64,000 nucleotides of DNA from an uncultured Anaerolineaceae bacterium. GTDB taxonomy: Bacteria > Chloroflexota > Anaerolineae > Aggregatilineales > Phototrophicaceae. Numbering within the stretch: the stretch's first letter is position 1; each line of letters opens with the position of its first letter. The notes beneath the pieces were generated by a model that saw only the letters and a list, made by a program, of their open reading frames with translations, did no database searches and was not told the origin of the DNA. Positions 1 to 64,000 of the stretch are shown here, piece by piece. The translations under genes were made by a program, and so were the position numbers. The stretch is from contig CAZJWX010000004.1 of the NCBI GenBank assembly GCA_964549915.1, positions 63,181 to 127,180 of the forward strand, written 5' to 3'.

Positions 1-609
1 TTCCAGATCTACGCTACCACGCTCATCCGATGGCAGCTCGATGACCTCGAATCCCGCCATCGTCACCGTCGCGGGATTGGTACCGTGTGCGCTGTTGGGG
101 ACGAGAATTTTCGTGCGCTGCGTATCCCCACGATCCACATGATATTTGCGGATCATCAAGATTCCGGCGAATTCGCCCTGGGCACCAGCAGCCGGAGCCA
201 GACTGACAGCCTTGAAACCGCTGATTTCCGCCAGCCACTCTTGCAGCGTGTGCATCAACGCCAGCGCACCCTGGGCGCTTTCCTCATCCGCCAATGGATG
301 CAGATGGGCAAAACCAGGCAGGCGTGCCATATCTTCATTCAGCTTGGGATTGTATTTCATGGTGCAAGAGCCGAGCGGGTAGAATCCCTTATCAATCGCA
401 TGATTGAACTGGCTCATCTTCAGGAAGTGCCGCACCACCTGCAACTCGCTGACTTCCGGGAGCTTCAGGTCATTGCGCAGCAAATCTTCTGGCAGGTCAG
501 CACTGGGCACATCGCTCTCTGGCAGGTTCACGCCCGTCCGCCCCGGTACGCTCGTATCGTAGATGAGCGGTTCCAGTCCGTTCGTTTCGTGTTGTGTCGC
601 AGTTACCAT
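1..609 (-). CDS. gcvPB: Glycine dehydrogenase (aminomethyl-transferring) subunit 2 (GcvPB). Only the N-terminal 203 codons are present; the gene runs off the window start.
   Basis: Absent from the ORF track because it is open at the window edge. Manual translation from the ATG at 609 gives MVTATQHETNGLEPLIYDTSVPGRTGV...GSCTMKYNPKLNEDMARLPGFAHLHP...VPNSAHGTNPATV, a typical P-protein beta-subunit N-terminus. Start and stop overlap with gcvPA (TGATG). Confidence 0.9.
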   Translation of the reverse strand, partial: MVTATQHETNGLEPLIYDTSVPGRTGVNLPESDVPSADLPEDLLRNDLKLPEVSELQVVRHFLKMSQFNHAIDKGFYPLGSCTMKYNPKLNEDMARLPGFAHLHPLADEESAQGALALMHTLQEWLAEISGFKAVSLAPAAGAQGEFAGILMIRKYHVDRGDTQRTKILVPNSAHGTNPATVTMAGFEVIELPSDERGSVDLE

Positions 610-1943
610 CAGCCCATACTCCCTAGCACATCTACCAACGCGTCAATTTCTTCCCTGGTGTTCATTTCCGTCACCGCAAGCAGCATATGATCCTGCATAT
701 TGGGGTAATTCTGCCCCAGGTCATAGCCACCAACGATCCCATTGGAGAGCAATGCCTCGTTGACTGCCTCCACGGACTCCAGACTCTTGACGACAAATTC
801 GTTGAAGAAGGGGGCATCACGCAGCACTTTGTAGCCCTTCAATTCGTCGATTCGGTCAGCGGCATAATGCGCCTTGTCATAGTTCAGTCGGGCGATCTTG
901 CGCAGACCATTGCGTCCCATCAGCGACAGATAGACCGACGCCGCCAGCGCCATCAAGCCCTGGTTGGTGCAGATGTTGCTGCTGGCCTTCTCGCGGCGGA
1001 TATCCTGCTCGCGCGGGCGCAGGGTCATCACAAAGGCACGCTTGCCTTCCTGGTCAACGGTTTCGCCGATGATGCGTCCGGCGATCTTGCGCACGTACTT
1101 CTGTTTGGTGGCAAAGAACCCCAGGTAGGGTCCGCCGTAGCTCAGCGGCACACCCAATGGCTGTCCTTCGCCAATGACAATATCCGCGCCCAACTCGCCA
1201 GGCGATTTGAAGAGCGCCAGAGCCAGCGGGTTCACGACCATGCACAGCAGCGCACCCTTCTCGTGGACTTTTTCCGCCAGTCCGCGCAGGTCTTCGAGCT
1301 GCCCGAAGAAGTTGGGATAGCCAACCGCCAGCATCGCTGTCTCTTCATCGACCAGCGCCGCCAGTTCATCGATGGTGCGCCGCTGTTCGTCACCCACCAA
1401 TTGCAGGTCACGCCCCTGGTGATACGTGCGCATTACAGCGCGATACTGTGGATGAATCGCGTTGCTGATGACGAATTTGCGCCGCTTGCCCCGCTGGACT
1501 TCAAAGGCCATCGTGACCGCTTCGGCGAGACTGGTCGCGCCATCGTAGTGACTCGCATTGGCGGCATCCATGCCCGTGAGAGCGCACATCATGCTCTGAT
1601 ACTCGTAGATCGCTTGCAGCGTCCCCTGCGAAACTTCCGGCTGGTATGGCGTGTAAGCTGTGTAGTATTCGCCCCGCAGCAAGATGTGATTGACGACCGA
1701 GGGAACGAAGTGATGATAGGCACCTGCACCCCGGAAGAGCGCGAAATCCCCGGCGTGCTCGTTGGCCTCTGCCAGGGCGCTCATTTCGCGGGTGATTTCC
1801 AATTCGCTCATCGCCTCCGGCAAATTCAAATCCGGGAAGCGGTGCGAAGCAGGAACCGCCTCAAACAAGTCTTCAATTGTCGTGACGCCGATGGCAGCCA
1901 GCATCTGCTGCCGCTCGACCTCTGTATGGGGTATGTAGCTCAT
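609..1943 (-). CDS. gcvPA: Glycine dehydrogenase (aminomethyl-transferring) subunit 1 (GcvPA)
   Basis: 444 aa. MSYIPHT...RGEYYTAYTPYQPEVSQGTLQAIYEYQ...SNICTNQGL are P-protein alpha-subunit motifs. Lies between gcvH and gcvPB. Confidence 0.95.
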   Translation of the reverse strand: MSYIPHTEVERQQMLAAIGVTTIEDLFEAVPASHRFPDLNLPEAMSELEITREMSALAEANEHAGDFALFRGAGAYHHFVPSVVNHILLRGEYYTAYTPYQPEVSQGTLQAIYEYQSMMCALTGMDAANASHYDGATSLAEAVTMAFEVQRGKRRKFVISNAIHPQYRAVMRTYHQGRDLQLVGDEQRRTIDELAALVDEETAMLAVGYPNFFGQLEDLRGLAEKVHEKGALLCMVVNPLALALFKSPGELGADIVIGEGQPLGVPLSYGGPYLGFFATKQKYVRKIAGRIIGETVDQEGKRAFVMTLRPREQDIRREKASSNICTNQGLMALAASVYLSLMGRNGLRKIARLNYDKAHYAADRIDELKGYKVLRDAPFFNEFVVKSLESVEAVNEALLSNGIVGGYDLGQNYPNMQDHMLLAVTEMNTREEIDALVDVLGSMG

Positions 1944-2171
1944 ACAACAATCTTTCTCTATGTACCAACAAACACCTTGTAAGAATGCATCTCGGCAACC
2001 GCATCATTGCGCCGTGCGAGGCGCAGCAGATGGCGATTCGCAATTGAATATGCAGTCTGGGGCGGTGCCGCTCAAGCCCCCTCTCTACACGACATGCTTG
2101 CCCCGCATCCACGCCCACCTGGAGCATGAATCGGCTACTGCGCCAGATGCATCATCTTGTAAGAAATCTTT

Positions 2172-2564
2172 TCAGCGGCTCTCGCAATAGGCTTTGTAGG
2201 CGGCTGCATCCATCAGGTTGGCGAGATTGCTATCGTCCGTGATGCGCACTTTGATCATCCAGCCGTTGCCATAGGGGTCTTCGTTGACGATTTCCGGCTC
2301 GCCCTCCAGTTCGGAGTTCACTTCAATGATCTCCCCAGCGATGGGCATGTAGACTTCCGAAGCAGCCTTCACGGACTCAATCTCACCGAAGCCCGCGCCA
2401 GCTTCCAGCGTCTCGCCGACTTCTTTGAACTCGGCATAGACCAGATCATTGAGCGCATCCTGAGCGTAATCCGAGATGCCGATGGTGGCGGTATCGCCCT
2501 CCACACGCACCCACTCGTCACTTTCGGCGTACTTCAAGTCTTCCGGGTATTTCAATTCAGCCAT
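2172..2564 (-). CDS. gcvH: Glycine cleavage system H protein
   Basis: 130 aa with the lipoyl-lysine motif ESVKAASEVY. Typical H-protein length and start (MAELKYPEDLKYAESDEWV). Confidence 0.95.
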   Translation of the reverse strand: MAELKYPEDLKYAESDEWVRVEGDTATIGISDYAQDALNDLVYAEFKEVGETLEAGAGFGEIESVKAASEVYMPIAGEIIEVNSELEGEPEIVNEDPYGNGWMIKVRITDDSNLANLMDAAAYKAYCESR

Positions 2565-2597
2565 CGTCCTTCACTCCTGAGGAATCCACAAATACAG

Positions 2598-2640
2598 AAA
2601 CGAAAAGAGCGCACGCTTGAATTTCGCTGTGCGCTCTGTC
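2598..2640 (-). terminator. Intrinsic terminator hairpin that forms the expression platform of the glycine riboswitch
   Basis: Minus strand reads GAGCGCAC-AGCGAAATTCAAGC-GTGCGCTC followed by TTTTCGTTTC. It lies about 35 nt upstream of the gcvH start. Confidence 0.6.
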
Positions 2641-2778
2641 AGTAACGACCTTCAGAGTTCTTCACCCGGTGAATCCTATGAACCTGAGAGTTTCACGACC
2701 GCACTCGCCAGCGACAGCCGCTTGCCCCTTCGGTGGCCTGTGCGAAAACAGGCACTCTCTTCAACCGGGCGGATAGTT
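2598..2778 (-). promoter_or_regulatory. Glycine riboswitch (one clear aptamer plus terminator) in the gcvH leader
   Basis: Minus strand reads GAAGAGAG-TGCCTGTTTTCGCACAGGC-CACCGAAGGGGCAA-...-AAACTCTCAGGTTCATAGGA. This matches the conserved GGAGAG / CACCGAAGGGGCAA / CUCAGG..A.AGGA core of the glycine aptamer. Its position upstream of gcv genes is the classical context. Confidence 0.75.
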
Positions 2779-2878
2779 TCTCTTTTGTACAGCAGTATAC
2801 TGACGAAGCTCCCATGATGCAACTCCGCAAACATAGTTCATGCCTGCCGGAAGCCACTTCCAGGGCGGCACACCAGGA

Positions 2879-2887
2879 TGTTATAAT
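2879..2887 (+). promoter_or_regulatory. Candidate extended -10 promoter element (TGTTATAAT) for the SCO1-like gene
   Basis: TGnTATAAT match 43 nt upstream of the ATG at 2930. The same 9-mer occurs upstream of tgt. Confidence 0.35.
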
Positions 2888-2929
2888 TTTCACAATACGT
2901 AAGCAGAGCATCATCGAGATTCGCAGCAC

Positions 2930-3598
2930 ATGAACCCAAAACAGAACAACCTGACCTGGCTCTACCTGCTGATTGCGGGATTGGTGGGAGCCATTGCCCT
3001 GGTTAGCGGCTATATCGTCGTCCTGAGCCTGACAGCACCAACATCGGATACGCCCTCGGCGGCCTTCGTACAGAACAGCCCGAACGATGGCATCAGCGAG
3101 ATCACGCCCCCTATTGAGGTCGAAAACTTCGTACTCACGGATCAAAATGGCGAAGAAATCGCCCTTGCGGATTTGCAGGGCAAGCCCGTCCTGATTTCCT
3201 GGGGGTTCACGAATTGTCCGGATATTTGCCCGCTGACACTGCGTGAGATGCGCCAGATTCGCAATGATCTGGGAGAACAGGGCGATGATGTGAATTTCGT
3301 GTTCGTCAGCGTAGACGGCGAACGCGATACCCCGCAGCGTCTGGCGCAGTACTTCGCCACGCTGGATACTGAATTCGTCTACGGGATGACGGGCGACCCG
3401 GAGCGTGTGCGCGAGATTGGTGCGCCCCTGGGTGTGGACTTCGCCTATACGGAACCCGACGAGAACGGCTTCTACACCGTCAATCACACCGCCGGGATGT
3501 TCCTGCTGGACGAGGAAGGCAACTGGATTCGACGCTACACCTACGGCATCGAACGCAGTGCCCTCGTCCGCGACCTGGAGGCATACCTCAATAGCTAA
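2930..3598 (+). CDS. SCO1/SenC family copper chaperone (thioredoxin fold), membrane anchored
   Basis: 222 aa. N-terminal TM helix, a CxxxC motif (FTNCPDICPLTL), and a downstream His in VNHTAGMFLLD. Confidence 0.85.
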   Translation: MNPKQNNLTWLYLLIAGLVGAIALVSGYIVVLSLTAPTSDTPSAAFVQNSPNDGISEITPPIEVENFVLTDQNGEEIALADLQGKPVLISWGFTNCPDICPLTLREMRQIRNDLGEQGDDVNFVFVSVDGERDTPQRLAQYFATLDTEFVYGMTGDPERVREIGAPLGVDFAYTEPDENGFYTVNHTAGMFLLDEEGNWIRRYTYGIERSALVRDLEAYLNS

Positions 3599-3605
3599 AG
3601 AATAG

Positions 3606-6161
3606 CTAAAGGCGTGGTGCACGCGGCAGGATGGTCGTCACGACTTCATAGCTGATCGTACCCAGCCATTCTGCCGCCATCTCCGCAGTGATGATCTCGT
3701 CGCCCTGCGCTCCCAGCAAGACGACCTCGTCGCCGACACGCACATCGGGGATATGCGTCACGTTGACGGCGCTCTTCTCCATGCTCACCCGCCCCACCAG
3801 CGGTGCACGCTGCCCTCGGATCAACACGTATTCCCAGGTTTGCGGGCTGCGCCGGAAGCCATCGGCATAGCCGACGGGTAGGATGGCGATGCGCTCATAA
3901 CCACGTGTGTAGTAGGTGTTGCCGTAACCGATGGGATAGCCCGGTGGGAAGTCGCGCACCTGCAGAACCGTCGTCTTCCAGGACAGTGCTGCGCGCATCC
4001 CGTCCAACATTGGCAGGCTTTTCGATGGACTCAGACCGTAGAGCAGGAGTCCCGGGCGTACCAGGTTGAAAAAGCGTTCTTCGCCACCCAGCAGCCCTGG
4101 TGAATTGGCGGCGTGGAAGTAACGAATCTTCAAGCCAGCCGCGCGGAGCGGCAGAATCGCCTGCCGGAAGAGTTCCACCTGATCGGCGGTGAAATCCTGA
4201 TCAACATCAGCGACTGCGAAATGCGTGTAGACCCCTTCAATGTCGAGATTGGTCAACGGGCGCAGGTAACGGACAATGTGCGAGGAGTCTTCGGCGAAAA
4301 ACCCCAGACGCCCCATTCCCGTGTCGAGCTTCACATGCACCTTCAGCGGCCCCGGCGCACCGAATGCCGCGCGGTGGTAGCGCTGCGCCGTTTCCAGGTC
4401 GAAGATTGTCGCCGTCAGGTTCAGGCGGATTGCCTGGGGCACGGCATCAACGGGTAAATAGCTCAAGATCAAAATCGGCGCTGTGATTCCGGCAGCACGC
4501 AGTTCCAGCGCTTCCTGTAACGAAGCGACGCTGAGGTAATCCGCGCCGTTGTGCAGCACCGTCTGCGCTACCAGGGGGGCACCGTGCCCATAGGCATCAG
4601 CCTTGACCACAGCCATCAGCCCAACGTCATCGCCTACTGCCGTTTTGATTGCACGTGCATTCGCCGCCAACGCCTCGGCATCCACCTCAATCCAGGTGGG
4701 ACGAGCACGCAGCATGAGCGGGGTCTCCGCTGAAGGCACATCCTGGCGCACGAGTCGGGCGGCATCTGCTTCATCCTGCAAGAGCGCTCGTACGATGCGC
4801 TCCATCTGCATGAAGGCTCCCCCCGTCACCAGCACAATATCCGCTGGATTCAAGGCCAGACGTTCCAGGCATGTCAACGTATCTGCGGTGCTGAAGGTCA
4901 TCTTAACTTCGTCGGTGGATTTGCCACCGTCCAATGCCGCACGCCCCGCCGCTGACGCCCCCACGCCCTGTGTGATGACGACATCAGCAACTTCCGCCGC
5001 CCGCAGGCCGATTCTGCGATAAACGTGTGCATCTTCATCCAGTCCCATATCTTCCAGGTCGCCCAGGACGAAAATCACGCGATTGCTCTCCACCGAGACC
5101 GCATCCAGCCAATCCAGCGCCGCTAATGCCGTCAGCGGAGTCCCGAAATCCGTATCATCAACCAGCAGAGAGTCGCCCCAGCCATGCAGAGGCGTCATAT
5201 GACCGGGGAGAACAGGCGGTTCCGTCAGGGCGTGCAGGCCATCCGCAATGGGGATGCCGAAGGCTTCGCCGACCAGCAGCGCATCCAGCAGGGCTTGCAG
5301 ATGATGCTGCCCCAGCACCGGACTCCAGCGCCCCACCAGTCGTTCGCTCCCGTAACGCAAATCGAAACCGACTCGCTCCGCCCCGACTTGCACGTTGAGC
5401 GCCAGCAACGCAGCGCCGAACGCCTCGACGCCAATGGTCTTGACCTGTACATGGGATGGCGCATAGTCGAGCAAAACGCTGGCATTGGGGTCTGCCATGT
5501 CGGCAATCAGCAGGCTGTTTTCGGGCATCACTTCCAGCAGATGCCGCATCTCCCAAATATACTGTTCGGCATCCGTGAAAGCGGGCAGCACCTCGCAGCC
5601 CTGTAAGTCCACAACGGCTACCTGCGGGGAAATGGCACTCGCCAGCGCCTGCATCTCTCCCGGACGGGTGATGTCCACCGCCAGGACAACGACATCATGT
5701 TCGATGCGCAATTCTGTCAGGGCAAGCGGTAGATTCAGCAAACCGCTGAGCACTGTTGTGCTGGCCATCACATCATGGCGCGTACTGAGGACGTGGGCGA
5801 TGGCCGCTGCGGTGAAGGGATCGCGACGCGGGCTGGCAACCAGGACGACTTCTACGCCGAATTTCTGCTGGACATGGGTTGACCAGCGCAGCAGCGCCTG
5901 CATCGTATCGCGGACGATGACGACGGAGACCCCCGTTGTGTCGAATTCGGGCGGTTCAGTGCAGAGCAAGCCCGCCGCTCCGTTGCGCACGGCCTCTTCC
6001 ATATGGCGATGCGTATCCCCTTCCGGCGAGCGCACCGCGACGAAGAGAGCCGTCTCGTGAGCAAAGCGTGGATCGAAGCAGAATTCGGTGAAGAGATTCG
6101 CAGCCGACTCACCGAATAACTGCCCGTTGGCAACTTTTAGGAGTTCATATAGATTAATCAT
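3606..6161 (-). CDS. alr: Fusion protein: N-terminal MurF-like Mur-ligase domain (degenerate) plus C-terminal alanine racemase
   Basis: 851 aa. The C-terminal roughly 380 aa carry the PLP-lysine motif MAVVKADAYGHGA, then PIGYGNTYYT and ILPVGYADGF. The N-terminal roughly 470 aa are collinear with MurF, but the P-loop position reads VLVASPRRDPF instead of TGSNGKTT. Confidence 0.85.
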   Translation of the reverse strand: MINLYELLKVANGQLFGESAANLFTEFCFDPRFAHETALFVAVRSPEGDTHRHMEEAVRNGAAGLLCTEPPEFDTTGVSVVIVRDTMQALLRWSTHVQQKFGVEVVLVASPRRDPFTAAAIAHVLSTRHDVMASTTVLSGLLNLPLALTELRIEHDVVVLAVDITRPGEMQALASAISPQVAVVDLQGCEVLPAFTDAEQYIWEMRHLLEVMPENSLLIADMADPNASVLLDYAPSHVQVKTIGVEAFGAALLALNVQVGAERVGFDLRYGSERLVGRWSPVLGQHHLQALLDALLVGEAFGIPIADGLHALTEPPVLPGHMTPLHGWGDSLLVDDTDFGTPLTALAALDWLDAVSVESNRVIFVLGDLEDMGLDEDAHVYRRIGLRAAEVADVVITQGVGASAAGRAALDGGKSTDEVKMTFSTADTLTCLERLALNPADIVLVTGGAFMQMERIVRALLQDEADAARLVRQDVPSAETPLMLRARPTWIEVDAEALAANARAIKTAVGDDVGLMAVVKADAYGHGAPLVAQTVLHNGADYLSVASLQEALELRAAGITAPILILSYLPVDAVPQAIRLNLTATIFDLETAQRYHRAAFGAPGPLKVHVKLDTGMGRLGFFAEDSSHIVRYLRPLTNLDIEGVYTHFAVADVDQDFTADQVELFRQAILPLRAAGLKIRYFHAANSPGLLGGEERFFNLVRPGLLLYGLSPSKSLPMLDGMRAALSWKTTVLQVRDFPPGYPIGYGNTYYTRGYERIAILPVGYADGFRRSPQTWEYVLIRGQRAPLVGRVSMEKSAVNVTHIPDVRVGDEVVLLGAQGDEIITAEMAAEWLGTISYEVVTTILPRAPRL

Positions 6162-6237
6162 GCCGAGCAGTATAGCATTTCACAGCTTGACTGCCAATTG
6201 AGGTCGGACGCATCGCAAAACCAACGAAACCGGGGTG

Positions 6238-6246
6238 TGTTATAAT
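6238..6246 (+). promoter_or_regulatory. Candidate extended -10 promoter element (TGTTATAAT) for tgt
   Basis: TGnTATAAT match 76 nt upstream of the tgt ATG. Confidence 0.35.
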
Positions 6247-6321
6247 TCACGGTTAGCGAAAACTTGGCAAATTATTGCAGCCGCGAAACATCGGGGAATG
6301 TGCAAGGGCAGAACGGACGAA

Positions 6322-7428
6322 ATGGCATTTGAATTCGAATTGATCGCACAAGATGGCAACGCCAGGGCGGGCATCCTGCACACGCCACATGGGGATATTC
6401 CCACGCCCGTTTTCGCGCCTGTGGGCACGCTGGCGAGCGTCAAAGCCATTCCCCCGCGCGACCTGCGCGACGAACTCAACGTCCCGCTGATCCTGGCCAA
6501 TACCTATCACCTGCACCTGCGCCCCGGCGAAGATATCGTGCGACAGATGGGTGGCCTGCACGACTTCATGCAGTGGCATGGCCCCATCCTGACCGATTCA
6601 GGTGGGTTCCAGGTCTTCAGCCTGACCAAGATCAACCAGATTGACGACGATGGGGTGACATTTCGCAGCCACATTGACGGCAGTGTGCAGCGCCTGACGC
6701 CAGAAAGCTCTATGCAGATTCAGGAGGCTCTGGGGGCGGACATCATCATGGCCTTTGACGAGTGCCCACCCCCCAACGAGCGAGAGGCCGTCATCAGCGC
6801 CCTGGATCGTACGCATCGCTGGCTGGAACGCAGCCGAGAAGCCCACCCCGGCGATGAAATGCAGGCGCTCTTCGGCATTGTGCAGGGCGGCATCTATGAA
6901 GACTTGCGGGCGCAATCGGCTGAATTCGTCACTGGCCTCGACTTACCGGGCTATGCAATCGGCGGGTTGGCGGTGGGCGAGACCAAAGAGCAGCAGTATC
7001 AGACGCTGGACTTCACCCTGCCGCTGATGCCGCATGACAGACCACGCTACCTGATGGGCGTTGGCGATCCGGATGATCTATGCGAGGCAATCACACGCGG
7101 CGTCGATATGTTCGACTGCGTGATGCCGACCCGGGTCGCGCGGCACGGTGCAGCACTCACCCCGGATGGGCGAGTCAACATGCGCAAACTGGAATTTCGC
7201 GAAGATCCGCGTCCCATCATGGAAGGAACTGGTATCTACACGGAGAATTTTTCCCGTGCATATATACGGCATCTGGTAGTCGCGAAGGAGCTGCTAGCAC
7301 ATTACTTGTTGAGCCTGCACAACATCTACTTCCTGGTCAATCATGTGCGCAAGATGCGCGAGGCCATTATCGAAGGGCGCTTGCAGGACTACACCGAAGC
7401 CTTTCTGCAGAGATACCGGGCGAGTTAG
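6322..7428 (+). CDS. tgt: tRNA-guanine(34) transglycosylase (queuine tRNA-ribosyltransferase)
   Basis: MAFEFELIAQDGNARAGILHTPHGDIPTPVFAPVGT, LTDSGGFQVFSL, GGLAVGE and FDCVMPTR. I prefer the ATG at 6322 to the track start at 6235, based on the conserved N-terminus. Confidence 0.95.
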   Translation: MAFEFELIAQDGNARAGILHTPHGDIPTPVFAPVGTLASVKAIPPRDLRDELNVPLILANTYHLHLRPGEDIVRQMGGLHDFMQWHGPILTDSGGFQVFSLTKINQIDDDGVTFRSHIDGSVQRLTPESSMQIQEALGADIIMAFDECPPPNEREAVISALDRTHRWLERSREAHPGDEMQALFGIVQGGIYEDLRAQSAEFVTGLDLPGYAIGGLAVGETKEQQYQTLDFTLPLMPHDRPRYLMGVGDPDDLCEAITRGVDMFDCVMPTRVARHGAALTPDGRVNMRKLEFREDPRPIMEGTGIYTENFSRAYIRHLVVAKELLAHYLLSLHNIYFLVNHVRKMREAIIEGRLQDYTEAFLQRYRAS

Positions 7429-7439
7429 ACAGGGCTACC

Positions 7440-8252
7440 GTGCTGAAACAGGCCAGACGCACTCTCGCGATGCTCGCCCTGACCACGATGGTCGGGTGTA
7501 ACGCGTACCTGACGCCTGCCACACCACCCACTGCCGTTCCGTCGCCGATGCGCATCCACAGCACACGCGCTGCCGCCCCTCTGCTGGAATCGCTCGCGAT
7601 CTCCTACACAGAGCAGCACCCTGGCAGCAGCATCGACCAATCCAGCGCCAACCATGCCACGCTCTTGCAACGCCTGCGCGGTGATCCATCCCTGTATTTC
7701 CTCAGCATGCATCTTCCGCAGAACCAACCTGTATGGGCAGCGCCACTGGCACAGGATGGTCTCGCCATCATCGTACATCCCAGCAATCCCGTCCACAGTC
7801 TGACAATCGAGGAGTTGCGCCGTCTCTACCGGGGCTACATCACCAACTGGCAGGAGCTACAAGGAGCGGATTTGAATGTGATGGTTTTCAGCCGCGATGC
7901 GGGAACCGACATCCGCGCCGAATTCGAACGGTTGGTGATGGGCCAGGAACGCACCACACCGAACGCCCAATTACTGCCCTCAACCGATGCAGTGCTGACC
8001 CAGGTCGCGCGTACACCGGGGGCGATTGGCTATGTGCCGCTGAGCCGCAGCCGCGAGAACGTGGTAACGCTGGCAATGGACGGCGTGGAAGCCTCCCTGA
8101 GCAGCGTCACCCAGAACGTTTACCCCCTGCGAACGGTGATCTACATCATTGGCACCCAAGCGCCAGTAGGCAGATATCGCGATTTTGTGGGCTGGGCACA
8201 GGGAGCCGCAGGGCAGACGAGCTTTGCCGGACGGTTCGCGCCGCTACCCTGA
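7440..8252 (+). CDS. PstS-like periplasmic binding protein (PBP-like domain), probable lipoprotein
   Basis: Signal and lipobox-like region LAMLALTTMVGC, then LTIEELRRLYRGYITNWQEL and GAIGYVPLS, typical of the PBP-like phosphate-binding fold. The track ORF (7080) extends back into tgt; the start is more likely GTG 7440 or ATG 7470. Confidence 0.65.
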   Translation: MLKQARRTLAMLALTTMVGCNAYLTPATPPTAVPSPMRIHSTRAAAPLLESLAISYTEQHPGSSIDQSSANHATLLQRLRGDPSLYFLSMHLPQNQPVWAAPLAQDGLAIIVHPSNPVHSLTIEELRRLYRGYITNWQELQGADLNVMVFSRDAGTDIRAEFERLVMGQERTTPNAQLLPSTDAVLTQVARTPGAIGYVPLSRSRENVVTLAMDGVEASLSSVTQNVYPLRTVIYIIGTQAPVGRYRDFVGWAQGAAGQTSFAGRFAPLP

Positions 8253-8288
8253 AAGCGGATACGACCCATCCAGCAAGCCACTCGTGTA

Positions 8289-9779
8289 TCAAGTTTGAAC
8301 AGCGAGTGTCTCCTGACGGAAGCTCTGCAAGCGTTCTTCGCCACGTGGCGTTAGCTCAACCAGGTTGTCCACGATGCGAATCTGGTTTGCCGCACGCAAC
8401 CGTGCCAGCACGCGCCCCATCTTGGCTCGCGACCAGCGGAAATGTCGGTAGAGGGAATCAGCGGCGAGTTCTTCTGCATGCGCTGCGGTGTGCTGGTGGT
8501 TGTAGATGTGCCCCAGCACTACCTGGTCATCAAAGACGCGACGCTGGTTGGCGCGGCGGATCAACGTGGAGATCAGGCCATATTTGGGGGACAGCACCCA
8601 GGCCAGCACAAAGAAGGCGAACATCATCAACACCATCGATGCGGAAATGGATGAGTCCCACTCTTCCAACAAGCCCAACCCGAAAGCGCGGTTCAAGAGC
8701 ATGAGCACGCTTTCGACCTGGAAGAGACCCAGAAAGCTGCCCCGTGCCAGGTCATACCCGAAGTACGCGCCAGCGCTGCCAATCAACGCGCTGAGCAACA
8801 GCATCACGGCGAGCCGATCGGTGAGCAGGTAAGCCGCGGCGGGCGGGATGATGAAGAACGCTACGACCAGAATCGAGCCGACGGCGTTGAAAGCACCGAC
8901 TGCAACCAGGCTCACCAGCACCATGAGCGTATAGTGCAGTACACCAGGACGGAATCCGAGCGCCTTCGCCAGGGCTTCGTCGAAGGAGATCAGCTTGAGT
9001 TCCTTGTAGAAGAGCGTCACAAAACCCATCGTCAGCAAGGAGAGCACCGCCGTGACCGTGACAGATTTCGGCCAGAAGACCTGAATCGGCTGATTCTCGA
9101 TCAATCCCGCCTGCCACGCTTGCGCCGGGGTGTACGTGCCGCAGTTGGTACAAATCTCACGGAACTCCGCCCCTTCGTCTCGTGGGCTGATTCCCAGTTC
9201 GCGGCAGTTGGTGCACTGGCGCGTGATGTTGGCTGCTTCGTCGTCTGGCGTGACAATCACCGTCTGACAATTCTCGATGCAGTGGCTGTTGGTATCTGCC
9301 CAGGCAATGCCGATTTCGCCAACCATCACGGCGTCTTCGTCCAGGTGGACATCTTCTACAAAACGCGATACCAGGATGATCGCAATGGCGAAGAGCAGCG
9401 GGAAGGCCAGCCCCAGTGCGGCATCCTGTCGCACCAAGCCGGATCGGTAGATGAGTTCGGTCAGCACAACTGTCGCCACGCCCGCCGCCGCCGCGCCCAC
9501 GATCAACCAGGGCGACGACAGGTTCGGCTCCTGATTGAGCACAGAGGTCATCATGATGAACGCGACGACAATCCCCAGCAGTACCGTATGGCTGATGGCG
9601 TCGCTGGTCAGGGACATGCCACGCAGCAGCAAGAAGGTGCCCAGCAGCGCGCCGGAAATCGCAATCAGCGTGCCGACGATGGTCGCCGTGTTCTGCGGAT
9701 CGCGCAGGAACAGGTTGATCTCTTCCCGTGTGAAGAAATTCAGCAGGAAGTCGATGATGAGGGTTTCAATCGCGTACAT
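8289..9779 (-). CDS. ABC-3 family metal (Mn/Fe/Zn) ABC transporter permease with a Cys-rich loop insertion and a C-terminal winged-helix domain
   Basis: 496 aa. ABC-3 permease TM pattern (SHTVLLGIV, FDEALAKALG). An insertion of about 75 aa holds CIENC, CTNC and CTNC. The C-terminal roughly 100 aa are soluble (RWSRAKMGRVLARLRAANQIRIVDNLVELTPRGEERL). Confidence 0.85.
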   Translation of the reverse strand: MYAIETLIIDFLLNFFTREEINLFLRDPQNTATIVGTLIAISGALLGTFLLLRGMSLTSDAISHTVLLGIVVAFIMMTSVLNQEPNLSSPWLIVGAAAAGVATVVLTELIYRSGLVRQDAALGLAFPLLFAIAIILVSRFVEDVHLDEDAVMVGEIGIAWADTNSHCIENCQTVIVTPDDEAANITRQCTNCRELGISPRDEGAEFREICTNCGTYTPAQAWQAGLIENQPIQVFWPKSVTVTAVLSLLTMGFVTLFYKELKLISFDEALAKALGFRPGVLHYTLMVLVSLVAVGAFNAVGSILVVAFFIIPPAAAYLLTDRLAVMLLLSALIGSAGAYFGYDLARGSFLGLFQVESVLMLLNRAFGLGLLEEWDSSISASMVLMMFAFFVLAWVLSPKYGLISTLIRRANQRRVFDDQVVLGHIYNHQHTAAHAEELAADSLYRHFRWSRAKMGRVLARLRAANQIRIVDNLVELTPRGEERLQSFRQETLAVQT

Positions 9780-11107
9780 CAGGCCACCATCCCTTGCAGC
9801 TTACGTTCCAGTTTCTGGATCGCGGGTTCGGGCAGCACCTCGTGGATGTCTTTCTGGCGATCTTCCATCACCAGCGGAAGCTGCAACTCGTCGCCATATT
9901 CGCGATACACTTCCCACAACTGCTGGTTATGAGCATCTTCCGCCGCCACTTCTGCACCAACGGTTGTCAACACCCAGGCATGGCCATCGCGCTGGATGTA
10001 GCCGCGCTTTTCCAGTTGGCGCAGGCCAACTTCGGCGTTAGCGCTGCCAATGCCCATGATGAAATTGTGTGGTACGGGATATGAAGTGCTGCCGTGCGAT
10101 GTGGCGTATCTGTAGAGATCGCGCAACGTCATCTGCGCCGCAAAGCGACGACGATCCCTGCGCCGCCGCAGCAGCATCCAGACCAACCCCCGCCCCGGTG
10201 CGAAGGCCAGCGAGACCGTTACGACCAGAAAGGCGACGACGATGATCATCGGCCCTGTGGGCACATTGGCGTCCACTGCACTGAGGATTGCGCCGATGCC
10301 TCCGGCGAACGCCCCGAATACGGCTGAAAGGATCACCATCTGATCGAGCTTCTGCGTCCATTGCCGCGCCGCGATTCCTGGCGCGATCAACATGCCGACC
10401 ATCAAGATCACACCCGCAAGCTGCAACCCGAGCACAATCGCTACGACAATCAGCGTTGAGAGCAGTATGTTGAGCAACCCTACCCGGAAACCATTCGCAC
10501 CCGCGAACTCCGGGTCGAAGGTCACGAGCTTGAATTCCTTCCAGAAGAGCGCGATCAGCAGAAATGAGACGCCACCAACGGCTGTGATGAGTTGGACATC
10601 GCTTTCGACGATGGCCGCAGCCTGCCCGAAGATGAAGTTATCGAGACCAGCCTGGCTGGCATCGGGCACGGCCTGAATATAGGCCAGCAGCGCGATCCCG
10701 GCGGCGAACCAGGCCGCCAGCACGATGCCCATCGCCGCATCTTGCTTGATGCGCGTTGTATCCAGCAAGCGCTGGATGAACTGCACACCGAGCCAACTGG
10801 CGATTCCCGCCCCGATCAGCAGTGCGCCCAATTCGCGCCCTGCGATCAGGAAGGCAACCGCCACGCCCGGCAGTGCAGCGTGGGATAGCGCATCGCCCAT
10901 CAAGCTCTCGTGGCGCAGCACAGCGAAACTGCCCAGCACCCCGCTGACCACACCGAGGATCAAACCACCGAGCGCTACCGTACGCAGCGTGTAATCATAA
11001 GTGACGCCCAGCACTACCTGGCCAAAGGGGATCAGGATCGCGCCCAGCAGCACAATCGCGCCAATCACCAGCCAGACGCGGCGATCTTCTGCAGAGAATT
11101 GAAACAT
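9779..11107 (-). CDS. ABC-3 family metal ABC transporter permease with a C-terminal DtxR-like winged-helix domain
   Basis: 442 aa. Permease core (DALSHAALPGVA, FDPEFAGANG). C-terminal roughly 130 aa read MTLRDLYRYATSHG...GLRQLEKRGYIQRDGHAWVLTTVGAEVAAEDAHNQQLWEVY, which resembles the DtxR N-terminal HTH. Confidence 0.85.
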   Translation of the reverse strand: MFQFSAEDRRVWLVIGAIVLLGAILIPFGQVVLGVTYDYTLRTVALGGLILGVVSGVLGSFAVLRHESLMGDALSHAALPGVAVAFLIAGRELGALLIGAGIASWLGVQFIQRLLDTTRIKQDAAMGIVLAAWFAAGIALLAYIQAVPDASQAGLDNFIFGQAAAIVESDVQLITAVGGVSFLLIALFWKEFKLVTFDPEFAGANGFRVGLLNILLSTLIVVAIVLGLQLAGVILMVGMLIAPGIAARQWTQKLDQMVILSAVFGAFAGGIGAILSAVDANVPTGPMIIVVAFLVVTVSLAFAPGRGLVWMLLRRRRDRRRFAAQMTLRDLYRYATSHGSTSYPVPHNFIMGIGSANAEVGLRQLEKRGYIQRDGHAWVLTTVGAEVAAEDAHNQQLWEVYREYGDELQLPLVMEDRQKDIHEVLPEPAIQKLERKLQGMVA

Positions 11108-11110
11108 CGC

Positions 11111-11890
11111 TCAGCCACCTCCGGTTACTGGCTGCTCAGCACTCAGATAGGAGACGCGACCACCGTAGGTCTTGCGCAGATGCTCCGGCGTGAAAGCGTC
11201 CTCCGTTGGGCCGCTGGCGATCACTTCGACGTTGAGTAACGTCACCCAATCGAAGTAATCTTCGACCGTCTGCAAGTCATGATGCACGACCAGCACCGTT
11301 TTGCCACGTTCGCGCAATTCGCGCAGGATCGCCACAATCGCCCGCTCGGTGACCGCATCCACCGCCGCGAACGGTTCGTCCATGAAGTACATCTGTGCAT
11401 CCTGCACCAATGCCCGCGCCAGGAATGTCCGCTGCTGCTGGCCGCCCGAAAGCTGGCTAATCTGCCGTTCTGCATAATCCGCCATCCCGACCTGATCCAG
11501 CGCTTCCAGCGCCAGGTCGCGTTCTTTGCGCCCGGGTCGCCGGAACCAGCCCAACTTGCCGTACAGCCCCATCGTCACAACATCAATGACCGATGTGGGG
11601 AAGTCCCAATCGACGCTGCCGCGCTGTGGCACATAGCCCACCAGGGAACGCGCCTGTTCATACGGCTGACCATAGAAAAGCGCCGTTCCTGCCGCACGCG
11701 GGATCAAGTTCAAGACCGCCTTGATGAGCGTGCTCTTGCCCGCCCCGTTGGGTCCGACGATGGCCATCAACACGCCTTCCGGCACCGCCAGATCAACGTC
11801 CCAGATGGCGGGTTTGCTGTTGTATGCCACGGTCAGATCGTCAATTTCCAGCGCAATCGATCGCTTCGAGTTCGTTTCGTGTGGTTTCAT
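11111..11890 (-). CDS. Metal ABC transporter ATP-binding protein
   Basis: Walker A GPNGAGKST, signature LSGGQQQRTFLARAL, Walker B MYFMDEP. Sits in the operon with the ABC-3 permeases. Confidence 0.9.
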   Translation of the reverse strand: MKPHETNSKRSIALEIDDLTVAYNSKPAIWDVDLAVPEGVLMAIVGPNGAGKSTLIKAVLNLIPRAAGTALFYGQPYEQARSLVGYVPQRGSVDWDFPTSVIDVVTMGLYGKLGWFRRPGRKERDLALEALDQVGMADYAERQISQLSGGQQQRTFLARALVQDAQMYFMDEPFAAVDAVTERAIVAILRELRERGKTVLVVHHDLQTVEDYFDWVTLLNVEVIASGPTEDAFTPEHLRKTYGGRVSYLSAEQPVTGGG

Positions 11891-11957
11891 ACCTCACTAC
11901 CATTTCGTTGACGGGGCGCAGCGCTAGCGCCCCTGTTCCTCGCAGTCGTTCCATTCA

Positions 11958-12986
11958 TCATGCTTCGCAGTCGATTTCCAGCACATCCTCCGGCGGGATC
12001 GGTTCCAGATCTTCCGGCCATTCCGGGATTTCGACCTCAACGCCCGCGCACTGGTAGGATTGCAGAATCGTGTAGATATTCTCTGCGAGCATGCCGATGT
12101 AGGTGCCGCCGAATGTGCCCGGCTCACCCATCGCGTCGGAGTACAGTTCTCGCACGCCTACACGCAGGTCACGGCCTTCATCCTGCACAGCAGCAACCAC
12201 TGCTTCCACTGTATCCGGCGGCAGACTGCTCTCGATGAAAATCACCGGAATCTCGTTTTCCAGGATGAAGCTGACAGTCTCCTGAATATCGCCCACGCCC
12301 GCTTCATCTTCTGTGCTGATGCCCTGGATAGCAGTCTGACGCCAACCGAAGGCCGCCCCAAAATACTGGAACGCATCATGCGAGGTCACGATGTAGCGCT
12401 GGTTTTCCGGCACAGAGCGCATCCCGGCATCCGCCCATTCAAAAATCAGGCCAAGCTGCTCTACATAGGCTTCTGCATTCGCCAGATAGCGGTCTGCGTT
12501 TGTCGGATCGAGTTCACCGAGACGCTCCGCGAGTGCCAGGACGGTGATTTCCCAGTTGCGCGGATCGAACCAGAAGTGGGGATCATCCACATCCTGCAAC
12601 TCTTCTGAGAGGTCGAAGCCACCGACGATGAATCCGGCATCTTTCACAGGCTGCCCCATCGCGAACGTGGCTACCCCCTGCTCACCCAGCGCCTCAAAGA
12701 CAGCATCGAACTGCCCTTCCAGGTTCAGGCCGCTGTAAATCACCAGGTCAGCGGTGTTCATCGCGCTGATGTCAGACTCCGTCGGTTGGTACAGGTGGGG
12801 GTCAACGCCTGGCCCCATCAACGGTGTGATGAGCACATCATCCACGCCTTCAGAGAGGATGTTGGCAAGGTCTGCTGCCTGGGTCGTGGTGGCGACGATT
12901 TCCAGCACATCATCCTGGGCGCTGACACTGCCGACGAACAGCAGCCCCAACGCCAGAAACAAAAGTAGAATACGATGCAAAGTCAT
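11958..12986 (-). CDS. Cluster A-I metal-binding lipoprotein/SBP (PsaA/MntC/TroA family), Mn/Fe-type ligand set
   Basis: Signal peptide, then DPHLY, DPHFWFDP, GISTEDE and LYSDAMG, which suggest a His/His/Glu/Asp ligand set. The ATG at 12986 follows GGAGGA by 8 nt. The track start at 13001 lies inside that RBS. Confidence 0.85.
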   Translation of the reverse strand: MTLHRILLLFLALGLLFVGSVSAQDDVLEIVATTTQAADLANILSEGVDDVLITPLMGPGVDPHLYQPTESDISAMNTADLVIYSGLNLEGQFDAVFEALGEQGVATFAMGQPVKDAGFIVGGFDLSEELQDVDDPHFWFDPRNWEITVLALAERLGELDPTNADRYLANAEAYVEQLGLIFEWADAGMRSVPENQRYIVTSHDAFQYFGAAFGWRQTAIQGISTEDEAGVGDIQETVSFILENEIPVIFIESSLPPDTVEAVVAAVQDEGRDLRVGVRELYSDAMGEPGTFGGTYIGMLAENIYTILQSYQCAGVEVEIPEWPEDLEPIPPEDVLEIDCEA

Positions 12987-13050
12987 GCGTTTTTCCTCCA
13001 TAATCGTATGTTCGCCTGCTTCGACGAAAAGCGGATCGCACCCACATTCT

Positions 13051-13075
13051 TTGCCAAATAAAATTTTTTGTCAAG
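13051..13075. promoter_or_regulatory. Imperfect inverted repeat in an AT-rich promoter region upstream of the metal ABC operon; candidate metalloregulator operator
   Basis: TTGCCAAA-N9-TTTGTCAA (one mismatch), 65-90 nt upstream of the SBP start. Confidence 0.3.
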
Positions 13076-13278
13076 CCAAACTTTTCTTTGAAAGCGGCTT
13101 TTCACAAAGCATTTAGCTTATCTTCCGTGCAGGCTCACTTGCCGAAAAGTGCCTCTGCCGGGCGGCTTCCAACTGTGCGAAATGTGATCTGTAAACAAGC
13201 GATAAAGCTTTGCGCAAATCGCGTGCAGGAGCACGCAAAGTGCTGTACAGTGCTGGTGGACGAATCATTACGGAGGGA

Positions 13279-13455
13279 ATGACAATGGACGGCGTCAACA
13301 ACGAAATCCAGAATGATATGCTCATCGATGTGCGCATCACCTGGGGCGATATCATGACCGCATTGTTGGGCTGGTTGGGCGAATTCGCGACGGCTCCATT
13401 CCGGGCACTGAATCCGCAAGCTACCCCTGAACCCCTGCACATCGAAGCCAGGTAG
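13279..13455 (+). CDS. Small hypothetical protein (58 aa)
   Basis: ATG preceded by GGAGGGA, and the ORF is followed by a strong intrinsic terminator at 13480-13516. I recognise no family. Confidence 0.4.
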   Translation: MTMDGVNNEIQNDMLIDVRITWGDIMTALLGWLGEFATAPFRALNPQATPEPLHIEAR

Positions 13456-13479
13456 TCTACTTCCATTCGATCAATACGT

Positions 13480-13516
13480 GGCGATGGAGCATTGGCTGTT
13501 CCATCGCCCCTTTTTC
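13480..13516 (+). terminator. Intrinsic terminator
   Basis: GGCGATGGA-N11-TCCATCGCC followed by CCTTTTTC. Confidence 0.6.
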
Positions 13517-13622
13517 GCCAGGTTGCCTCTGCAAGTCTCCCAAAAGCCCTCACAAAGCCGTACAATAGGCCGCTACTGTCCAGAGGGATTCCCCCTCGTT
13601 TGATCGTCAACCCAGGAGACAC

Positions 13623-13895
13623 ATGAATACTTCTAGTGAAGCAGTGAAACAATTGACCACCGCCCTGGAACAGACACGCAGCGCGGCAGAAGTCATCCAG
13701 AACCTGGTCGCCGAGCACGATTATCAAGACGAAGCTGCGCTCGTCTCGCACGCAGCAGCCCGTCTGCTGGAAGCTGCGGCGCACCTGATGCAATCGCAGG
13801 ATGAACCTGCCCTGGAAGCCATTAAGAGCGCAGAAGACTTGCTGGAAGCCCTGTGGGAGCTAATTGAAGGCGAGATAGACGAAGACGATGACTGA
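13623..13895 (+). CDS. Small acidic, probably all-helical hypothetical protein (90 aa)
   Basis: RBS AGGAGA 6 nt upstream. Composition is coding-like, with the acidic tail EGEIDEDDD. I recognise no family. Confidence 0.55.
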   Translation: MNTSSEAVKQLTTALEQTRSAAEVIQNLVAEHDYQDEAALVSHAAARLLEAAAHLMQSQDEPALEAIKSAEDLLEALWELIEGEIDEDDD

Positions 13896-13971
13896 GCGAA
13901 CCCGGTCTGTACAGGGCAGTCTGAGGGCGTTACAGTCACACTGAGCAGTCCGCAGAAGACGAACAGAGAAA

Positions 13972-15213
13972 ATGGCAAAATTCTGGTTTGTATCCGCGCC
14001 GCTCTACAGTCATACCGACTGGGGCGGCTTCTTGAAGACAGGATTGGAACTTCAGGCACAGGGGCATGATATCCTCTGGGTGAGCCAACCGCAGCTACGA
14101 GGCGCGATTGAGGCCAGGGGCCTGCCTTTCGCTGAAGTCGAGGAGACTGGCTGGCTCTGGCCCCCACCCCCGCAGCCAGATTTCACGCAGATTCCTCCAC
14201 AGGAAGCGGTCACGCTGCGCTACCGTCGCGCACTGGATACCTGGCTGAGCGAAGACCTGGTAGCCACTGGTGTGGAAGCGCTGACGCAGCTTGCAGCGGA
14301 AATCGGCAAGCCGGACGCGATGGTCATTGACCCCTTCCTGAGCGCCGCAGCCTTCGCCGCCGAAAAGCTCAATGTACCCCTGATCATTGCGGGCTGGCCT
14401 GCACAGGCGAACCTGGACGAGCAATCGCTTTTCCCGGTACAGCGTGACCTCAGCAGCGACAGCCAGCAGCGCATCCAGCGCCTGTGCGACAAATTCGGCC
14501 TGGAAGGCACCTACTTCAGCAAGGGTACGGCTCCCAGCATCATCAGCCCCCTGCTGCACATCACCTATTTCACCCCGGAATGGTATATTCAGGAGCAGTC
14601 CACCATGCTGCCGCAGACGCAGTTCGTCGGCGGCGTCAAAGACGAACCTGCTGGCGATCCGCCGGGGTGGCTCACGGATATTCCGGCGGGGATTCCGCTG
14701 GCGATGATTACCCTGGGGACGATCTTCACGGGCGATCTGGGCTTTTTCAGTTGGGCGGCGGCAGCAGCAGCCAATGCCAAACTGCTGCCAATCGTGGTCG
14801 TGGGCTGGAAGCCGATGACACCTGAAGAGAAAGAGACGTTGAAGAAGTCGCTCCCCGGTGGGACACGCCTGCTGGCTTGGGCACCCTTTGATCATGTGCT
14901 GCCGCGCTGTAAATTGATGATCCATCATGGTGGTATGGGCACGACGCACGCAGCGATCACGCATGGTTTGCGGCAGATTGTCGTCCCACATGCGGCGGAT
15001 CAGCGCATTCAAGCGCGGCGCGTGGCACAAGCCAAGATTGGCCTCAACCTCAGCGCTCATGATGTCCGTCAGGGACAGTTGATCGAGGGAGCGAAGGCCA
15101 TCATGGAAGCGGACTTCGTGGCAGAGAACACCCGCCGCTTCGCGGAGCGTATGGCGTCCCTGGGTGGCGCACCACGCGCAGCAGCGTTGATCTTGAAGGC
15201 CATTTCATCATGA
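13972..15213 (+). CDS. GT1 family UDP-glycosyltransferase (MGT/UGT-like)
   Basis: 413 aa. C-terminal nucleotide-sugar motif LMIHHGGMGTTHAAITHGLRQIVVPHAADQ. Confidence 0.85.
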   Translation: MAKFWFVSAPLYSHTDWGGFLKTGLELQAQGHDILWVSQPQLRGAIEARGLPFAEVEETGWLWPPPPQPDFTQIPPQEAVTLRYRRALDTWLSEDLVATGVEALTQLAAEIGKPDAMVIDPFLSAAAFAAEKLNVPLIIAGWPAQANLDEQSLFPVQRDLSSDSQQRIQRLCDKFGLEGTYFSKGTAPSIISPLLHITYFTPEWYIQEQSTMLPQTQFVGGVKDEPAGDPPGWLTDIPAGIPLAMITLGTIFTGDLGFFSWAAAAAANAKLLPIVVVGWKPMTPEEKETLKKSLPGGTRLLAWAPFDHVLPRCKLMIHHGGMGTTHAAITHGLRQIVVPHAADQRIQARRVAQAKIGLNLSAHDVRQGQLIEGAKAIMEADFVAENTRRFAERMASLGGAPRAAALILKAISS

Positions 15214-15227
15214 CCGATGATTGGTGG

Positions 15228-15249
15228 AGGGTCGATTCGTGAATCGACC
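15228..15249. terminator. Perfect hairpin between convergent genes; possible bidirectional terminator
   Basis: GGGTCGATTC-GT-GAATCGACCC. There is no clear U-tract on either strand. Confidence 0.35.
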
Positions 15250-15266
15250 CTACTGCCCAGGTCGGC

Positions 15267-16049
15267 TCAGGATGGCATCTGCCCAACAATGATGATGTGA
15301 TGATCCGTATACGTCGCGTAGTCCGTGCCTGCATACTCTGGCTGCATCCACTCACGCACGGCGTCCGGCGCACGTAAGAGCATCACTTGTAGGCGCTCAA
15401 TAGTCTCATCGCTGCAATGCTGGCGTTTTGCCCAGGGCAGCACCTGATGCTGAACTGTGAACTGCTCCACATGAGCGATCGTTAGGTCAACGTCAAGGAA
15501 GGTGCCGCGCCATTCGCTCTCCGGCAGAATCCGCGCATGACCCGGATCACGCAGCTTTTCATACGCATTGACGTACTCCGCGACTCGTTCGTCTTCTGGG
15601 GCCACATGATCATGGACAACCAGCTTGCCGCCGGGTTTCAAGACACGGACGGCCTGCTGCATGAAGGCGAATACATCGGGGAAGTGGTGGGCTGCCACGC
15701 GGCAGGTTACCAGATCAAAACTGGCATCCTCGAAGGGCAAATTTTCGGCATCCGCTTCTTGGAAGAGCACATTCTGCACACCTTGCTCCCGGATGAAGGT
15801 CTCGGCAGCGGTCAGCATCGTGGGCGTGAAATCCGTTGCAATGACCTGAGCGACATGCGGCGCAATGGCCAGCGCTGTATGTCCGCCCCCTGTCGCCACA
15901 TCGAGGACGCGCCAAGCGGGCTGGGGCTGCGCCAGTTCGACGATCCGCTCCAGCCCCATGCCCTTGCTGTGTACCGGGCTGACGACGTAATTCTGTGCGG
16001 CAGCGGCATACCGCTCCCGATTCAACTGTTTCAATTCATCCTGATTCAT
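15267..16049 (-). CDS. Class I SAM-dependent methyltransferase
   Basis: 260 aa. Motif I VLDVATGGGHTA, then FDLVTCRVAAHHF and LKPGGKLVV. Confidence 0.85.
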   Translation of the reverse strand: MNQDELKQLNRERYAAAAQNYVVSPVHSKGMGLERIVELAQPQPAWRVLDVATGGGHTALAIAPHVAQVIATDFTPTMLTAAETFIREQGVQNVLFQEADAENLPFEDASFDLVTCRVAAHHFPDVFAFMQQAVRVLKPGGKLVVHDHVAPEDERVAEYVNAYEKLRDPGHARILPESEWRGTFLDVDLTIAHVEQFTVQHQVLPWAKRQHCSDETIERLQVMLLRAPDAVREWMQPEYAGTDYATYTDHHIIIVGQMPS

Positions 16050-16154
16050 GCACCCTCACATTGATTATTTATTCAACATTGACCGTGTATAACACAACAC
16101 GGTTTGCTGTGCCACTTTTGGTAAAATGAATGGATAGCGTAGCCACGAGACGAG

Positions 16155-17297
16155 ATGCTTCTCATGCCCTTTTCTGCCGCAGATGTGAAACAGAAAGCAC
16201 GCCAACTGGGATTCAATCTCGTTGGGCTGACGCGGGCAGAACCCTCCCCTACGCTGGCGGCTTACAAACGCTGGATCGCCCAAGGTATGCACGGCAAGAT
16301 GGGGTATATGGCGCGGGAAGACCGTGTGATCCGCCGTGCAGACCTGACGAACATCGTTCCCGGCGCAAAATCCATCTTGATGGTCGGGCTGGATTATCGC
16401 ACGCTGGCGATTCCCGATGCCATATTGAATGACCCGGCGCGGGGACGGGTCGCATCTTATGCCTGGGGGCTGGATTACCATGACGTGATGACACCGCGAC
16501 TGGAAATGCTGGCTCAGTGGCTCGCACAACAGGTTGAATTGCCATCAGAGCAGCGCGTCTACGTCGATACCGGTGCGGTGCTGGAACGCAGTCATGCGCA
16601 ACAGGCGGGGATGGGCTTCATCGGCAAGAATACCATGCTCATTCATCCGCGCCGGGGCAGCTATTTCTTCCTGGGCGAGATCATCACGAGCATCGAATTT
16701 GACGCCTACGATCAACCACACCGTCCGACGATGTGCGGGACGTGCACCCGCTGCCTGCGGGCCTGTCCGACGGACGCCTTCCCGGAGCCACACGTGCTGG
16801 ATGCCCGCCGCTGCATCAGCTATCACACCATCGAGAACAAGGGCTGGATTGACCGGGAACTACGGGCGGATTTCGGCAATTGGATCTTCGGCTGCGACAT
16901 TTGCCAGGAAGTATGCCCCTTTCAGCGCTTCAGCCTGACGAGCGAAGAACAAGGGTTCTTCCCGGTCGATGTAGATCGCGCTGCCCCGCCGTTACTGGAT
17001 TTGTTGACCCTCACGCCGGAGACCTTCAGAGAACGCTACAAAGGCACGCCGATTGAGCGCATTCGACGCAAACGCCTGGTGCGCAACGCCGCGGTTGCTG
17101 CCGGAAACAGCGGTGACCCACGCTTCATCCCGGCGCTGATCCAACTGCTCTACGATGCCGAACCACTGGTGCGCGGTCATGCGGCCTGGGCGCTGTTCCG
17201 GATTAAGCGCTATGATACGGTGCAACAGCTCAACCAGCTTTATTACCGCGAAGAAGACCCGGAAGTCCGGGCAGAGTTGGAAGCCTTGCTGGCTTAA
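16155..17297 (+). CDS. queG: tRNA epoxyqueuosine(34) reductase
   Basis: CGTCTRCLRACPTDAF, CISYHTIE, GCDICQEVCPF and C-terminal HEAT-like repeats. The start may instead be the ATG at 16164. Confidence 0.9.
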   Translation: MLLMPFSAADVKQKARQLGFNLVGLTRAEPSPTLAAYKRWIAQGMHGKMGYMAREDRVIRRADLTNIVPGAKSILMVGLDYRTLAIPDAILNDPARGRVASYAWGLDYHDVMTPRLEMLAQWLAQQVELPSEQRVYVDTGAVLERSHAQQAGMGFIGKNTMLIHPRRGSYFFLGEIITSIEFDAYDQPHRPTMCGTCTRCLRACPTDAFPEPHVLDARRCISYHTIENKGWIDRELRADFGNWIFGCDICQEVCPFQRFSLTSEEQGFFPVDVDRAAPPLLDLLTLTPETFRERYKGTPIERIRRKRLVRNAAVAAGNSGDPRFIPALIQLLYDAEPLVRGHAAWALFRIKRYDTVQQLNQLYYREEDPEVRAELEALLA

Positions 17298-18022
17298 GCA
17301 TCTTTCTCCACCAGCGTGATTCCGGCGTTTTCCAGCAGCACTTCGCCCTGCTGCTTGTAGATCGTCGTATCGGTCATGTCAATCGCGCGGAGGTCGAAGG
17401 ACGAAATATTCGCGCCGCGCAAATCCGCCCCTTTGACCTGCAAGTAGGTCACATCCGCTCCGGCAAAATCGCATTCGACCAGGTTGCACTCGCTCATGTT
17501 CGTATCGCGCAAAACCGCTTGCTCGAAGCTGGTCTTGTGCAGGTCACACTTCTTCAGGTCGGCGCTGCGCAAATCCACCATACGGAAATCACACGCCACG
17601 ATGCGGATCGCACCCTTGATCTCTGTGCGGTAGAAATTGGCTCCGGTGGCATTGGTCGTCTCGAATTTCGCGCGGAAGAGACGCGCCTTTTCCAGCCGCG
17701 CCAGCCGCAAATCGCACTCGCTGAAGGTGGTCAGGCGTAAATCAGCACTGGTGAAATCGCACTCGTTGTCCAGTTCATAGAATGTACAGCGCTCGAAATG
17801 GGCCTCGCTGAGGTGTGAGCGAGCGAAATTGCAACCAAAGAAGGCGCAGTCCACTGCATGCAAGCCCTCCAGCATCGCCGCCGAAAACTCCACCCCACGG
17901 AAGGTGCAACCGCGCAGGCTCAACCCTGCGGCGTCTTCATGACTGAGGTCGATCTCAGTGACTTTGATGTTGCGAAATGAGCGCTCTCCGGCGAGAAGCC
18001 GCGCCTGAAAATCACTGCTCAT
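17294..18022 (-). CDS. Pentapeptide repeat protein
   Basis: 242 aa from the ATG at 18022 (RBS GGAGGTGAAGG). Continuous A(D/N)LXX repeats, e.g. ADLRLTTFSECDLRLARLEKARLFRAKF. The track start at 18220 has no RBS support. Confidence 0.85.
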   Translation of the reverse strand: MSSDFQARLLAGERSFRNIKVTEIDLSHEDAAGLSLRGCTFRGVEFSAAMLEGLHAVDCAFFGCNFARSHLSEAHFERCTFYELDNECDFTSADLRLTTFSECDLRLARLEKARLFRAKFETTNATGANFYRTEIKGAIRIVACDFRMVDLRSADLKKCDLHKTSFEQAVLRDTNMSECNLVECDFAGADVTYLQVKGADLRGANISSFDLRAIDMTDTTIYKQQGEVLLENAGITLVEKDA

Positions 18023-18116
18023 GAAGCCTTCACCTCCCTGGTTCTTGCTGGTGCTATTCACAGATGGTGCTGTGGGTGTACAGTATGCAACGCACACACA
18101 GGAGTGAATAGACCAA

Positions 18117-19340
18117 ATGATCGCTCGCCTGACCAAACGAAAACGCGAGAGAGTGATGTATCCTGCCCAATTCTGGCTGCTCTTCTGGGGTGCCTTCATC
18201 AACCGAGGCAGCGTGAGCATGATGTGGCCATTCCTGACCGTCTACCTGCGCCAGCAGTTGGGCGTACCGCTGACGACTATCACGCTGCTGCTGACGCTGC
18301 GGGCGGTCTTCAGCGTCGCGTCTACGGCAGTGACCAGCACGCTCATGGATCGCATCGGACGGAAGTGGGTCATGGTGATCAGCGTGTACTTATCGTCGCT
18401 GGTCTTCCTGGGCATGGCCTTTGCCGATAGCCTGCTTGCATGGGCGGTGCTGCTGGCGGCGCACGGCTCTGTGCTGCCTATCTTCAACAACGGCGTCAGT
18501 ACGGTCGTGGCGGATATTGTGCCGCACGAGCACCGCGGCAGAGCCTACGCACTGATCCGCTCCGTGAGCAATGCCGGGATTGCCGTCGGCCCGCTGATTG
18601 GTGGCGCTGTGGCGCTGATTTCGTTCCAGGCGATTTTTCTGATGATCGCAGCGGTTTACATCCTGCTGGCCACGCTGGGCATTTTCTTGCTGCGCGAGAC
18701 GAAACCGGAGAACGTCGAACCGACGACCACCCAGAATCGCTTCGGCGGCTACGATGTCATTCTGCGTGATCGGCGTTTCCTGAGTTTCGTCTTCGGCTAT
18801 CTGCTGGCGCTGATGGGTGTCTCGCAGATGTTCTCGCTGCTGCCCGTCTATACAGCGGAGAACTTCGGGCTGCTGGAGACGGAGTACAGCCTGTTCCTGA
18901 GCGTGAACGCCGGGATGGTGGTGCTGCTGCAATACTTCGTCACGCGCTACACCGAACGCTTCCCGTCGCGCTATGTGATTGCTTTCGGAGCGGTTGTCTA
19001 CACGCTGGGTATCCTCAGCGTGATTCCGGCAAGCACGCTGCTGCACTTCACACTGGCGATGGCCATCTTCACCCTGGGCGAATTGATCTTTGAGCCGACA
19101 GCGCTCAAATTCGTCGCTGATCTGGCGCCGGATGATATGCGTGCACGCTACCTGGGTGTGCTGAGCCTGGGCTATCCGGTGGGTTCAGGACTCGGCCCAG
19201 TGCTAGGCGGCATCCTCAACGACAACATCGCTCCGGTTGCGATCTGGTATGGTGCGGGCGCACTGGCCTTCCTCAGCGTGATTATCTTCGCGGTACTGGC
19301 ACGACACGAACGGCGCAAACCCATGACGTTTGCCACATAG
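18117..19340 (+). CDS. MFS transporter
   Basis: 407 aa with about 12 predicted TM helices and the MFS motif MDRIGRKWV. The alternative start is 18156. Confidence 0.85.
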   Translation: MIARLTKRKRERVMYPAQFWLLFWGAFINRGSVSMMWPFLTVYLRQQLGVPLTTITLLLTLRAVFSVASTAVTSTLMDRIGRKWVMVISVYLSSLVFLGMAFADSLLAWAVLLAAHGSVLPIFNNGVSTVVADIVPHEHRGRAYALIRSVSNAGIAVGPLIGGAVALISFQAIFLMIAAVYILLATLGIFLLRETKPENVEPTTTQNRFGGYDVILRDRRFLSFVFGYLLALMGVSQMFSLLPVYTAENFGLLETEYSLFLSVNAGMVVLLQYFVTRYTERFPSRYVIAFGAVVYTLGILSVIPASTLLHFTLAMAIFTLGELIFEPTALKFVADLAPDDMRARYLGVLSLGYPVGSGLGPVLGGILNDNIAPVAIWYGAGALAFLSVIIFAVLARHERRKPMTFAT

Positions 19341-19364
19341 ACACATGCAGCCTGCTGCGCTACA

Positions 19365-19386
19365 ATACCCATACCCGTATAGGTAT
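19365..19386. promoter_or_regulatory. Palindromic candidate operator overlapping a TACAAT -10 box upstream of copZ
   Basis: TACAAT at 19361-19366, then ATACCC-ATACC-CGTATA-GGTAT. The TACC..GGTA style is reminiscent of CsoR operators. Confidence 0.35.
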
Positions 19387-19416
19387 CAAGCAAGCTGCAT
19401 GTAAGGGGATAACCGT

Positions 19417-19626
19417 ATGGAAACGAAAACCTTCAAAGTGCCGAACATCGGCTGCAACGGTTGCGTGAACGCGATCAAGGGTGAATTGGGCGACCTGGAC
19501 GGTGTGAAATCCGTCGATGGCGAAGTCGAAACCCAGATGGTCACCGTCGAATATGGCGATCCTGCAAGCTGGGAGAAGATCGTCGAGACGCTCAAGGAAA
19601 TTGACTACGCGCCAGAAGGTGCGTAA
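19417..19626 (+). CDS. copZ: Heavy-metal-associated (HMA) domain copper chaperone
   Basis: 69 aa with a CxxC metal-binding motif (NIGCNGCVNAIK) and a ferredoxin-like HMA pattern. Confidence 0.85.
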   Translation: METKTFKVPNIGCNGCVNAIKGELGDLDGVKSVDGEVETQMVTVEYGDPASWEKIVETLKEIDYAPEGA

Positions 19627-19634
19627 CCCACAGG

Positions 19635-19653
19635 GGGCAGGTTTGCCCTGCCC
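19635..19653. terminator. Hairpin between the convergent copZ and TPR genes
   Basis: GGGCAGG-TTTGC-CCTGCCC. The U-tract is weak. Confidence 0.35.
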
Positions 19654-19702
19654 TGCTTCCCGTCAATGCCTCACATTTCATTAGCAACTTTCGTGCTGAT
19701 CT

Positions 19703-21868
19703 CTATTCCTGCTGTTCTACATCTGCCTGCTGTAACCAGGGCGCTTGCAGGGGTTTCATCTGCATCAGGCGCTGCAACCGCTTCGACTCGTCCCAGGACG
19801 CCTGTGCTTGCACAGCAGCACTCTGCAACTGTTGCAGACGGCTGCGTGCCGCCAGCAGGTGCGCCAGCGAACGCCGCAAGAAGGCCCGTCGCAGCGGGGG
19901 TTCGGCTTCGTCCAGTAACGTCCGTGCGCGTTCGGTATCCCCATCATCGAGCGCCAGATGCGCCAGCCCGACCAGGCACTGACCGACGGCGGCGATTGCT
20001 CGCTGCTTCCTGGCACCTTCCAGCGCCTGTTGATAGGCGGCAGCAGCGTCTTGCGATCTTCCTGCCTGGGCATATGCATCCGCCAGATTCGCACGTACCA
20101 GCGCCTCCCACTGCGGCGCATCCAGGGCTTCCAGACTCTGCAATGCTGTCTGATAGCGCTCGATGGCATCCTCCAGATTACCCAGTACGGCATAGGCCAG
20201 CGCCAGATTGCCCCCATATACAGCGGATAACTGCTGGAGGCTCAATTCATCGCTCAGGTTCTGTGCTTGCATCAGCTCAGTGATGGCTTTGCGCGGTTCG
20301 TTGATCAAGGCCAGCAAGCGTCCATAATTGCCGCGCCGGGTCGTTTCGGCGACTCGATCACCTGTCTCATGGGCGATCTCAATGGCCTGTTGGAAGAAGT
20401 CCTGCGCACTGTCCATATCCCCATATTCGCTGTAAGCGGCAGCCACATTGCCGAGCACGATGCCGCGCGTTGGGGCATCGAACACATCATTGAGCGCAAC
20501 CAATGCCTGTTCATATTCCTTGAGTGCGCGGCGACCTTCGCCCTTCTGCGCGTAAAGAGCACCGATGTCCGTGCGCAGGCGTGCAACTTGATCTGGACGC
20601 TGCGCCGCGACGTACAGCGCCAGTGCCTCCTGCAAGTGCTGCAACGCCGCGCCGGGGTCGCGCTCACGAACAATAGCACCCAGACTGGCCTGAAGATGCG
20701 CTTTTTCGATGGGAAATGAGTCAGCGGCGGCGAGGGCTTCTCGCAGCAGTGCTTCCCCTCGCTCGCGTTTGCCTGCTTGAATTTCGGCCTGTGCCAGGGT
20801 GCGCATCGCACGAATCCAGGCTTCATTGGCAGACTCGCGGTGGGCATTCACGGCGGATTGCAGCAGCGCACGCCCCTCTTCGCTGGTCCCATCCTGGCGC
20901 AGAAATGCAGTACCCAGCGTAATCTCGGCTCGTGTCTGCAAGGCGCCGTCCTGGAGTTCGTTGGCAATCGCTGCCGCATCCGAGGCATAGGCGGCAGACT
21001 GCGAAAAATGTCCCTGTCGTAAGAGCACATCGCTCAATTGGCATAGCAACGCGCCGACTCTTGCAGTGCGTGGTCTCGGTGTCCCGGCGAGGCTCAGCGC
21101 TTCCTCGTAGTGCTTACGTGCATCTTCCAGCCTCGAACCAGCTTCGGCGTAGTCGCCGAGTTTGCGCTGGATGCGGAGCATCTGCGGGCGGTTCTGCATC
21201 AAGCGGGCGTATTCCAGGGCTTCGCGCAGTTTAGCCAGTCCTTCCTGCTCATTGCCCAGCGCGATATGCAAATCGCCAAGCTGCGCCACGAACTGGCTCA
21301 ACAGTTCCTTGTCGCCGCTGCGTTCCAGGCGTGGAATAGCGTCCTGCAATAAATGCATTGCGAAAGCTGCGTTATCATCCTGCACATAGACGGAGGCCAG
21401 CCGCGCCGTTGCCCGTCCCAGTGCGCCTTCCAGCATGTTGTTCTTCGCCAGCGCACGGGCTTCCTCGAACTTATTGCGCGCGGTCTCCCAATCATCCTGA
21501 TGCTGTGCCACGACCCCCAGGGACACCAGCGCGTAAGCCATCGGCGCGATGTACCGCTTCCCCGCGCACTCTTCGTAAAGTTCTTCGAGCATGAACTTCG
21601 CGGTCTCGTAGTCGCCCTGTGCAATCAGAATATCGCCGCGTACCAGCGTGATATCGACCTGGCGTTCGCTGTCATGGTTCTGTTTGGCGATCTCCATAGC
21701 GTCGGAGAGGAATTCCAGCGCTGTGTCATATTGTTCGGCATGTTGGGCGCGGTGGGCTTGTTCGATCAGTGCTGCCGCGCCGAGGTGCGTCCTCCGCACT
21801 GCCGGGTCGCCGCCACCCCGCAGCCGCTGAAACATCCGACGAAAAAACGTCATGAGAGCATCTTCCAC
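19703..21868 (-). CDS. Large tetratricopeptide (TPR) repeat protein
   Basis: 721 aa made up almost entirely of 34-40 aa Ala/Leu-rich TPR-like repeats (...ALEYARL..., ...AIEIAHETGD...). Confidence 0.8.
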   Translation of the reverse strand: MEDALMTFFRRMFQRLRGGGDPAVRRTHLGAAALIEQAHRAQHAEQYDTALEFLSDAMEIAKQNHDSERQVDITLVRGDILIAQGDYETAKFMLEELYEECAGKRYIAPMAYALVSLGVVAQHQDDWETARNKFEEARALAKNNMLEGALGRATARLASVYVQDDNAAFAMHLLQDAIPRLERSGDKELLSQFVAQLGDLHIALGNEQEGLAKLREALEYARLMQNRPQMLRIQRKLGDYAEAGSRLEDARKHYEEALSLAGTPRPRTARVGALLCQLSDVLLRQGHFSQSAAYASDAAAIANELQDGALQTRAEITLGTAFLRQDGTSEEGRALLQSAVNAHRESANEAWIRAMRTLAQAEIQAGKRERGEALLREALAAADSFPIEKAHLQASLGAIVRERDPGAALQHLQEALALYVAAQRPDQVARLRTDIGALYAQKGEGRRALKEYEQALVALNDVFDAPTRGIVLGNVAAAYSEYGDMDSAQDFFQQAIEIAHETGDRVAETTRRGNYGRLLALINEPRKAITELMQAQNLSDELSLQQLSAVYGGNLALAYAVLGNLEDAIERYQTALQSLEALDAPQWEALVRANLADAYAQAGRSQDAAAAYQQALEGARKQRAIAAVGQCLVGLAHLALDDGDTERARTLLDEAEPPLRRAFLRRSLAHLLAARSRLQQLQSAAVQAQASWDESKRLQRLMQMKPLQAPWLQQADVEQQE

Positions 21869-21970
21869 AATTCCAATACGGTATCTCGTTGGCTCTCATT
21901 ATAGCACTTGGGTCAGCCCGGCGTGGATGCACGAGCGTAGCGCACCAGTGTATATGCATGTAGATGCACA

Positions 21971-21996
21971 TGTATATACAATCGTATATACAATTG
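21971..21996. repeat. Tandem AT-rich palindromic repeats (GTATATACAAT x2) upstream of the TPR gene
   Basis: TGTATATACA is a perfect 10-bp palindrome at 21971-21980. GTATATACAAT recurs at 21972 and 21984. CAATTG lies at 21991-21996. Confidence 0.6.
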
Positions 21997-22029
21997 AAAA
22001 GAGCGCAGCCAACGAACTGACTGCGCCCG
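21994..22029 (-). terminator. Intrinsic terminator downstream of the glutamate dehydrogenase gene
   Basis: Minus strand reads GGGCGCAG-N12-CTGCGCTC followed by TTTTCAATT. Confidence 0.55.
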
Positions 22030-22051
22030 AAGAAGCGATTACCAACTGATC

Positions 22052-23332
22052 TTAGGGGTAAATACCGCGCAAGACAATCGTCTCTGCAACGCGGCTGATG
22101 GCGGTGACCTGCGCGGCGGTGCGCATATCCAGCGTTTTTTCCTCAGCGCAGGCGTAAGTGCGGTCGTAGGCATCTTTCAGGATGCGCTCGAGGCGCTCAA
22201 AGACCTCATCTCGGCTCCAGAAGAAGGCTTGCAAATCCTGCACCCATTCGAAGTACGAGACCAGCACACCGCCAGCATTCGCCAGAATGTCCGGGATCAC
22301 CATGATGCCGCGATCTTTGAGGATGTCATCCGCTTCCGGGGTCGTGGGGCCATTGGCACCTTCGATGACGATACGTGCCTGGATGTCACGCGCGTTGAAT
22401 TCCGTCAACTGTCCTTCCAGCGCCGCCGGGATCAGCACATCACAGGGCAGCGTGAGCAGCTCACTGTTGCTGACGGTATCAGCATCCGCGTAATCCACGA
22501 CGCTGCCATGCCGCTGCATCGCATCCTGAACGGCATCAATATCCAGCCCATGCGGGTTGTAGATGCCGCCATAGACATCACTGACACCGACAATCGTATA
22601 GCCCCGATAAGCAGCATACTGCGCCGCATTCGAACCGACATTGCCGAATCCCTGAATAACGACCTTCACATCCGCCGGATCAAAAGCGCCTTCTTTTTCC
22701 AGGGTGGCTTCCATACAGACGATCACACCACGCCCCGTCGCTTCCGTGCGCCCGACACTGCCGCCGAGGCCGATGGGTTTACCGGTGACGATGGCAGGCA
22801 CGGAGTAGCCAACTTGCATCGAATACGTATCCATGAACCAGGCCATCACCTGCTGGTTGGTGCCCATATCCGGGGCAGGAATATCAGTTTTTGGATCGAC
22901 AAGGGGGACAAGTTCGGAGGCATAGCGGCGGGTGAGACGTTCCAGTTCGCCCAGGCTCAGCGTGCGCGGATCAACGACGACACCGCCTTTCGCGCCACCA
23001 TAGGGGATGTTCACCAGGGCAGATTTCCAGGTCATCCACATGGCGAGGGCGCGTACCTCATCGAGCGTCACATGCTCGCTGAAGCGCAGGCCACCCTTCG
23101 TCGGGCCAAGCGCCGTATTGTGATGCACGCGGTATCCGGTGAACATCTCAATCGTGCCATCATCGCGGCGCACCGGGAAATTCACGGTGAATTCACGGCG
23201 GGGGTAGCGCATGTACTCGACAACGCCTTCGGGAACATCTACCAAGTGCGCCGCAGCGCGATCATATTGAGCAAGAGCCGTTTTGTAAGCATCTAGTTCA
23301 TTCATTTGTGACCCTGGCAGTGCGACAACCAT
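22052..23332 (-). CDS. gdhA: NAD(P)-dependent glutamate dehydrogenase (Glu/Leu/Phe/Val dehydrogenase family)
   Basis: GPTKGGLRF and IPYGGAKGGV (catalytic Lys), with Rossmann motif GFGNVGS. The ATG at 23332 follows AAGGAGAG. Confidence 0.9.
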   Translation of the reverse strand: MVVALPGSQMNELDAYKTALAQYDRAAAHLVDVPEGVVEYMRYPRREFTVNFPVRRDDGTIEMFTGYRVHHNTALGPTKGGLRFSEHVTLDEVRALAMWMTWKSALVNIPYGGAKGGVVVDPRTLSLGELERLTRRYASELVPLVDPKTDIPAPDMGTNQQVMAWFMDTYSMQVGYSVPAIVTGKPIGLGGSVGRTEATGRGVIVCMEATLEKEGAFDPADVKVVIQGFGNVGSNAAQYAAYRGYTIVGVSDVYGGIYNPHGLDIDAVQDAMQRHGSVVDYADADTVSNSELLTLPCDVLIPAALEGQLTEFNARDIQARIVIEGANGPTTPEADDILKDRGIMVIPDILANAGGVLVSYFEWVQDLQAFFWSRDEVFERLERILKDAYDRTYACAEEKTLDMRTAAQVTAISRVAETIVLRGIYP

Positions 23333-23412
23333 TGGGCATCTCTCCTTAACGGACGGTAATATTTTGAGGTTTTCCCTCAGTGTATGCGTTTTTTCGGATA
23401 TGTAAAGCGATC

Positions 23413-23429
23413 TGTGTACAATTCACACA
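23413..23429. promoter_or_regulatory. CRP/FNR-like palindrome upstream of gdhA
   Basis: TGTGT-ACAATTC-ACACA, about 80-95 nt upstream of the gdhA start in a low-GC intergenic region. Confidence 0.3.
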
Positions 23430-23764
23430 ATTGAACTGACACTACAGTTGTGCAGTATATCTGAAAGCCGCTTCAAACTCCGTAAAAGACGAACAAGAAA
23501 GATTTAGGATTTTCTTCACAAGGCGCTCGCGCTGAAGTCCAGCAGTTGAATCCGGCATTTGGGACGGGTCACAGGTGGTCGTAGGGGAGCCAGCGAGAAT
23601 CAAGAATGCCTTGAATGGCACAATGGAACTACAACGGTCGGTGCAATGCAGGTATGGGACAGTGAGGAAGCGCTACACGCCGGGACGTAGATCACAATTG
23701 CTCAATGACCTTTGCCGCTCAATATTGCTATATATTGAGAAAAATATGTGGGAGGGGACACAGC

Positions 23765-24100
23765 ATGGTCGAGCCGACGACAACTCAATTATTGATCACT
23801 CATTTACCGCTGGCACTGCCCTTCGTAGCCTTTGGATTCTTGCTCGGAATCCTGGGCAATGTATTGGAACAGACCATCCAATTCATCGACACAGTCGTAC
23901 AGGTCGTCTTGCTTGCGCTCGTTCTGGCGCTGATTGGCGGCCCATTGGGGGAATTTTTGCACATCCTGGCGCGGACGACCGAGCCTCATCAATTCGGCTA
24001 TTTCGTGATCATCCTGGTCTTCGCGCCAATGATGGTCGGCGACTACATCGGCGGATGGGTGATTTCCGGCAAGAAGGTCAGGAAGAAGCACCTTCCGTAG
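23765..24100 (+). CDS. Small hypothetical membrane protein (111 aa, about 3 TM)
   Basis: ATG preceded by GGGAGGGG, with hydrophobic helices. I recognise no family. Confidence 0.5.
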   Translation: MVEPTTTQLLITHLPLALPFVAFGFLLGILGNVLEQTIQFIDTVVQVVLLALVLALIGGPLGEFLHILARTTEPHQFGYFVIILVFAPMMVGDYIGGWVISGKKVRKKHLP

Positions 24101-24140
24101 AGGACGCTGCCAGCACCAACGCCCTCCCAGTATATGCTCG

Positions 24141-27056
<2,916 letters not shown>

Positions 27057-27339
27057 GATGATTGTGTCCTGTTGAATTAGATGACGGGCGAAGCGCACCC
27101 GTACAGGCGTTCTAATTATAGCGTCTGCCGGAGAAGATGCAACGGCGAGCATACACTCGCTGTGTAGGATCAAGATGAGAATCGAGCCAGCGTTTGCTGG
27201 CCACGCGTGAGCAGGCGAAGGCTTGACTCTCACGTCCCATGATGGCTTATCTTGCCCAACGACAGGCGACGGGACAATGGCAGATTGTGAGCCGATTCTG
27301 ACACAGCGCTCATCTGAACTTCATTGACGCAATTTACTT

Positions 27340-27368
27340 TTAGCACAATCATCCATTAGGTGTGCTAA
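27340..27368. promoter_or_regulatory. Perfect 8-bp inverted repeat; candidate MarR operator
   Basis: TTAGCACA-N13-TGTGCTAA, 17-45 nt upstream of the marR start and just downstream of a TTGACG -35-like hexamer. Confidence 0.45.
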
Positions 27369-27384
27369 TGATCGGTAAAGCCCA

Positions 27385-27861
27385 GTGACCCAAGAAGTCT
27401 CAGCGCGTGATGTCGCTCGCAAAGCCAAGCGCATATTCCCCATCATGGGGCGCTTGATGGAATCACGAATGCGTACACCCGCCATTCCTATTCCACCCGT
27501 GCACTTCCACGTGTTGAATCACCTGGAGACGCGGCCCTATGCGCTCAACGAACTGGCCGAGCAAATGTCAGTGAGTTCGGCTTCGCTTTCGCGGACGATC
27601 ACGGTGCTGGAAGACCGGGAATGGGTCACGCGCAACCGCTCGATGGAGGATCGCCGCGTAGTACAGATCGAGATCACGCCGCAGGGACATGCGGTACTGA
27701 CCGACATCGAGCGCCGTTCCGAAGACTTCCTGACAGAGACCTTGAGCAATCTCTCGCAGGAAGAGTTGGAAAAACTGATGGCTGGGCTGGACATACTGAT
27801 CGGAGCCTTCGCCAGGGGGATGAGCTACGTACCGTCGGATTCGGAACAGCCGTCAGAATGA
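27385..27861 (+). CDS. MarR family transcriptional regulator
   Basis: 158 aa with a wHTH pattern (LNELAEQMSVSSASLSRTITVLEDREWVTRNRSMEDRRVVQIEITPQG). Confidence 0.85.
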   Translation: MTQEVSARDVARKAKRIFPIMGRLMESRMRTPAIPIPPVHFHVLNHLETRPYALNELAEQMSVSSASLSRTITVLEDREWVTRNRSMEDRRVVQIEITPQGHAVLTDIERRSEDFLTETLSNLSQEELEKLMAGLDILIGAFARGMSYVPSDSEQPSE

Positions 27862-27991
27862 GGCAGGCTACCGTGTGAAGGCGGCTCGTTCGCGCATCAA
27901 AAAGTCTTTCGCAAAGTACAACTTATGGGTTCTTACAAGGCAGCTTTTTTGGGGCTGTACTCATTTCGTTTTGTCTGTTGAGGGGTAGAAC

Positions 27992-28972
27992 ATGTCAACC
28001 AGAGAGATCATTGCGGAAAACCTCGTGAAGCGCTACGGCGATTTCACCGCAGTCAACGGGGTCTCGTTTCATGTGCAGGCCGGGGAAGTTTTCGGCTTCC
28101 TGGGGCCGAACGGGGCGGGCAAGAGCACAACCGTCATCATGCTCACTACACTGGGGCTTCCCACCGAAGGGCACGGCAGCGTCGGCGGATTCGATGTCGT
28201 CAAACAGGCCGCACAGGTGCGCCGGGTAGCCGGGGTTGCCCTGCAGGAAATCGGCCTTGATCCGCTCATGCGCTCAATGGAATTGCTGACCATTCAGGGG
28301 CAGACCTTCGGCATGAGCCGCAAGCAGGCACGCGCCCGCGCCGATGAGCTGCTGCACATCGTCAAGCTGGAGAACTTCAAAGATCGCCCTGTGGGCAAGT
28401 ACAGCGGCGGTATGCGTCGTCGCCTTGATCTGGCGATGGCACTGGTGCACGAACCAGAAATCCTCTTCCTGGATGAACCGACCACCGGCCTCGACCCCGC
28501 CAGCCGCCGGGATGTGTGGGAAGAAGTGCGCCGCCTGAACCGTGAACTGGGCATGACGATATTCCTGACCACGCAATACTTGGAAGAAGCCGACGAACTG
28601 GCCGACCGCATCGCCATCATCGACCGGGGCGAAATTGCCGCTGAAGGCGAACCCGAAGAACTGAAAGCCCAGGTTGGTGGCGAGGCCATCAACCTCACAC
28701 TCAAGAACATGGAAGATGTCAAACGTGCCCGCAGCGAGTTGAGCGAGATGGCAGAGCGCGTTCAGGTGGATCGTACGATGCTGCGTCTCTACATGAAAAA
28801 ATCCGCCGCCGCCGTTCCCACCGTCGTCAATCGCTTGCAAGCGGCTGGCATCGAAATGGCCTCGCTGACCCTGACCCAGCCCACGCTGGATGATGTCTTC
28901 TTGCAGGTCACCGGGCAGCGCTACGACGCTGAAGGCGAAACACCCACTGAAGAAACCGCCGAAGTCGCGTAA
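27992..28972 (+). CDS. ABC transporter ATP-binding protein (DrrA-like exporter ATPase)
   Basis: GPNGAGKSTT, YSGGMRRRLDLAMAL, LFLDEPTTGLDP. Confidence 0.9.
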   Translation: MSTREIIAENLVKRYGDFTAVNGVSFHVQAGEVFGFLGPNGAGKSTTVIMLTTLGLPTEGHGSVGGFDVVKQAAQVRRVAGVALQEIGLDPLMRSMELLTIQGQTFGMSRKQARARADELLHIVKLENFKDRPVGKYSGGMRRRLDLAMALVHEPEILFLDEPTTGLDPASRRDVWEEVRRLNRELGMTIFLTTQYLEEADELADRIAIIDRGEIAAEGEPEELKAQVGGEAINLTLKNMEDVKRARSELSEMAERVQVDRTMLRLYMKKSAAAVPTVVNRLQAAGIEMASLTLTQPTLDDVFLQVTGQRYDAEGETPTEETAEVA

Positions 28973-29004
28973 AACATGTAGAAACCTGAGGAGAGAATAC
29001 CGTC

Positions 29005-29844
29005 ATGGCAAGCATTACTACACGAGATGCTGTTGTCTCGCAAAAGCAGCACGGCACCGCAGCGACCAGCGGCAGGATGCCCTTCTGGCTGCAAGTCACT
29101 ACGATGACCTGGCGCAGCCTGCTGGTGACCTTCCGCACGCCATCTGCCATCCTTCCGCCGCTGATCCTGGGTGGTTTCTTCCTGGTGATCTATGAAGCGC
29201 AGTTGGGCAACGCTTCCGATTTCTTCCTGCGCGGCGTGGATTACATCAACTTCATCCTGCCCCTGTCGATTGTCAGTTCCGCCCTGAGTGGCGCAGGCGT
29301 GGCCGGGCAGAGCCTCGTACGCGACATTGAGAGCGGCTACTTCGACAAATTGATGCTGACGCCGGTCAGCCGCGCGGCGCTCATCCTGGGGCCAACCATT
29401 GCAGGCGCGGTCATCCTGGCGTTGCAATCGGCTTTCATTGTCACCGTCGGCCTCTTAATGGGATTGAATCCGGCGACGGGTGTGCTGGGGCTGCTCACAC
29501 TGATCAGTCTGGCGCTGCTGCTCGGCTTGAGCTTCGCGGGGTTCACCATCGGCATCGCTCTGCTGACGGGTAATGCCGCAGCGACACAGAGCGGCAACTT
29601 CCTGTTCTTCCCGCTGACCTTCCTGACGGCGACTTTCGTGCCGATTGAACTGCTTTCAGGGTGGATCAAAGTCGCCACCCAGGTGAATCCCATCACCTAC
29701 ATCCTGGATGCCATGCGCTCCCTGATGATCGACGGCTGGGATACCCAGAAATTGCTGATTGGGCTGGCGGCCTGCGGGATACTGGGGGCGATCACCTTCG
29801 CCTTCAGCCTCTACGGTCTGCGGGTGCGCACCAGTCGCAAGTGA
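29005..29844 (+). CDS. ABC-2 type transporter permease
   Basis: 279 aa with 6 TM helices, immediately downstream of the DrrA-like ATPase. Confidence 0.85.
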   Translation: MASITTRDAVVSQKQHGTAATSGRMPFWLQVTTMTWRSLLVTFRTPSAILPPLILGGFFLVIYEAQLGNASDFFLRGVDYINFILPLSIVSSALSGAGVAGQSLVRDIESGYFDKLMLTPVSRAALILGPTIAGAVILALQSAFIVTVGLLMGLNPATGVLGLLTLISLALLLGLSFAGFTIGIALLTGNAAATQSGNFLFFPLTFLTATFVPIELLSGWIKVATQVNPITYILDAMRSLMIDGWDTQKLLIGLAACGILGAITFAFSLYGLRVRTSRK

Positions 29845-29943
29845 GATCGCAGCAGCAGAACAACGAGAACCTGGTGTATGATGACGAGGGGAACGGTGTG
29901 ATCTCCTCGTCTTTGCGTTTCATAGAAGGGTGTTGTTGCAGAT

Positions 29944-30375
29944 ATGGATCACGAATTCATTATGGATTGTGTCGTCCCGCGCCGGATCAAATTATTCTGG
30001 ATCGGCCTGGGACTCGTGGTCGCGCTGTTGATCTTCTGGCTCCAGCGCGAGAACTGGCTGCTATGGGGGCTGGTAGGCTATATGTCACTGCGCGTACCGC
30101 TTTATTCGCCGGATGTGTACGTCTACAGTGATGGCGTGGAAGTGAATCGCTTCGGCTTCAAAAATTTCCTGCACTGGACGGACATCCGGGGCGTGCGCGT
30201 CAGCAAGCTCAACAGTCAAATCTTCCCCAGCGGCATCCCCAATTGGGTCGGCTGGCTCTTCTACGATTTCCTGCTGATCAATTTCTGGCGCACGAATTAC
30301 AAAGAGGCAATGGACTACATCGCAGAGCACGTGGACACCACGCAGCAATTGCAGCAAGGGCGAGTCTATCGCTAG
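29944..30375 (+). CDS. Hypothetical membrane protein (two N-terminal TM helices plus a small soluble domain)
   Basis: 143 aa with coding-like composition. I recognise no family. Confidence 0.45.
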   Translation: MDHEFIMDCVVPRRIKLFWIGLGLVVALLIFWLQRENWLLWGLVGYMSLRVPLYSPDVYVYSDGVEVNRFGFKNFLHWTDIRGVRVSKLNSQIFPSGIPNWVGWLFYDFLLINFWRTNYKEAMDYIAEHVDTTQQLQQGRVYR

Positions 30376-30475
30376 GGGTATCTCATACGGAGACACCCCT
30401 AGCCCACGAGAAACCTGCCTAACCACTGCCATTGAAATGGCGTGGCTTGCGGCGGGTTCAAAATCTGTCACTGGA

Positions 30476-31861
30476 TTAGTCGTCGGGATTGACCTGAATA
30501 GGCGTTGGTGACGGAGTTTGTGCCTGGATGGTCGCCGTCGCTGCAATGTCCGTGTAGTCTTCGGTGATCGTGACATTGCCCAGACCACGCACCACTGTCA
30601 CCCAGGTCTGCCCCGGCTTCATCTTGATCGGCGTATTGTCGCCATAGATGATCTGCAAGGCGCTGCCCGGTTCGCGATCCCGACGACGCCAATACCCCTG
30701 GTAGAGCTGTCCGTCGCGCAGCAAATACGCGAAGCCCTGATCCCATAATTCGATCCCTAGCGAACTGTAATTGGCTCCCGGCGGGAACAAATCCGGGCGC
30801 TCTACGTGGGGTGCTTCGATGAATACCAGATTCTCAACCCCGACCTGTTCGCCATTGCCGGCATCCAGGTGCGGCACACCATCGGTATAACGCAGGTACG
30901 TGCCACTTGCCGGATCGTACTGCCAGCGCGACTCTGTGGGGCCATACCAGAACACCCCCGCATCATTGGCAGGCGTACCGTTCGGTGGCACGTCCTCGCC
31001 AAAGGCGAAGCCGAATGCGATATAGCCCGTATTCGTGCCCTGGTTATCCGCCACTTCCCACATCAACTGCGTGTTGCCGAAGAGCGTGTGCTCACGCGCA
31101 ACGCCAGCTTCGCGCAGGGAAGTATCGCGGCAGAAGACGACCACATTGCAGTTATTCGTCGGGTCTTCCGGATGCCCAACCGAAGGCGAAATCAACTGAA
31201 ACTCGAAGAATTCTTCGCCGAGCAATAGCTGCTGAATCGGCTCACTGGTGCCAGAATACGTCAACAGGGCACGATACATCGTCACCAGTTCCATATCCAT
31301 CAGGCGGGCGCTGCGGATCGAGCCGACTCGTTCCGGGGCTTCGCTGCGGAAGATCGCCGCAAAGCGGGTGACGCCACCCTCCGCCTCGTATTCATAGATC
31401 ACATCCGCCGCATTGAGGCCATACTGCGGGCGCACCACAGGCGGATAGTTCGAAATCTTCACGATCAAGTTACGCCGTGCTTGCGCTTCTTCGTTCGGAT
31501 ACGGCAGCCCGGTCAGGGGATTGATGCCCTGTGGATAGCTAAAGGGGCCGATTGGTGTCGGGGTCGGCGTGGGCGTATTGGTAGGCGTGTTGGATGCCGT
31601 CGGCGTGGGCGTATTCGTCGGCGTCTGGGTTGCGGTAGCCGTATGAGTCGGGGTATTCGTCGGCGTCGCGGTTGGGCCGCTGGGCGTGTTGGTCGCAAAC
31701 CCAAAACCACTCCCTGGCAGTGCGTCCGTCCCGGCGGGCGGCTGCTCCCCGCTGCCATCCGGCGTATTCGTGGCGAATTGTCCCTGGGCGTGTTGCGGCG
31801 CAGCAACCAGAGCGACGGTCAGCAGCAGCACGATGGAGAGCAAGCTCAATATGCGGTGCAT
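30476..31861 (-). CDS. DUF3048 (YerB-like) secreted protein with a PT-rich linker
   Basis: ATG at 31861 (RBS GAGGAA). Signal peptide, PT-rich linker, then INPLTGLP...KISNYPPVVRPQYGLNAADVIYEYEAEGGVTRFAAIF, which matches the DUF3048 core. Confidence 0.8.
   Translation of the reverse strand: MHRILSLLSIVLLLTVALVAAPQHAQGQFATNTPDGSGEQPPAGTDALPGSGFGFATNTPSGPTATPTNTPTHTATATQTPTNTPTPTASNTPTNTPTPTPTPIGPFSYPQGINPLTGLPYPNEEAQARRNLIVKISNYPPVVRPQYGLNAADVIYEYEAEGGVTRFAAIFRSEAPERVGSIRSARLMDMELVTMYRALLTYSGTSEPIQQLLLGEEFFEFQLISPSVGHPEDPTNNCNVVVFCRDTSLREAGVAREHTLFGNTQLMWEVADNQGTNTGYIAFGFAFGEDVPPNGTPANDAGVFWYGPTESRWQYDPASGTYLRYTDGVPHLDAGNGEQVGVENLVFIEAPHVERPDLFPPGANYSSLGIELWDQGFAYLLRDGQLYQGYWRRRDREPGSALQIIYGDNTPIKMKPGQTWVTVVRGLGNVTITEDYTDIAATATIQAQTPSPTPIQVNPDD
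31553..31693 (-). repeat. Low-complexity coding repeat (Pro/Thr linker TNTPTPT...)
   Basis: Reiterated GGCGT(G/C)GG(C/T)GTATT(G/C)GT units, which encode PTATPTNTPTHTATATQTPTNTPTPTASNTPTNTPTPTPTP. Confidence 0.6.
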
Positions 31862-32033
31862 CAGTTCCTCGTTTGCAATCGTAACGGCAGTATCGCGTTT
31901 TAGCAGCGCATGAGTATACGAGCGCCCTACCGACTTGCACAGGGGCATGTTGGCACACGCAGACTATAATAGGGCTATCGTCGGACTCACCTGACGTGAG
32001 CAACTAGAACCGCTGCAAATTGGAGCAACCCAG

Positions 32034-32918
32034 ATGGCAAAGCGCCGTTTATTGATTTCCTATGCCCATCCTGATGACGAGAGCTTCGGCAATGGCGGCC
32101 TGATCGCCAAATATGTCGCTGAAGGGGTCGATGTCTACCTGATCTGTGCGACGGATGGTGATGCGGGTACCATCCCGGAAGAGATGCAAGACCAGTACGA
32201 GACCGTGCGGGAACTGCGCCTGGCGGAACTGGACTGCGCCGCACAGACGCTCGGTCTGACGCGAGTGTACAAATTCGGCTATCACGACAGCGGCATGATG
32301 CAAAATGACCAGAAAGACCAGCCCGATGCGCTCTGGTATAACTGGCAGCACAAACCAGATGAGGTTTTGCGCAAAGTTGTGGATGTCATCCGCGAAGTGA
32401 AGCCGCATGTCGTGCTGACTTTCGACCGCTACGGCGGCTATGGACACCCGGATCACATTGCCATTCAGCAGGCGACGACCCGGGCTTTCGAGTTGGCGGG
32501 GGATGACAGCTACGTCACGGAGCAACCGCCCTACCAACCGCAGAAACTCTATTATTCGGGCATTCCCGCGGCCATGCTGCGGATCGGGTTATGGTGGCTG
32601 AAGCTGCGTGGCAAAGATGTGCGACGGATGGGCGTCAACAAAGACATCGATTTCCAGGCCATCGTAGATCACATCGAACCGAAACATGCCAGCGTAGATA
32701 TTTCGGATTATCTGGATGCCTGGGACGAAGCCTCTGCCTGCCACAAGAGCCAGGGCGGCGGACGAATCCATACGATGCCGAACTGGCTGCGCCGCATACT
32801 TTCCGGCAGGCAGGGCTTTACGCGCATTTTCCCGGAACCGCCGCGCGATGTCGTGGACGAGCATGATTTATTCGCTGGCGTCACGCTCGCAGAAGAGGAG
32901 CCGGAGCCAGTGGCATGA
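32034..32918 (+). CDS. PIG-L/LmbE family deacetylase
   Basis: ISYAHPDDESFGNGG and GYGHPDHIA metal-binding motifs. Confidence 0.85.
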   Translation: MAKRRLLISYAHPDDESFGNGGLIAKYVAEGVDVYLICATDGDAGTIPEEMQDQYETVRELRLAELDCAAQTLGLTRVYKFGYHDSGMMQNDQKDQPDALWYNWQHKPDEVLRKVVDVIREVKPHVVLTFDRYGGYGHPDHIAIQQATTRAFELAGDDSYVTEQPPYQPQKLYYSGIPAAMLRIGLWWLKLRGKDVRRMGVNKDIDFQAIVDHIEPKHASVDISDYLDAWDEASACHKSQGGGRIHTMPNWLRRILSGRQGFTRIFPEPPRDVVDEHDLFAGVTLAEEEPEPVA

Positions 32919-33316
32919 GCGCCCAAACCCAGGACGAAGGTGCGCCGCCCGTTGAGCGCTTGCTGGATGCCATTGATTTGATCGAGGCGGGTCGCAAAGC
33001 GGAAGCCCGCCCGATCTTACGTGGTTTGATCCGCGAGAACAGCGATTTTGAAGATGCGTGGCTCTGGATGAGCGTCGCCGTTGACTCGGTGGATCAGAGC
33101 ATTGTCAGCCTCGAAAACGTCCTGCGCATCAACCCCAGCAACACCCGCGCTGCCGAAGCGCTCTATCGGCTGCGTCAGCGCGACTTACTCAGTGAACGAC
33201 GCCGCAGCCGCCTGGAATTCATCCGCGATACGGCTCGTGCGCTCTTCTGGCTGGTGGTGATGACGCTGCTCTTCGCCGTGCTGTTCACCTCGTTATTCGA
33301 AATGAGTGCCGTTTGA
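32915..33316 (+). CDS. TPR-like protein with a C-terminal TM anchor
   Basis: 133 aa with an ATGA overlap with the PIG-L gene. DFEDAWLWMSVAV...LRINPSNTRAAEALYRL, then hydrophobic tail ALFWLVVMTLLFAVLF. Confidence 0.55.
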   Translation: MSAQTQDEGAPPVERLLDAIDLIEAGRKAEARPILRGLIRENSDFEDAWLWMSVAVDSVDQSIVSLENVLRINPSNTRAAEALYRLRQRDLLSERRRSRLEFIRDTARALFWLVVMTLLFAVLFTSLFEMSAV

Positions 33317-35551
33317 AGCCTGACCTACGCCGTTTGCGCGCAAGGTGCGCACCACGTTTTCCGGCGTCAACGGAATCTTATCGAACCAGACACCTGTCGC
33401 ATCATAAAGCGCGGCGGCAATCGCACCCGCCAGCGGGATCATGGGCATCTCCGCCATACCGCGTGCCCCCCAGGGGCCTTGTGGATCGGGAACTTCCAGA
33501 ATGACCGAATCGACTTTCGCCGGAATATCCATGATTCCCGGAATCAAGTACGTGCTCAAGCGCGGATTGAGGATGAAACCATCCTTAAGCTGTAAATTCT
33601 CCGTCACGGCATACCCGTAGGCCTGGATCACACCACCTTCGATTTGGCCTTCGACCAACTGCGGATTGATGGCCTTGCCCACATCATCTGCACAGACCAC
33701 CCGCTCGACGAAGATGTGCCCGGTCTCGATATCGACGGAAAGCTCCACCGACTGCGCCACGTAGCCGTAGGTGATGTTGGCATCCCCCTTGCCCGTTTCC
33801 GGGTCAATCATCTCGGTCGCACGCGGCGTGAAACGCATCTCGCCCACTGCCGGACGGTTCTCGTTACGCCACGCTTCCAGGGCACGATCCGCCGCTCCCA
33901 GTATGGCGTTACCTGCCATAAAAGTCAGGCGGGAAGCCGAGGCCGAGCCGGAGTCCCCCGTGTAAGCCGTATCCGAGACGAACATCTCCACGCGCTCGTA
34001 GTCGACTCCCAGGGCTTCCGCCGCCATCTGCCGGAACGCTGTATGCGCCCCCTGCCCGACATCCGCACCAGAATGATAGACCACTGCACGTTCGATTTCA
34101 GCCGCGCCATGCAGTTCAATTCGAGCTTCGCAGCGCTCATCAAAGCCGAAAGAATAGCCGATATTCTTGAATCCGCAGGCCATCCCACGACCACGCCGGA
34201 TGCTGGTCGCAGAACCCGGCAGCGTCTGAAACGACTTGAAAGGCCCCGCTGCGGCCAGCGGTTCCTGCCACTGGCTGGCTTCGGCACAGGCTTCGATCAC
34301 CTGCGGCATACTGACACCAGCCGGAAGCACCGCCATCGAGAGCGCCTCACTGCCTTCGCGAAAACAGTTCTTCAGGCGAATTTCGACCGGATCCATGTTC
34401 AGCGCGGCAGCGAGCTTATTCATCTGGCTCTCTGCGACGAAGGCTCCCTGCGGCGCACCGAACCCCCGGAAAGCTCCTCCCGGAACGGTTGTCGTGTACA
34501 GCGCGTGACTATCGACGCGGGCATTGGGCACTTCGTAGGGGCCAGCAACCGTCAGATGCAAATTGCCCAGCACCTTGTTGCTGGTGTAGTTGTAAGCGCC
34601 GCCATCCAGGTAAGCATCGGCTTCCACAGCGACGATTTTGCCATCTTTCGTAGCCCCCCAGCGCGTTTCGACGATAGCACGGTGCCGCTTGTGATGCCCG
34701 ACGATGCTCTCTTCCCGCGACCACTGCGACCGAATCGGGCGCGTCTCTCCGCGTTCGTGCAATTTCCAGGCTGCAAGGGCCATCACAATCTGCATGGACA
34801 TATCTTCGCGCCCACCGAAGGCACCGCCGATAGCCGGGTAGATCACGCGAATCCTGTCGTCGGGCAAATCCAGCGCATGACCGATCTGCCACAGGTCTTC
34901 GTGCGTCCACTGCCCGGCAATCTCAATCGTCACGCGGCCTTCGGCATCCACATAGCTGACGGCGGCCTCCGGCTGTAAATAGGCGTGTTCCTGGTGCGGG
35001 ACTTCATAGCGCCCTTCGATGATGACCTCTGCGTCACGCCAACCCGCGTCCATATCCCCCTTGCGGATGACGTAATGTTTGATGGTGTTGGTTCCGTTTT
35101 CGGGATGCACCAGCACCTCATCTTCCAGGGCTGCGTAGACATCATCAACCAGGGGCAGCGGCTCCCATTCGATTTCGATGCATTCCGCCGCTCGTTGGGC
35201 AGCATCCGGCGTTTCCGCGACGACTAACGCAACCTGATCGCCTTCCCAGCGGCTGACATCCGCCGGAACTTTGCTGCGCCCCGTATCATTCAGTCCGATC
35301 ATCACGGGCTGGTCGTACATGGTCAGGCCATATTCATTGACCGGAACATCCTGCGCGGTGAAGATCGCCACCACACCCGGAATCGCTTCCGCCGCAGATA
35401 AATCCATGCTGCGCATACGGGCGTGCGGCTGACCGCTGAAGACGATTTTCGCATGTAGATAGTCCGTGCGCTGAACATCGCCGGGATAGAGCGTCTCTCC
35501 GGTCACCTTACCGGGTGCATCCACCCTGAACTTCGATTCACCGATTGTCAT
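33293..35551 (-). CDS. Xanthine dehydrogenase family molybdopterin-binding (large) subunit
   Basis: 752 aa. GGAFGGRED, FRGFGAPQGAFVAESQ and WGARGMAEMPMIP (catalytic Glu region). Confidence 0.9.
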   Translation of the reverse strand: MTIGESKFRVDAPGKVTGETLYPGDVQRTDYLHAKIVFSGQPHARMRSMDLSAAEAIPGVVAIFTAQDVPVNEYGLTMYDQPVMIGLNDTGRSKVPADVSRWEGDQVALVVAETPDAAQRAAECIEIEWEPLPLVDDVYAALEDEVLVHPENGTNTIKHYVIRKGDMDAGWRDAEVIIEGRYEVPHQEHAYLQPEAAVSYVDAEGRVTIEIAGQWTHEDLWQIGHALDLPDDRIRVIYPAIGGAFGGREDMSMQIVMALAAWKLHERGETRPIRSQWSREESIVGHHKRHRAIVETRWGATKDGKIVAVEADAYLDGGAYNYTSNKVLGNLHLTVAGPYEVPNARVDSHALYTTTVPGGAFRGFGAPQGAFVAESQMNKLAAALNMDPVEIRLKNCFREGSEALSMAVLPAGVSMPQVIEACAEASQWQEPLAAAGPFKSFQTLPGSATSIRRGRGMACGFKNIGYSFGFDERCEARIELHGAAEIERAVVYHSGADVGQGAHTAFRQMAAEALGVDYERVEMFVSDTAYTGDSGSASASRLTFMAGNAILGAADRALEAWRNENRPAVGEMRFTPRATEMIDPETGKGDANITYGYVAQSVELSVDIETGHIFVERVVCADDVGKAINPQLVEGQIEGGVIQAYGYAVTENLQLKDGFILNPRLSTYLIPGIMDIPAKVDSVILEVPDPQGPWGARGMAEMPMIPLAGAIAAALYDATGVWFDKIPLTPENVVRTLRANGVGQASNGTHFE

Positions 35552-35565
35552 CGTCGTCTACCCCA

Positions 35566-37056
35566 TCACCCCTTCTGATTCTTCTTGCTTACAGCGGCCT
35601 GATCGACAGCCGCCATGATCTTGTAGTAACCCGTGCAACGGCAGAGATTCCCGCTGAAGGCCTGCCGCACCTGCTCCGGAGACGGTGCCTCGTTCTCTTC
35701 CAGCAACTTGGCGCCGGACATCAGGAATCCGGGGATGCAGAAGCCACACTGCACAGCCCCCTGCTCGATGAAGGCTTGTTGCAGCGGGTGCAAATCTCCG
35801 TTCGCCAGCCCCTCAATGGTCACAATTTCCGCGCCGTGTGCCCGCGCCGAAGGAACCAGGCAAGACATCACCGCCATGCCATCGAGATAGACCGTACAAG
35901 CACCGCATTCGCCCTCAGCGCAGCCTTCCTTGGTGCCCGTCAATTGCCCCTGACCCAATACAGGCGATGCCTCATCGCGCAGCCAATCAAGCAGCGTTTT
36001 GTGAACACTGGCGGGAGCCGATAGTGCCCTACCATTGATTGTCGTCTGGATGGTCGCGCCGTCTTCATGCACGGCAGCGTACTCCCTGCCTGTGGGGAAT
36101 TTCCCATCTGGCACGCTGCCCCAGAGCAGCACCGGATTCTGCGGCCATTCCGCCGCCTGCTGATTCTCGCGCAGGGCAGCCAAACCACGCTGCACCATGA
36201 CGCGCACCATCTCCCGCCGATACTCCGCAGACCCGCGCAGATCATCAATCGGAGCAACAGAGTCCATCGCCAATCGAGCGGCCTCGGCGATTTCCGCCTC
36301 CGTCAGCGTCTTTCCTACCAGATATTCTTCTGCAACCGGAGAAGCCACAATCGTCGGGGCGACGCTTCCTTGCGCAATGCTGGCAGACGTCACAGTGTCG
36401 CCATCGAAGCTCAGAACCAGCGTGATATGCACCACTGAAATTGCCTGCGCCCGACGCAAACCGAGCTTCACGAAGAGACCGCGTTGATTGGCATTCATCG
36501 CCGGAAAACGGATCGCGGTCAGCATTTCGTCTGGCTCCATCACCGTGTTGCGAACGCCCGTGTAGAAGGCATCCAGCGGCACATGACGTTCCCCACGATC
36601 CGCTGAAACCAGAGTCACCGTCGCGCCCATCGCCGCCAGTGGCGAAATGGTATCGTTGGCGGGGCTGGCGGTAATCAGATTCCCGGCGATGGTGGCCCGG
36701 TTACGAAGCTGCGGCGAACCGACTTCCCAACAAGCCTGCGCCAGGGGCAGCGCCCGCTCTTGCAGCAATCGGGAAGCGACGACCTGGTTGTGCGTCACCA
36801 GCGGCCCCAGGCGAATCGTGCCATCGTCCTCCTGAGTAATTTCAGCGAGGCCGGGGATGCGCGTGACATCAATCAACACTTCTACGCCAGGCCGCCCACG
36901 TCGCTCCAGTTCGAGCAGAATATCGGTGCCGCCCGCCACAATCCGCGCCGCCGCGCCATACTGTTTGAGCAGGGCCAGCGTATCATCTACCGTTGTCGGT
37001 GTCTCATAGCGCCGGATATGCTGCCCGGCGAGTTGTACTTCATGCATGATCTTCAT
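35566..37056 (-). CDS. Fused FAD-binding (CoxM/XdhB-like, N-terminal) and [2Fe-2S] (CoxS-like, C-terminal) subunit of a molybdenum hydroxylase
   Basis: 496 aa. N-terminal AGGTDILLE and ATIAGNL. C-terminal [24 protein letters not shown] and LCRCTGY. Confidence 0.85.
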
Positions 37057-38416
37057 TCCTCACTGCTCGTCTTACATACCGTCCACGTCCAGGTGTACCA
37101 GTAAATTCGTCATTTTCGACGATGATCTCGCCCCGGCTGATGGTCACCGCCGGCCAGCCCGTGAGCTGCAACCCATCGTATAGAGTCCAATCGACGTTCT
37201 CGTGCAGTGCCTCCGACGAGAGTGTCTGCGCCTTCTGCGGGTCAAAGATCACAATGTCCGCATCGTATCCGGGTGCGATCACGCCTTTTCGGGTGAATCC
37301 CGCCAGGGCAGCCGGGCGCGTACAGCACAAATCCACCCACTGCGCGAGCGTCAGCACGCCACGACGAACGCCATCATACACCCCGGCGAGACGCATTTCG
37401 ATAGAAGGCACCCCACCCGGAATCTGACTGAAGTCGTCCAGTCCACGCGCCTTGTCGTCGCGCACGAAGGGGCAATGATCCGTTGTAACGATTTGCAGGT
37501 CGCCCCGCCGCAGCGCCTGCCAGAGGGCATCCTGCTGCGCCTGCTCACGAATCGGCGGCGCACACACGGGAAGTGCTCCCTCTACCCCCGCTTTTTCGAA
37601 TGCATCCCACGTCTTGAAGAGATACTGCGGACAGGTCTCGCCCGTGATGGGCAAAGCCCTGGCCCGCGCACGCTGGATGCGCTCCACGACTTCCTCACAA
37701 GATACATGGAAGATGTGTACGGGGGTCCCGATCAGTTCTGCCATGTCGATCACTCGTCCGGCAGCTTCGCCCTCCATGACGGCGGGACGGCTACGTGGAT
37801 GCCAGCGGGGGGAGGTATTCCCGGCGGCGAGATTCTGGGCAATCAACGTCTGAATGACATCCCAATTTTCAGCATGCACGACGGGGAGCAATCTGTGTGC
37901 ATGTGCGGCTTGTAATGCGCGGAAAAGCTGGTCATCGGTCAGGCGAAAGCCATAGGCCATATACAGCTTGACCGTGCTGATGCCTGCCTCGACGACCTGC
38001 GGCAATTCATGGAGCTTGTGGAGTTCCGGCGGGCTGATCGTCATATGCAGGCCATAATCAATGACCACCTGCGGATCAGCCTCAGCGCGGCGTTTCGCCA
38101 GCGCATCCAACATGGTTTCGTCCGGCTCTGCCGCGACGAAATCCACAATGCTGGTCGTACCGCCAAACGCCGCTGCCCGCGTCCCGCTGAAGAACGTATC
38201 GGCGGACGTGACCCCACCGGGGAGCGGCATTTGCATATGCACATGAATATCAACACCGCCGGGGATGACGTATTGTCCGACGGCATCCAATTCGCGCTGG
38301 CCTCGCAAGCCCGTTCCCAGGGCGGCGATGGTCTCGCCCTGCACCGCCACATCTGCCTGAAAAACCGCCCCGGCAGTGGCTACGATGCCATTTTTGATCA
38401 CGAGATCGTAGGACAT
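37040..38416 (-). CDS. Dihydropyrimidinase / D-hydantoinase family cyclic amidohydrolase (HyuA-like)
   Basis: 458 aa. [28 protein letters not shown] (carbamylated Lys region) and TDHCPF. Confidence 0.85.
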
Positions 38417-38420
38417 TACC

Positions 38421-39428
38421 CTAGCTGCTGTAGCCCTCGCTGAAAATGTCGATCATCAAGCGCGGATCGCCCAACGGATAGAGGATCGGGCAGGTTGCGC
38501 CATTGTCCATGTATTCGCGCACCTTGGCCTTGACCTCTTCCGGCGAGCCGCTGGCCGTACACATCTGCACCACGTCATCCGGGACGAGGTGCATGGCGTT
38601 CTCAATTTCTTCGTCGGTGGCTGGCCAGGTCAGCACCTCATGAATTTCATCCAGCAATTCCTGGCTGACACCGCTGGCCTTCATGAGGTGCGGCTGCTGC
38701 CCCAGGTACTGCGTCATCATCTTGCGTGCGCCGTCCAGCGCCTTCTTTCGATCATTATCTACCGAGCAAATCACCAACTGTGGGCGGTCAATTTCGTCAA
38801 TGCTGCGCCCGGCTTTCTTCGCGCCCTTCTCCAGCGCATCCATCGCCCGCAGGTTGTAATCCGGATGCACAAGGTAATTCAGCACGACGCCATCGGCGAT
38901 TTCACCCGTGAGTTCCATCATCTTCATGCCCGTCGCTCCAATGTAGATGGGCACATTACGCGGTGTGGTACGCCCATGTACGACATCCAACTGGATGCCA
39001 TCGACATGATGAAATTCGCCGTGATAGGTCACGTTTTCCATATTCAGCAATTTGCGCAGCACTTCCACCGTCTCGCGCATCGCTTTCAGCGGCTTTTTGC
39101 GCTCAATGCCGACTTTGGCTGCCAGCGGATCCCACCAGGCCCCAATGCCGCAGTAGATGCGGTCGGGTGCCAGGTCATCGAGCGTGAGGAAGGTCGCTGC
39201 CATCAGACCGATGTTGCGCGTCCAATTGTTGGTCACGCCGCTGCCTACTTTGATCTTGCTGGTGTGCGAAGCAAAGGCCGCCATCGGCACAATGGCATCG
39301 CGCACCAACCGGCTCTCCGCCTGCCAGACAGCTTCAAAGCCTTTTTCTTCGGCATATTTCACCAGTTCAATGCCCTCAGAAATCTCGTGGGCATCCTGCA
39401 AATAAAGTGCTACACGATCCTGTGCCAT
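38421..39428 (-). CDS. LLM class (luciferase-like) flavin/F420-dependent oxidoreductase
   Basis: 335 aa with TIM-barrel LLM pattern ([47 protein letters not shown]). Resembles Mer-like F420 enzymes. Confidence 0.8.
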
Positions 39429-39480
39429 GTTCTCAATCCCCTATTCCCGTGTAGGGGCATGATATATCATGCCCCTACTA

Positions 39481-40821
39481 TTAAAATCTTTCCCAGACGC
39501 GCCGCGCCACCTCTCGCGACTCAGCGGCGATCTTCGCTTCATCAATGCCAGCAATCACATGATCTTGCATGATGATCTTACCGTTGATGATGGTTGTGGC
39601 GACGGGTGCATCCACGATGCCGAACAGGAAATGCCCCCAGACGTTGTCACTGGTCAACGGCGTGGGTGGATCGTAATCAAGCAGGATTACATCAGCAGCA
39701 GCCCCTGCTTCAATGCGTCCCACGCGCTGCCCGGAGAGGCGCTCATAGAGGGTGGCGTTATTGCCCAGCAGCATCGTCTCAAATTCACCCCAGGCGGCGT
39801 TGTTATCCCCCAGGTGATGCTTGTGCATCAGGTAGCCAGTCATCGCCTCACGACGAATATCAGGCGTCATGCCATCCGTGCCCAGGCCAACCGTGATCCC
39901 GCGTTGCAGCATCTGGAAGACATCCGCACGCCCGACAGCGTTATTCATGTTAGATTGCGCCTGATGCACGACAATGGTGTCGCTGTTCGCCAGCAAATCA
40001 ACATCCGAATCACTGAGGAAGATACCGTGCGCAGTGATACTCTGGCTGCTGAGCAAGCCGAAGTGATGCAATCGTTCGACCACACCTCGACCGTATTTGC
40101 GCTGCGTTTCGGTCTCATCCACCTTGTCTTCCAGCATGTGAATGTGCACGCCGCGATTCACGTCCGCGCAGAGCGCCGCCGCCTGTTGCAACGATTCATC
40201 ATCAAGCGTGAAGGATGCGTGCAGCCCGACCATGCCATCGAACATGTAGTCTGGATTTGCGGCCTTGGCTTGCTGGCACTTACGGATGTAGCGCTCGTTC
40301 TCGGCGAAGCCTTTCTCACGAACTTCCGGCCCATCCCGATCAGAGACTTCGTAGCAGAGAATGCCCCGCATCCCGGTCCGTTCCAGCGCATCCTGAATGC
40401 GATCCAGGCTGCCGTCGATGGCGTTGGGGCTGGCGTGATGGTCGATGACGCTGGTTACACCCTTTTTCACTGACAGAATCGCCGGGAGCAAGGCGCTGTA
40501 ATAGACAGCATCCAGGTCAAGCACCTTGTCGAGCGCCCACCAGAGATGCAGCAAAATCTCGTAGAAGTTATTCATGGGCCTGGTCAACGCCAGCCCACGC
40601 GCATAGGTTCCATAGAAGTGCATGTGTGCGTTGATGAAGCCGGGCATGAGCAAGCGGCCTTGCCCATCGAAGGTTTCAGCATCGGGGTATTGTGCCTGGA
40701 GTTCCGCACGAGTACCAACAGCAGCAATTTTGCTGCCCTCAATGGCGACAGCCCCATCCGGGATGATGCTGCCTTCGCCCGTATTGGTGAATACGGTGAC
40801 GTTCTGAATGAGCAGAGTCAT
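39481..40821 (-). CDS. ssnA: SsnA-type aminohydrolase (chlorohydrolase/deaminase superfamily)
   Basis: MTLLIQNVT..., MPGFINAHMHFY, LWWALDKVLD, GVTSVIDHHASP, HIHMLED, SNMNNAVG, GLGTDG. Collinear with E. coli SsnA as I remember it. The ATG at 40821 is preferred to 40866. Confidence 0.8.
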   Translation of the reverse strand: MTLLIQNVTVFTNTGEGSIIPDGAVAIEGSKIAAVGTRAELQAQYPDAETFDGQGRLLMPGFINAHMHFYGTYARGLALTRPMNNFYEILLHLWWALDKVLDLDAVYYSALLPAILSVKKGVTSVIDHHASPNAIDGSLDRIQDALERTGMRGILCYEVSDRDGPEVREKGFAENERYIRKCQQAKAANPDYMFDGMVGLHASFTLDDESLQQAAALCADVNRGVHIHMLEDKVDETETQRKYGRGVVERLHHFGLLSSQSITAHGIFLSDSDVDLLANSDTIVVHQAQSNMNNAVGRADVFQMLQRGITVGLGTDGMTPDIRREAMTGYLMHKHHLGDNNAAWGEFETMLLGNNATLYERLSGQRVGRIEAGAAADVILLDYDPPTPLTSDNVWGHFLFGIVDAPVATTIINGKIIMQDHVIAGIDEAKIAAESREVARRVWERF

Positions 40822-40887
40822 AACCGTGTCCTGACAAAATGAATAATATTTGTAGGGCGCTATCATGTTGCGCCCTTTGTTTGCCTG

Positions 40888-43479
40888 TCACGCTTTCGCG
40901 CCGTTCTTGCTCGGTCGGCGTTTGGGCAGGCGCATCGGGAGCTGTGTGCGCCGCACACCATCGTACTGGTAAAGCGCATTCGCCACCGCGCCAGCCGTTG
41001 GCACCAGGCCAATCTCACCGACACCCTTCGCACCATAGGGGCCGTAGGGGTCAGGTACTTCTACACCGACGACTTCCATCTCTGGCATTTCTTTTGCACG
41101 CAAGATGCCGCACTTACGCAACATGGTGCTCCTGGGACGACCACCTTCCAACACCAACTCTTCGCTGATGGCGTAGCCCAGCCCCATGTGGATCGATCCT
41201 TCTAGCTGTCCTTCGAAAAGCGTCGGATTGAAGATCTTTCCGGCGTCATGCGCGGCGATGATCTTCTCGACCTGTCCATCGTCATCGAGAATGGCAACCT
41301 GGGTGGCGTAGCTGTAGGAGTAGTGTGTGTAGACCTTCTCCACCATCGCGCCGGGCTTGGTCGTCCAGTCCACCACCCATTCGCCATAGTATTGTTGGCC
41401 TGCAAGTTCGCCGAGCGAATGGCTTTGCAGATCAACGCAGAGCTTCTTGGCGGCGGCAATGATGGCGTTGCCAATCAACGATGTCGCGCGGGAAGCCGTC
41501 GTCATACCCGTGACCATTTCGGACTGTGTATCCACGCGCACTTCGATGCAATCGGGGTCAATCCCTGTTTCGGTGGCGAGCACCTGCACGGCCATTGTAT
41601 GCACACCCTGGCCCATCTCCGTCCAACCGTGATCGACAATCACTTTGTCGGCGGACTCAACAGTAATGGTCACTTTGGACGCATCCGGCATGCCATTGCC
41701 AATTCCGGTGTTCTTGATGCCGCAGGCAATCCCGGCGTACTTCGCATTCTGGAACTGCTCTTTCACGGCCTCGAGGGTCGCACGTACCCCTGCACCGCCT
41801 TCGATCATCTGCCCGGTGGCAGTCATATCGCCATCGCTGAGGGCGTTATCGTAGCGGAACTGCCAGCGGTCAAAGCCGCCCTTCTCGCAGAGTTCATCAA
41901 TGCAGCTTTCCAGCGCGAAAGCAGTCTGATTCACGCCGAATCCGCGCATTGCGCCGCAGGGCAGGTTGTTGGTATAGACCGCCGTGCTCACAATATCCGT
42001 CACCGGGAAGTTATAGGCTCCGGTGGCGTGCCCGGCAGAGCGTTCCAACACCTTCATACCTACCGAGGCATAGGCTCCGGTATCGCCGACAAAGCGCCCC
42101 TTGCAGAAGGTTAGCTTGCCCTCTTGCGTGCAGCCGATGGTGTATTCCATCCAGATGGGATGGCGCTTGGGATGCATGGAGATCGACTCAGCGCGATTGA
42201 GCTTGACCTTGACAGGCATTTGCAGCAAATAGGCCGCCAGCGCAGCGTGTCCCTGCACCGAAAGGTCTTCCTTCCCACCGAAACCGCCGCCATTGGAGAC
42301 CAGTTTCACGCGCACCTGCGGCTGTGGCAGCCCGAGGATCTTCGCAATCTGTACGCGATCTTCAAAGACGCCCTGCCCCTGCGATAACACTTCTACCCCA
42401 TCGCCATCGGGATAGGCGATGCAGGCTTCCGGCTCCATGAAACCGTGTTCGATCATCTGCGTCTGATACACGCCGTGTACCGTATACGCCGAATCCGCCA
42501 GCGCTTGCTCAATATCACCGCGATTGGTGATTGACTGTGACAGCACATTGCCGCCCTCGTGAATATGCGGAGTCTCTGGCTTCAGCGCTTCGTGCATGTC
42601 AGTGATGGGTTCCAGGACTTCGTACTCGATTTGTATCAGCTCAACCGCCTCACGAGCGATGTCTTCTGTTTCCGCCACCACGCAGGCCAGCACATCCCCG
42701 ATATAGTGGGTTGTGTCCCCCTCGCCGACCATCATCGGCCAATCCTGCCGAATCAGCCCAACCACGCGATCCCCCGGAATGTCCGCCACTGTCAACACGC
42801 GGATCACACCAGGATGCGCTTCAGCTTCGGACGTGTCAATTTTGAGGATTTTCGCACGGGGATGGTCGCTGAACTTCAGTGCACCGTAGACCATACCGTC
42901 GATCTGGATGTCATCCACATAGCGATGCTGCCCCAGCACCAGATCGCGTGCCTTGTATTTGGGATGGCGCGAACCAACTTTGCCGTCGCCCGTCGGAGTT
43001 GGGACTTCCTCTTCTTTGCGGATTGCATCCGCAGCACATTCGATTGCATCGACGATCTTCTTGTAGCCCGTGCAGCGGCAGAGGTGCGGCGTCAGCGACT
43101 GTTCAATATCTTCCCGACTGGGTTCGGGATTGCGGTCAATCAGACTATTGGCCTGCATCACGATCCCTGGAATGCAGAAACCGCACTGTACGCCGCCCTT
43201 GCTGACGAAGGCATTGGCGAAAACGCTCTGGCGATATTCGCCCAGCCCCTCAGTCGTCGTGATGCGTGCTCCGTCGATCTTGCTCATCGGCGTCACGCAG
43301 GAGAGCAGCGCCTTCTCATCAACCTGTACTGCGCAGCAGCCGCAGGCCGCCTGCGGGGAGCAGCCATCCTTGGGGGAGATGATGCCTTCGTGTTCGCGCA
43401 AATAGGTCATTAAGGGCAATTTCGGATCGCCCGTATACTCGCGTTCTTCCCCGTTCAGCCGGAATTTAACCATGTCCAA
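40888..43479 (-). CDS. Molybdenum hydroxylase with fused N-terminal [2Fe-2S] domains and a Mo-cofactor domain, and no FAD domain (XdhD-like)
   Basis: 863 aa. [20 protein letters not shown] and LCRCTGY, then GGGFGGKED, MRGFGVNQTAF and GAKGVGEIGL. Confidence 0.85.
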   Translation of the reverse strand: MDMVKFRLNGEEREYTGDPKLPLMTYLREHEGIISPKDGCSPQAACGCCAVQVDEKALLSCVTPMSKIDGARITTTEGLGEYRQSVFANAFVSKGGVQCGFCIPGIVMQANSLIDRNPEPSREDIEQSLTPHLCRCTGYKKIVDAIECAADAIRKEEEVPTPTGDGKVGSRHPKYKARDLVLGQHRYVDDIQIDGMVYGALKFSDHPRAKILKIDTSEAEAHPGVIRVLTVADIPGDRVVGLIRQDWPMMVGEGDTTHYIGDVLACVVAETEDIAREAVELIQIEYEVLEPITDMHEALKPETPHIHEGGNVLSQSITNRGDIEQALADSAYTVHGVYQTQMIEHGFMEPEACIAYPDGDGVEVLSQGQGVFEDRVQIAKILGLPQPQVRVKLVSNGGGFGGKEDLSVQGHAALAAYLLQMPVKVKLNRAESISMHPKRHPIWMEYTIGCTQEGKLTFCKGRFVGDTGAYASVGMKVLERSAGHATGAYNFPVTDIVSTAVYTNNLPCGAMRGFGVNQTAFALESCIDELCEKGGFDRWQFRYDNALSDGDMTATGQMIEGGAGVRATLEAVKEQFQNAKYAGIACGIKNTGIGNGMPDASKVTITVESADKVIVDHGWTEMGQGVHTMAVQVLATETGIDPDCIEVRVDTQSEMVTGMTTASRATSLIGNAIIAAAKKLCVDLQSHSLGELAGQQYYGEWVVDWTTKPGAMVEKVYTHYSYSYATQVAILDDDGQVEKIIAAHDAGKIFNPTLFEGQLEGSIHMGLGYAISEELVLEGGRPRSTMLRKCGILRAKEMPEMEVVGVEVPDPYGPYGAKGVGEIGLVPTAGAVANALYQYDGVRRTQLPMRLPKRRPSKNGAKA

Positions 43480-43491
43480 CTCCAGAATATT

Positions 43492-43753
43492 TCAACATAA
43501 CCACTTATTTACGTCGGAAATCACTTCCACAGCGAGAGTGGGCAGGTTGGCATTGTATCCTTTATTCGCAAATGGCGTTGCTTGTGAACCACAAGAGATA
43601 AAAGCGACATCCGGTGCAAAACGCTGCCCGATTACTCGGTACTTCGATGACCCCTCCGTTGATGACCTCCACACGAGTATCGCCATACGCGCCCGCTGCA
43701 TACAAGCGATCCAAAGCCTCGGCTGTGCGTTGGATTGGCTCGCGAATAACCAT
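43492..43753 (-). pseudogene. Degenerate remnant of a Uma2 (DUF820) family endonuclease gene
   Basis: Behind the RBS GGAGGAG, the ATG at 43753 gives MVIREPIQRTAEALDRLYAAGAYGDTRVEVINGGVIEV. A second frame gives RFAPDVAFIS...LPTLAVEVISD. The two Uma2 signature blocks are joined by a frameshift and internal deletion, and the C-terminus is missing. Confidence 0.5.
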
Positions 43754-43883
43754 GGCACTCCTCCAAAATTCGTGCGGAAGTATCGCCATTATACGACAAG
43801 AACGTGTGCAGGGGCTGATCCATGACGCGCCCGTTGCAATAAATCCGCGACGGAGACGGACTGCCCCTACGTACCTCTGATCG

Positions 43884-44864
43884 TCAGGCCATCGTCAGCG
43901 CCATTGCAGCCTTCTGCACATGCAGGCGGTTTTCCGCTTCATCGTACACAACGCTCTGCGGGCCATCAATCACGCCGTCGGTCACTTCAATGTTGCGGTC
44001 TGCGGGCAAGCAGTGCATGTACATGGCATCTTCTTTTGCCATTTCCATCCGGCGCTCATCCGTGATCCAGTCGCTGTACTTCTTGCCGATTTCGAAGGCT
44101 TCGTCATTGTCTTCGGTGGTCAGCATGCAGCCCCAGGATTTTGCATAGATCACGTCCGCATCTTTGAAACCCGCGTCGAAATCGTCCAACATTTCGAACG
44201 AACCGCGCGATTTCTTCGCATTCTCCTTCGCCTGTTCCACGATGTCCGGCATCAACTTGAATTCCGGCGGATGAGTCAGGCGGACGTTCATGCCGTAGCG
44301 CGTCATCAGCAGAATCAGGCTTTGTGGAACGCTCATGGGCTTCAGGTAGCTGCTGGCGTAGGCATAGCTGACGTTGATCGTCAGACCGCGCGGGTCGCCC
44401 CGCTTCTCGATGATCGTCATCATATCGGCGAGAATCTGGAAGGGATGATAGTAATCATCTTGCATATTCAGCACCGGGACACGGCTGGCTTCCGCCACTT
44501 CGTTGAGGTACTTGTTGCCTTCCTGCCCCCAATCACTGCGACGGATGGCGAGACCATCGTTGTAGCGTCCCAGGATTTCGCCGATTTCTTTGGCAGTATC
44601 GCCATGACTGATCTGTGTGGTGCGGCTCTCGATGAACTGGGCGTGCCCGCCAAGCTGGGCCATACCCGCCTCGAAGCTGGCGCGGGTGCGCGTGCTCGAA
44701 TAGAAGAAGAGCATCGCCAGCACCTTGTCGCGCAGATACGCATGCGGCTGATTCAGCGCTCGCTTGCGTTTGAGTTCGAAGGCCACATCGAAGAGTGTGT
44801 CCAGTTCTTCGCGTGACCAATCCTGTGTCGTGATTAAATCGCGTCCGCGTAAATGCGTTTGCAT
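43884..44864 (-). CDS. ygeW: YgeW-type (knotted) carbamoyltransferase
   Basis: 326 aa. SSTRTRASF, TQISHGDTAKE, YHPFQILAD, SYAYASSYLKPMSVPQSLILLMTRYGMNVRLTHPPEFKLMPDIVEQAKENAKKSRGSF, DADVIYAKSWG and MHCLPAD. Closely collinear with E. coli YgeW blocks as remembered. Confidence 0.8.
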   Translation of the reverse strand: MQTHLRGRDLITTQDWSREELDTLFDVAFELKRKRALNQPHAYLRDKVLAMLFFYSSTRTRASFEAGMAQLGGHAQFIESRTTQISHGDTAKEIGEILGRYNDGLAIRRSDWGQEGNKYLNEVAEASRVPVLNMQDDYYHPFQILADMMTIIEKRGDPRGLTINVSYAYASSYLKPMSVPQSLILLMTRYGMNVRLTHPPEFKLMPDIVEQAKENAKKSRGSFEMLDDFDAGFKDADVIYAKSWGCMLTTEDNDEAFEIGKKYSDWITDERRMEMAKEDAMYMHCLPADRNIEVTDGVIDGPQSVVYDEAENRLHVQKAAMALTMA

Positions 44865-44883
44865 GATTTCTGGTTCCTTCCGT

Positions 44884-46089
44884 TTAGAGCCGATCTTTCA
44901 AGATCGCAGGCAATAGCGCATAGAACTTGGTGGCTTCGACGACATCCTTCAACGGCACATGCTCGTTGACGGCGTGGGCGTAGACCTCATCACCGGGGGC
45001 GAAGCCCAGAGAGGGGACACCGATTTTGCCGCGCCAGTAATTGCCATTCGTGGAAAAATCCCACTTTCCGGCGGGTTCTTCGCGCCCCCAGATGGTCTTG
45101 ATAGTTTCCAGCCCCGCCTGAATGAAGGGATCCTCTTCATCCATTGCCCAGGAGGGGAAATATTGCTCGTATTCGAAGACCGCGCCTGTGTGACTGGGCG
45201 TATCATAGACCAGTTCCCGAATTTCGAAATCGTCACGAACCTCTTCCGGGATCGCGTTCCAGATCGACTCGAGGACACTCTCGCGGGTTTCGCCGAAGGT
45301 AATGCGCCGATCCACGAAGATGGTGCATTCATCGGGCACGGCGTTGGTGCTGGGGCTGATCGTCGAGATGCGCGTGACGGTGATGCGCCCCTGCCCCAAA
45401 AACTCGTGTGTCGGCAAGTTGGCATCCATTTCTTCGATGGCTTTGACCAGCTTCATCATCTTGTAAATGGCGTTATCGCCCATGTAGTTGCTGGCTGCAT
45501 GGGCGCTCTTCCCCTTGCAGGTGACTTCCATCTCCATGCGGCCTTTATGCCCGCGATAGACTTTCATGTTGGTCGGTTCGCCGATTACGACGAAATCCGG
45601 CGTCACGCCTTCCCATTCAACGAAGGCCTGGCAGCCGATGCCGTCACACCATTCCTCAATATTGCCCAGGTAATATACGGTGTAGCCGTCCAGCAAACCC
45701 AGGTCGCGGGCCATTGCCATCCCGTAGATCATACCGGGGGTACTGCCTTTTTCGTCCAGCGCACCGCGTGCGTAGAGGTTGCCGTCTTCGACTTTCCCCT
45801 CGAAGGGATCCCATTCCCACTGCGAAGGGTCACCGATGCCAACGGTATCAATGTGACTGTCGTAGAGCAGGATCGTATCGCCGTCGCCGATGCGCCCGAC
45901 GATCGAACCGTATTGATCGACATAGACCTCATCGAAGCCCAGTTTTTTCATCTCCTCGCCGATGCGCGCGCCCACTTCGCCGATGTCGCTGTCCATGCTG
46001 GGGATCGCGACGATCTCGCGAAAGAAGCGCAGAATCTCATCATGGGCTTCTTCGACAAGGGTATTCAGTTTTGCGATGACTTCATCCAT
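44884..46089 (-). CDS. ygeY: YgeY-type M20 family amidohydrolase
   Basis: 401 aa. FFREIVAIPS, DSHIDTVG, VYRGHKGRMEMEV, DRRITFGET, KWDFSTNG and GFAPGDEVYAHAVNE. Collinear with E. coli YgeY as remembered. Confidence 0.8.
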   Translation of the reverse strand: MDEVIAKLNTLVEEAHDEILRFFREIVAIPSMDSDIGEVGARIGEEMKKLGFDEVYVDQYGSIVGRIGDGDTILLYDSHIDTVGIGDPSQWEWDPFEGKVEDGNLYARGALDEKGSTPGMIYGMAMARDLGLLDGYTVYYLGNIEEWCDGIGCQAFVEWEGVTPDFVVIGEPTNMKVYRGHKGRMEMEVTCKGKSAHAASNYMGDNAIYKMMKLVKAIEEMDANLPTHEFLGQGRITVTRISTISPSTNAVPDECTIFVDRRITFGETRESVLESIWNAIPEEVRDDFEIRELVYDTPSHTGAVFEYEQYFPSWAMDEEDPFIQAGLETIKTIWGREEPAGKWDFSTNGNYWRGKIGVPSLGFAPGDEVYAHAVNEHVPLKDVVEATKFYALLPAILKDRL

Positions 46090-46239
46090 AGCGTCAGTTT
46101 CTTCTCCTGCGGAAGTCGTGTAGATTCGCGGATGGTGACAGAATCCATCTCATCCACGCCATTCAAACAGATCACGCAACGCTGTCGCGCGATGGTCGCA
46201 GAATATAACACACGCGAGAACATTTCGCCTACGCGATGT

Positions 46240-47766
46240 TCAGCCCGCGCCTGCCATCATCGCGCCGATGCGCTCTATCTGCACCTCATCGCGCCCTACC
46301 TCGCCGACGATTTCGCCCTCGTACATCACCAGGATACGATCCGCCAACAGCAAGATTTCATCCAGGTCTTCGGAGATGAGCAGAATAGCCGTGCCCTGGC
46401 TGCGTTGTTCCAGCAGGCGGCGGTGAATGTATTCAATTGCGCCGATGTCGACGCCGCGTGTGGGTTGTGCTGCGAGGATTACATCGGGTTCGGCATCCAA
46501 TTCGCGAGCGAGGATCAGCTTCTGAATGTTGCCGCCAGAGAGGTTGCGGACGCGAGTCTTCTGCGTCGGTGTCTTGATCTCGTAATGTTTGATCGCACGC
46601 TGGCAAAAATCGGCAATCGTGCTGAAATTCATGAACCATCCCCAGCGCGTGAAGCGCCGATCGCGGTAGTCGCGCAGGATGTAATTCTCCGTCACCGTGA
46701 ATTCCTTCACGATGCCATCTTCCATACGCTCTTCCGGGATGTACGAGACGCGCATGGCCTTGATACGCGCAGCAGGCGCATTGGTGATGTCCTGTCCGCT
46801 CACCCGCACACTACCATTTTCGACCTTACGCAGCCCCGCAATGACTTCGGCGAGTTCACGCTGACCGTTGCCAGAGACCCCAGCAACGCCGACGATTTCG
46901 CCGGAACACACCTGTAGCGAGACATTCTTCAGGCGGTCATCACCCGTTTCGCCCTTCGCCGTGACATTCTCCAGCGAGAGCCGTGCTTCACCCGGCATCA
47001 CCTCTTCGTACTCGTACTGGAAGACAACCGGATGCCCAACCATCAGCTCTGCGAGCAATTCCCGCGTCGCATCCGCTGTGGGGATGGTATCGACATGACG
47101 CCCCCCACGCAGCACTGAAATCCGATGCGTGAGCTTGAGCACTTCGTTCAATTTGTGCGAGATGAAGACCAGCGCATGTCCATCCTTCGCCATAATGCGC
47201 AGCGTATCGAAGAGATTGTCCGCTTCTTGCGGGGTCAAGACGGCGGTCGGTTCATCGAGAATCAGCAAATCCGTGCCCTTGTAGAGCGCACGCAGAATCT
47301 CCACGCGCTGACGCTCACCGACGGAAAGCTGCCAGATGGGGCGGGTCGGATCAATGTGCAGGTTGTAGCGTTCGGAAAGTTCTCGCAGGCGGCGCGAGAC
47401 CACATCCAGATCGAGCCGGAAACCGCGCGACGATCGCAATCCCAACGCGACATTTTCGGCGACGGTCAGCGATGGCACGAGCATGAAATGCTGGTGTATC
47501 ATGCCGATGCCATTCTGAATCGCCTCGGTGGGCGAGTTAATCTGGACGGGCTGGTCGTTGATCGAAATGCTGCCTTCATCGGCCTGATACAGCCCATAGA
47601 GAATCTTCATCAGCGTGGATTTGCCTGCGCCGTTCTCGCCGAGCAGGGCATGAATCTCACCGGAATGGACATCAAAATCCACTTGATCAACCGCCAAAAC
47701 GCCCGGGAACTGCTTCACGATTCCCTGCATGGCGACCCGCTGAATACGTGTTGCTGCCGCTTCCAT
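46240..47766 (-). CDS. Two-domain ABC ATPase of a BMP-family (nucleoside/nucleobase-type) importer
   Basis: 508 aa. GENGAGKSTL, LSVGERQRVEILRAL, and second NBD GVSGNGQRELAEV, LSGGNIQKLILAREL. Confidence 0.9.
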   Translation of the reverse strand: MEAAATRIQRVAMQGIVKQFPGVLAVDQVDFDVHSGEIHALLGENGAGKSTLMKILYGLYQADEGSISINDQPVQINSPTEAIQNGIGMIHQHFMLVPSLTVAENVALGLRSSRGFRLDLDVVSRRLRELSERYNLHIDPTRPIWQLSVGERQRVEILRALYKGTDLLILDEPTAVLTPQEADNLFDTLRIMAKDGHALVFISHKLNEVLKLTHRISVLRGGRHVDTIPTADATRELLAELMVGHPVVFQYEYEEVMPGEARLSLENVTAKGETGDDRLKNVSLQVCSGEIVGVAGVSGNGQRELAEVIAGLRKVENGSVRVSGQDITNAPAARIKAMRVSYIPEERMEDGIVKEFTVTENYILRDYRDRRFTRWGWFMNFSTIADFCQRAIKHYEIKTPTQKTRVRNLSGGNIQKLILARELDAEPDVILAAQPTRGVDIGAIEYIHRRLLEQRSQGTAILLISEDLDEILLLADRILVMYEGEIVGEVGRDEVQIERIGAMMAGAG

Positions 47767-47852
47767 AACTCGCTATCCCTCAGAAACAAAGGGGGATGCG
47801 TGGCAGGCCACCGCACATCCCACCCGTTTTCGTTTCAGTTCAGTCTGCGTAA

Positions 47853-48884
47853 TCAGCCTTCTTCAGTGGCTTCCGGTTCCGGTGCCTCTTCCTCATCTTC
47901 CGGGAAGATCACGATGTCACCCGCCACGATGCCTTCAGTCAGTTCATCGACCTGCGCTTGCAATTCCGCAATGGCTTCTTCATCACCACCCGCATAGAAT
48001 TCGCTGATCTCCATCGCCAGGCCGCCGTTTTCCAGGTCAATGGTGAACGCCTGACCACCCAGAGTGCCTTCATCCATCAGGCCGATGATCTCTTCCAGAA
48101 CGACTTCCCACTTATAAACCTGGAAGACCACACCTGACTCAGCCGCGAGTTCTTCCTGGCTGGTCTGCGTGCCGAACCAGAGCAACTCCTCGTCCAGCGC
48201 AACCGCGATCGGCCCGACCACCATCTGCGCCGTGCCCGTCAGGATGTCTGCTCCATTGGCGACATGGGTGTTGGCGGCTTCCGTTGCCAGCGGCACATCG
48301 CCGAAGGACTGGATGTAGACTACATTCACTTCCGCATCGGGGTCGGTGGCTTCCGCACCTGCGACGAAACCATCCACATAGAGCTTGGCGTCGCCCACTT
48401 CAATCGGGCCAACGACGCCGATCACGCCGCTCTCGGTCATTTCCGCCGCAATGACGCCATTGATGTAACCGCCCTCTTCTGCCGCAGCGGTGTAAGCAAA
48501 GACGTTATCCAGCCCGAAGGTATCTTCATCCGTGCCCCAGGCAAAGGAAATTTCCGGGAATTCCGGCGCGAGTTCTTCCAGAATCGAGCCATACTGCGAA
48601 CCATGCGCGATGACCAGATCGTACTCGCCCGATGATGCCCAGTCGCGCAGCGCCACTGCTGCATCATCGACGACGAACGTGCCATCCTGGAAATCGAATT
48701 GGAAGTTCTCTTCGCCGTGAGTTTCCTGCATTGCCAGCAGGGCATCATACATGCTCTGGCTGAAGGCCAGGTCGTCGGTCGCGCTGGGAGCAACCACCGC
48801 CACGCGGAAAACGTCGTCTTGCGCCAGGGTCGGCGCCAGTACCAGTGTGAACAGAACCATCAGTAGAGCAATGCGTTTGACCAT
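47853..48884 (-). CDS. BMP family (PnrA/Med-like) ABC transporter substrate-binding protein
   Basis: ATG at 48884 (RBS GGAGGA). Signal peptide, then VAVVAPSATDDLAFSQSMYDAL, AHGSQYG and an acidic C-terminal tail. Confidence 0.85.
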   Translation of the reverse strand: MVKRIALLMVLFTLVLAPTLAQDDVFRVAVVAPSATDDLAFSQSMYDALLAMQETHGEENFQFDFQDGTFVVDDAAVALRDWASSGEYDLVIAHGSQYGSILEELAPEFPEISFAWGTDEDTFGLDNVFAYTAAAEEGGYINGVIAAEMTESGVIGVVGPIEVGDAKLYVDGFVAGAEATDPDAEVNVVYIQSFGDVPLATEAANTHVANGADILTGTAQMVVGPIAVALDEELLWFGTQTSQEELAAESGVVFQVYKWEVVLEEIIGLMDEGTLGGQAFTIDLENGGLAMEISEFYAGGDEEAIAELQAQVDELTEGIVAGDIVIFPEDEEEAPEPEATEEG

Positions 48885-48977
48885 GTGCGTTCCTCCGTCG
48901 AGTCTTACATTGAATAAAGCTGCATATATGGGCAACAGGAACAAGCCGCCGCGTACTGGCTTCCCCCGCCTGTTCCC

Positions 48978-49904
48978 CTACATACCACGAGTGAATGGTT
49001 TGGTGAGCGCGGTCGGTTTCTCCCGGCTACGCGAAGTGAGCACCAACGCCAGGATCGTGATGATCGGCGGTGCCATCACGGTGAACTCCGACGGAATATC
49101 GACGCCGATGACATTAATTTGCAATTGTAGCGCGTTGACGAAGCTAAACAGCAGCGCCCCCGCCATGACGCCGTAGGGACGCCACGCGCCGAAATAGACC
49201 AGCGCCACCGCAATGAAGCCCTGCCCCGCCGTGAGGTTCTGCTGGAAGACATTCAGCAGCGCGATGGAAAGCGATGCACCTGCCAGGCCAGAGAACATGC
49301 CGCCGATGATGACACAGGCGTAACGCACCCTCGCCACGCTGACCCCCATCGCATCCGCCGCTTCGGGAGTCTGCCCGACGGCACGCACCGAAAGGCCGAA
49401 GGTGGTCTTATTCAGCACATAGGCCGAAATCGGCACCGCCAGAAAGGCTGCGTAAACCAGAATGCTGTGATCGAAGAAAATCTGCCCGATCCCCAGAAAT
49501 TCGATGTCCGACAGGATGGGAAAGTGAATTCGTGGGAAGCCATCGACCGAGCGCGGCGTACCGACCAGTTCCTGGAAGAGCAGTTCGCTCAAGCCCAGGC
49601 CGAAGAGGTAGATGCCGATGCCACTGATGCCCTGTTCTGCCTTGAGCGTCACGCTGACGAAGGCCGTCGCCAGCCCCATCAAAGCGCCGATGATGAGGGC
49701 AACCAGCACCCCCAGCAGCAGACTCCCCGTTTGCAGCACGGCATAGAATGCGCTAAACGCCCCCAGCAGCATGATGCCGTCCACACCCAGGTTGAGCACG
49801 CCGCTGCGCTGCCCGTACATTTCACCCAGGGCGGCGAAAAGGTAGGGCGTCGCCAAACGGATGGTGGTGGCGAATACACTGGCAGTAAAAATACTCTCGA
49901 TCAT
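48978..49904 (-). CDS. ABC transporter permease (BMP system)
   Basis: 308 aa, polytopic, with a 4-nt overlap with the upstream permease gene. Confidence 0.85.
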   Translation of the reverse strand: MIESIFTASVFATTIRLATPYLFAALGEMYGQRSGVLNLGVDGIMLLGAFSAFYAVLQTGSLLLGVLVALIIGALMGLATAFVSVTLKAEQGISGIGIYLFGLGLSELLFQELVGTPRSVDGFPRIHFPILSDIEFLGIGQIFFDHSILVYAAFLAVPISAYVLNKTTFGLSVRAVGQTPEAADAMGVSVARVRYACVIIGGMFSGLAGASLSIALLNVFQQNLTAGQGFIAVALVYFGAWRPYGVMAGALLFSFVNALQLQINVIGVDIPSEFTVMAPPIITILALVLTSRSREKPTALTKPFTRGM

Positions 49905-51085
49905 GACGGTTGCTCCGCCTTCTCTTTGGGTATCTCGACTCCTTCGCCCGTCGTCACGCGTGCGAGTTCGGTCAGGTTGCGCCGCTGCATCCGCCGCTGG
50001 ATGAAAAACTGGCTGCTGACGACGAAGACGACGACGATCCCGTTGATTGTGGTGATGAGCGATGCATTGACGCCGACTTCACGCTGCATATTCTGTGCGC
50101 CGACCAGCAAGCCGCCGAAGAGCGCCGATGACGGAATCGCCCCCAGCGGGTTCAAACCGCCGAAGAGCGCCGCTACGATGCCATTGAATCCGGCACTGGC
50201 CGTGAAACCCGCTGGTGAGCCGTCAGTTTGCAGGCGATATTGCAGCCCCAGAACCTGCACGACACCGGCCAGCCCTGCCATGCCCCCGGCCAGGAACATC
50301 GCCAGCACCATCTCACGTTTGACGTTCATCCCCGCGTAACGCGCGGCACGCTGGTTCAACCCAACCGCGCGAATGCGGAAGCCGATGATCGTTCGGCGCA
50401 GCAAAATGTAGATGACGATGGCCAGGACGATCGCAATCAGCAGACCCCAGTGCAACCGCGTGCGATCGAAGAGACTGCCATCGAAAAAGGGAATGGTCAG
50501 GCGCGGCAGTTGGGCGATGTCTACAATACGCGCAGTTTTGGGGATGTTGTTGAAACCCGCCGCTTCGGGGTCAAGCATGGGGCCATTCAACAGGTAATTC
50601 ATCAACTGCACCGCCACCTGATTGAGCATGATGGTGCTGAGAATCTCGTTCACATCGAAATAGGCCTTGAGGAAACCCGCGATCCCGCCGTATAAGCCGC
50701 CTGCGATGAACGCGACGACCAGCGCCAGCGGAATCACGAGCCAGCCAATCGAGTCGCCGACGCTGATGGTGACGGCTGTCCCCGCCAGCGCCCCCAGGAT
50801 CATCTGCCCCTCGCCACCGATGTTGATGACACCACCCCGGAAGGCGATGGTAATGCCAATCGCGACGAACAGAATCGGCGTGGCTTTCACGAGCGTTTCG
50901 GCAGTGGAATTCTCAGTTCCGAATGCACCCTCAACAATCGCGGCGAAGGCCACCAGCGGGTTCGCCCCCAGCGAAAGCAGCAAGAGTGCCGAGACCAGCA
51001 GCGCCGCCAGAATCGCCAGGAAGGCAGGTACCAGGTCGGAAAGGCGGTTTAATGGAGTTCGGAGGGTAGTTCGCAATGCCTGCAT
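49901..51085 (-). CDS. ABC transporter permease (BMP system); first gene of the minus-strand cluster
   Basis: 394 aa, polytopic, with GGVINIGGEGQM, typical of branched-chain/ribose-type permeases. Confidence 0.85.
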   Translation of the reverse strand: MQALRTTLRTPLNRLSDLVPAFLAILAALLVSALLLLSLGANPLVAFAAIVEGAFGTENSTAETLVKATPILFVAIGITIAFRGGVINIGGEGQMILGALAGTAVTISVGDSIGWLVIPLALVVAFIAGGLYGGIAGFLKAYFDVNEILSTIMLNQVAVQLMNYLLNGPMLDPEAAGFNNIPKTARIVDIAQLPRLTIPFFDGSLFDRTRLHWGLLIAIVLAIVIYILLRRTIIGFRIRAVGLNQRAARYAGMNVKREMVLAMFLAGGMAGLAGVVQVLGLQYRLQTDGSPAGFTASAGFNGIVAALFGGLNPLGAIPSSALFGGLLVGAQNMQREVGVNASLITTINGIVVVFVVSSQFFIQRRMQRRNLTELARVTTGEGVEIPKEKAEQPS

Positions 51086-51483
51086 TCAGGGTTTTCCATA
51101 CCACATAGCCATTGGGTAAGCAGGTGTAGCCGATACCAGGAGCAGCCGCGGGAGTCGGTCAACTTGTGAAGCAGTACATGTCGGGAGACAGCAATGCAGG
51201 TCAGGTGCCGCGACGGAACTGCACAACTCGCACGCTAGGATAACAGGCCAGCGCGTTCGACGAATTGGACAACTCTACGAGATATTCCGCCCTATCTTCA
51301 TACACTTTTAATAAGCCTGTTTTCTGCGCGTTCAAGCCGCTTCCATATAGGCGAACGCTCCACTGTCAATCAGCGTGGATTTGAGATTACCCTGATTGTT
51401 AAGAGTTGACAAATCAATGTGCTGAATGTCATGCATGTGCACTACATTGCCGCGCCGGAGTCCGCCACATGTGCAGAAACAAC

Positions 51484-51500
51484 GGATTGATATACAATCC
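51484..51500. promoter_or_regulatory. Inverted repeat enclosing a TACAAT -10-like box upstream of the carbamate kinase operon
   Basis: GGATTG-ATATA-CAATCC, with TACAAT at 51493-51498. It is 56 nt upstream of the ATG at 51556. The 8-mer CATGTGCA repeats at 51434 and 51468. Confidence 0.3.
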
Positions 51501-51555
51501 TCGCACGGGCACAGGCGCGAGGGTCTTCCTCGACCACCACTAGATTGGATGCACC

Positions 51556-52509
51556 ATGCAAGCGAGAGGCAAACTGGCCGTCATTGCCATCGGCGGCAAT
51601 TCCATCATCAAAGACCCCAAGAATCCCGGTATCGCGCGGCAGTGGGATGCCGTGCGGCAGACAACCGACCACATCGCGCATGTCATCGCAGCGGGGTATC
51701 AGGTCGTCATCACGCATGGCAACGGCCCACAGGTCGGCTATATTCTGCGGCGCGGTGAAATCGCGGCGAAACACGGTATCCACGATGTCCCCCTGGATCT
51801 GGTCGTGGCGGATACCCAGGGCAGCATCGGCTACATGCTGCAACAAGCGCTGGACAATTCCATCCGGCGCATCGGGATCAGTCGCACGGTCGTGTCCATC
51901 GTGACGCAGGTGCGTGTCAGCCCGCACGATCCGGCCTTCCAGAACCCGACAAAGCCCGTTGGCGGCTTCATGAGCGAAGAAGAAGCTCAAAAATCCGAAG
52001 CCGATGGCTGGCACGTCATGGAAGACGCGGGACGTGGATGGCGGCGCGTGGTTCCCTCCCCCAGGCCAGAGACGATCCTGGAAATCAACCCGATTCATGA
52101 TCTGATGATGGCGGGCTATATCGTCGTCGCGTCCGGGGGCGGTGGGGTACCCGTGGTGCGCAATGAGCAGGGCAGCCTGCGCGGGGTCGCAGCCGTCATC
52201 GATAAAGACCTTGCCAGCAGCCTATTGGCGGAAAAACTACGCGCAGATGTCTTCTTGATCTCGACGGGTGTGCCGCAGGTCTACCTCCACTTCAACACGC
52301 CACAGCAGCGCGCGCTGGATTCGATCACGCTGCAAGAAGCCCAGCAGTACATTGACGAAGGTCACTTTGCGACGGGGAGCATGCTGCCGAAGATGCAGGC
52401 GGCGGTGCAGTTCATCCGCAATGGTGGCCCACGCGCGATTATCACCGATCCGGAACATTTGCTGAAGGCCATTCAAGGCGAGGCCGGAACGCACATTCTG
52501 CCGGGATGA
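51556..52509 (+). CDS. arcC: Carbamate kinase
   Basis: 317 aa. LAVIAIGGNSI, ITHGNGPQVG and ASGGGGVPV. Confidence 0.9.
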   Translation: MQARGKLAVIAIGGNSIIKDPKNPGIARQWDAVRQTTDHIAHVIAAGYQVVITHGNGPQVGYILRRGEIAAKHGIHDVPLDLVVADTQGSIGYMLQQALDNSIRRIGISRTVVSIVTQVRVSPHDPAFQNPTKPVGGFMSEEEAQKSEADGWHVMEDAGRGWRRVVPSPRPETILEINPIHDLMMAGYIVVASGGGGVPVVRNEQGSLRGVAAVIDKDLASSLLAEKLRADVFLISTGVPQVYLHFNTPQQRALDSITLQEAQQYIDEGHFATGSMLPKMQAAVQFIRNGGPRAIITDPEHLLKAIQGEAGTHILPG

Positions 52510-52537
52510 TCGCAGCAACACGTAAGGAAAGCAACAG

Positions 52538-53788
52538 ATGGTACCGATCAAGACTTTGCGCGATACCGTGACCGGGGCGGATTTCGCCCCGGATGGAATC
52601 GCCTATTTCAACCCGGATGTGGGACAGGTTGCCACGCTGGATGTGCTCTACGATTACGAAACGCTTCGTGCAACCGTTGACCGCGATAAGCTCAGTGCCT
52701 CACGGGAGACGACGCTCTGGCGCTACGGGGATTTGCTGCCGATTGCACCGGACACGCAGGTTCCGCCGCTGGCTGTCGGCTGGACGCCGCTGTATCCCGC
52801 GCCGCGCCTGCGCGAATCCCTGGGCTTGCGCCAGGCCTGGGTCAAGGATGATGGTGCCAACCCCACTGGCTCACTGAAAGACCGCGCCAGCACGATGGTC
52901 GTCGCTCGTGCGCTGGAAATGGGCGTAAAAGTCGTCAGCACTGCCAGCACGGGCAACGCTGCTGCGGCACTGGCTGGCGTGGGTGCATCGGTGAACTATG
53001 CCGACATGGACATCATCATCTTCGTTCCCGCCACAGCCCCGGAAGCCAAGATCGCGCAGCTCCTGGTCTATGGCGCGACGGTGCTGCTGGTCGAAGATAC
53101 CTATGATACCGCCTTCGACCTCTGTTATGAGATGTGCGTCGCCGAGAACTGGTACTGCCGCAACACCGGAATCAACCCCTTCACGACCGAGGGCAAGAAA
53201 ACTGCCGCCTATGAAATCGCCGAGCAGTTGAACTGGGAAGCTCCCGACGCCGTTGTGGTCAGCGTGGGTGATGGCAGCATCATCGGCGGCGTGTACAAAG
53301 GCTTCTGGGACCTGCACCAACTGGGCTGGATCAATCGCATGCCGCGGCTGATCGGCGTGCAGGCCAGCGGGAGTTCGCCCCTGGTGAAAGCCTGGGAAAA
53401 TGGCGTGGACGCAGTCGATATGCAGCGGGAGGAGGTACAGACGATTGCAGATAGCATCTCCGCCGGGTTGCCCCGCGACCGCGTGAAGGCGCTACGTGCC
53501 GTGCGCGAAACGGGCGGTGCCTTCGTCGCTGTACCGGATGAAGAGATCATCGCGGCGATTCCCCAGTTCGCCCGCCTCACTGGTGTCTTCGCTGAACCAA
53601 GCTGTGCGGTAACCTACCCTGGCGCAAAACGCGCTTTAGAAGCAGGCTATTTGAAGCCCGACGATCGCGTAGTCTTCCTGAGCACGGGCAATGGCCTGAA
53701 AGATGTACGCCGTGCGCAGGAATCCGTCTCGGGGGGACTGCGAGTCGCCCCCAGCATGGACGCCATTCGCGCAGCTTTGAACCTGTAG
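52538..53788 (+). CDS. Threonine synthase family (fold-type II) PLP-dependent enzyme
   Basis: 416 aa. DDGANPTGSLKDRAS (PLP Lys), STASTGNAAAALA and VSVGDGSIIGG. Confidence 0.8.
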   Translation: MVPIKTLRDTVTGADFAPDGIAYFNPDVGQVATLDVLYDYETLRATVDRDKLSASRETTLWRYGDLLPIAPDTQVPPLAVGWTPLYPAPRLRESLGLRQAWVKDDGANPTGSLKDRASTMVVARALEMGVKVVSTASTGNAAAALAGVGASVNYADMDIIIFVPATAPEAKIAQLLVYGATVLLVEDTYDTAFDLCYEMCVAENWYCRNTGINPFTTEGKKTAAYEIAEQLNWEAPDAVVVSVGDGSIIGGVYKGFWDLHQLGWINRMPRLIGVQASGSSPLVKAWENGVDAVDMQREEVQTIADSISAGLPRDRVKALRAVRETGGAFVAVPDEEIIAAIPQFARLTGVFAEPSCAVTYPGAKRALEAGYLKPDDRVVFLSTGNGLKDVRRAQESVSGGLRVAPSMDAIRAALNL

Positions 53789-53815
53789 AGAATCATCAAT
53801 CGTAGGAGCAAGACC

Positions 53816-55207
53816 GTGATTACTGGCCCGACATTTGAAGAGATGCTGCATCCAGAAAAGATTGCCCCGGAAATCCGGGCACGTGCGCTGGCTGCGCTGA
53901 AAGATGACCCACTCGATCCCATCAACCTGTTCAACATCACCTGGCGCGATGCCGACAACAACATTCATTACGTGGTGCTCCCCCCCGAACTGACAGGAGT
54001 CAAAGCCCCGATTGTGGTCATGTACGGCAGGGAGTTCCCTTCCGGCAGCCACAAGGTCGGCCCTGCCTACTCGATTCTGCTGGAAAAGGAACTCTTCGGC
54101 GAAGTCGATCCGGCAGTGCACCGCCTGGTATGGCCTTCCACCGGGAATTACGGCATCGGCGGTGCCTGGGTCGGCGGACGCATGGGCTGCAACAGCCTGG
54201 TCGTGCTGCCGGAGGAAATGAGCCAGGAGCGCTTTGATCGCATCGAGAGCTACGGCGCACAGGTCATCAAAACCATCGGCTCCGAAAGCAACGTCAAGGA
54301 AATCTACGACGAAACCTGGCGCTTGCGGCAAGACCCCAACACCCGCGTCCTGAATCAGTTCGAGGAAATGGGCAACTACCGCTTCCATTACCATGTCACG
54401 GGCAATACCGCTGTCGAACTCATGGCGGAATTGCAGGAAAAAGGCATCGGCAACGGTAAAACGGCGGCCTTCGTCTGGGCGATGGGCAGCGCGGGCACGA
54501 TTGCCGCCGGGGATCGCCTGAAGCAAGTCTTCCCGGATTGCAAGATCGTCGGCCTGGAACCCGTGCAGTGCCCCACAATGTTCAGCAACGGTTACGGCGC
54601 ACACGAGATTCAGGGCATCGGCGACAAGCACGTCACCTGGATCCACAACACCTTCAACATGGATGCACTGATGTGCATTGACGACATGGACTGCCTGAAG
54701 GGGTTGCAATTGCTCTCCGAACCCATCGGGCGCGAGACACTGGTCAGGCGCTATGGTGCAGATGAAGAACTGGTTGAAAAACTCGGTGATCTCTTCGGCA
54801 TCAGCAGCATTTGTCACATCCTCGGCTCAATCAAGACTGCCAAAGAATTTGACTTCGGCGAAGATGATGTAATCCTCACCGCCGCCGCCGACAGCCTGGA
54901 TCGTTACTATTCCGTGATGGATTGGATGCGAGCACAATATGGCGCACTGGACGAGGCCGCCGCTGTTGGGCGCATTGAAGGGGTGTTTTACGGCGCGAAG
55001 ACCGATTACGTCCAGCATGCGACCCCCAACAATCACCAGCGCTGGCACAATCTCAAGTACTACACCTGGGTGGAACAACAGGGCAAAACCATCGCCGAAC
55101 TGGACGCCCAACGCGACCCGGCATGGTGGGAAGCGCACCAGCAGCGCGTCGCTGAAATCGACGAACGCCTGCTGGAAGAGCGCAAAAAAGCCACACAAAA
55201 AGCCTGA
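53816..55207 (+). CDS. Fold-type II PLP-dependent enzyme (cysteine synthase / Trp synthase beta superfamily); subfamily not identified
   Basis: 463 aa with a GTG start behind AGGAG. FPSGSHKVGPAYS (candidate PLP Lys), STGNYGIGGAW and MGSAGTIAAG. Carries a long C-terminal extension. Confidence 0.7.
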   Translation: MITGPTFEEMLHPEKIAPEIRARALAALKDDPLDPINLFNITWRDADNNIHYVVLPPELTGVKAPIVVMYGREFPSGSHKVGPAYSILLEKELFGEVDPAVHRLVWPSTGNYGIGGAWVGGRMGCNSLVVLPEEMSQERFDRIESYGAQVIKTIGSESNVKEIYDETWRLRQDPNTRVLNQFEEMGNYRFHYHVTGNTAVELMAELQEKGIGNGKTAAFVWAMGSAGTIAAGDRLKQVFPDCKIVGLEPVQCPTMFSNGYGAHEIQGIGDKHVTWIHNTFNMDALMCIDDMDCLKGLQLLSEPIGRETLVRRYGADEELVEKLGDLFGISSICHILGSIKTAKEFDFGEDDVILTAAADSLDRYYSVMDWMRAQYGALDEAAAVGRIEGVFYGAKTDYVQHATPNNHQRWHNLKYYTWVEQQGKTIAELDAQRDPAWWEAHQQRVAEIDERLLEERKKATQKA

Positions 55208-55604
55208 ATGTAGTCAGGGAGGCAAACGACTGTGAACATGGCCTTCGAGGAAATTATCACGTTCCTGGCATCATCTACCAACTGTGGATTAGCTCATAGC
55301 GTACAAGCTGCCTGAACGCTTGCAGCAGCGGATAAGCGAATTGCTAAAGAAAAATCGTGCGGTTGCAGGCAAAAGCAAAACAAAATCAGGGTAGCCAATG
55401 ACACCCCGTATATCGGCTGCCCTCCGGCCAGAAGCCACTGGCGTGGAATTGGCATTCCACTTCTCACACAAAACAACAAGTATTGAGGCCCGGACACGCC
55501 AGAAGAACCACCTGGCTGAATAAGAACACCTTGTTCAACAAGTGATTGAACGGGCGAACAATTGCTGTGAGTAGTGCCTCAGGAGCGGATGTGAGCGGGC
55601 TGTA

Positions 55605-56372
55605 CTACTGTGCTGTCCAGCCTCCATCCACAAGCAATACCGATCCCGTGACCAGCTTCGCCGCTGAGGATGCGAGGTAAATCACCGCGCCAGCGACATC
55701 CATCGTATCGCCCACATGCCCGATGGGGAGCCGCGAGAGGACATCTTCGGCGAATTCCGGCGTATCCAGGCGCTCGGCAGTGCCGGGGGTACGGATGAAC
55801 GTCGGCGCAACGGCGTTGACGGTGATTCCGTGCTGTGCCCATTCCAGTGCCAGCACGCGCGTCAGTTGATCCACGCCGCCCTTAGTCGCGCAGTAAACCG
55901 CATGGCGCAAGATACCAACCTGCCCCGCCTGCGAACTCATGTTGATGATGCGTCCACCGCGCCCTTGCTCGATCATGCGCCGTCCTGCCGTCTGACACAT
56001 GAAGAACAAGCCCTTCAGGTTGACATCCATCATCTCGTCCCAATCCGCTTCCGTCACATCAACAGCATCGTGGTTGTAGCCCAGTCCAGCGTTGTTCACC
56101 AGGATGTCGATTTGCCCGAAGCGCTCCACCGTCCAGGCGATGGCATTGCCGATGCTGGTGAGGCTCTTCATGTCCAGCGCTACCGCCAGCGCCGTCCCGC
56201 CCTCTGCCTCAATTTCACCGACCAGTTGTTGCAGAGCATCCATATCGCGCGCGGCTGCAACCACCTTCGCGCCCGCGTTCGCCAACGCCTTCGCCAGATC
56301 ATAGCCAATACCCCGGCTCGCGCCCGTCACCAGCGCCACCTGCCCACTCAGATCAAAACTCGGATATTCCAT
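55605..56372 (-). CDS. SDR family oxidoreductase
   Basis: 255 aa. TGASRGIG, NNAG and YCATKGG (YxxxK). Confidence 0.9.
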   Translation of the reverse strand: MEYPSFDLSGQVALVTGASRGIGYDLAKALANAGAKVVAAARDMDALQQLVGEIEAEGGTALAVALDMKSLTSIGNAIAWTVERFGQIDILVNNAGLGYNHDAVDVTEADWDEMMDVNLKGLFFMCQTAGRRMIEQGRGGRIINMSSQAGQVGILRHAVYCATKGGVDQLTRVLALEWAQHGITVNAVAPTFIRTPGTAERLDTPEFAEDVLSRLPIGHVGDTMDVAGAVIYLASSAAKLVTGSVLLVDGGWTAQ

Positions 56373-56487
56373 GAGGTTTCCCTTCGCAAAAGAGTCAATC
56401 TTGCGGCCAGTATACCAACGTGTGCGGTTCGCGTTGACACCGGCTCGGTCTCATGCTACGCTCATTGCCAGGAAATTGTATAACTAA

Positions 56488-56775
56488 GCCAGAGGTGTGC
56501 CAGAACCCGGATGTTCGGCACACAATTGGGGAAGACCGGTGAAAGTCCGGCGCTGTCGCGCAACGGTAAGTGACAGTTTTCAGTCTATAGTGTTCGGTCA
56601 TCAGTCAAAAAAGCTGATCCCTGAACACTGACAACTGATAACTGAACAAGCCCGAATGCCTGCCTCTGCCTTAGCTCGTGATGACGGCAGTATTGCCGGA
56701 GACCTTCGCGTCAAAAGGGAGACGAGCGTGGTGATAACCTTCGTGTTGCAACCCCGCCCCCAGCGGGTTTTTTCT
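56488..56775 (+). promoter_or_regulatory. Cobalamin (B12) riboswitch with a terminator-like expression platform
   Basis: GGTGTGCC...GGCACACAATTGGGGAAGACCGGTGAAAGTCCGGCGCTGTCGCGCAACGGTAAG ... AAGCCCGAATGCCTGCC matches the conserved B12 aptamer core and B12-box region. A CCCGC-CCCCA-GCGGG hairpin plus TTTTTT lies at 56753-56773. Confidence 0.8.
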
Positions 56776-56908
56776 TCTATGTGCCCAACCGCTGCATGGC
56801 TCCAACTGCGACGGAGCGGCCCAGGCCGCGCACCGGTCGATGCTGTTCGTCAACCAGCCTTCGCTCGTAACAAACAGCATCCATGACCCAATTCCGCAGG
56901 AGGAAACC

Positions 56909-58111
56909 ATGAAAACCCGCACCTTGTTCGTCGCATTATGGCTCGTGCTGTTGGCGATCCTTCCCGCCGCCGCGCAAGACGGCGCGCTGGAGGCCAACCT
57001 GACCGACGAATGCGTCACCGACTATGACCCGGAAACCGACTACTTCCCGGAAAAAGTCGAAATCATAAACGCGCAGAACCTGAGCGTGGAGTACTTCAAC
57101 AATTACAAAGTCGTGACCGTCAGTGGCAGCACGGCGGACTATCGCTACGTACTGCTGCAATGTGGCACCCCAGTGCCAGAAGGCGATGCCTTACCGAATG
57201 ACGCACAGGTGGTACAAGTCCCAGCAGAAGGGATCGTGACGCTCTCGACGACTTACCTTCCAGGGCTGGCAGAACTCGGCCTGGCGGAGCAGCTCGTGGG
57301 CATGGATAGTTTCCTCTTCACCAGCACGCCGGAGATTCTAGAACGGATCGAAAGCGGTGAGTTGATTGAGGTTTCGCCCAATTTCGAGTTGAACCTGGAA
57401 CTGGTGCTGGAAGCCGATCCTGCCCTGGTGATGACCGATGACTTCGATCCCGGACGGATCACGCAGTTGATCGATGCGGGCGTGGTCGCAGCGGTGAACA
57501 CCGACTATCTGGAACAGACCCCACTGGGACGCGCTGAATGGCTGAAGTACGCGGCTCTCTTCTACAACGAAGAGGCCGAAGCGGAAGCGATCTTCGAGGA
57601 AATCACAGCAGCCTATGAGGAAGTCAGCGACCTCGCTGACGACATCCCCGAAGAAGACCGTCCGGTCGTGCTCTGGAACAGCTTTTCCACCTTCGTGGAA
57701 GCCTGGAGCATCCCCGGTTCACAGACGTATTCCGGCTTCTTGATCGAAGCTGCAGGCGGCAGAATCGCCCTGGGCGAAGAAGCGGGGGAAGCCAGCGCCC
57801 TGTTGAGCTTCGAGGCCGTTTATGAGGGCGCATTGGATGCGGACATCTGGGTACCCGGTCTCTTCAATATCAGCACGCTGGAGGACATCTTCGCGATGGA
57901 TGCACGCTACGCTGACTTCGAGGCTGTGCAAGAGGGCGAAGTCTGGAATTACGACCTGGATGTGAACGCCAACGGCGGCAACAACTACTTCGAACTGGGC
58001 GTGATTGCGCCGCATCTCGCTCTGCAAGACCTGGTGGCGATCTTCCACCCGGAGCTTTTGCCCGACCACGAATTCAACTTCTTCCGCCTTGTTGAAGCAG
58101 CAGAAGAATAG
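56909..58111 (+). CDS. BtuF/FhuD-type (cluster A-II) ABC substrate-binding protein
   Basis: ATG at 56909 behind AGGAGGAA, with signal peptide MKTRTLFVALWLVLLAILPAAAQ. Lies downstream of the B12 riboswitch. The track start at 56840 is unsupported. Confidence 0.85.
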   Translation: MKTRTLFVALWLVLLAILPAAAQDGALEANLTDECVTDYDPETDYFPEKVEIINAQNLSVEYFNNYKVVTVSGSTADYRYVLLQCGTPVPEGDALPNDAQVVQVPAEGIVTLSTTYLPGLAELGLAEQLVGMDSFLFTSTPEILERIESGELIEVSPNFELNLELVLEADPALVMTDDFDPGRITQLIDAGVVAAVNTDYLEQTPLGRAEWLKYAALFYNEEAEAEAIFEEITAAYEEVSDLADDIPEEDRPVVLWNSFSTFVEAWSIPGSQTYSGFLIEAAGGRIALGEEAGEASALLSFEAVYEGALDADIWVPGLFNISTLEDIFAMDARYADFEAVQEGEVWNYDLDVNANGGNNYFELGVIAPHLALQDLVAIFHPELLPDHEFNFFRLVEAAEE

Positions 58112-58165
58112 ATCACGGGAGCATAGAAATGTGGCAGCGAAAATCCCTGCTGCCACATCTTTCGA

Positions 58166-59293
58166 TTGGAATACGCTATGACTGATGCACTTTTCCAGCC
58201 CATTCCCCGCCCCGCCGATGCAATCAGGGAGCGCGAAATACCACGCCTGAACCTGGGGCTGCGTCCCTTACTACTGATTGGCTTGCTGGCGGGTCTGGCG
58301 CTGATATTCTTGATCGCGCTGGCGGTTGGCTCGGTGACGATCCCCTTTGACCAGATCATCGCTGTATTGCTCGGCGGCGAAGCTGAAAAAGCCTCCTGGA
58401 CGAACATCGTCCTCAAGTTCCGCCTGCCCAAGGCGCTGACCGCCACCCTGGCGGGAGCCGCGCTGGGGGTCAGCGGCCTGATGATGCAGACCTTCTTCCG
58501 CAATCCACTGGCAGGACCCTATGTACTGGGAATCAGTTCCGGTGCGAGCCTGGGAGTGGCAGTCGTCGTGCTCTCCGCAGGAACCGTTGGCGGGACAATG
58601 CTTGCGGGTTTGGGACTCACGGGCGATCTGTTGCTGGCGACTGCTGCTGCAATGGGCGCGGGGGCTACGATGCTGATCGTTCTGCTGGTCGCCAGCCGTG
58701 TGCAGAGCAGCATGACCCTGTTAATTCTGGGCTTGATGATGGGCTATCTCGTGTCTGCGATGGTCAGCATGTTGCTCTACTTCTCTATTCCAGAGCGCAT
58801 TCAAGCCTACATCAACTGGACGTTCGGCAGCTTCGGCAGCGTCACCTGGGATCAGATGCCGATTTTGGCTGTGGGTGTGGTACTCGGCCTGCTGATTTCC
58901 CTGCTGCTGACGAAAGCCCTGAATGCCCTGCTGCTCGGTGAAGGCTATGCCCGCAGCCTGGGCTTGAATGTGACGTTGATGCGGCTGGCAGTTGTCGGCT
59001 CAACTGCGCTGCTGACGGGTATCGTGACGGCGTTTTGCGGCCCCATCGGTTTCGTGGGTATCGCCGTGCCACATTTGACGCGCAGCCTCTTCAACACGTC
59101 GGATCACCGCTTGCTGGTTCCCGGAACGATCTTGCTCGGTGCAATGATCGCCCTGGTTGCCGCGATTCTCGCCGAAGTGCCGGGGAATAATCTGGTGCTG
59201 CCGCTGAATGCTGTGACCGCGCTCATCGGCGCTCCTGTCGTGATCTTCGTCATCCTGCGCCAGCGCAATCTGCAAAAATCCTTCGGAGCCTGA
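58166..59293 (+). CDS. FecCD/BtuC family ABC permease
   Basis: 375 aa. RLPKALTATLAGAALGVSGLMMQ and GPIGFVGIAVPHL. Confidence 0.9.
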   Translation: MEYAMTDALFQPIPRPADAIREREIPRLNLGLRPLLLIGLLAGLALIFLIALAVGSVTIPFDQIIAVLLGGEAEKASWTNIVLKFRLPKALTATLAGAALGVSGLMMQTFFRNPLAGPYVLGISSGASLGVAVVVLSAGTVGGTMLAGLGLTGDLLLATAAAMGAGATMLIVLLVASRVQSSMTLLILGLMMGYLVSAMVSMLLYFSIPERIQAYINWTFGSFGSVTWDQMPILAVGVVLGLLISLLLTKALNALLLGEGYARSLGLNVTLMRLAVVGSTALLTGIVTAFCGPIGFVGIAVPHLTRSLFNTSDHRLLVPGTILLGAMIALVAAILAEVPGNNLVLPLNAVTALIGAPVVIFVILRQRNLQKSFGA

Positions 59294-60313
59294 GTGATGG
59301 CTACACCGAAGAAATCTGTGCTGCGAACGCACAGTCTCGCAATCGGCTACGGCACGCCACGTAAGCCGGATGCCATCATCGCGGAAGATTTGAATCTCAC
59401 CCTGCATATTGGCGAATTGGTCTGCTTGCTGGGACCCAACGGCGCAGGGAAATCCACGTTGATGCGCACCATTGCCGGGATGCAGCCACCGCTCAGCGGA
59501 ACCATCACGCTCTCTGGCGATGATCTCAGGCAGCTACAACCCCGCGAACGCGCAACACGTCTGAGTGTCGTGCTGACGGAACGCCCCAACGTCGGCTTAT
59601 TGAATGGCTACGCCCTGGTTGCACTGGGACGGCATCCCTATACGGATTGGATGGGCAGGCTCTCGCGACATGATGAAGCGGTGGTGCGCTGGGCAGTGAA
59701 AGCCGTCGGCGCAGTAGACATCGCCGAGCGCCCTGTGATGGAACTCAGTGACGGACAGCGCCAGAAATTGATGATCGCCCGCGCATTGGCCCAGGAATCC
59801 GAGTTGATTCTGCTGGATGAGCCGACGGCTTATCTCGATCTACCACGCCGTGCGGAGGTTATGCAGTTGTTGCGGCAGCTTGCAGCCGCAACGGGACGTG
59901 CGATTCTGCTGTCTACACACGACCTCGACCTGGCGCTGCGTTCGGCGGATGCGCTCTGGCTGATGTCCGGCGGCACGGTGCGCGTCGGTGTGCCAGAAGA
60001 TCTGGTCATCAGCGGCGAATTCGAGGCGGCCTTCCAGGGTGAAGGGGTGCGCTTCGACCGTGCGACAGGAGCCTTCCGCATGGAACGCAGGCGCGGACCT
60101 CGCGTCACCGTGTTGGGCGAGGGTATCCCCCAGGAGTGGACGCGCCGCGCCCTGCAGCGGGCTGGCTTCGACCTCAGCAGCGATGGCGTCGCGCCGCCGA
60201 TTCAGGTCGAAATCAGCGGCGATGAGCAGCATCCCACGTGGCACCTGCATCAGAACGGCAGCACATTCCAGTATCGGAGCATCCGGGCACTCCTCGATGC
60301 GCTCACATCATGA
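59294..60313 (+). CDS. BtuD/FecE-type ABC ATP-binding protein with a C-terminal extension of about 90 aa
   Basis: GPNGAGKSTLMRT, LSDGQRQKLMIARAL and LILLDEPT. Confidence 0.9.
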   Translation: MMATPKKSVLRTHSLAIGYGTPRKPDAIIAEDLNLTLHIGELVCLLGPNGAGKSTLMRTIAGMQPPLSGTITLSGDDLRQLQPRERATRLSVVLTERPNVGLLNGYALVALGRHPYTDWMGRLSRHDEAVVRWAVKAVGAVDIAERPVMELSDGQRQKLMIARALAQESELILLDEPTAYLDLPRRAEVMQLLRQLAAATGRAILLSTHDLDLALRSADALWLMSGGTVRVGVPEDLVISGEFEAAFQGEGVRFDRATGAFRMERRRGPRVTVLGEGIPQEWTRRALQRAGFDLSSDGVAPPIQVEISGDEQHPTWHLHQNGSTFQYRSIRALLDALTS

Positions 60314-60607
60314 TTGTAGTTCTGGCGCTTGCATCCGCTGTAAGACGTACTTCTCCACGACTTGCCCCCCCTGGATGTGCTCTTTGATGATCTTCTTGAG
60401 CGCTTTCTTGTTGGGGCAGCGATACCAGACGCCATCCGGGTAGACGATCACGACGGATCCCAGTTTACAGGCCCCCAGGCAGCCCACCTTGGAGCGCTTG
60501 ACGCGCAGGCTGTCTTTGCCCAGCAGCTTACGCGCTTCCTTCAGCAACCCCTTCCCATCACAATCGCTACCCGTGCAGAACAGTAGATGTCTTGTATAGG
60601 TCTTCAT
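60308..60607 (-). CDS. Thioredoxin-like [2Fe-2S] ferredoxin domain protein
   Basis: 99 aa from MKTYTRHLLFCTGSDCDGKG...VGCLGACKLGSVVIVYPDGVWY. Cys pattern is C-x4-C...C-x3-C. Its 3-prime end overlaps the ATPase gene convergently by 6 nt. Confidence 0.7.
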   Translation of the reverse strand: MKTYTRHLLFCTGSDCDGKGLLKEARKLLGKDSLRVKRSKVGCLGACKLGSVVIVYPDGVWYRCPNKKALKKIIKEHIQGGQVVEKYVLQRMQAPELQS

Positions 60608-60998
60608 CACAATAATCCCTAGCAACCGATATACCTGCCCACGCTACCACAGGTAGACGGCTGTAATCTACGACGGCGGTTAACGGGGGCAGAAGCCGCC
60701 CGCAAGTACAAACTTTTGCTGATGAAAATCGAGCACTTAACCACCTCCGTCACAATCCTCACCTATGGTTAATCTTTGCAACAGGTAGTTCACATGCTCC
60801 GACGTGTGACATTTACAACAGCATCACATGATAGTTATCACCTTTATGACAATTTCGTTGTCTCTGCATTGATGATTTTATATCTCTAAACATGGATACG
60901 TGGTATCATGCGACAGAATTTAAGGGCAAGCCCCCAAGCTGCCACAAGCGTCATCAGGTAGACTCAAGTTTGATGGAACGACTCTTGGAGCATATGGA

Positions 60999-61814
60999 AT
61001 GCATGACGTTGCGACGGTTCAACTACAACTCCGTGCCGAGAAGAGCAACGAAATCCCACGTTGGCTCGGGCGGGCTGTACATGCGGAATTTCTGTCCTCT
61101 TTACGCAGGACCAACCCCACAGTCGCCACCGAAATCCACGATCAGCGGGGGCCGAAGCCCTTCACTGTGAGCAATCTACTGGGCAACAACCTCCAACGTG
61201 CGCAACTGCAACACATCAAACGTGGAAAATGCTACTATGTAAAGTATCAAACGCTTCATCCTCGTCTGACTACTATGTTGCTGAGTCAGATGGTACCGCG
61301 TTGGCTGGATGCACGTTACACGATTCACGACCAATATTTTAGGGTTACGACGATTGACACACAGCCAGACACACAAGCTGGCTGTGCGACGTATCGTGAC
61401 CTGCTAAATGGCGCGCAATTAGAGCGCTCCATTGGCTTCATCTTTGCTAGCCCTACTTCGTTTCGGCGCGAAAATACTCATTATCCCCTACCTGATCCTA
61501 TACAAGTGTTCCTGAGTCTCTATAACCGCTGGAATGCATTTGCAGACATCCCAATGCCATCCGATGTAGCTGAAGCTATCAAATCGGAGATCGTGATCAG
61601 TCGTATGCATCAGATCCAAACCCACGTTATCAATTTCGCTCGCGGTCGCAAGGGCACCGTTACCGGGTTCACGGGTCGCGTCGTTTACCACGTACGGACT
61701 CCGGACTCGGATCTGCTGCGCTATCTGAATGCATTAGCGGCGTTTGCCCCATACTGCGGTGTCGGCGTGAAGACACATTACGGACTGGGGCGTGTGCGAC
61801 TGATACACAATTAG
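60999..61814 (+). CDS. cas6: CRISPR-associated endoribonuclease Cas6
   Basis: 271 aa, RBS GGAG 8 nt upstream. RAMP-like fold signature with C-terminal glycine-rich loop CGVGVKTHYGLGRV. Lies upstream of the cmr genes. Confidence 0.8.
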   Translation: MHDVATVQLQLRAEKSNEIPRWLGRAVHAEFLSSLRRTNPTVATEIHDQRGPKPFTVSNLLGNNLQRAQLQHIKRGKCYYVKYQTLHPRLTTMLLSQMVPRWLDARYTIHDQYFRVTTIDTQPDTQAGCATYRDLLNGAQLERSIGFIFASPTSFRRENTHYPLPDPIQVFLSLYNRWNAFADIPMPSDVAEAIKSEIVISRMHQIQTHVINFARGRKGTVTGFTGRVVYHVRTPDSDLLRYLNALAAFAPYCGVGVKTHYGLGRVRLIHN

Positions 61815-61848
61815 CATATTTCGTTTCTACCCAAAGGAGCTTTTGACT

Positions 61849-62832
61849 ATGCCACATGTTCGATTACCCCTCGAATTGGTCAGCCCCGCATTTACCAGCG
61901 GTGCTGATCCACGCAAACCAGAACTGCGCGTGCCAACTATACGGGGTCAGATCCGTTATTGGCTGCGTGCCTATCTAGGTGCATCGCTATCCGATCACCA
62001 GCAGGTGTCCGTATACGAGAACGCGCTGCTGGGATCAACCGGGACAGGATCCCTGGTGACTATGCGGGTGAGGCAACCGGAATTGAACCAAATCGGGGAG
62101 GTCAAACTCGTCCCCCATAGCAAAGATTTCAAAGCCAAGGCCCTCTTGCCAAGCACCGATGACGACATAGGAGGTAGATTCACACTGGAATTATCCACAC
62201 CGCCAGGTGTCCCGTTTCCCGATGAGGTTGCCCATGCGGTCTCAATCTGGTTGCTGCTGGGTGGCGTTGGAAAGCGGTCGCGGCGCATGTTTGGTGCCGT
62301 GCAGCTACATGGAAAGCCAAAACGTAGCAAAGGGCATCCCGTGAATAAAGCCGATTTTGGCTGGTGGAAGCTTTGGTCTGACTTGCAGCAACAGCCACAC
62401 CTATTTCGTGAAGAGCAAGATACACACATGCTTATTACGAAGCACGTCCTCGAAACGCATGTCCAGCACACAAAACGTGCATCACGCCCCACATATCCAA
62501 CGCTGCATCCACGCTACAGCCGCGTTATTGTCGGAATGCTTCCATTTGAAACGGCAGAGGAGGCGAATCGCAAACTCTTCGATCTTCTTCGCAAACCGAA
62601 GTTCCGCGAGTATGAGGAGATGTTTGGCTTTGCGGCTAGTGACCGTCGCGCATCTCCGTTGATTGCAACCGTTAGACGCTTCGACGAGGCATACTACCCG
62701 GTACTCACGGTCATGCGTTCACCGCTGCATAAGAAAAACAAGTCTGAAAACTGGCAAATCGTGGATGAATTCATGGATGAAAGTGAGACGGTCTTCCAGG
62801 GTGAGACTGTCTGGGGAGGACACCTCGCATGA
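61849..62832 (+). CDS. cmr1: Type III-B RAMP protein Cmr1
   Basis: MPHVRLPLELVSPAFTSGADPRKPELRVPTIRGQIRYWLRA and LLLGGVGKRSRRMFG are classic Cmr1 N-terminal and G-rich motifs. ATG at 61849 behind AAAGGAG; the track uses TTG at 61843. Confidence 0.8.
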   Translation: MPHVRLPLELVSPAFTSGADPRKPELRVPTIRGQIRYWLRAYLGASLSDHQQVSVYENALLGSTGTGSLVTMRVRQPELNQIGEVKLVPHSKDFKAKALLPSTDDDIGGRFTLELSTPPGVPFPDEVAHAVSIWLLLGGVGKRSRRMFGAVQLHGKPKRSKGHPVNKADFGWWKLWSDLQQQPHLFREEQDTHMLITKHVLETHVQHTKRASRPTYPTLHPRYSRVIVGMLPFETAEEANRKLFDLLRKPKFREYEEMFGFAASDRRASPLIATVRRFDEAYYPVLTVMRSPLHKKNKSENWQIVDEFMDESETVFQGETVWGGHLA

Positions 62833-64000
62833 AATATTTCTATTTGTTCAAAATTGGGCCAGTACAGGCCTTCATTGCCACTGCCCGCAAATCGCGTGAC
62901 CTGGCGGTCGGCAGTCGCCTGCTGAGCAAACTCGCCACTGCTGGCATCGGCGAAGCACAGAGCCATAAAGCAAATTTGGTGTATCCGGTCACCCTGGATG
63001 ATGGTCAGCTACCTCAGTCCGTACCGCACCGTTTTGCCTTTGTTGCTGAAGGTGATCCGCAGAAAATCGCGAGGGCGGTGAAGCACCAAATTGAAAGTCA
63101 ATGGGCAGTGTATGCCCGTCAGGTAGAAACCTTTATTGAAGCTCGCATTGGCGGTGGACAATGGCAATCAGCTTTCACCGAGCAAGTGAGCCAGTGGCCT
63201 CAGGTCACATGGGCGGCCGTACCTTATGACCAAAGTCATCACAGCGAAGCCGTAGAAGCAGCTAACCGGGTACTTGCTGCCCGTGCGAACACCAACTGGT
63301 TCAGCCAGATCAACGAAGTAGGTGGCAAATGTACACTCTCGGGCGCACAGGCCGCACTACCGCTGAACTGGAAGCGCCTGCGCGAAAAATTGGGAGACCG
63401 ACAAGCACAGATCATCCGCGAAAACGAGCGGCTGGGTGCGCTGGCTTTGCTCAAGCGCTTAATACACCGAGCCAGCGGCGAATTCTCGGACATTGAGCGC
63501 CGATTCCCGGACACTTCTACGATAGCGGGATTTGACGAAAACACCATGAGCGCAGAAGACGGTGAACGCTACTACTTCGCGGTGCTGGCAATGGATGGCG
63601 ATCATATCGGCATGCACTTGCGCAGCTTGCACACCTTGGCAGATCATCAGCAGTTTTCGCGTACCCTAGCACGCTTCGCGCAGGAGGACGCTCCCCAGAT
63701 CGTACAGCAGCACAATGGAAATCTTCTATATGCAGGGGGGGATGACGTGTTGGCCTACATGCCCAAAGAGGATGTGCTCGCCTGCGCGGAAGCCTTGCGC
63801 CAAAGATTCGCAGAGCGCTTTAACAACCAACTTCACTCCAGCGCGGGCATTGCCCTTGCTCCACACAATTACCCGCTTGATCTGGTGCTGCAAACAGCGC
63901 GGGCAGCAGAGCGGGCTGCCAAAACCCGATATGGTCGCAACGCAGTTGTAGTGCAGGAGACCAACCGCAGTGGGCAGATACGCGAAGCTGGAGCGCATTG
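62829..64000 (+). CDS. cas10: Type III-B Cas10/Cmr2, N-terminal 390 codons, with no HD domain; runs off the window end
   Basis: Absent from the ORF track because it is open at the window edge. Manual translation gives MKYFYLFKIGPVQAFIATARKSRDLAVGSRLLS..., PHRFAFV, CTLSG, YYFAVLAMDGDHIGMHL and LLYAGGDDVLAYMP (GGDD cyclase motif at 63735-63746). ATGA overlap with cmr1. Confidence 0.85.
   Translation, partial: MKYFYLFKIGPVQAFIATARKSRDLAVGSRLLSKLATAGIGEAQSHKANLVYPVTLDDGQLPQSVPHRFAFVAEGDPQKIARAVKHQIESQWAVYARQVETFIEARIGGGQWQSAFTEQVSQWPQVTWAAVPYDQSHHSEAVEAANRVLAARANTNWFSQINEVGGKCTLSGAQAALPLNWKRLREKLGDRQAQIIRENERLGALALLKRLIHRASGEFSDIERRFPDTSTIAGFDENTMSAEDGERYYFAVLAMDGDHIGMHLRSLHTLADHQQFSRTLARFAQEDAPQIVQQHNGNLLYAGGDDVLAYMPKEDVLACAEALRQRFAERFNNQLHSSAGIALAPHNYPLDLVLQTARAAERAAKTRYGRNAVVVQETNRSGQIREAGAH

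Follow-up and report, generated by a model that had tools for sequence, protein, structure and literature searches.

A Chloroflexota gene cluster for probable reductive urate/purine degradation with a luciferase-like oxidoreductase as the proposed replacement of YgfK

We have analysed the region 33293-55207 of the window (the whole 64-kb stretch of DNA studied here, which is under half of a 133,979-bp contig) and consider it likely that its genes provide a reductive route of urate/purine breakdown (the 2,8-dioxopurine or 'yanthine' pathway) in a Chloroflexota form, in which a luciferase-like (LLM) oxidoreductase replaces YgfK. The cluster is a predicted variant of a known pathway, recognised here from its sequence. 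The first-pass annotation had proposed an island for purine/urate catabolism with genes of the SsnA, YgeY, HyuA and carbamate kinase type, and family matches above curated cut-offs bear this out. It had also described the pathway as genetically tied to urate, a description overtaken by the enzymatic elucidation of 2025 (bioRxiv 10.1101/2025.04.24.650524; PMC12507026). As a candidate for a new system, the cluster is less novel than claimed, since the exchange of YgfK for an LLM enzyme in Chloroflexota is already stated in PMC12507026, where genome comparisons showed SsnA neighbourhoods of this phylum without YgfK/UacX and with a putative F420-dependent PF00296 enzyme.

Results

Family calls were made with the curated cut-offs of NCBIfam HMMs, E. 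coli proteins were compared by tblastn, and the flanks were scanned with Pfam. On the minus strand, 12 ORFs of 100 aa or more lie between 33293 and 51085, and a divergent unit at 51556-55207 holds three ORFs, as had been claimed. The features are as follows.

49901..51085, minus strand: ABC transporter permease, first gene of the minus-strand run (NF047929, 189 bits, below cut-off)
48978..49904, minus strand: ABC transporter permease (NF047928, 180 bits, below cut-off)
47853..48944, minus strand: BMP/PnrA-like substrate-binding protein (PF02608 Bmp, 122 bits)
46240..47766, minus strand: double-domain ABC ATPase of a BMP-type importer (NF047930, 501 bits, below cut-off)
44884..46089, minus strand: YgeY-family M20 hydrolase (TIGR03526, 467 bits, cut-off 321)
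43884..44864, minus strand: short YgeW-type carbamoyltransferase, 326 aa (YgeW-specific motifs)
43474..43883, no strand: intergenic gap, 410 bp; possible remnant of a frameshifted Uma2-family endonuclease gene
40888..43473, minus strand (ORF 40888-43479): fused 2Fe-2S and molybdopterin hydroxylase without FAD domain, candidate urate-to-2,8-dioxopurine dehydrogenase, DOPDH (TIGR03311)
39481..40821, minus strand (ORF 39481-40866): SsnA amidohydrolase, assigned to the opening of the reduced 2,8-dioxopurine ring (NF005540)
38421..39428, minus strand: LLM oxidoreductase, putative F420H2-dependent 2,8-dioxopurine reductase replacing YgfK/UacX (PF00296)
37040..38416, minus strand: HyuA-type D-hydantoinase/dihydropyrimidinase (TIGR02033, 475 bits, cut-off 393)
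35566..37056, minus strand: fused FAD-binding and 2Fe-2S subunit of a second molybdenum hydroxylase (FAD_binding_5, CO_deh_flav_C, Fer2_2)
33293..35551, minus strand: molybdopterin subunit of the second hydroxylase (pucD-like, 506 bits, below cut-off)
51556..52509, plus strand: carbamate kinase (YqeA/ArcC), assigned to the conversion of carbamoyl phosphate to ATP (TIGR00746, 383 bits, cut-off 358)
52538..53788, plus strand: threonine-synthase-like fold-type II PLP enzyme, candidate end-game enzyme (PF00291, 261 bits)
53816..55207, plus strand: divergent CysK/CBS-like PLP enzyme, 463 aa, candidate YgeX replacement (PF00291)

Organisation of the cluster and its missing partners

The LLM oxidoreductase, second FAD/FeS/Mo hydroxylase, two PLP enzymes and BMP-family importer noted in the first-pass annotation are all present. 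Both gaps it described, of 150 bp (46090-46239) and about 404 bp, agree with the ORF coordinates, the second becoming 410 bp when the ATG at 43473 is taken as the start of the FeS-Mo enzyme, as in an identical 861-aa public gene call. This gap has minus-strand ORFs in two frames with a weak Uma2 match (E = 0.066), and an Rfam search of it gave no match. Thirteen minus-strand genes had been counted; every listed ORF stands at its coordinates, but those of at least 100 aa number 12. In the second hydroxylase, the FAD and 2Fe-2S domains share one fused 496-aa ORF; the thirteenth gene may be a 75-aa ORF inside the gap. The remaining minus-strand spacings range from a 17-bp overlap to 86 bp, and the permease gene 48978-49904 shares 4 bp with the gene upstream of it. 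For several cluster proteins, the closest relatives come almost exclusively from Chloroflexota MAGs, in support of the proposed Chloroflexi-like host.

YgfK, YgeV, YqeB, YqeC and MocA were not found in the whole 64 kb by tblastn with the E. coli proteins, and YgeX and YgfM gave weak similarity only. Pfam scans of the flanks agree. YgfK, YgeX, YgeV and YqeB/YqeC are indeed missing from the window, as are YgfM, SelD, fno and the F420 biosynthesis genes. It could be argued that this is a standard selenium-dependent cluster with ygfK, ygeX, yqeB, yqeC, selD and the regulator just beyond the window, which covers less than half of its contig; in relatives, YqeC, YqeB-like and XdhC genes do lie 5-10 kb from the LLM gene. 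However, both flanks hold unrelated genes (an MshB-like deacetylase, a DUF3048 protein, an ABC-2 exporter and UvrA on the left; an SDR, a FecCD-type ABC system and Cas6 on the right), and YgfK occurs in none of 80 related loci, which makes a standard cluster very unlikely. A location outside the window is likely for the selenium genes, not for ygfK.

Hydrolases, carbamoyltransferase and carbamate kinase

The identities of SsnA, YgeY, HyuA and carbamate kinase to the E. coli pathway enzymes lie between 37 and 45%. SsnA (37%) exceeds the cut-offs of both NF005540 (548 bits vs 444) and TIGR03314 (541 vs 455.5), and its 446-aa start at 40821 agrees with a public gene call. The calls of YgeY (41%), HyuA (38%) and a YqeA-like carbamate kinase (45%) are likewise upheld by scores above the TIGR03526, D-hydantoinase and TIGR00746 cut-offs. 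In E. coli, YgeY turns albizziin into 2,3-diaminopropionate by removal of its 3-ureido group (PMC12507026). The HyuA-type enzyme would convert ureidomethylhydantoin or 5-ureidodihydrouracil to 2,3-diureidopropionate.

As 37040-38416 passes a dihydropyrimidinase/D-hydantoinase equivalog cut-off and BMP-type importers carry nucleosides generally, the LLM, HyuA and YgeY proteins might instead degrade pyrimidines reductively, LLM as an analogue of dihydropyrimidine dehydrogenase that depends on F420, HyuA as the dihydropyrimidinase and YgeY as a hydrolase resembling ureidopropionase, and merely sit beside purine genes. We find this highly improbable. HyuA is near LLM in 3 of the 80 loci (and within 10 kb in 1 of the 38 full loci, those with 8 kb or more to either side of LLM), whereas Mo hydroxylases and SsnA recur; moreover, 44884-46089 passes a YgeY-specific model, and E. 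coli HyuA, of the same hydantoinase family, has a proven role in urate degradation (PMC12507026).

The carbamoyltransferase had been called YgeW. Its identity to E. coli YgeW (34-38%, against 29% to ArgI and 25% to PyrB) and its motifs sustain a YgeW-type assignment, but the protein is shortened and fails the YgeW equivalog models (199/189 bits vs cut-offs of 453/500). STRTR, HPxQ and HCLP are present. We regard it as a short YgeW-type enzyme because the ornithine motif DxxxSMG of OTCases and the GDxxNNV-type stretch are missing, while 'AYxxSYxKPxSVPQ', 'KSW' and the 'DWGQEGNKY' insertion are shared with YgeW. It would cleave the 2-ureido group by phosphorolysis to carbamoyl phosphate. There seems to be a close to negligible chance that this enzyme and the carbamate kinase belong to the arginine deiminase route, as an ordinary catabolic ornithine carbamoyltransferase with its ArcC, and lie beside purine genes by coincidence. 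The best HMM and PDB scores are to OTCases, and the public homologues carry OTCase or AOTCase annotations; yet the OTCase model gives 271 bits against a cut-off of 306, the motifs and the higher identity (38%) point to YgeW, an arginine deiminase gene is absent from the window, and synteny with YgeY, the FeS-Mo enzyme and SsnA is conserved.

Two molybdenum hydroxylases

The FeS-Mo enzyme had been termed XdhD-like. It is a fused FeS-Mo protein as described, but the name is imprecise: it scores 940 bits with TIGR03311, 'selenium-dependent xanthine dehydrogenase' (cut-off 830; also the NCBI name of its homologues), and is 26% identical to E. coli XdhD. Its Pfam domains are Fer2_2, Ald_Xan_dh_C, MoCoBD_1 and MoCoBD_2, with Thr at the position of bovine A1078. 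In the second hydroxylase, the FAD/2Fe-2S subunit is xdhA-like (313 bits, below cut-off), and the Mo subunit has GGAFGGRE, AFRGFGAPQ and the catalytic Glu and keeps Phe at bovine F1009; orthologues of the latter (52-75% identity) adjoin LLM in many loci. By family and architecture the FeS-Mo enzyme is a candidate DOPDH, and the FAD-containing one is a candidate XDH, which probably oxidises xanthine/hypoxanthine to urate. Against this division of roles, both Mo enzymes have XDH-type catalytic motifs, for both the best per-domain PDB match is selenium-dependent nicotinate dehydrogenase, and Phototrophicaceae clusters have no Mo enzyme within 10 kb other than the FAD-containing one.

The first-pass annotation had supposed a possibly selenium-independent pathway. 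This is unsupported, because the TIGR03311 model is passed and the clusters of relatives hold YqeC (TIGR03172, 129 bits vs a cut-off of 73) and YqeB-like genes, markers of the selenium cofactor.

The LLM oxidoreductase and F420

Almost all of the best NCBIfam matches of the LLM protein are to families of F420-dependent LLM enzymes, with every score below the respective cut-off, and all eight PDB matches with E <= 1e-10 are F420 enzymes (Mer, FGD). The protein is 72-92% identical across the 80 related loci. cofC and cofD lie within 3.5 kb of LLM in 34 of these; 13 have cofE, 17 an FbiB-C-like nitroreductase and 18 an NADPH:F420 reductase (fno; npdG model, 220 bits vs a cut-off of 150), with cofE and fno recurring within 10 kb. 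An XDH-family Mo enzyme is found within 10 kb in 32 of the 38 full loci, SsnA in 15.

Synteny, which we surveyed in related genomes, is conserved. The closest contig (L084) carries YgeY, carbamoyltransferase, FeS-Mo, SsnA, LLM, FAD/FeS and Mo genes in the same order as the window, at 73-92% identity. In Leptofilum (L007), the gene of the FeS-Mo enzyme is followed by LLM and then by a true YgeX (49% to E. coli).

We argue that YgfK is missing because the embedded LLM would replace it, an assignment of substrate and cofactor drawn from homology and gene context. The island might degrade purine/urate while another enzyme (YgfK/UacX-like or other), encoded outside the 64 kb of the 133,979-bp contig, reduces 2,8-dioxopurine; LLM would then have a different intermediate or another Mo-hydroxylase product as its substrate, or would regenerate F420H2 like FGD. 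Consistent with this, the linkage of LLM to SsnA is looser than that to Mo hydroxylases and cof genes, and LLM reaches no curated family cut-off. Nevertheless, we consider it unlikely: besides the absence of YgfK from the related loci and the published Chloroflexota SsnA neighbourhoods, LLM adjoins SsnA in the window, L021, L041 and L084, and YgfK and SsnA work as a coupled pair (PMC12507026); the dedicated NADPH:F420 reductase in relatives' clusters would make a second F420-reducing enzyme redundant.

PLP enzymes and importer

The ThrC-like enzyme passes the generic thrC model (TIGR00260, 210 bits vs 167), and therefore could be an ordinary threonine synthase; its nearest PDB entries are threonine synthases. 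The CysK-like enzyme, of a family 73-86% conserved across Chloroflexota, shares 31% identity with E. coli YgeX over 126 aa only. In Foldseek searches with its AF2 model (pLDDT 84), the top matches were beta-cyanoalanine synthase, CysK and CBS (target TM-score ~0.8), nearer to beta-replacement enzymes than to diaminopropionate ammonia-lyase, and a beta-substituted alanine, either 2,3-diaminopropionate or albizziin, is its candidate substrate. The pair occurs in 12 of the 38 full loci and is syntenic with carbamoyltransferase, carbamate kinase and SsnA in several families and in the cultured Ardenticatena maritima, where the ThrC-like gene lies downstream of the carbamoyltransferase-carbamate kinase genes. 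The conserved pair probably stands in for YgeX.

The first permease (49901-51085) best matches the BMP-type ABC permease 2 model, and its orthologues adjoin the FeS-Mo enzyme in related loci. The substrate-binding protein is likely to serve uptake of purine nucleosides or bases.

Discussion

With the pathway chemistry described in PMC12507026 and bioRxiv 10.1101/2025.04.24.650524 as a basis, we propose that the BMP-type importer would take up a purine or nucleoside, that the FAD-containing hydroxylase (33293-37056) would convert hypoxanthine/xanthine to urate, and that the FAD-less FeS-Mo enzyme, judging from its family and architecture, would strip urate of its 6-oxo group and thereby form 2,8-dioxopurine. 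In the key step, LLM would pass a hydride from F420H2 to 2,8-dioxopurine. SsnA would then open the reduced ring and HyuA the second ring, giving 2,3-diureidopropionate; the YgeW-type enzyme would yield carbamoyl phosphate, from which carbamate kinase would make ATP, and YgeY would remove the remaining ureido group. Least certain is the last step, in which the ThrC-like and/or CysK-like enzyme may act in place of YgeX and dispose of 2,3-diaminopropionate or albizziin via an aminoacrylate intermediate. The genes for selenium-cofactor maturation, F420 biosynthesis and regulation are presumably elsewhere in the genome.

The cluster can be compared with known systems at several points. The YgeW-type enzyme has 326 aa, whereas E. 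coli YgeW has 396. The FeS-Mo enzyme is of the clostridial/enterococcal type, unlike E. coli XdhD, and shares the domain layout of C. sporogenes DOPDH (Mo domain from residue 309, against 307-839), with Asn, and no aromatic residue, at bovine F1009 where Val is reported for DOPDH. Finally, the step proposed for LLM is the one carried out by YgfK in E. coli and by UacX in C. difficile.

Probable purine-catabolic genes of the island and partners absent from the window

Twelve ORFs of at least 100 aa lie on the minus strand between 33293 and 51085, one fewer than the 13 co-directional genes of the first-pass annotation, whose coordinates and gaps were correct. Spacing within this run ranges from a 17-bp overlap to 86 bp, except at two larger gaps, one of 150 bp at 46090-46239 and one of about 404 bp at 43480-43883. 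The latter becomes 410 bp if the fused FeS-Mo enzyme starts at the ATG at 43473, the start used by an identical 861-aa public gene call. Families were assigned by NCBIfam bit score against the curated cut-off, and identities were obtained by tblastn with E. coli K-12 proteins. The main features are as follows.

33293-37056, minus strand: second molybdenum hydroxylase
37040-38416, minus strand: D-hydantoinase/dihydropyrimidinase (HyuA); TIGR02033, 475 bits, cut-off 393
38421-39428, minus strand: luciferase-like oxidoreductase (LLM)
39481-40866, minus strand: SsnA ORF (39481-40821 when called from the 446-aa start); NF005540, 548 bits, cut-off 444; TIGR03314, 541 bits, cut-off 455.5
40888-43479, minus strand: FeS-Mo enzyme, TIGR03311 'selenium-dependent xanthine dehydrogenase'; 939.9 bits, cut-off 830.45, residues 6-849
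43884-44864, minus strand: short YgeW-type carbamoyltransferase
44884-46089, minus strand: YgeY; TIGR03526, 467 bits, cut-off 321
51556-55207, plus strand: divergent three-gene unit
51556-52509, plus strand: carbamate kinase; TIGR00746, 383 bits, cut-off 358
52538-53788, plus strand: threonine-synthase-like (ThrC-like) PLP enzyme
53816-55207, plus strand: CysK/CBS-like PLP enzyme

The initial calls of SsnA, YgeY, a HyuA-type enzyme and carbamate kinase are borne out, all four exceeding their curated cut-offs, and the identities to the E. coli K-12 proteins are 41% for YgeY, 38% for HyuA, 37% for SsnA and 45% for YqeA. The second hydroxylase is a complete FAD/2Fe-2S and Mo enzyme that stays under every equivalog cut-off; according to Pfam, its FAD and 2Fe-2S modules are fused in a single 496-aa ORF. 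The transporter is a BMP/PnrA-type ABC system.

When E. coli proteins were used as tblastn queries, no YgfK, YgeV, YqeB, YqeC or MocA was found in the 64-kb window, and YgfM and YgeX gave only weak similarity, in agreement with the first-pass annotation, which had listed YgfK, YgeX, YqeB/YqeC and YgeV as missing. SelD, like YqeB and YqeC, was not found within the 64-kb window, which is part of a contig of 133,979 bp. No PF01180 (PydA-like UacX) protein is present among the cluster ORFs, and CofC/D/E, Fno, XdhC, YqeC, DUF6909 and others, queried with the sequences of relatives, had no tblastn match in the window.

A luciferase-like oxidoreductase adjoins SsnA

In the window, the position adjoining SsnA is taken by the LLM, not by YgfK or UacX. 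The top NCBIfam matches of this 335-aa protein are nearly all F420-dependent LLM families, with no cut-off reached, and all eight of its PDB matches at E <= 1e-10 are F420 enzymes (Mer, FGD). At least 515 relatives were found in a one-genome-per-species collection. The best 80 of these, whose loci we compared, share 72-92% identity with the LLM and are nearly all from Chloroflexota (Ardenticatenaceae, Promineifilaceae, Caldilineaceae, Phototrophicaceae and other Anaerolineae). A search of 1.84 billion cluster representatives returned only 340 at E <= 1e-30. The next full-length relatives beyond the clade are 40-53% identical; the one at 53% adjoins CofC, and the one at 47% adjoins an amidohydrolase that is 26% identical to SsnA, a level that the 8-oxoguanine-deaminase family also reaches in other loci.

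Genes for making and reducing F420 recur around the LLM. Among the best 80 loci, CofC and CofD are no more than 3.5 kb away from it in 34, CofE is present in 13, an FbiB-C-like nitroreductase in 17 and NADPH:F420 reductase (npdG; 220 bits, cut-off 150) in 18; YgfK is found in none of the 80. Thirty-eight of the 80 loci extend at least 8 kb on either side of the LLM. In these full loci, an XDH-family Mo enzyme occurs in 32, SsnA in 15 and cof or fno genes in 26, and one or other of these classes is present in 37 of the 38. Gene context thus gives good support for a probable F420 dependence of the LLM and for a role beside a Mo hydroxylase, and its candidate substrate is 2,8-dioxopurine.

The synteny survey that the first-pass annotation had called for was carried out on the 80 loci, and the gene order is kept in the closest contig, L084 from a JGI metagenome. 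There, a GntR gene is followed by YgeY, the carbamoyltransferase, the FeS-Mo enzyme, SsnA, the LLM, FAD/FeS and Mo genes at 73-92% identity, which is the order of the window without HyuA. In Phototrophicaceae the order is carbamoyltransferase, carbamate kinase, ThrC-like, GT2, CysK-like, a gene of unknown function, SsnA, Fno, CofE, nitroreductase, CofD, CofC, LLM, metallophosphoesterase, FAD/FeS, DUF6909, Mo subunit and a YqeC-MocA fusion. In a Leptofilum locus (L007), the FeS-Mo enzyme and the LLM are followed by a true YgeX (49% to E. coli). A pyrimidine pathway was considered as an alternative setting for the LLM, HyuA and YgeY and was rejected: HyuA lies near the LLM in only 3 of the 80 loci, and YgeY passes its specific model.

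Two other arrangements were seen among the relatives. In L057, L058, L062-L064, L068-L071, L074 and L076 (Phototrophicaceae and related MAGs), the stretch from SsnA to the LLM, at about 6-12 kb in locus coordinates, encloses the F420 'tail' biosynthesis genes (cofC, cofD, cofE and that of the FbiB-C-like nitroreductase) together with the gene for NADPH:F420 reductase, which suggests that F420 supply is co-organised with the purine pathway in such loci. In L002, L007, L009, L012 and L015 (Leptofilum/Promineifilaceae), the FeS-Mo and LLM genes are directly followed on their 3' side by a conserved pair of genes. One encodes a 260-aa protein that has no annotation, the other a Ras-family small GTPase of 170 aa (PF00071, 147 bits); the pair is unusual company for catabolic genes.

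Two molybdenum hydroxylases and the question of selenium

The FeS-Mo enzyme was described at first reading as XdhD-like, which is imprecise, as it is of the TIGR03311 type and only 26% identical to E. coli XdhD. By Pfam, it has no FAD domain, and its 2Fe-2S domains precede Mo domains that begin at residue 309; in the 2,8-dioxopurine dehydrogenase (DOPDH, CLOSPO_02131) of C. sporogenes, the Mo domains occupy residues 307-839 (bioRxiv 10.1101/2025.04.24.650524). For XdhAC, that study uses an identity threshold of 46%, derived from phenotypes. It sits directly upstream of SsnA-LLM.

Both Mo enzymes of the island carry the GGxFGG(K/R)E, (F/M)RGFG..Q and catalytic-Glu motifs (Glu802/Arg880/Glu1261-type). 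At the positions of bovine F1009 and A1078, the FeS-Mo enzyme has Asn and Thr, the 752-aa Mo subunit of the second hydroxylase (33293-35551) has the Phe kept and Ser, and F1009V with A1078T/S has been published as characteristic of DOPDH. Active-site residues were rejected as a discriminator between DOPDH and XDH, since the motifs are shared and only F1009 differs, with Asn rather than the reported Val. The clusters of Phototrophicaceae have no Mo enzyme other than the FAD-containing one within 10 kb. Taking together the TIGR03311 match, the lack of FAD, the place upstream of SsnA-LLM and the residues at F1009/A1078, we favour the product of 40888-43473 as the probable urate 6-dehydroxylase.

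In four of the related loci (L003, L008, L014 and L024, at about 5.3-9.9 kb in locus coordinates), a third hydroxylase is found besides the TIGR03311-type enzyme. It consists of a 986-aa FeS-Mo protein (38% to XdhD) and a YgfM-like FAD subunit, and it adjoins XdhC, the LLM and HyuA. Both known types of DOPDH can therefore coexist in one cluster.

The suggestion that the island is possibly selenium-independent is not supported, as the FeS-Mo enzyme passes TIGR03311 and the clusters of relatives carry YqeC- and YqeB-like genes. YqeC, in fusion with a MocA-like domain, occurs in 12 of the relatives' loci (TIGR03172, 129 bits; cut-off 73), and three have YqeB-like genes whose products are 46-47% identical to E. 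coli YqeB. Chloroflexota homologues of the FeS-Mo enzyme bear the NCBI name 'selenium-dependent xanthine dehydrogenase'. For both Mo enzymes, the best per-domain PDB match is the selenium-dependent nicotinate dehydrogenase of E. barkeri, which for the FeS-Mo enzyme agrees with the published placement of DOPDH. About 10 of the related loci also encode a 584-aa DUF6909 protein (L062:13146-14900 and equivalents; 716 bits to PF21850, no NCBIfam family). Its gene is kept between the FAD/FeS and Mo subunit genes of an XDH-like enzyme, with the YqeC-MocA fusion after the Mo subunit, and the protein could be a maturation or accessory factor for selenium-dependent Mo hydroxylases that has so far gone unrecognised.

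Carbamoyl transfer and the PLP enzymes

The carbamoyltransferase (326 aa; E. coli YgeW has 396 aa) had been matched to YgeW, and its motifs and identity uphold this match, whereas membership of the curated YgeW equivalog does not hold: it scores 189 and 199 bits against TIGR03316 and NF005538, whose cut-offs are 500 and 453. An alternative reading as an ornithine carbamoyltransferase (OTCase) of an arginine-deiminase pathway has in its favour that the highest PDB scores are to OTCases. The protein is nevertheless under the OTCase cut-offs (271 bits against 306; 260 against 281), and neither the ornithine-binding DxxxSMG motif nor any SMG was found in it. It shares with E. coli YgeW the YgeW-specific 'AYxxSYxKPxSVPQ', 'KSW' and 'DWGQEGNKY'-type insertion, and the OTCase reading was rejected. 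By alignment, it is 38% identical to YgeW (34-38% over the range of values to E. coli YgeW), 29% to ArgI and 25% to PyrB, and it lacks three insertions and the C-terminal extension of YgeW. With YgeW motifs and no ornithine motif, we call it a short YgeW-type enzyme outside the curated equivalog, predicted to function in the manner of YgeW.

Public homologues of this protein (P0409-P0528) are named ornithine carbamoyltransferase by NCBI or N-acetylornithine carbamoyltransferase (AOTCase) by JGI, names that are probably wrong, as the ornithine-binding motif is missing from these homologues too. LLM homologues are named 5,10-methylenetetrahydromethanopterin reductase by JGI. Both namings look like systematic misannotations.

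Downstream of carbamate kinase, the threonine-synthase-like protein is above a generic thrC cut-off and has threonine synthases as its nearest PDB entries. The second PLP enzyme, of 463 aa, is CysK/CBS-like and divergent; its conservation across Chloroflexota is 73-86%, and it carries generic annotation only. Similarity of the PLP enzymes to E. coli YgeX amounts to 31% over 126 aa and 23% over 128 aa. We considered the CysK-like protein as a YgeX-like lyase and rejected this assignment: its AF2 model (pLDDT 84, pTM 0.88) has beta-cyanoalanine synthase, CysK and CBS, and not diaminopropionate ammonia-lyase, as top Foldseek matches. The PLP pair occurs together with the carbamoyltransferase, carbamate kinase and SsnA in 12 of the 38 full loci. 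It is also found downstream of the carbamoyltransferase and carbamate kinase genes in the cultured Ardenticatena maritima (LGKN01000006.1), in which identities to the window proteins are 83% (carbamoyltransferase), 62% (carbamate kinase), 58% (ThrC-like) and 45% (CysK-like).

Albizziin and 2,3-diaminopropionate are both beta-substituted alanines, and formation of aminoacrylate from them by a CysK-type enzyme would for this reason be chemically natural. With low confidence, we suggest that the CysK-type enzyme replaces YgeX in this way.

Borders of the island and non-coding sequences

The left flank encodes, by Pfam, GcvP, a Mur-ligase/alanine-racemase fusion, TGT, a Znu-type ABC system and QueG, and further an MFS transporter, glutamate dehydrogenase, UvrA, MarR, an ABC-2 exporter, a DUF3048 protein and an MshB-like deacetylase; the right flank encodes an SDR, a FecCD-type ABC system, Cas6 and a RAMP protein. 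Since these genes are unrelated, we place the borders of the island at about 33.3 and 55.2 kb.

No Rfam family matched within 32500-56500 at E <= 1, and hence no purine, xanthine or guanidine riboswitch, and promoter- or terminator-like sites in 43300-52000 do not exceed their frequency in shuffled sequence. A perfect palindrome, GGATTGATATACAATCC, occupies 51484-51500 in the 470-bp region between the divergent genes, and 56 bp separate it from the start of carbamate kinase downstream. It might serve as an operator; it is not significant, as 22 of 100 shuffles also yield a match. The only other inverted repeat in this region is one 10-nt pair.

Within the 410-bp gap (43474-43883), two frames of the minus strand each contain a short ORF, and these show the Uma2/DUF820-like motifs 'EVINGGVIEV' and 'PTLAVEVIS'. 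A Uma2 endonuclease pseudogene was rejected, the sole Pfam match being sub-threshold (E = 0.066); at best, the gap may be the decayed insertion remnant of a Uma2-type endonuclease gene. At 60999-62832, a Cas6 endoribonuclease gene (PF10040) is directly followed by a RAMP-superfamily gene (PF03787), which has the appearance of a type III-like CRISPR-Cas locus that begins here and leaves the window; Tandem Repeats Finder detected no repeat array in 55000-64000. An 851-aa ORF at 3606-6161 on the minus strand, in which a Mur-ligase middle domain (about 117-297) is fused to a complete alanine racemase (493-850), appears to be a bifunctional cell-wall enzyme. The left flank also has two queuosine-pathway genes, TGT and QueG (6235-7428 and 16155-17297), with no relation to the island.

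Discussion

In the pathway described in 2025, urate is reduced to 2,8-dioxopurine (yanthine) by XdhD-YgfM in E. coli or XdhAC/DOPDH in C. sporogenes, and 2,8-dioxopurine is dearomatised by YgfK (DOPOR) or the PydA-like UacX. SsnA and HyuA then open the two rings to give 2,3-diureidopropionate, the ureido groups are taken off by YgeW (or UacY) and YgeY, YqeA yields ATP and YgeX yields pyruvate (PMC12507026; bioRxiv 10.1101/2025.04.24.650524). The island is most suitably classed as a variant, F420-type and uncharacterised, of this reductive urate (2,8-dioxopurine) pathway. We propose that the LLM would pass electrons from F420H2 to 2,8-dioxopurine, taking the place of YgfK/UacX, and that the ThrC-like and CysK-like pair would handle albizziin or 2,3-diaminopropionate by beta-elimination or beta-replacement in place of the YgeX lyase. 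In relatives of several families, which have cofC, cofD, cofE, the FbiB-C-like nitroreductase gene and fno inside the purine cluster, it is as if F420 were made largely for the pathway. That both parts hold, the LLM as an F420H2:2,8-dioxopurine oxidoreductase non-homologous to YgfK/UacX and the PLP pair as a new end-game, is a tentative proposal to which we give somewhat less than an even chance.

The first-pass annotation had proposed a divergent urate/purine island in a Chloroflexi-like background, as the best candidate for a new system. The kind of island, with non-orthologous replacements, was recognised correctly, but its novelty was overstated; it is limited because the central idea, the LLM swap, was already made as a bioinformatic remark in 2025 (PMC12507026).

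If the LLM proves to be an F420H2-dependent 2,8-dioxopurine reductase, it would be a third, non-homologous solution to dearomatisation, the key step of anaerobic urate degradation, after YgfK (NADPH/FMN) and UacX (ferredoxin-linked). It would provide a physiological substrate for a very widespread, highly conserved Chloroflexota LLM (at least 515 relatives), and a defined, indeed central, catabolic role for F420 in a phylum abundant in activated sludge, sediments and soils. The enzyme toolbox for urate-lowering probiotics would be enlarged, and the public names of the carbamoyltransferase (OTCase/AOTCase) and the LLM (methylene-H4MPT reductase) would be corrected. A cultured relative with at least part of the cluster exists in Ardenticatena maritima.

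Among solved structures, the closest relatives of the LLM are Mer (8qq8, 150 bits) and FGD, members of the TIM-barrel LLM family with direct hydride transfer from F420H2. Unlike Mer, the LLM is under every curated Mer/LLM cut-off and stands outside a methanogenesis context, with purine-catabolic neighbours.

With the E. coli ygeW-ygeX-ygeY-hyuA-yqeA ... ygfK-ssnA-ygfM-xdhD cluster (Li et al. 2025, PMC12507026), the island has in common orthologous-grade SsnA, HyuA, YgeY and YqeA, a YgeW-type carbamoyltransferase, a molybdenum hydroxylase and ATP gain via carbamoyl phosphate. The window differs in having no YgfK, YgfM, YgeX, YgeV, YqeB, YqeC or MocA; the LLM would stand in for YgfK and the ThrC-like and CysK-like proteins for YgeX, the Mo enzyme is of the TIGR03311 type and not XdhD, and uptake would be by an ABC importer rather than NCS2 permeases. 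With the 2,8-dioxopurine pathway of C. sporogenes/C. difficile (Liu et al. 2025), the island shares a fused FeS-Mo enzyme that has no FAD, measures about 850 aa and begins its Mo domain at about residue 307-309, as well as a separate hydroxylase, probably an XDH that would feed urate in. Its reductase, in contrast, is neither YgfK nor PydA-like UacX, the proposed electron carrier is F420 rather than NADPH or ferredoxin, and the host is an environmental Chloroflexota.

A precedent is the neighbourhood-network observation (PMC12507026, Fig. 3c, Discussion) that around SsnA, genomes of Chloroflexota have an 'F420-dependent luciferase-family' enzyme of PF00296; our full-text literature search found no paper besides Li et al. 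with both F420 and SsnA. These neighbourhoods have exactly the arrangement of the window, with SsnA adjoining the LLM and no YgfK/UacX. Beyond that report, we describe the short YgeW type, the ThrC-like/CysK-like pair and, in relatives, the embedded cofC/D/E-fno genes and the YqeC-MocA fusion.
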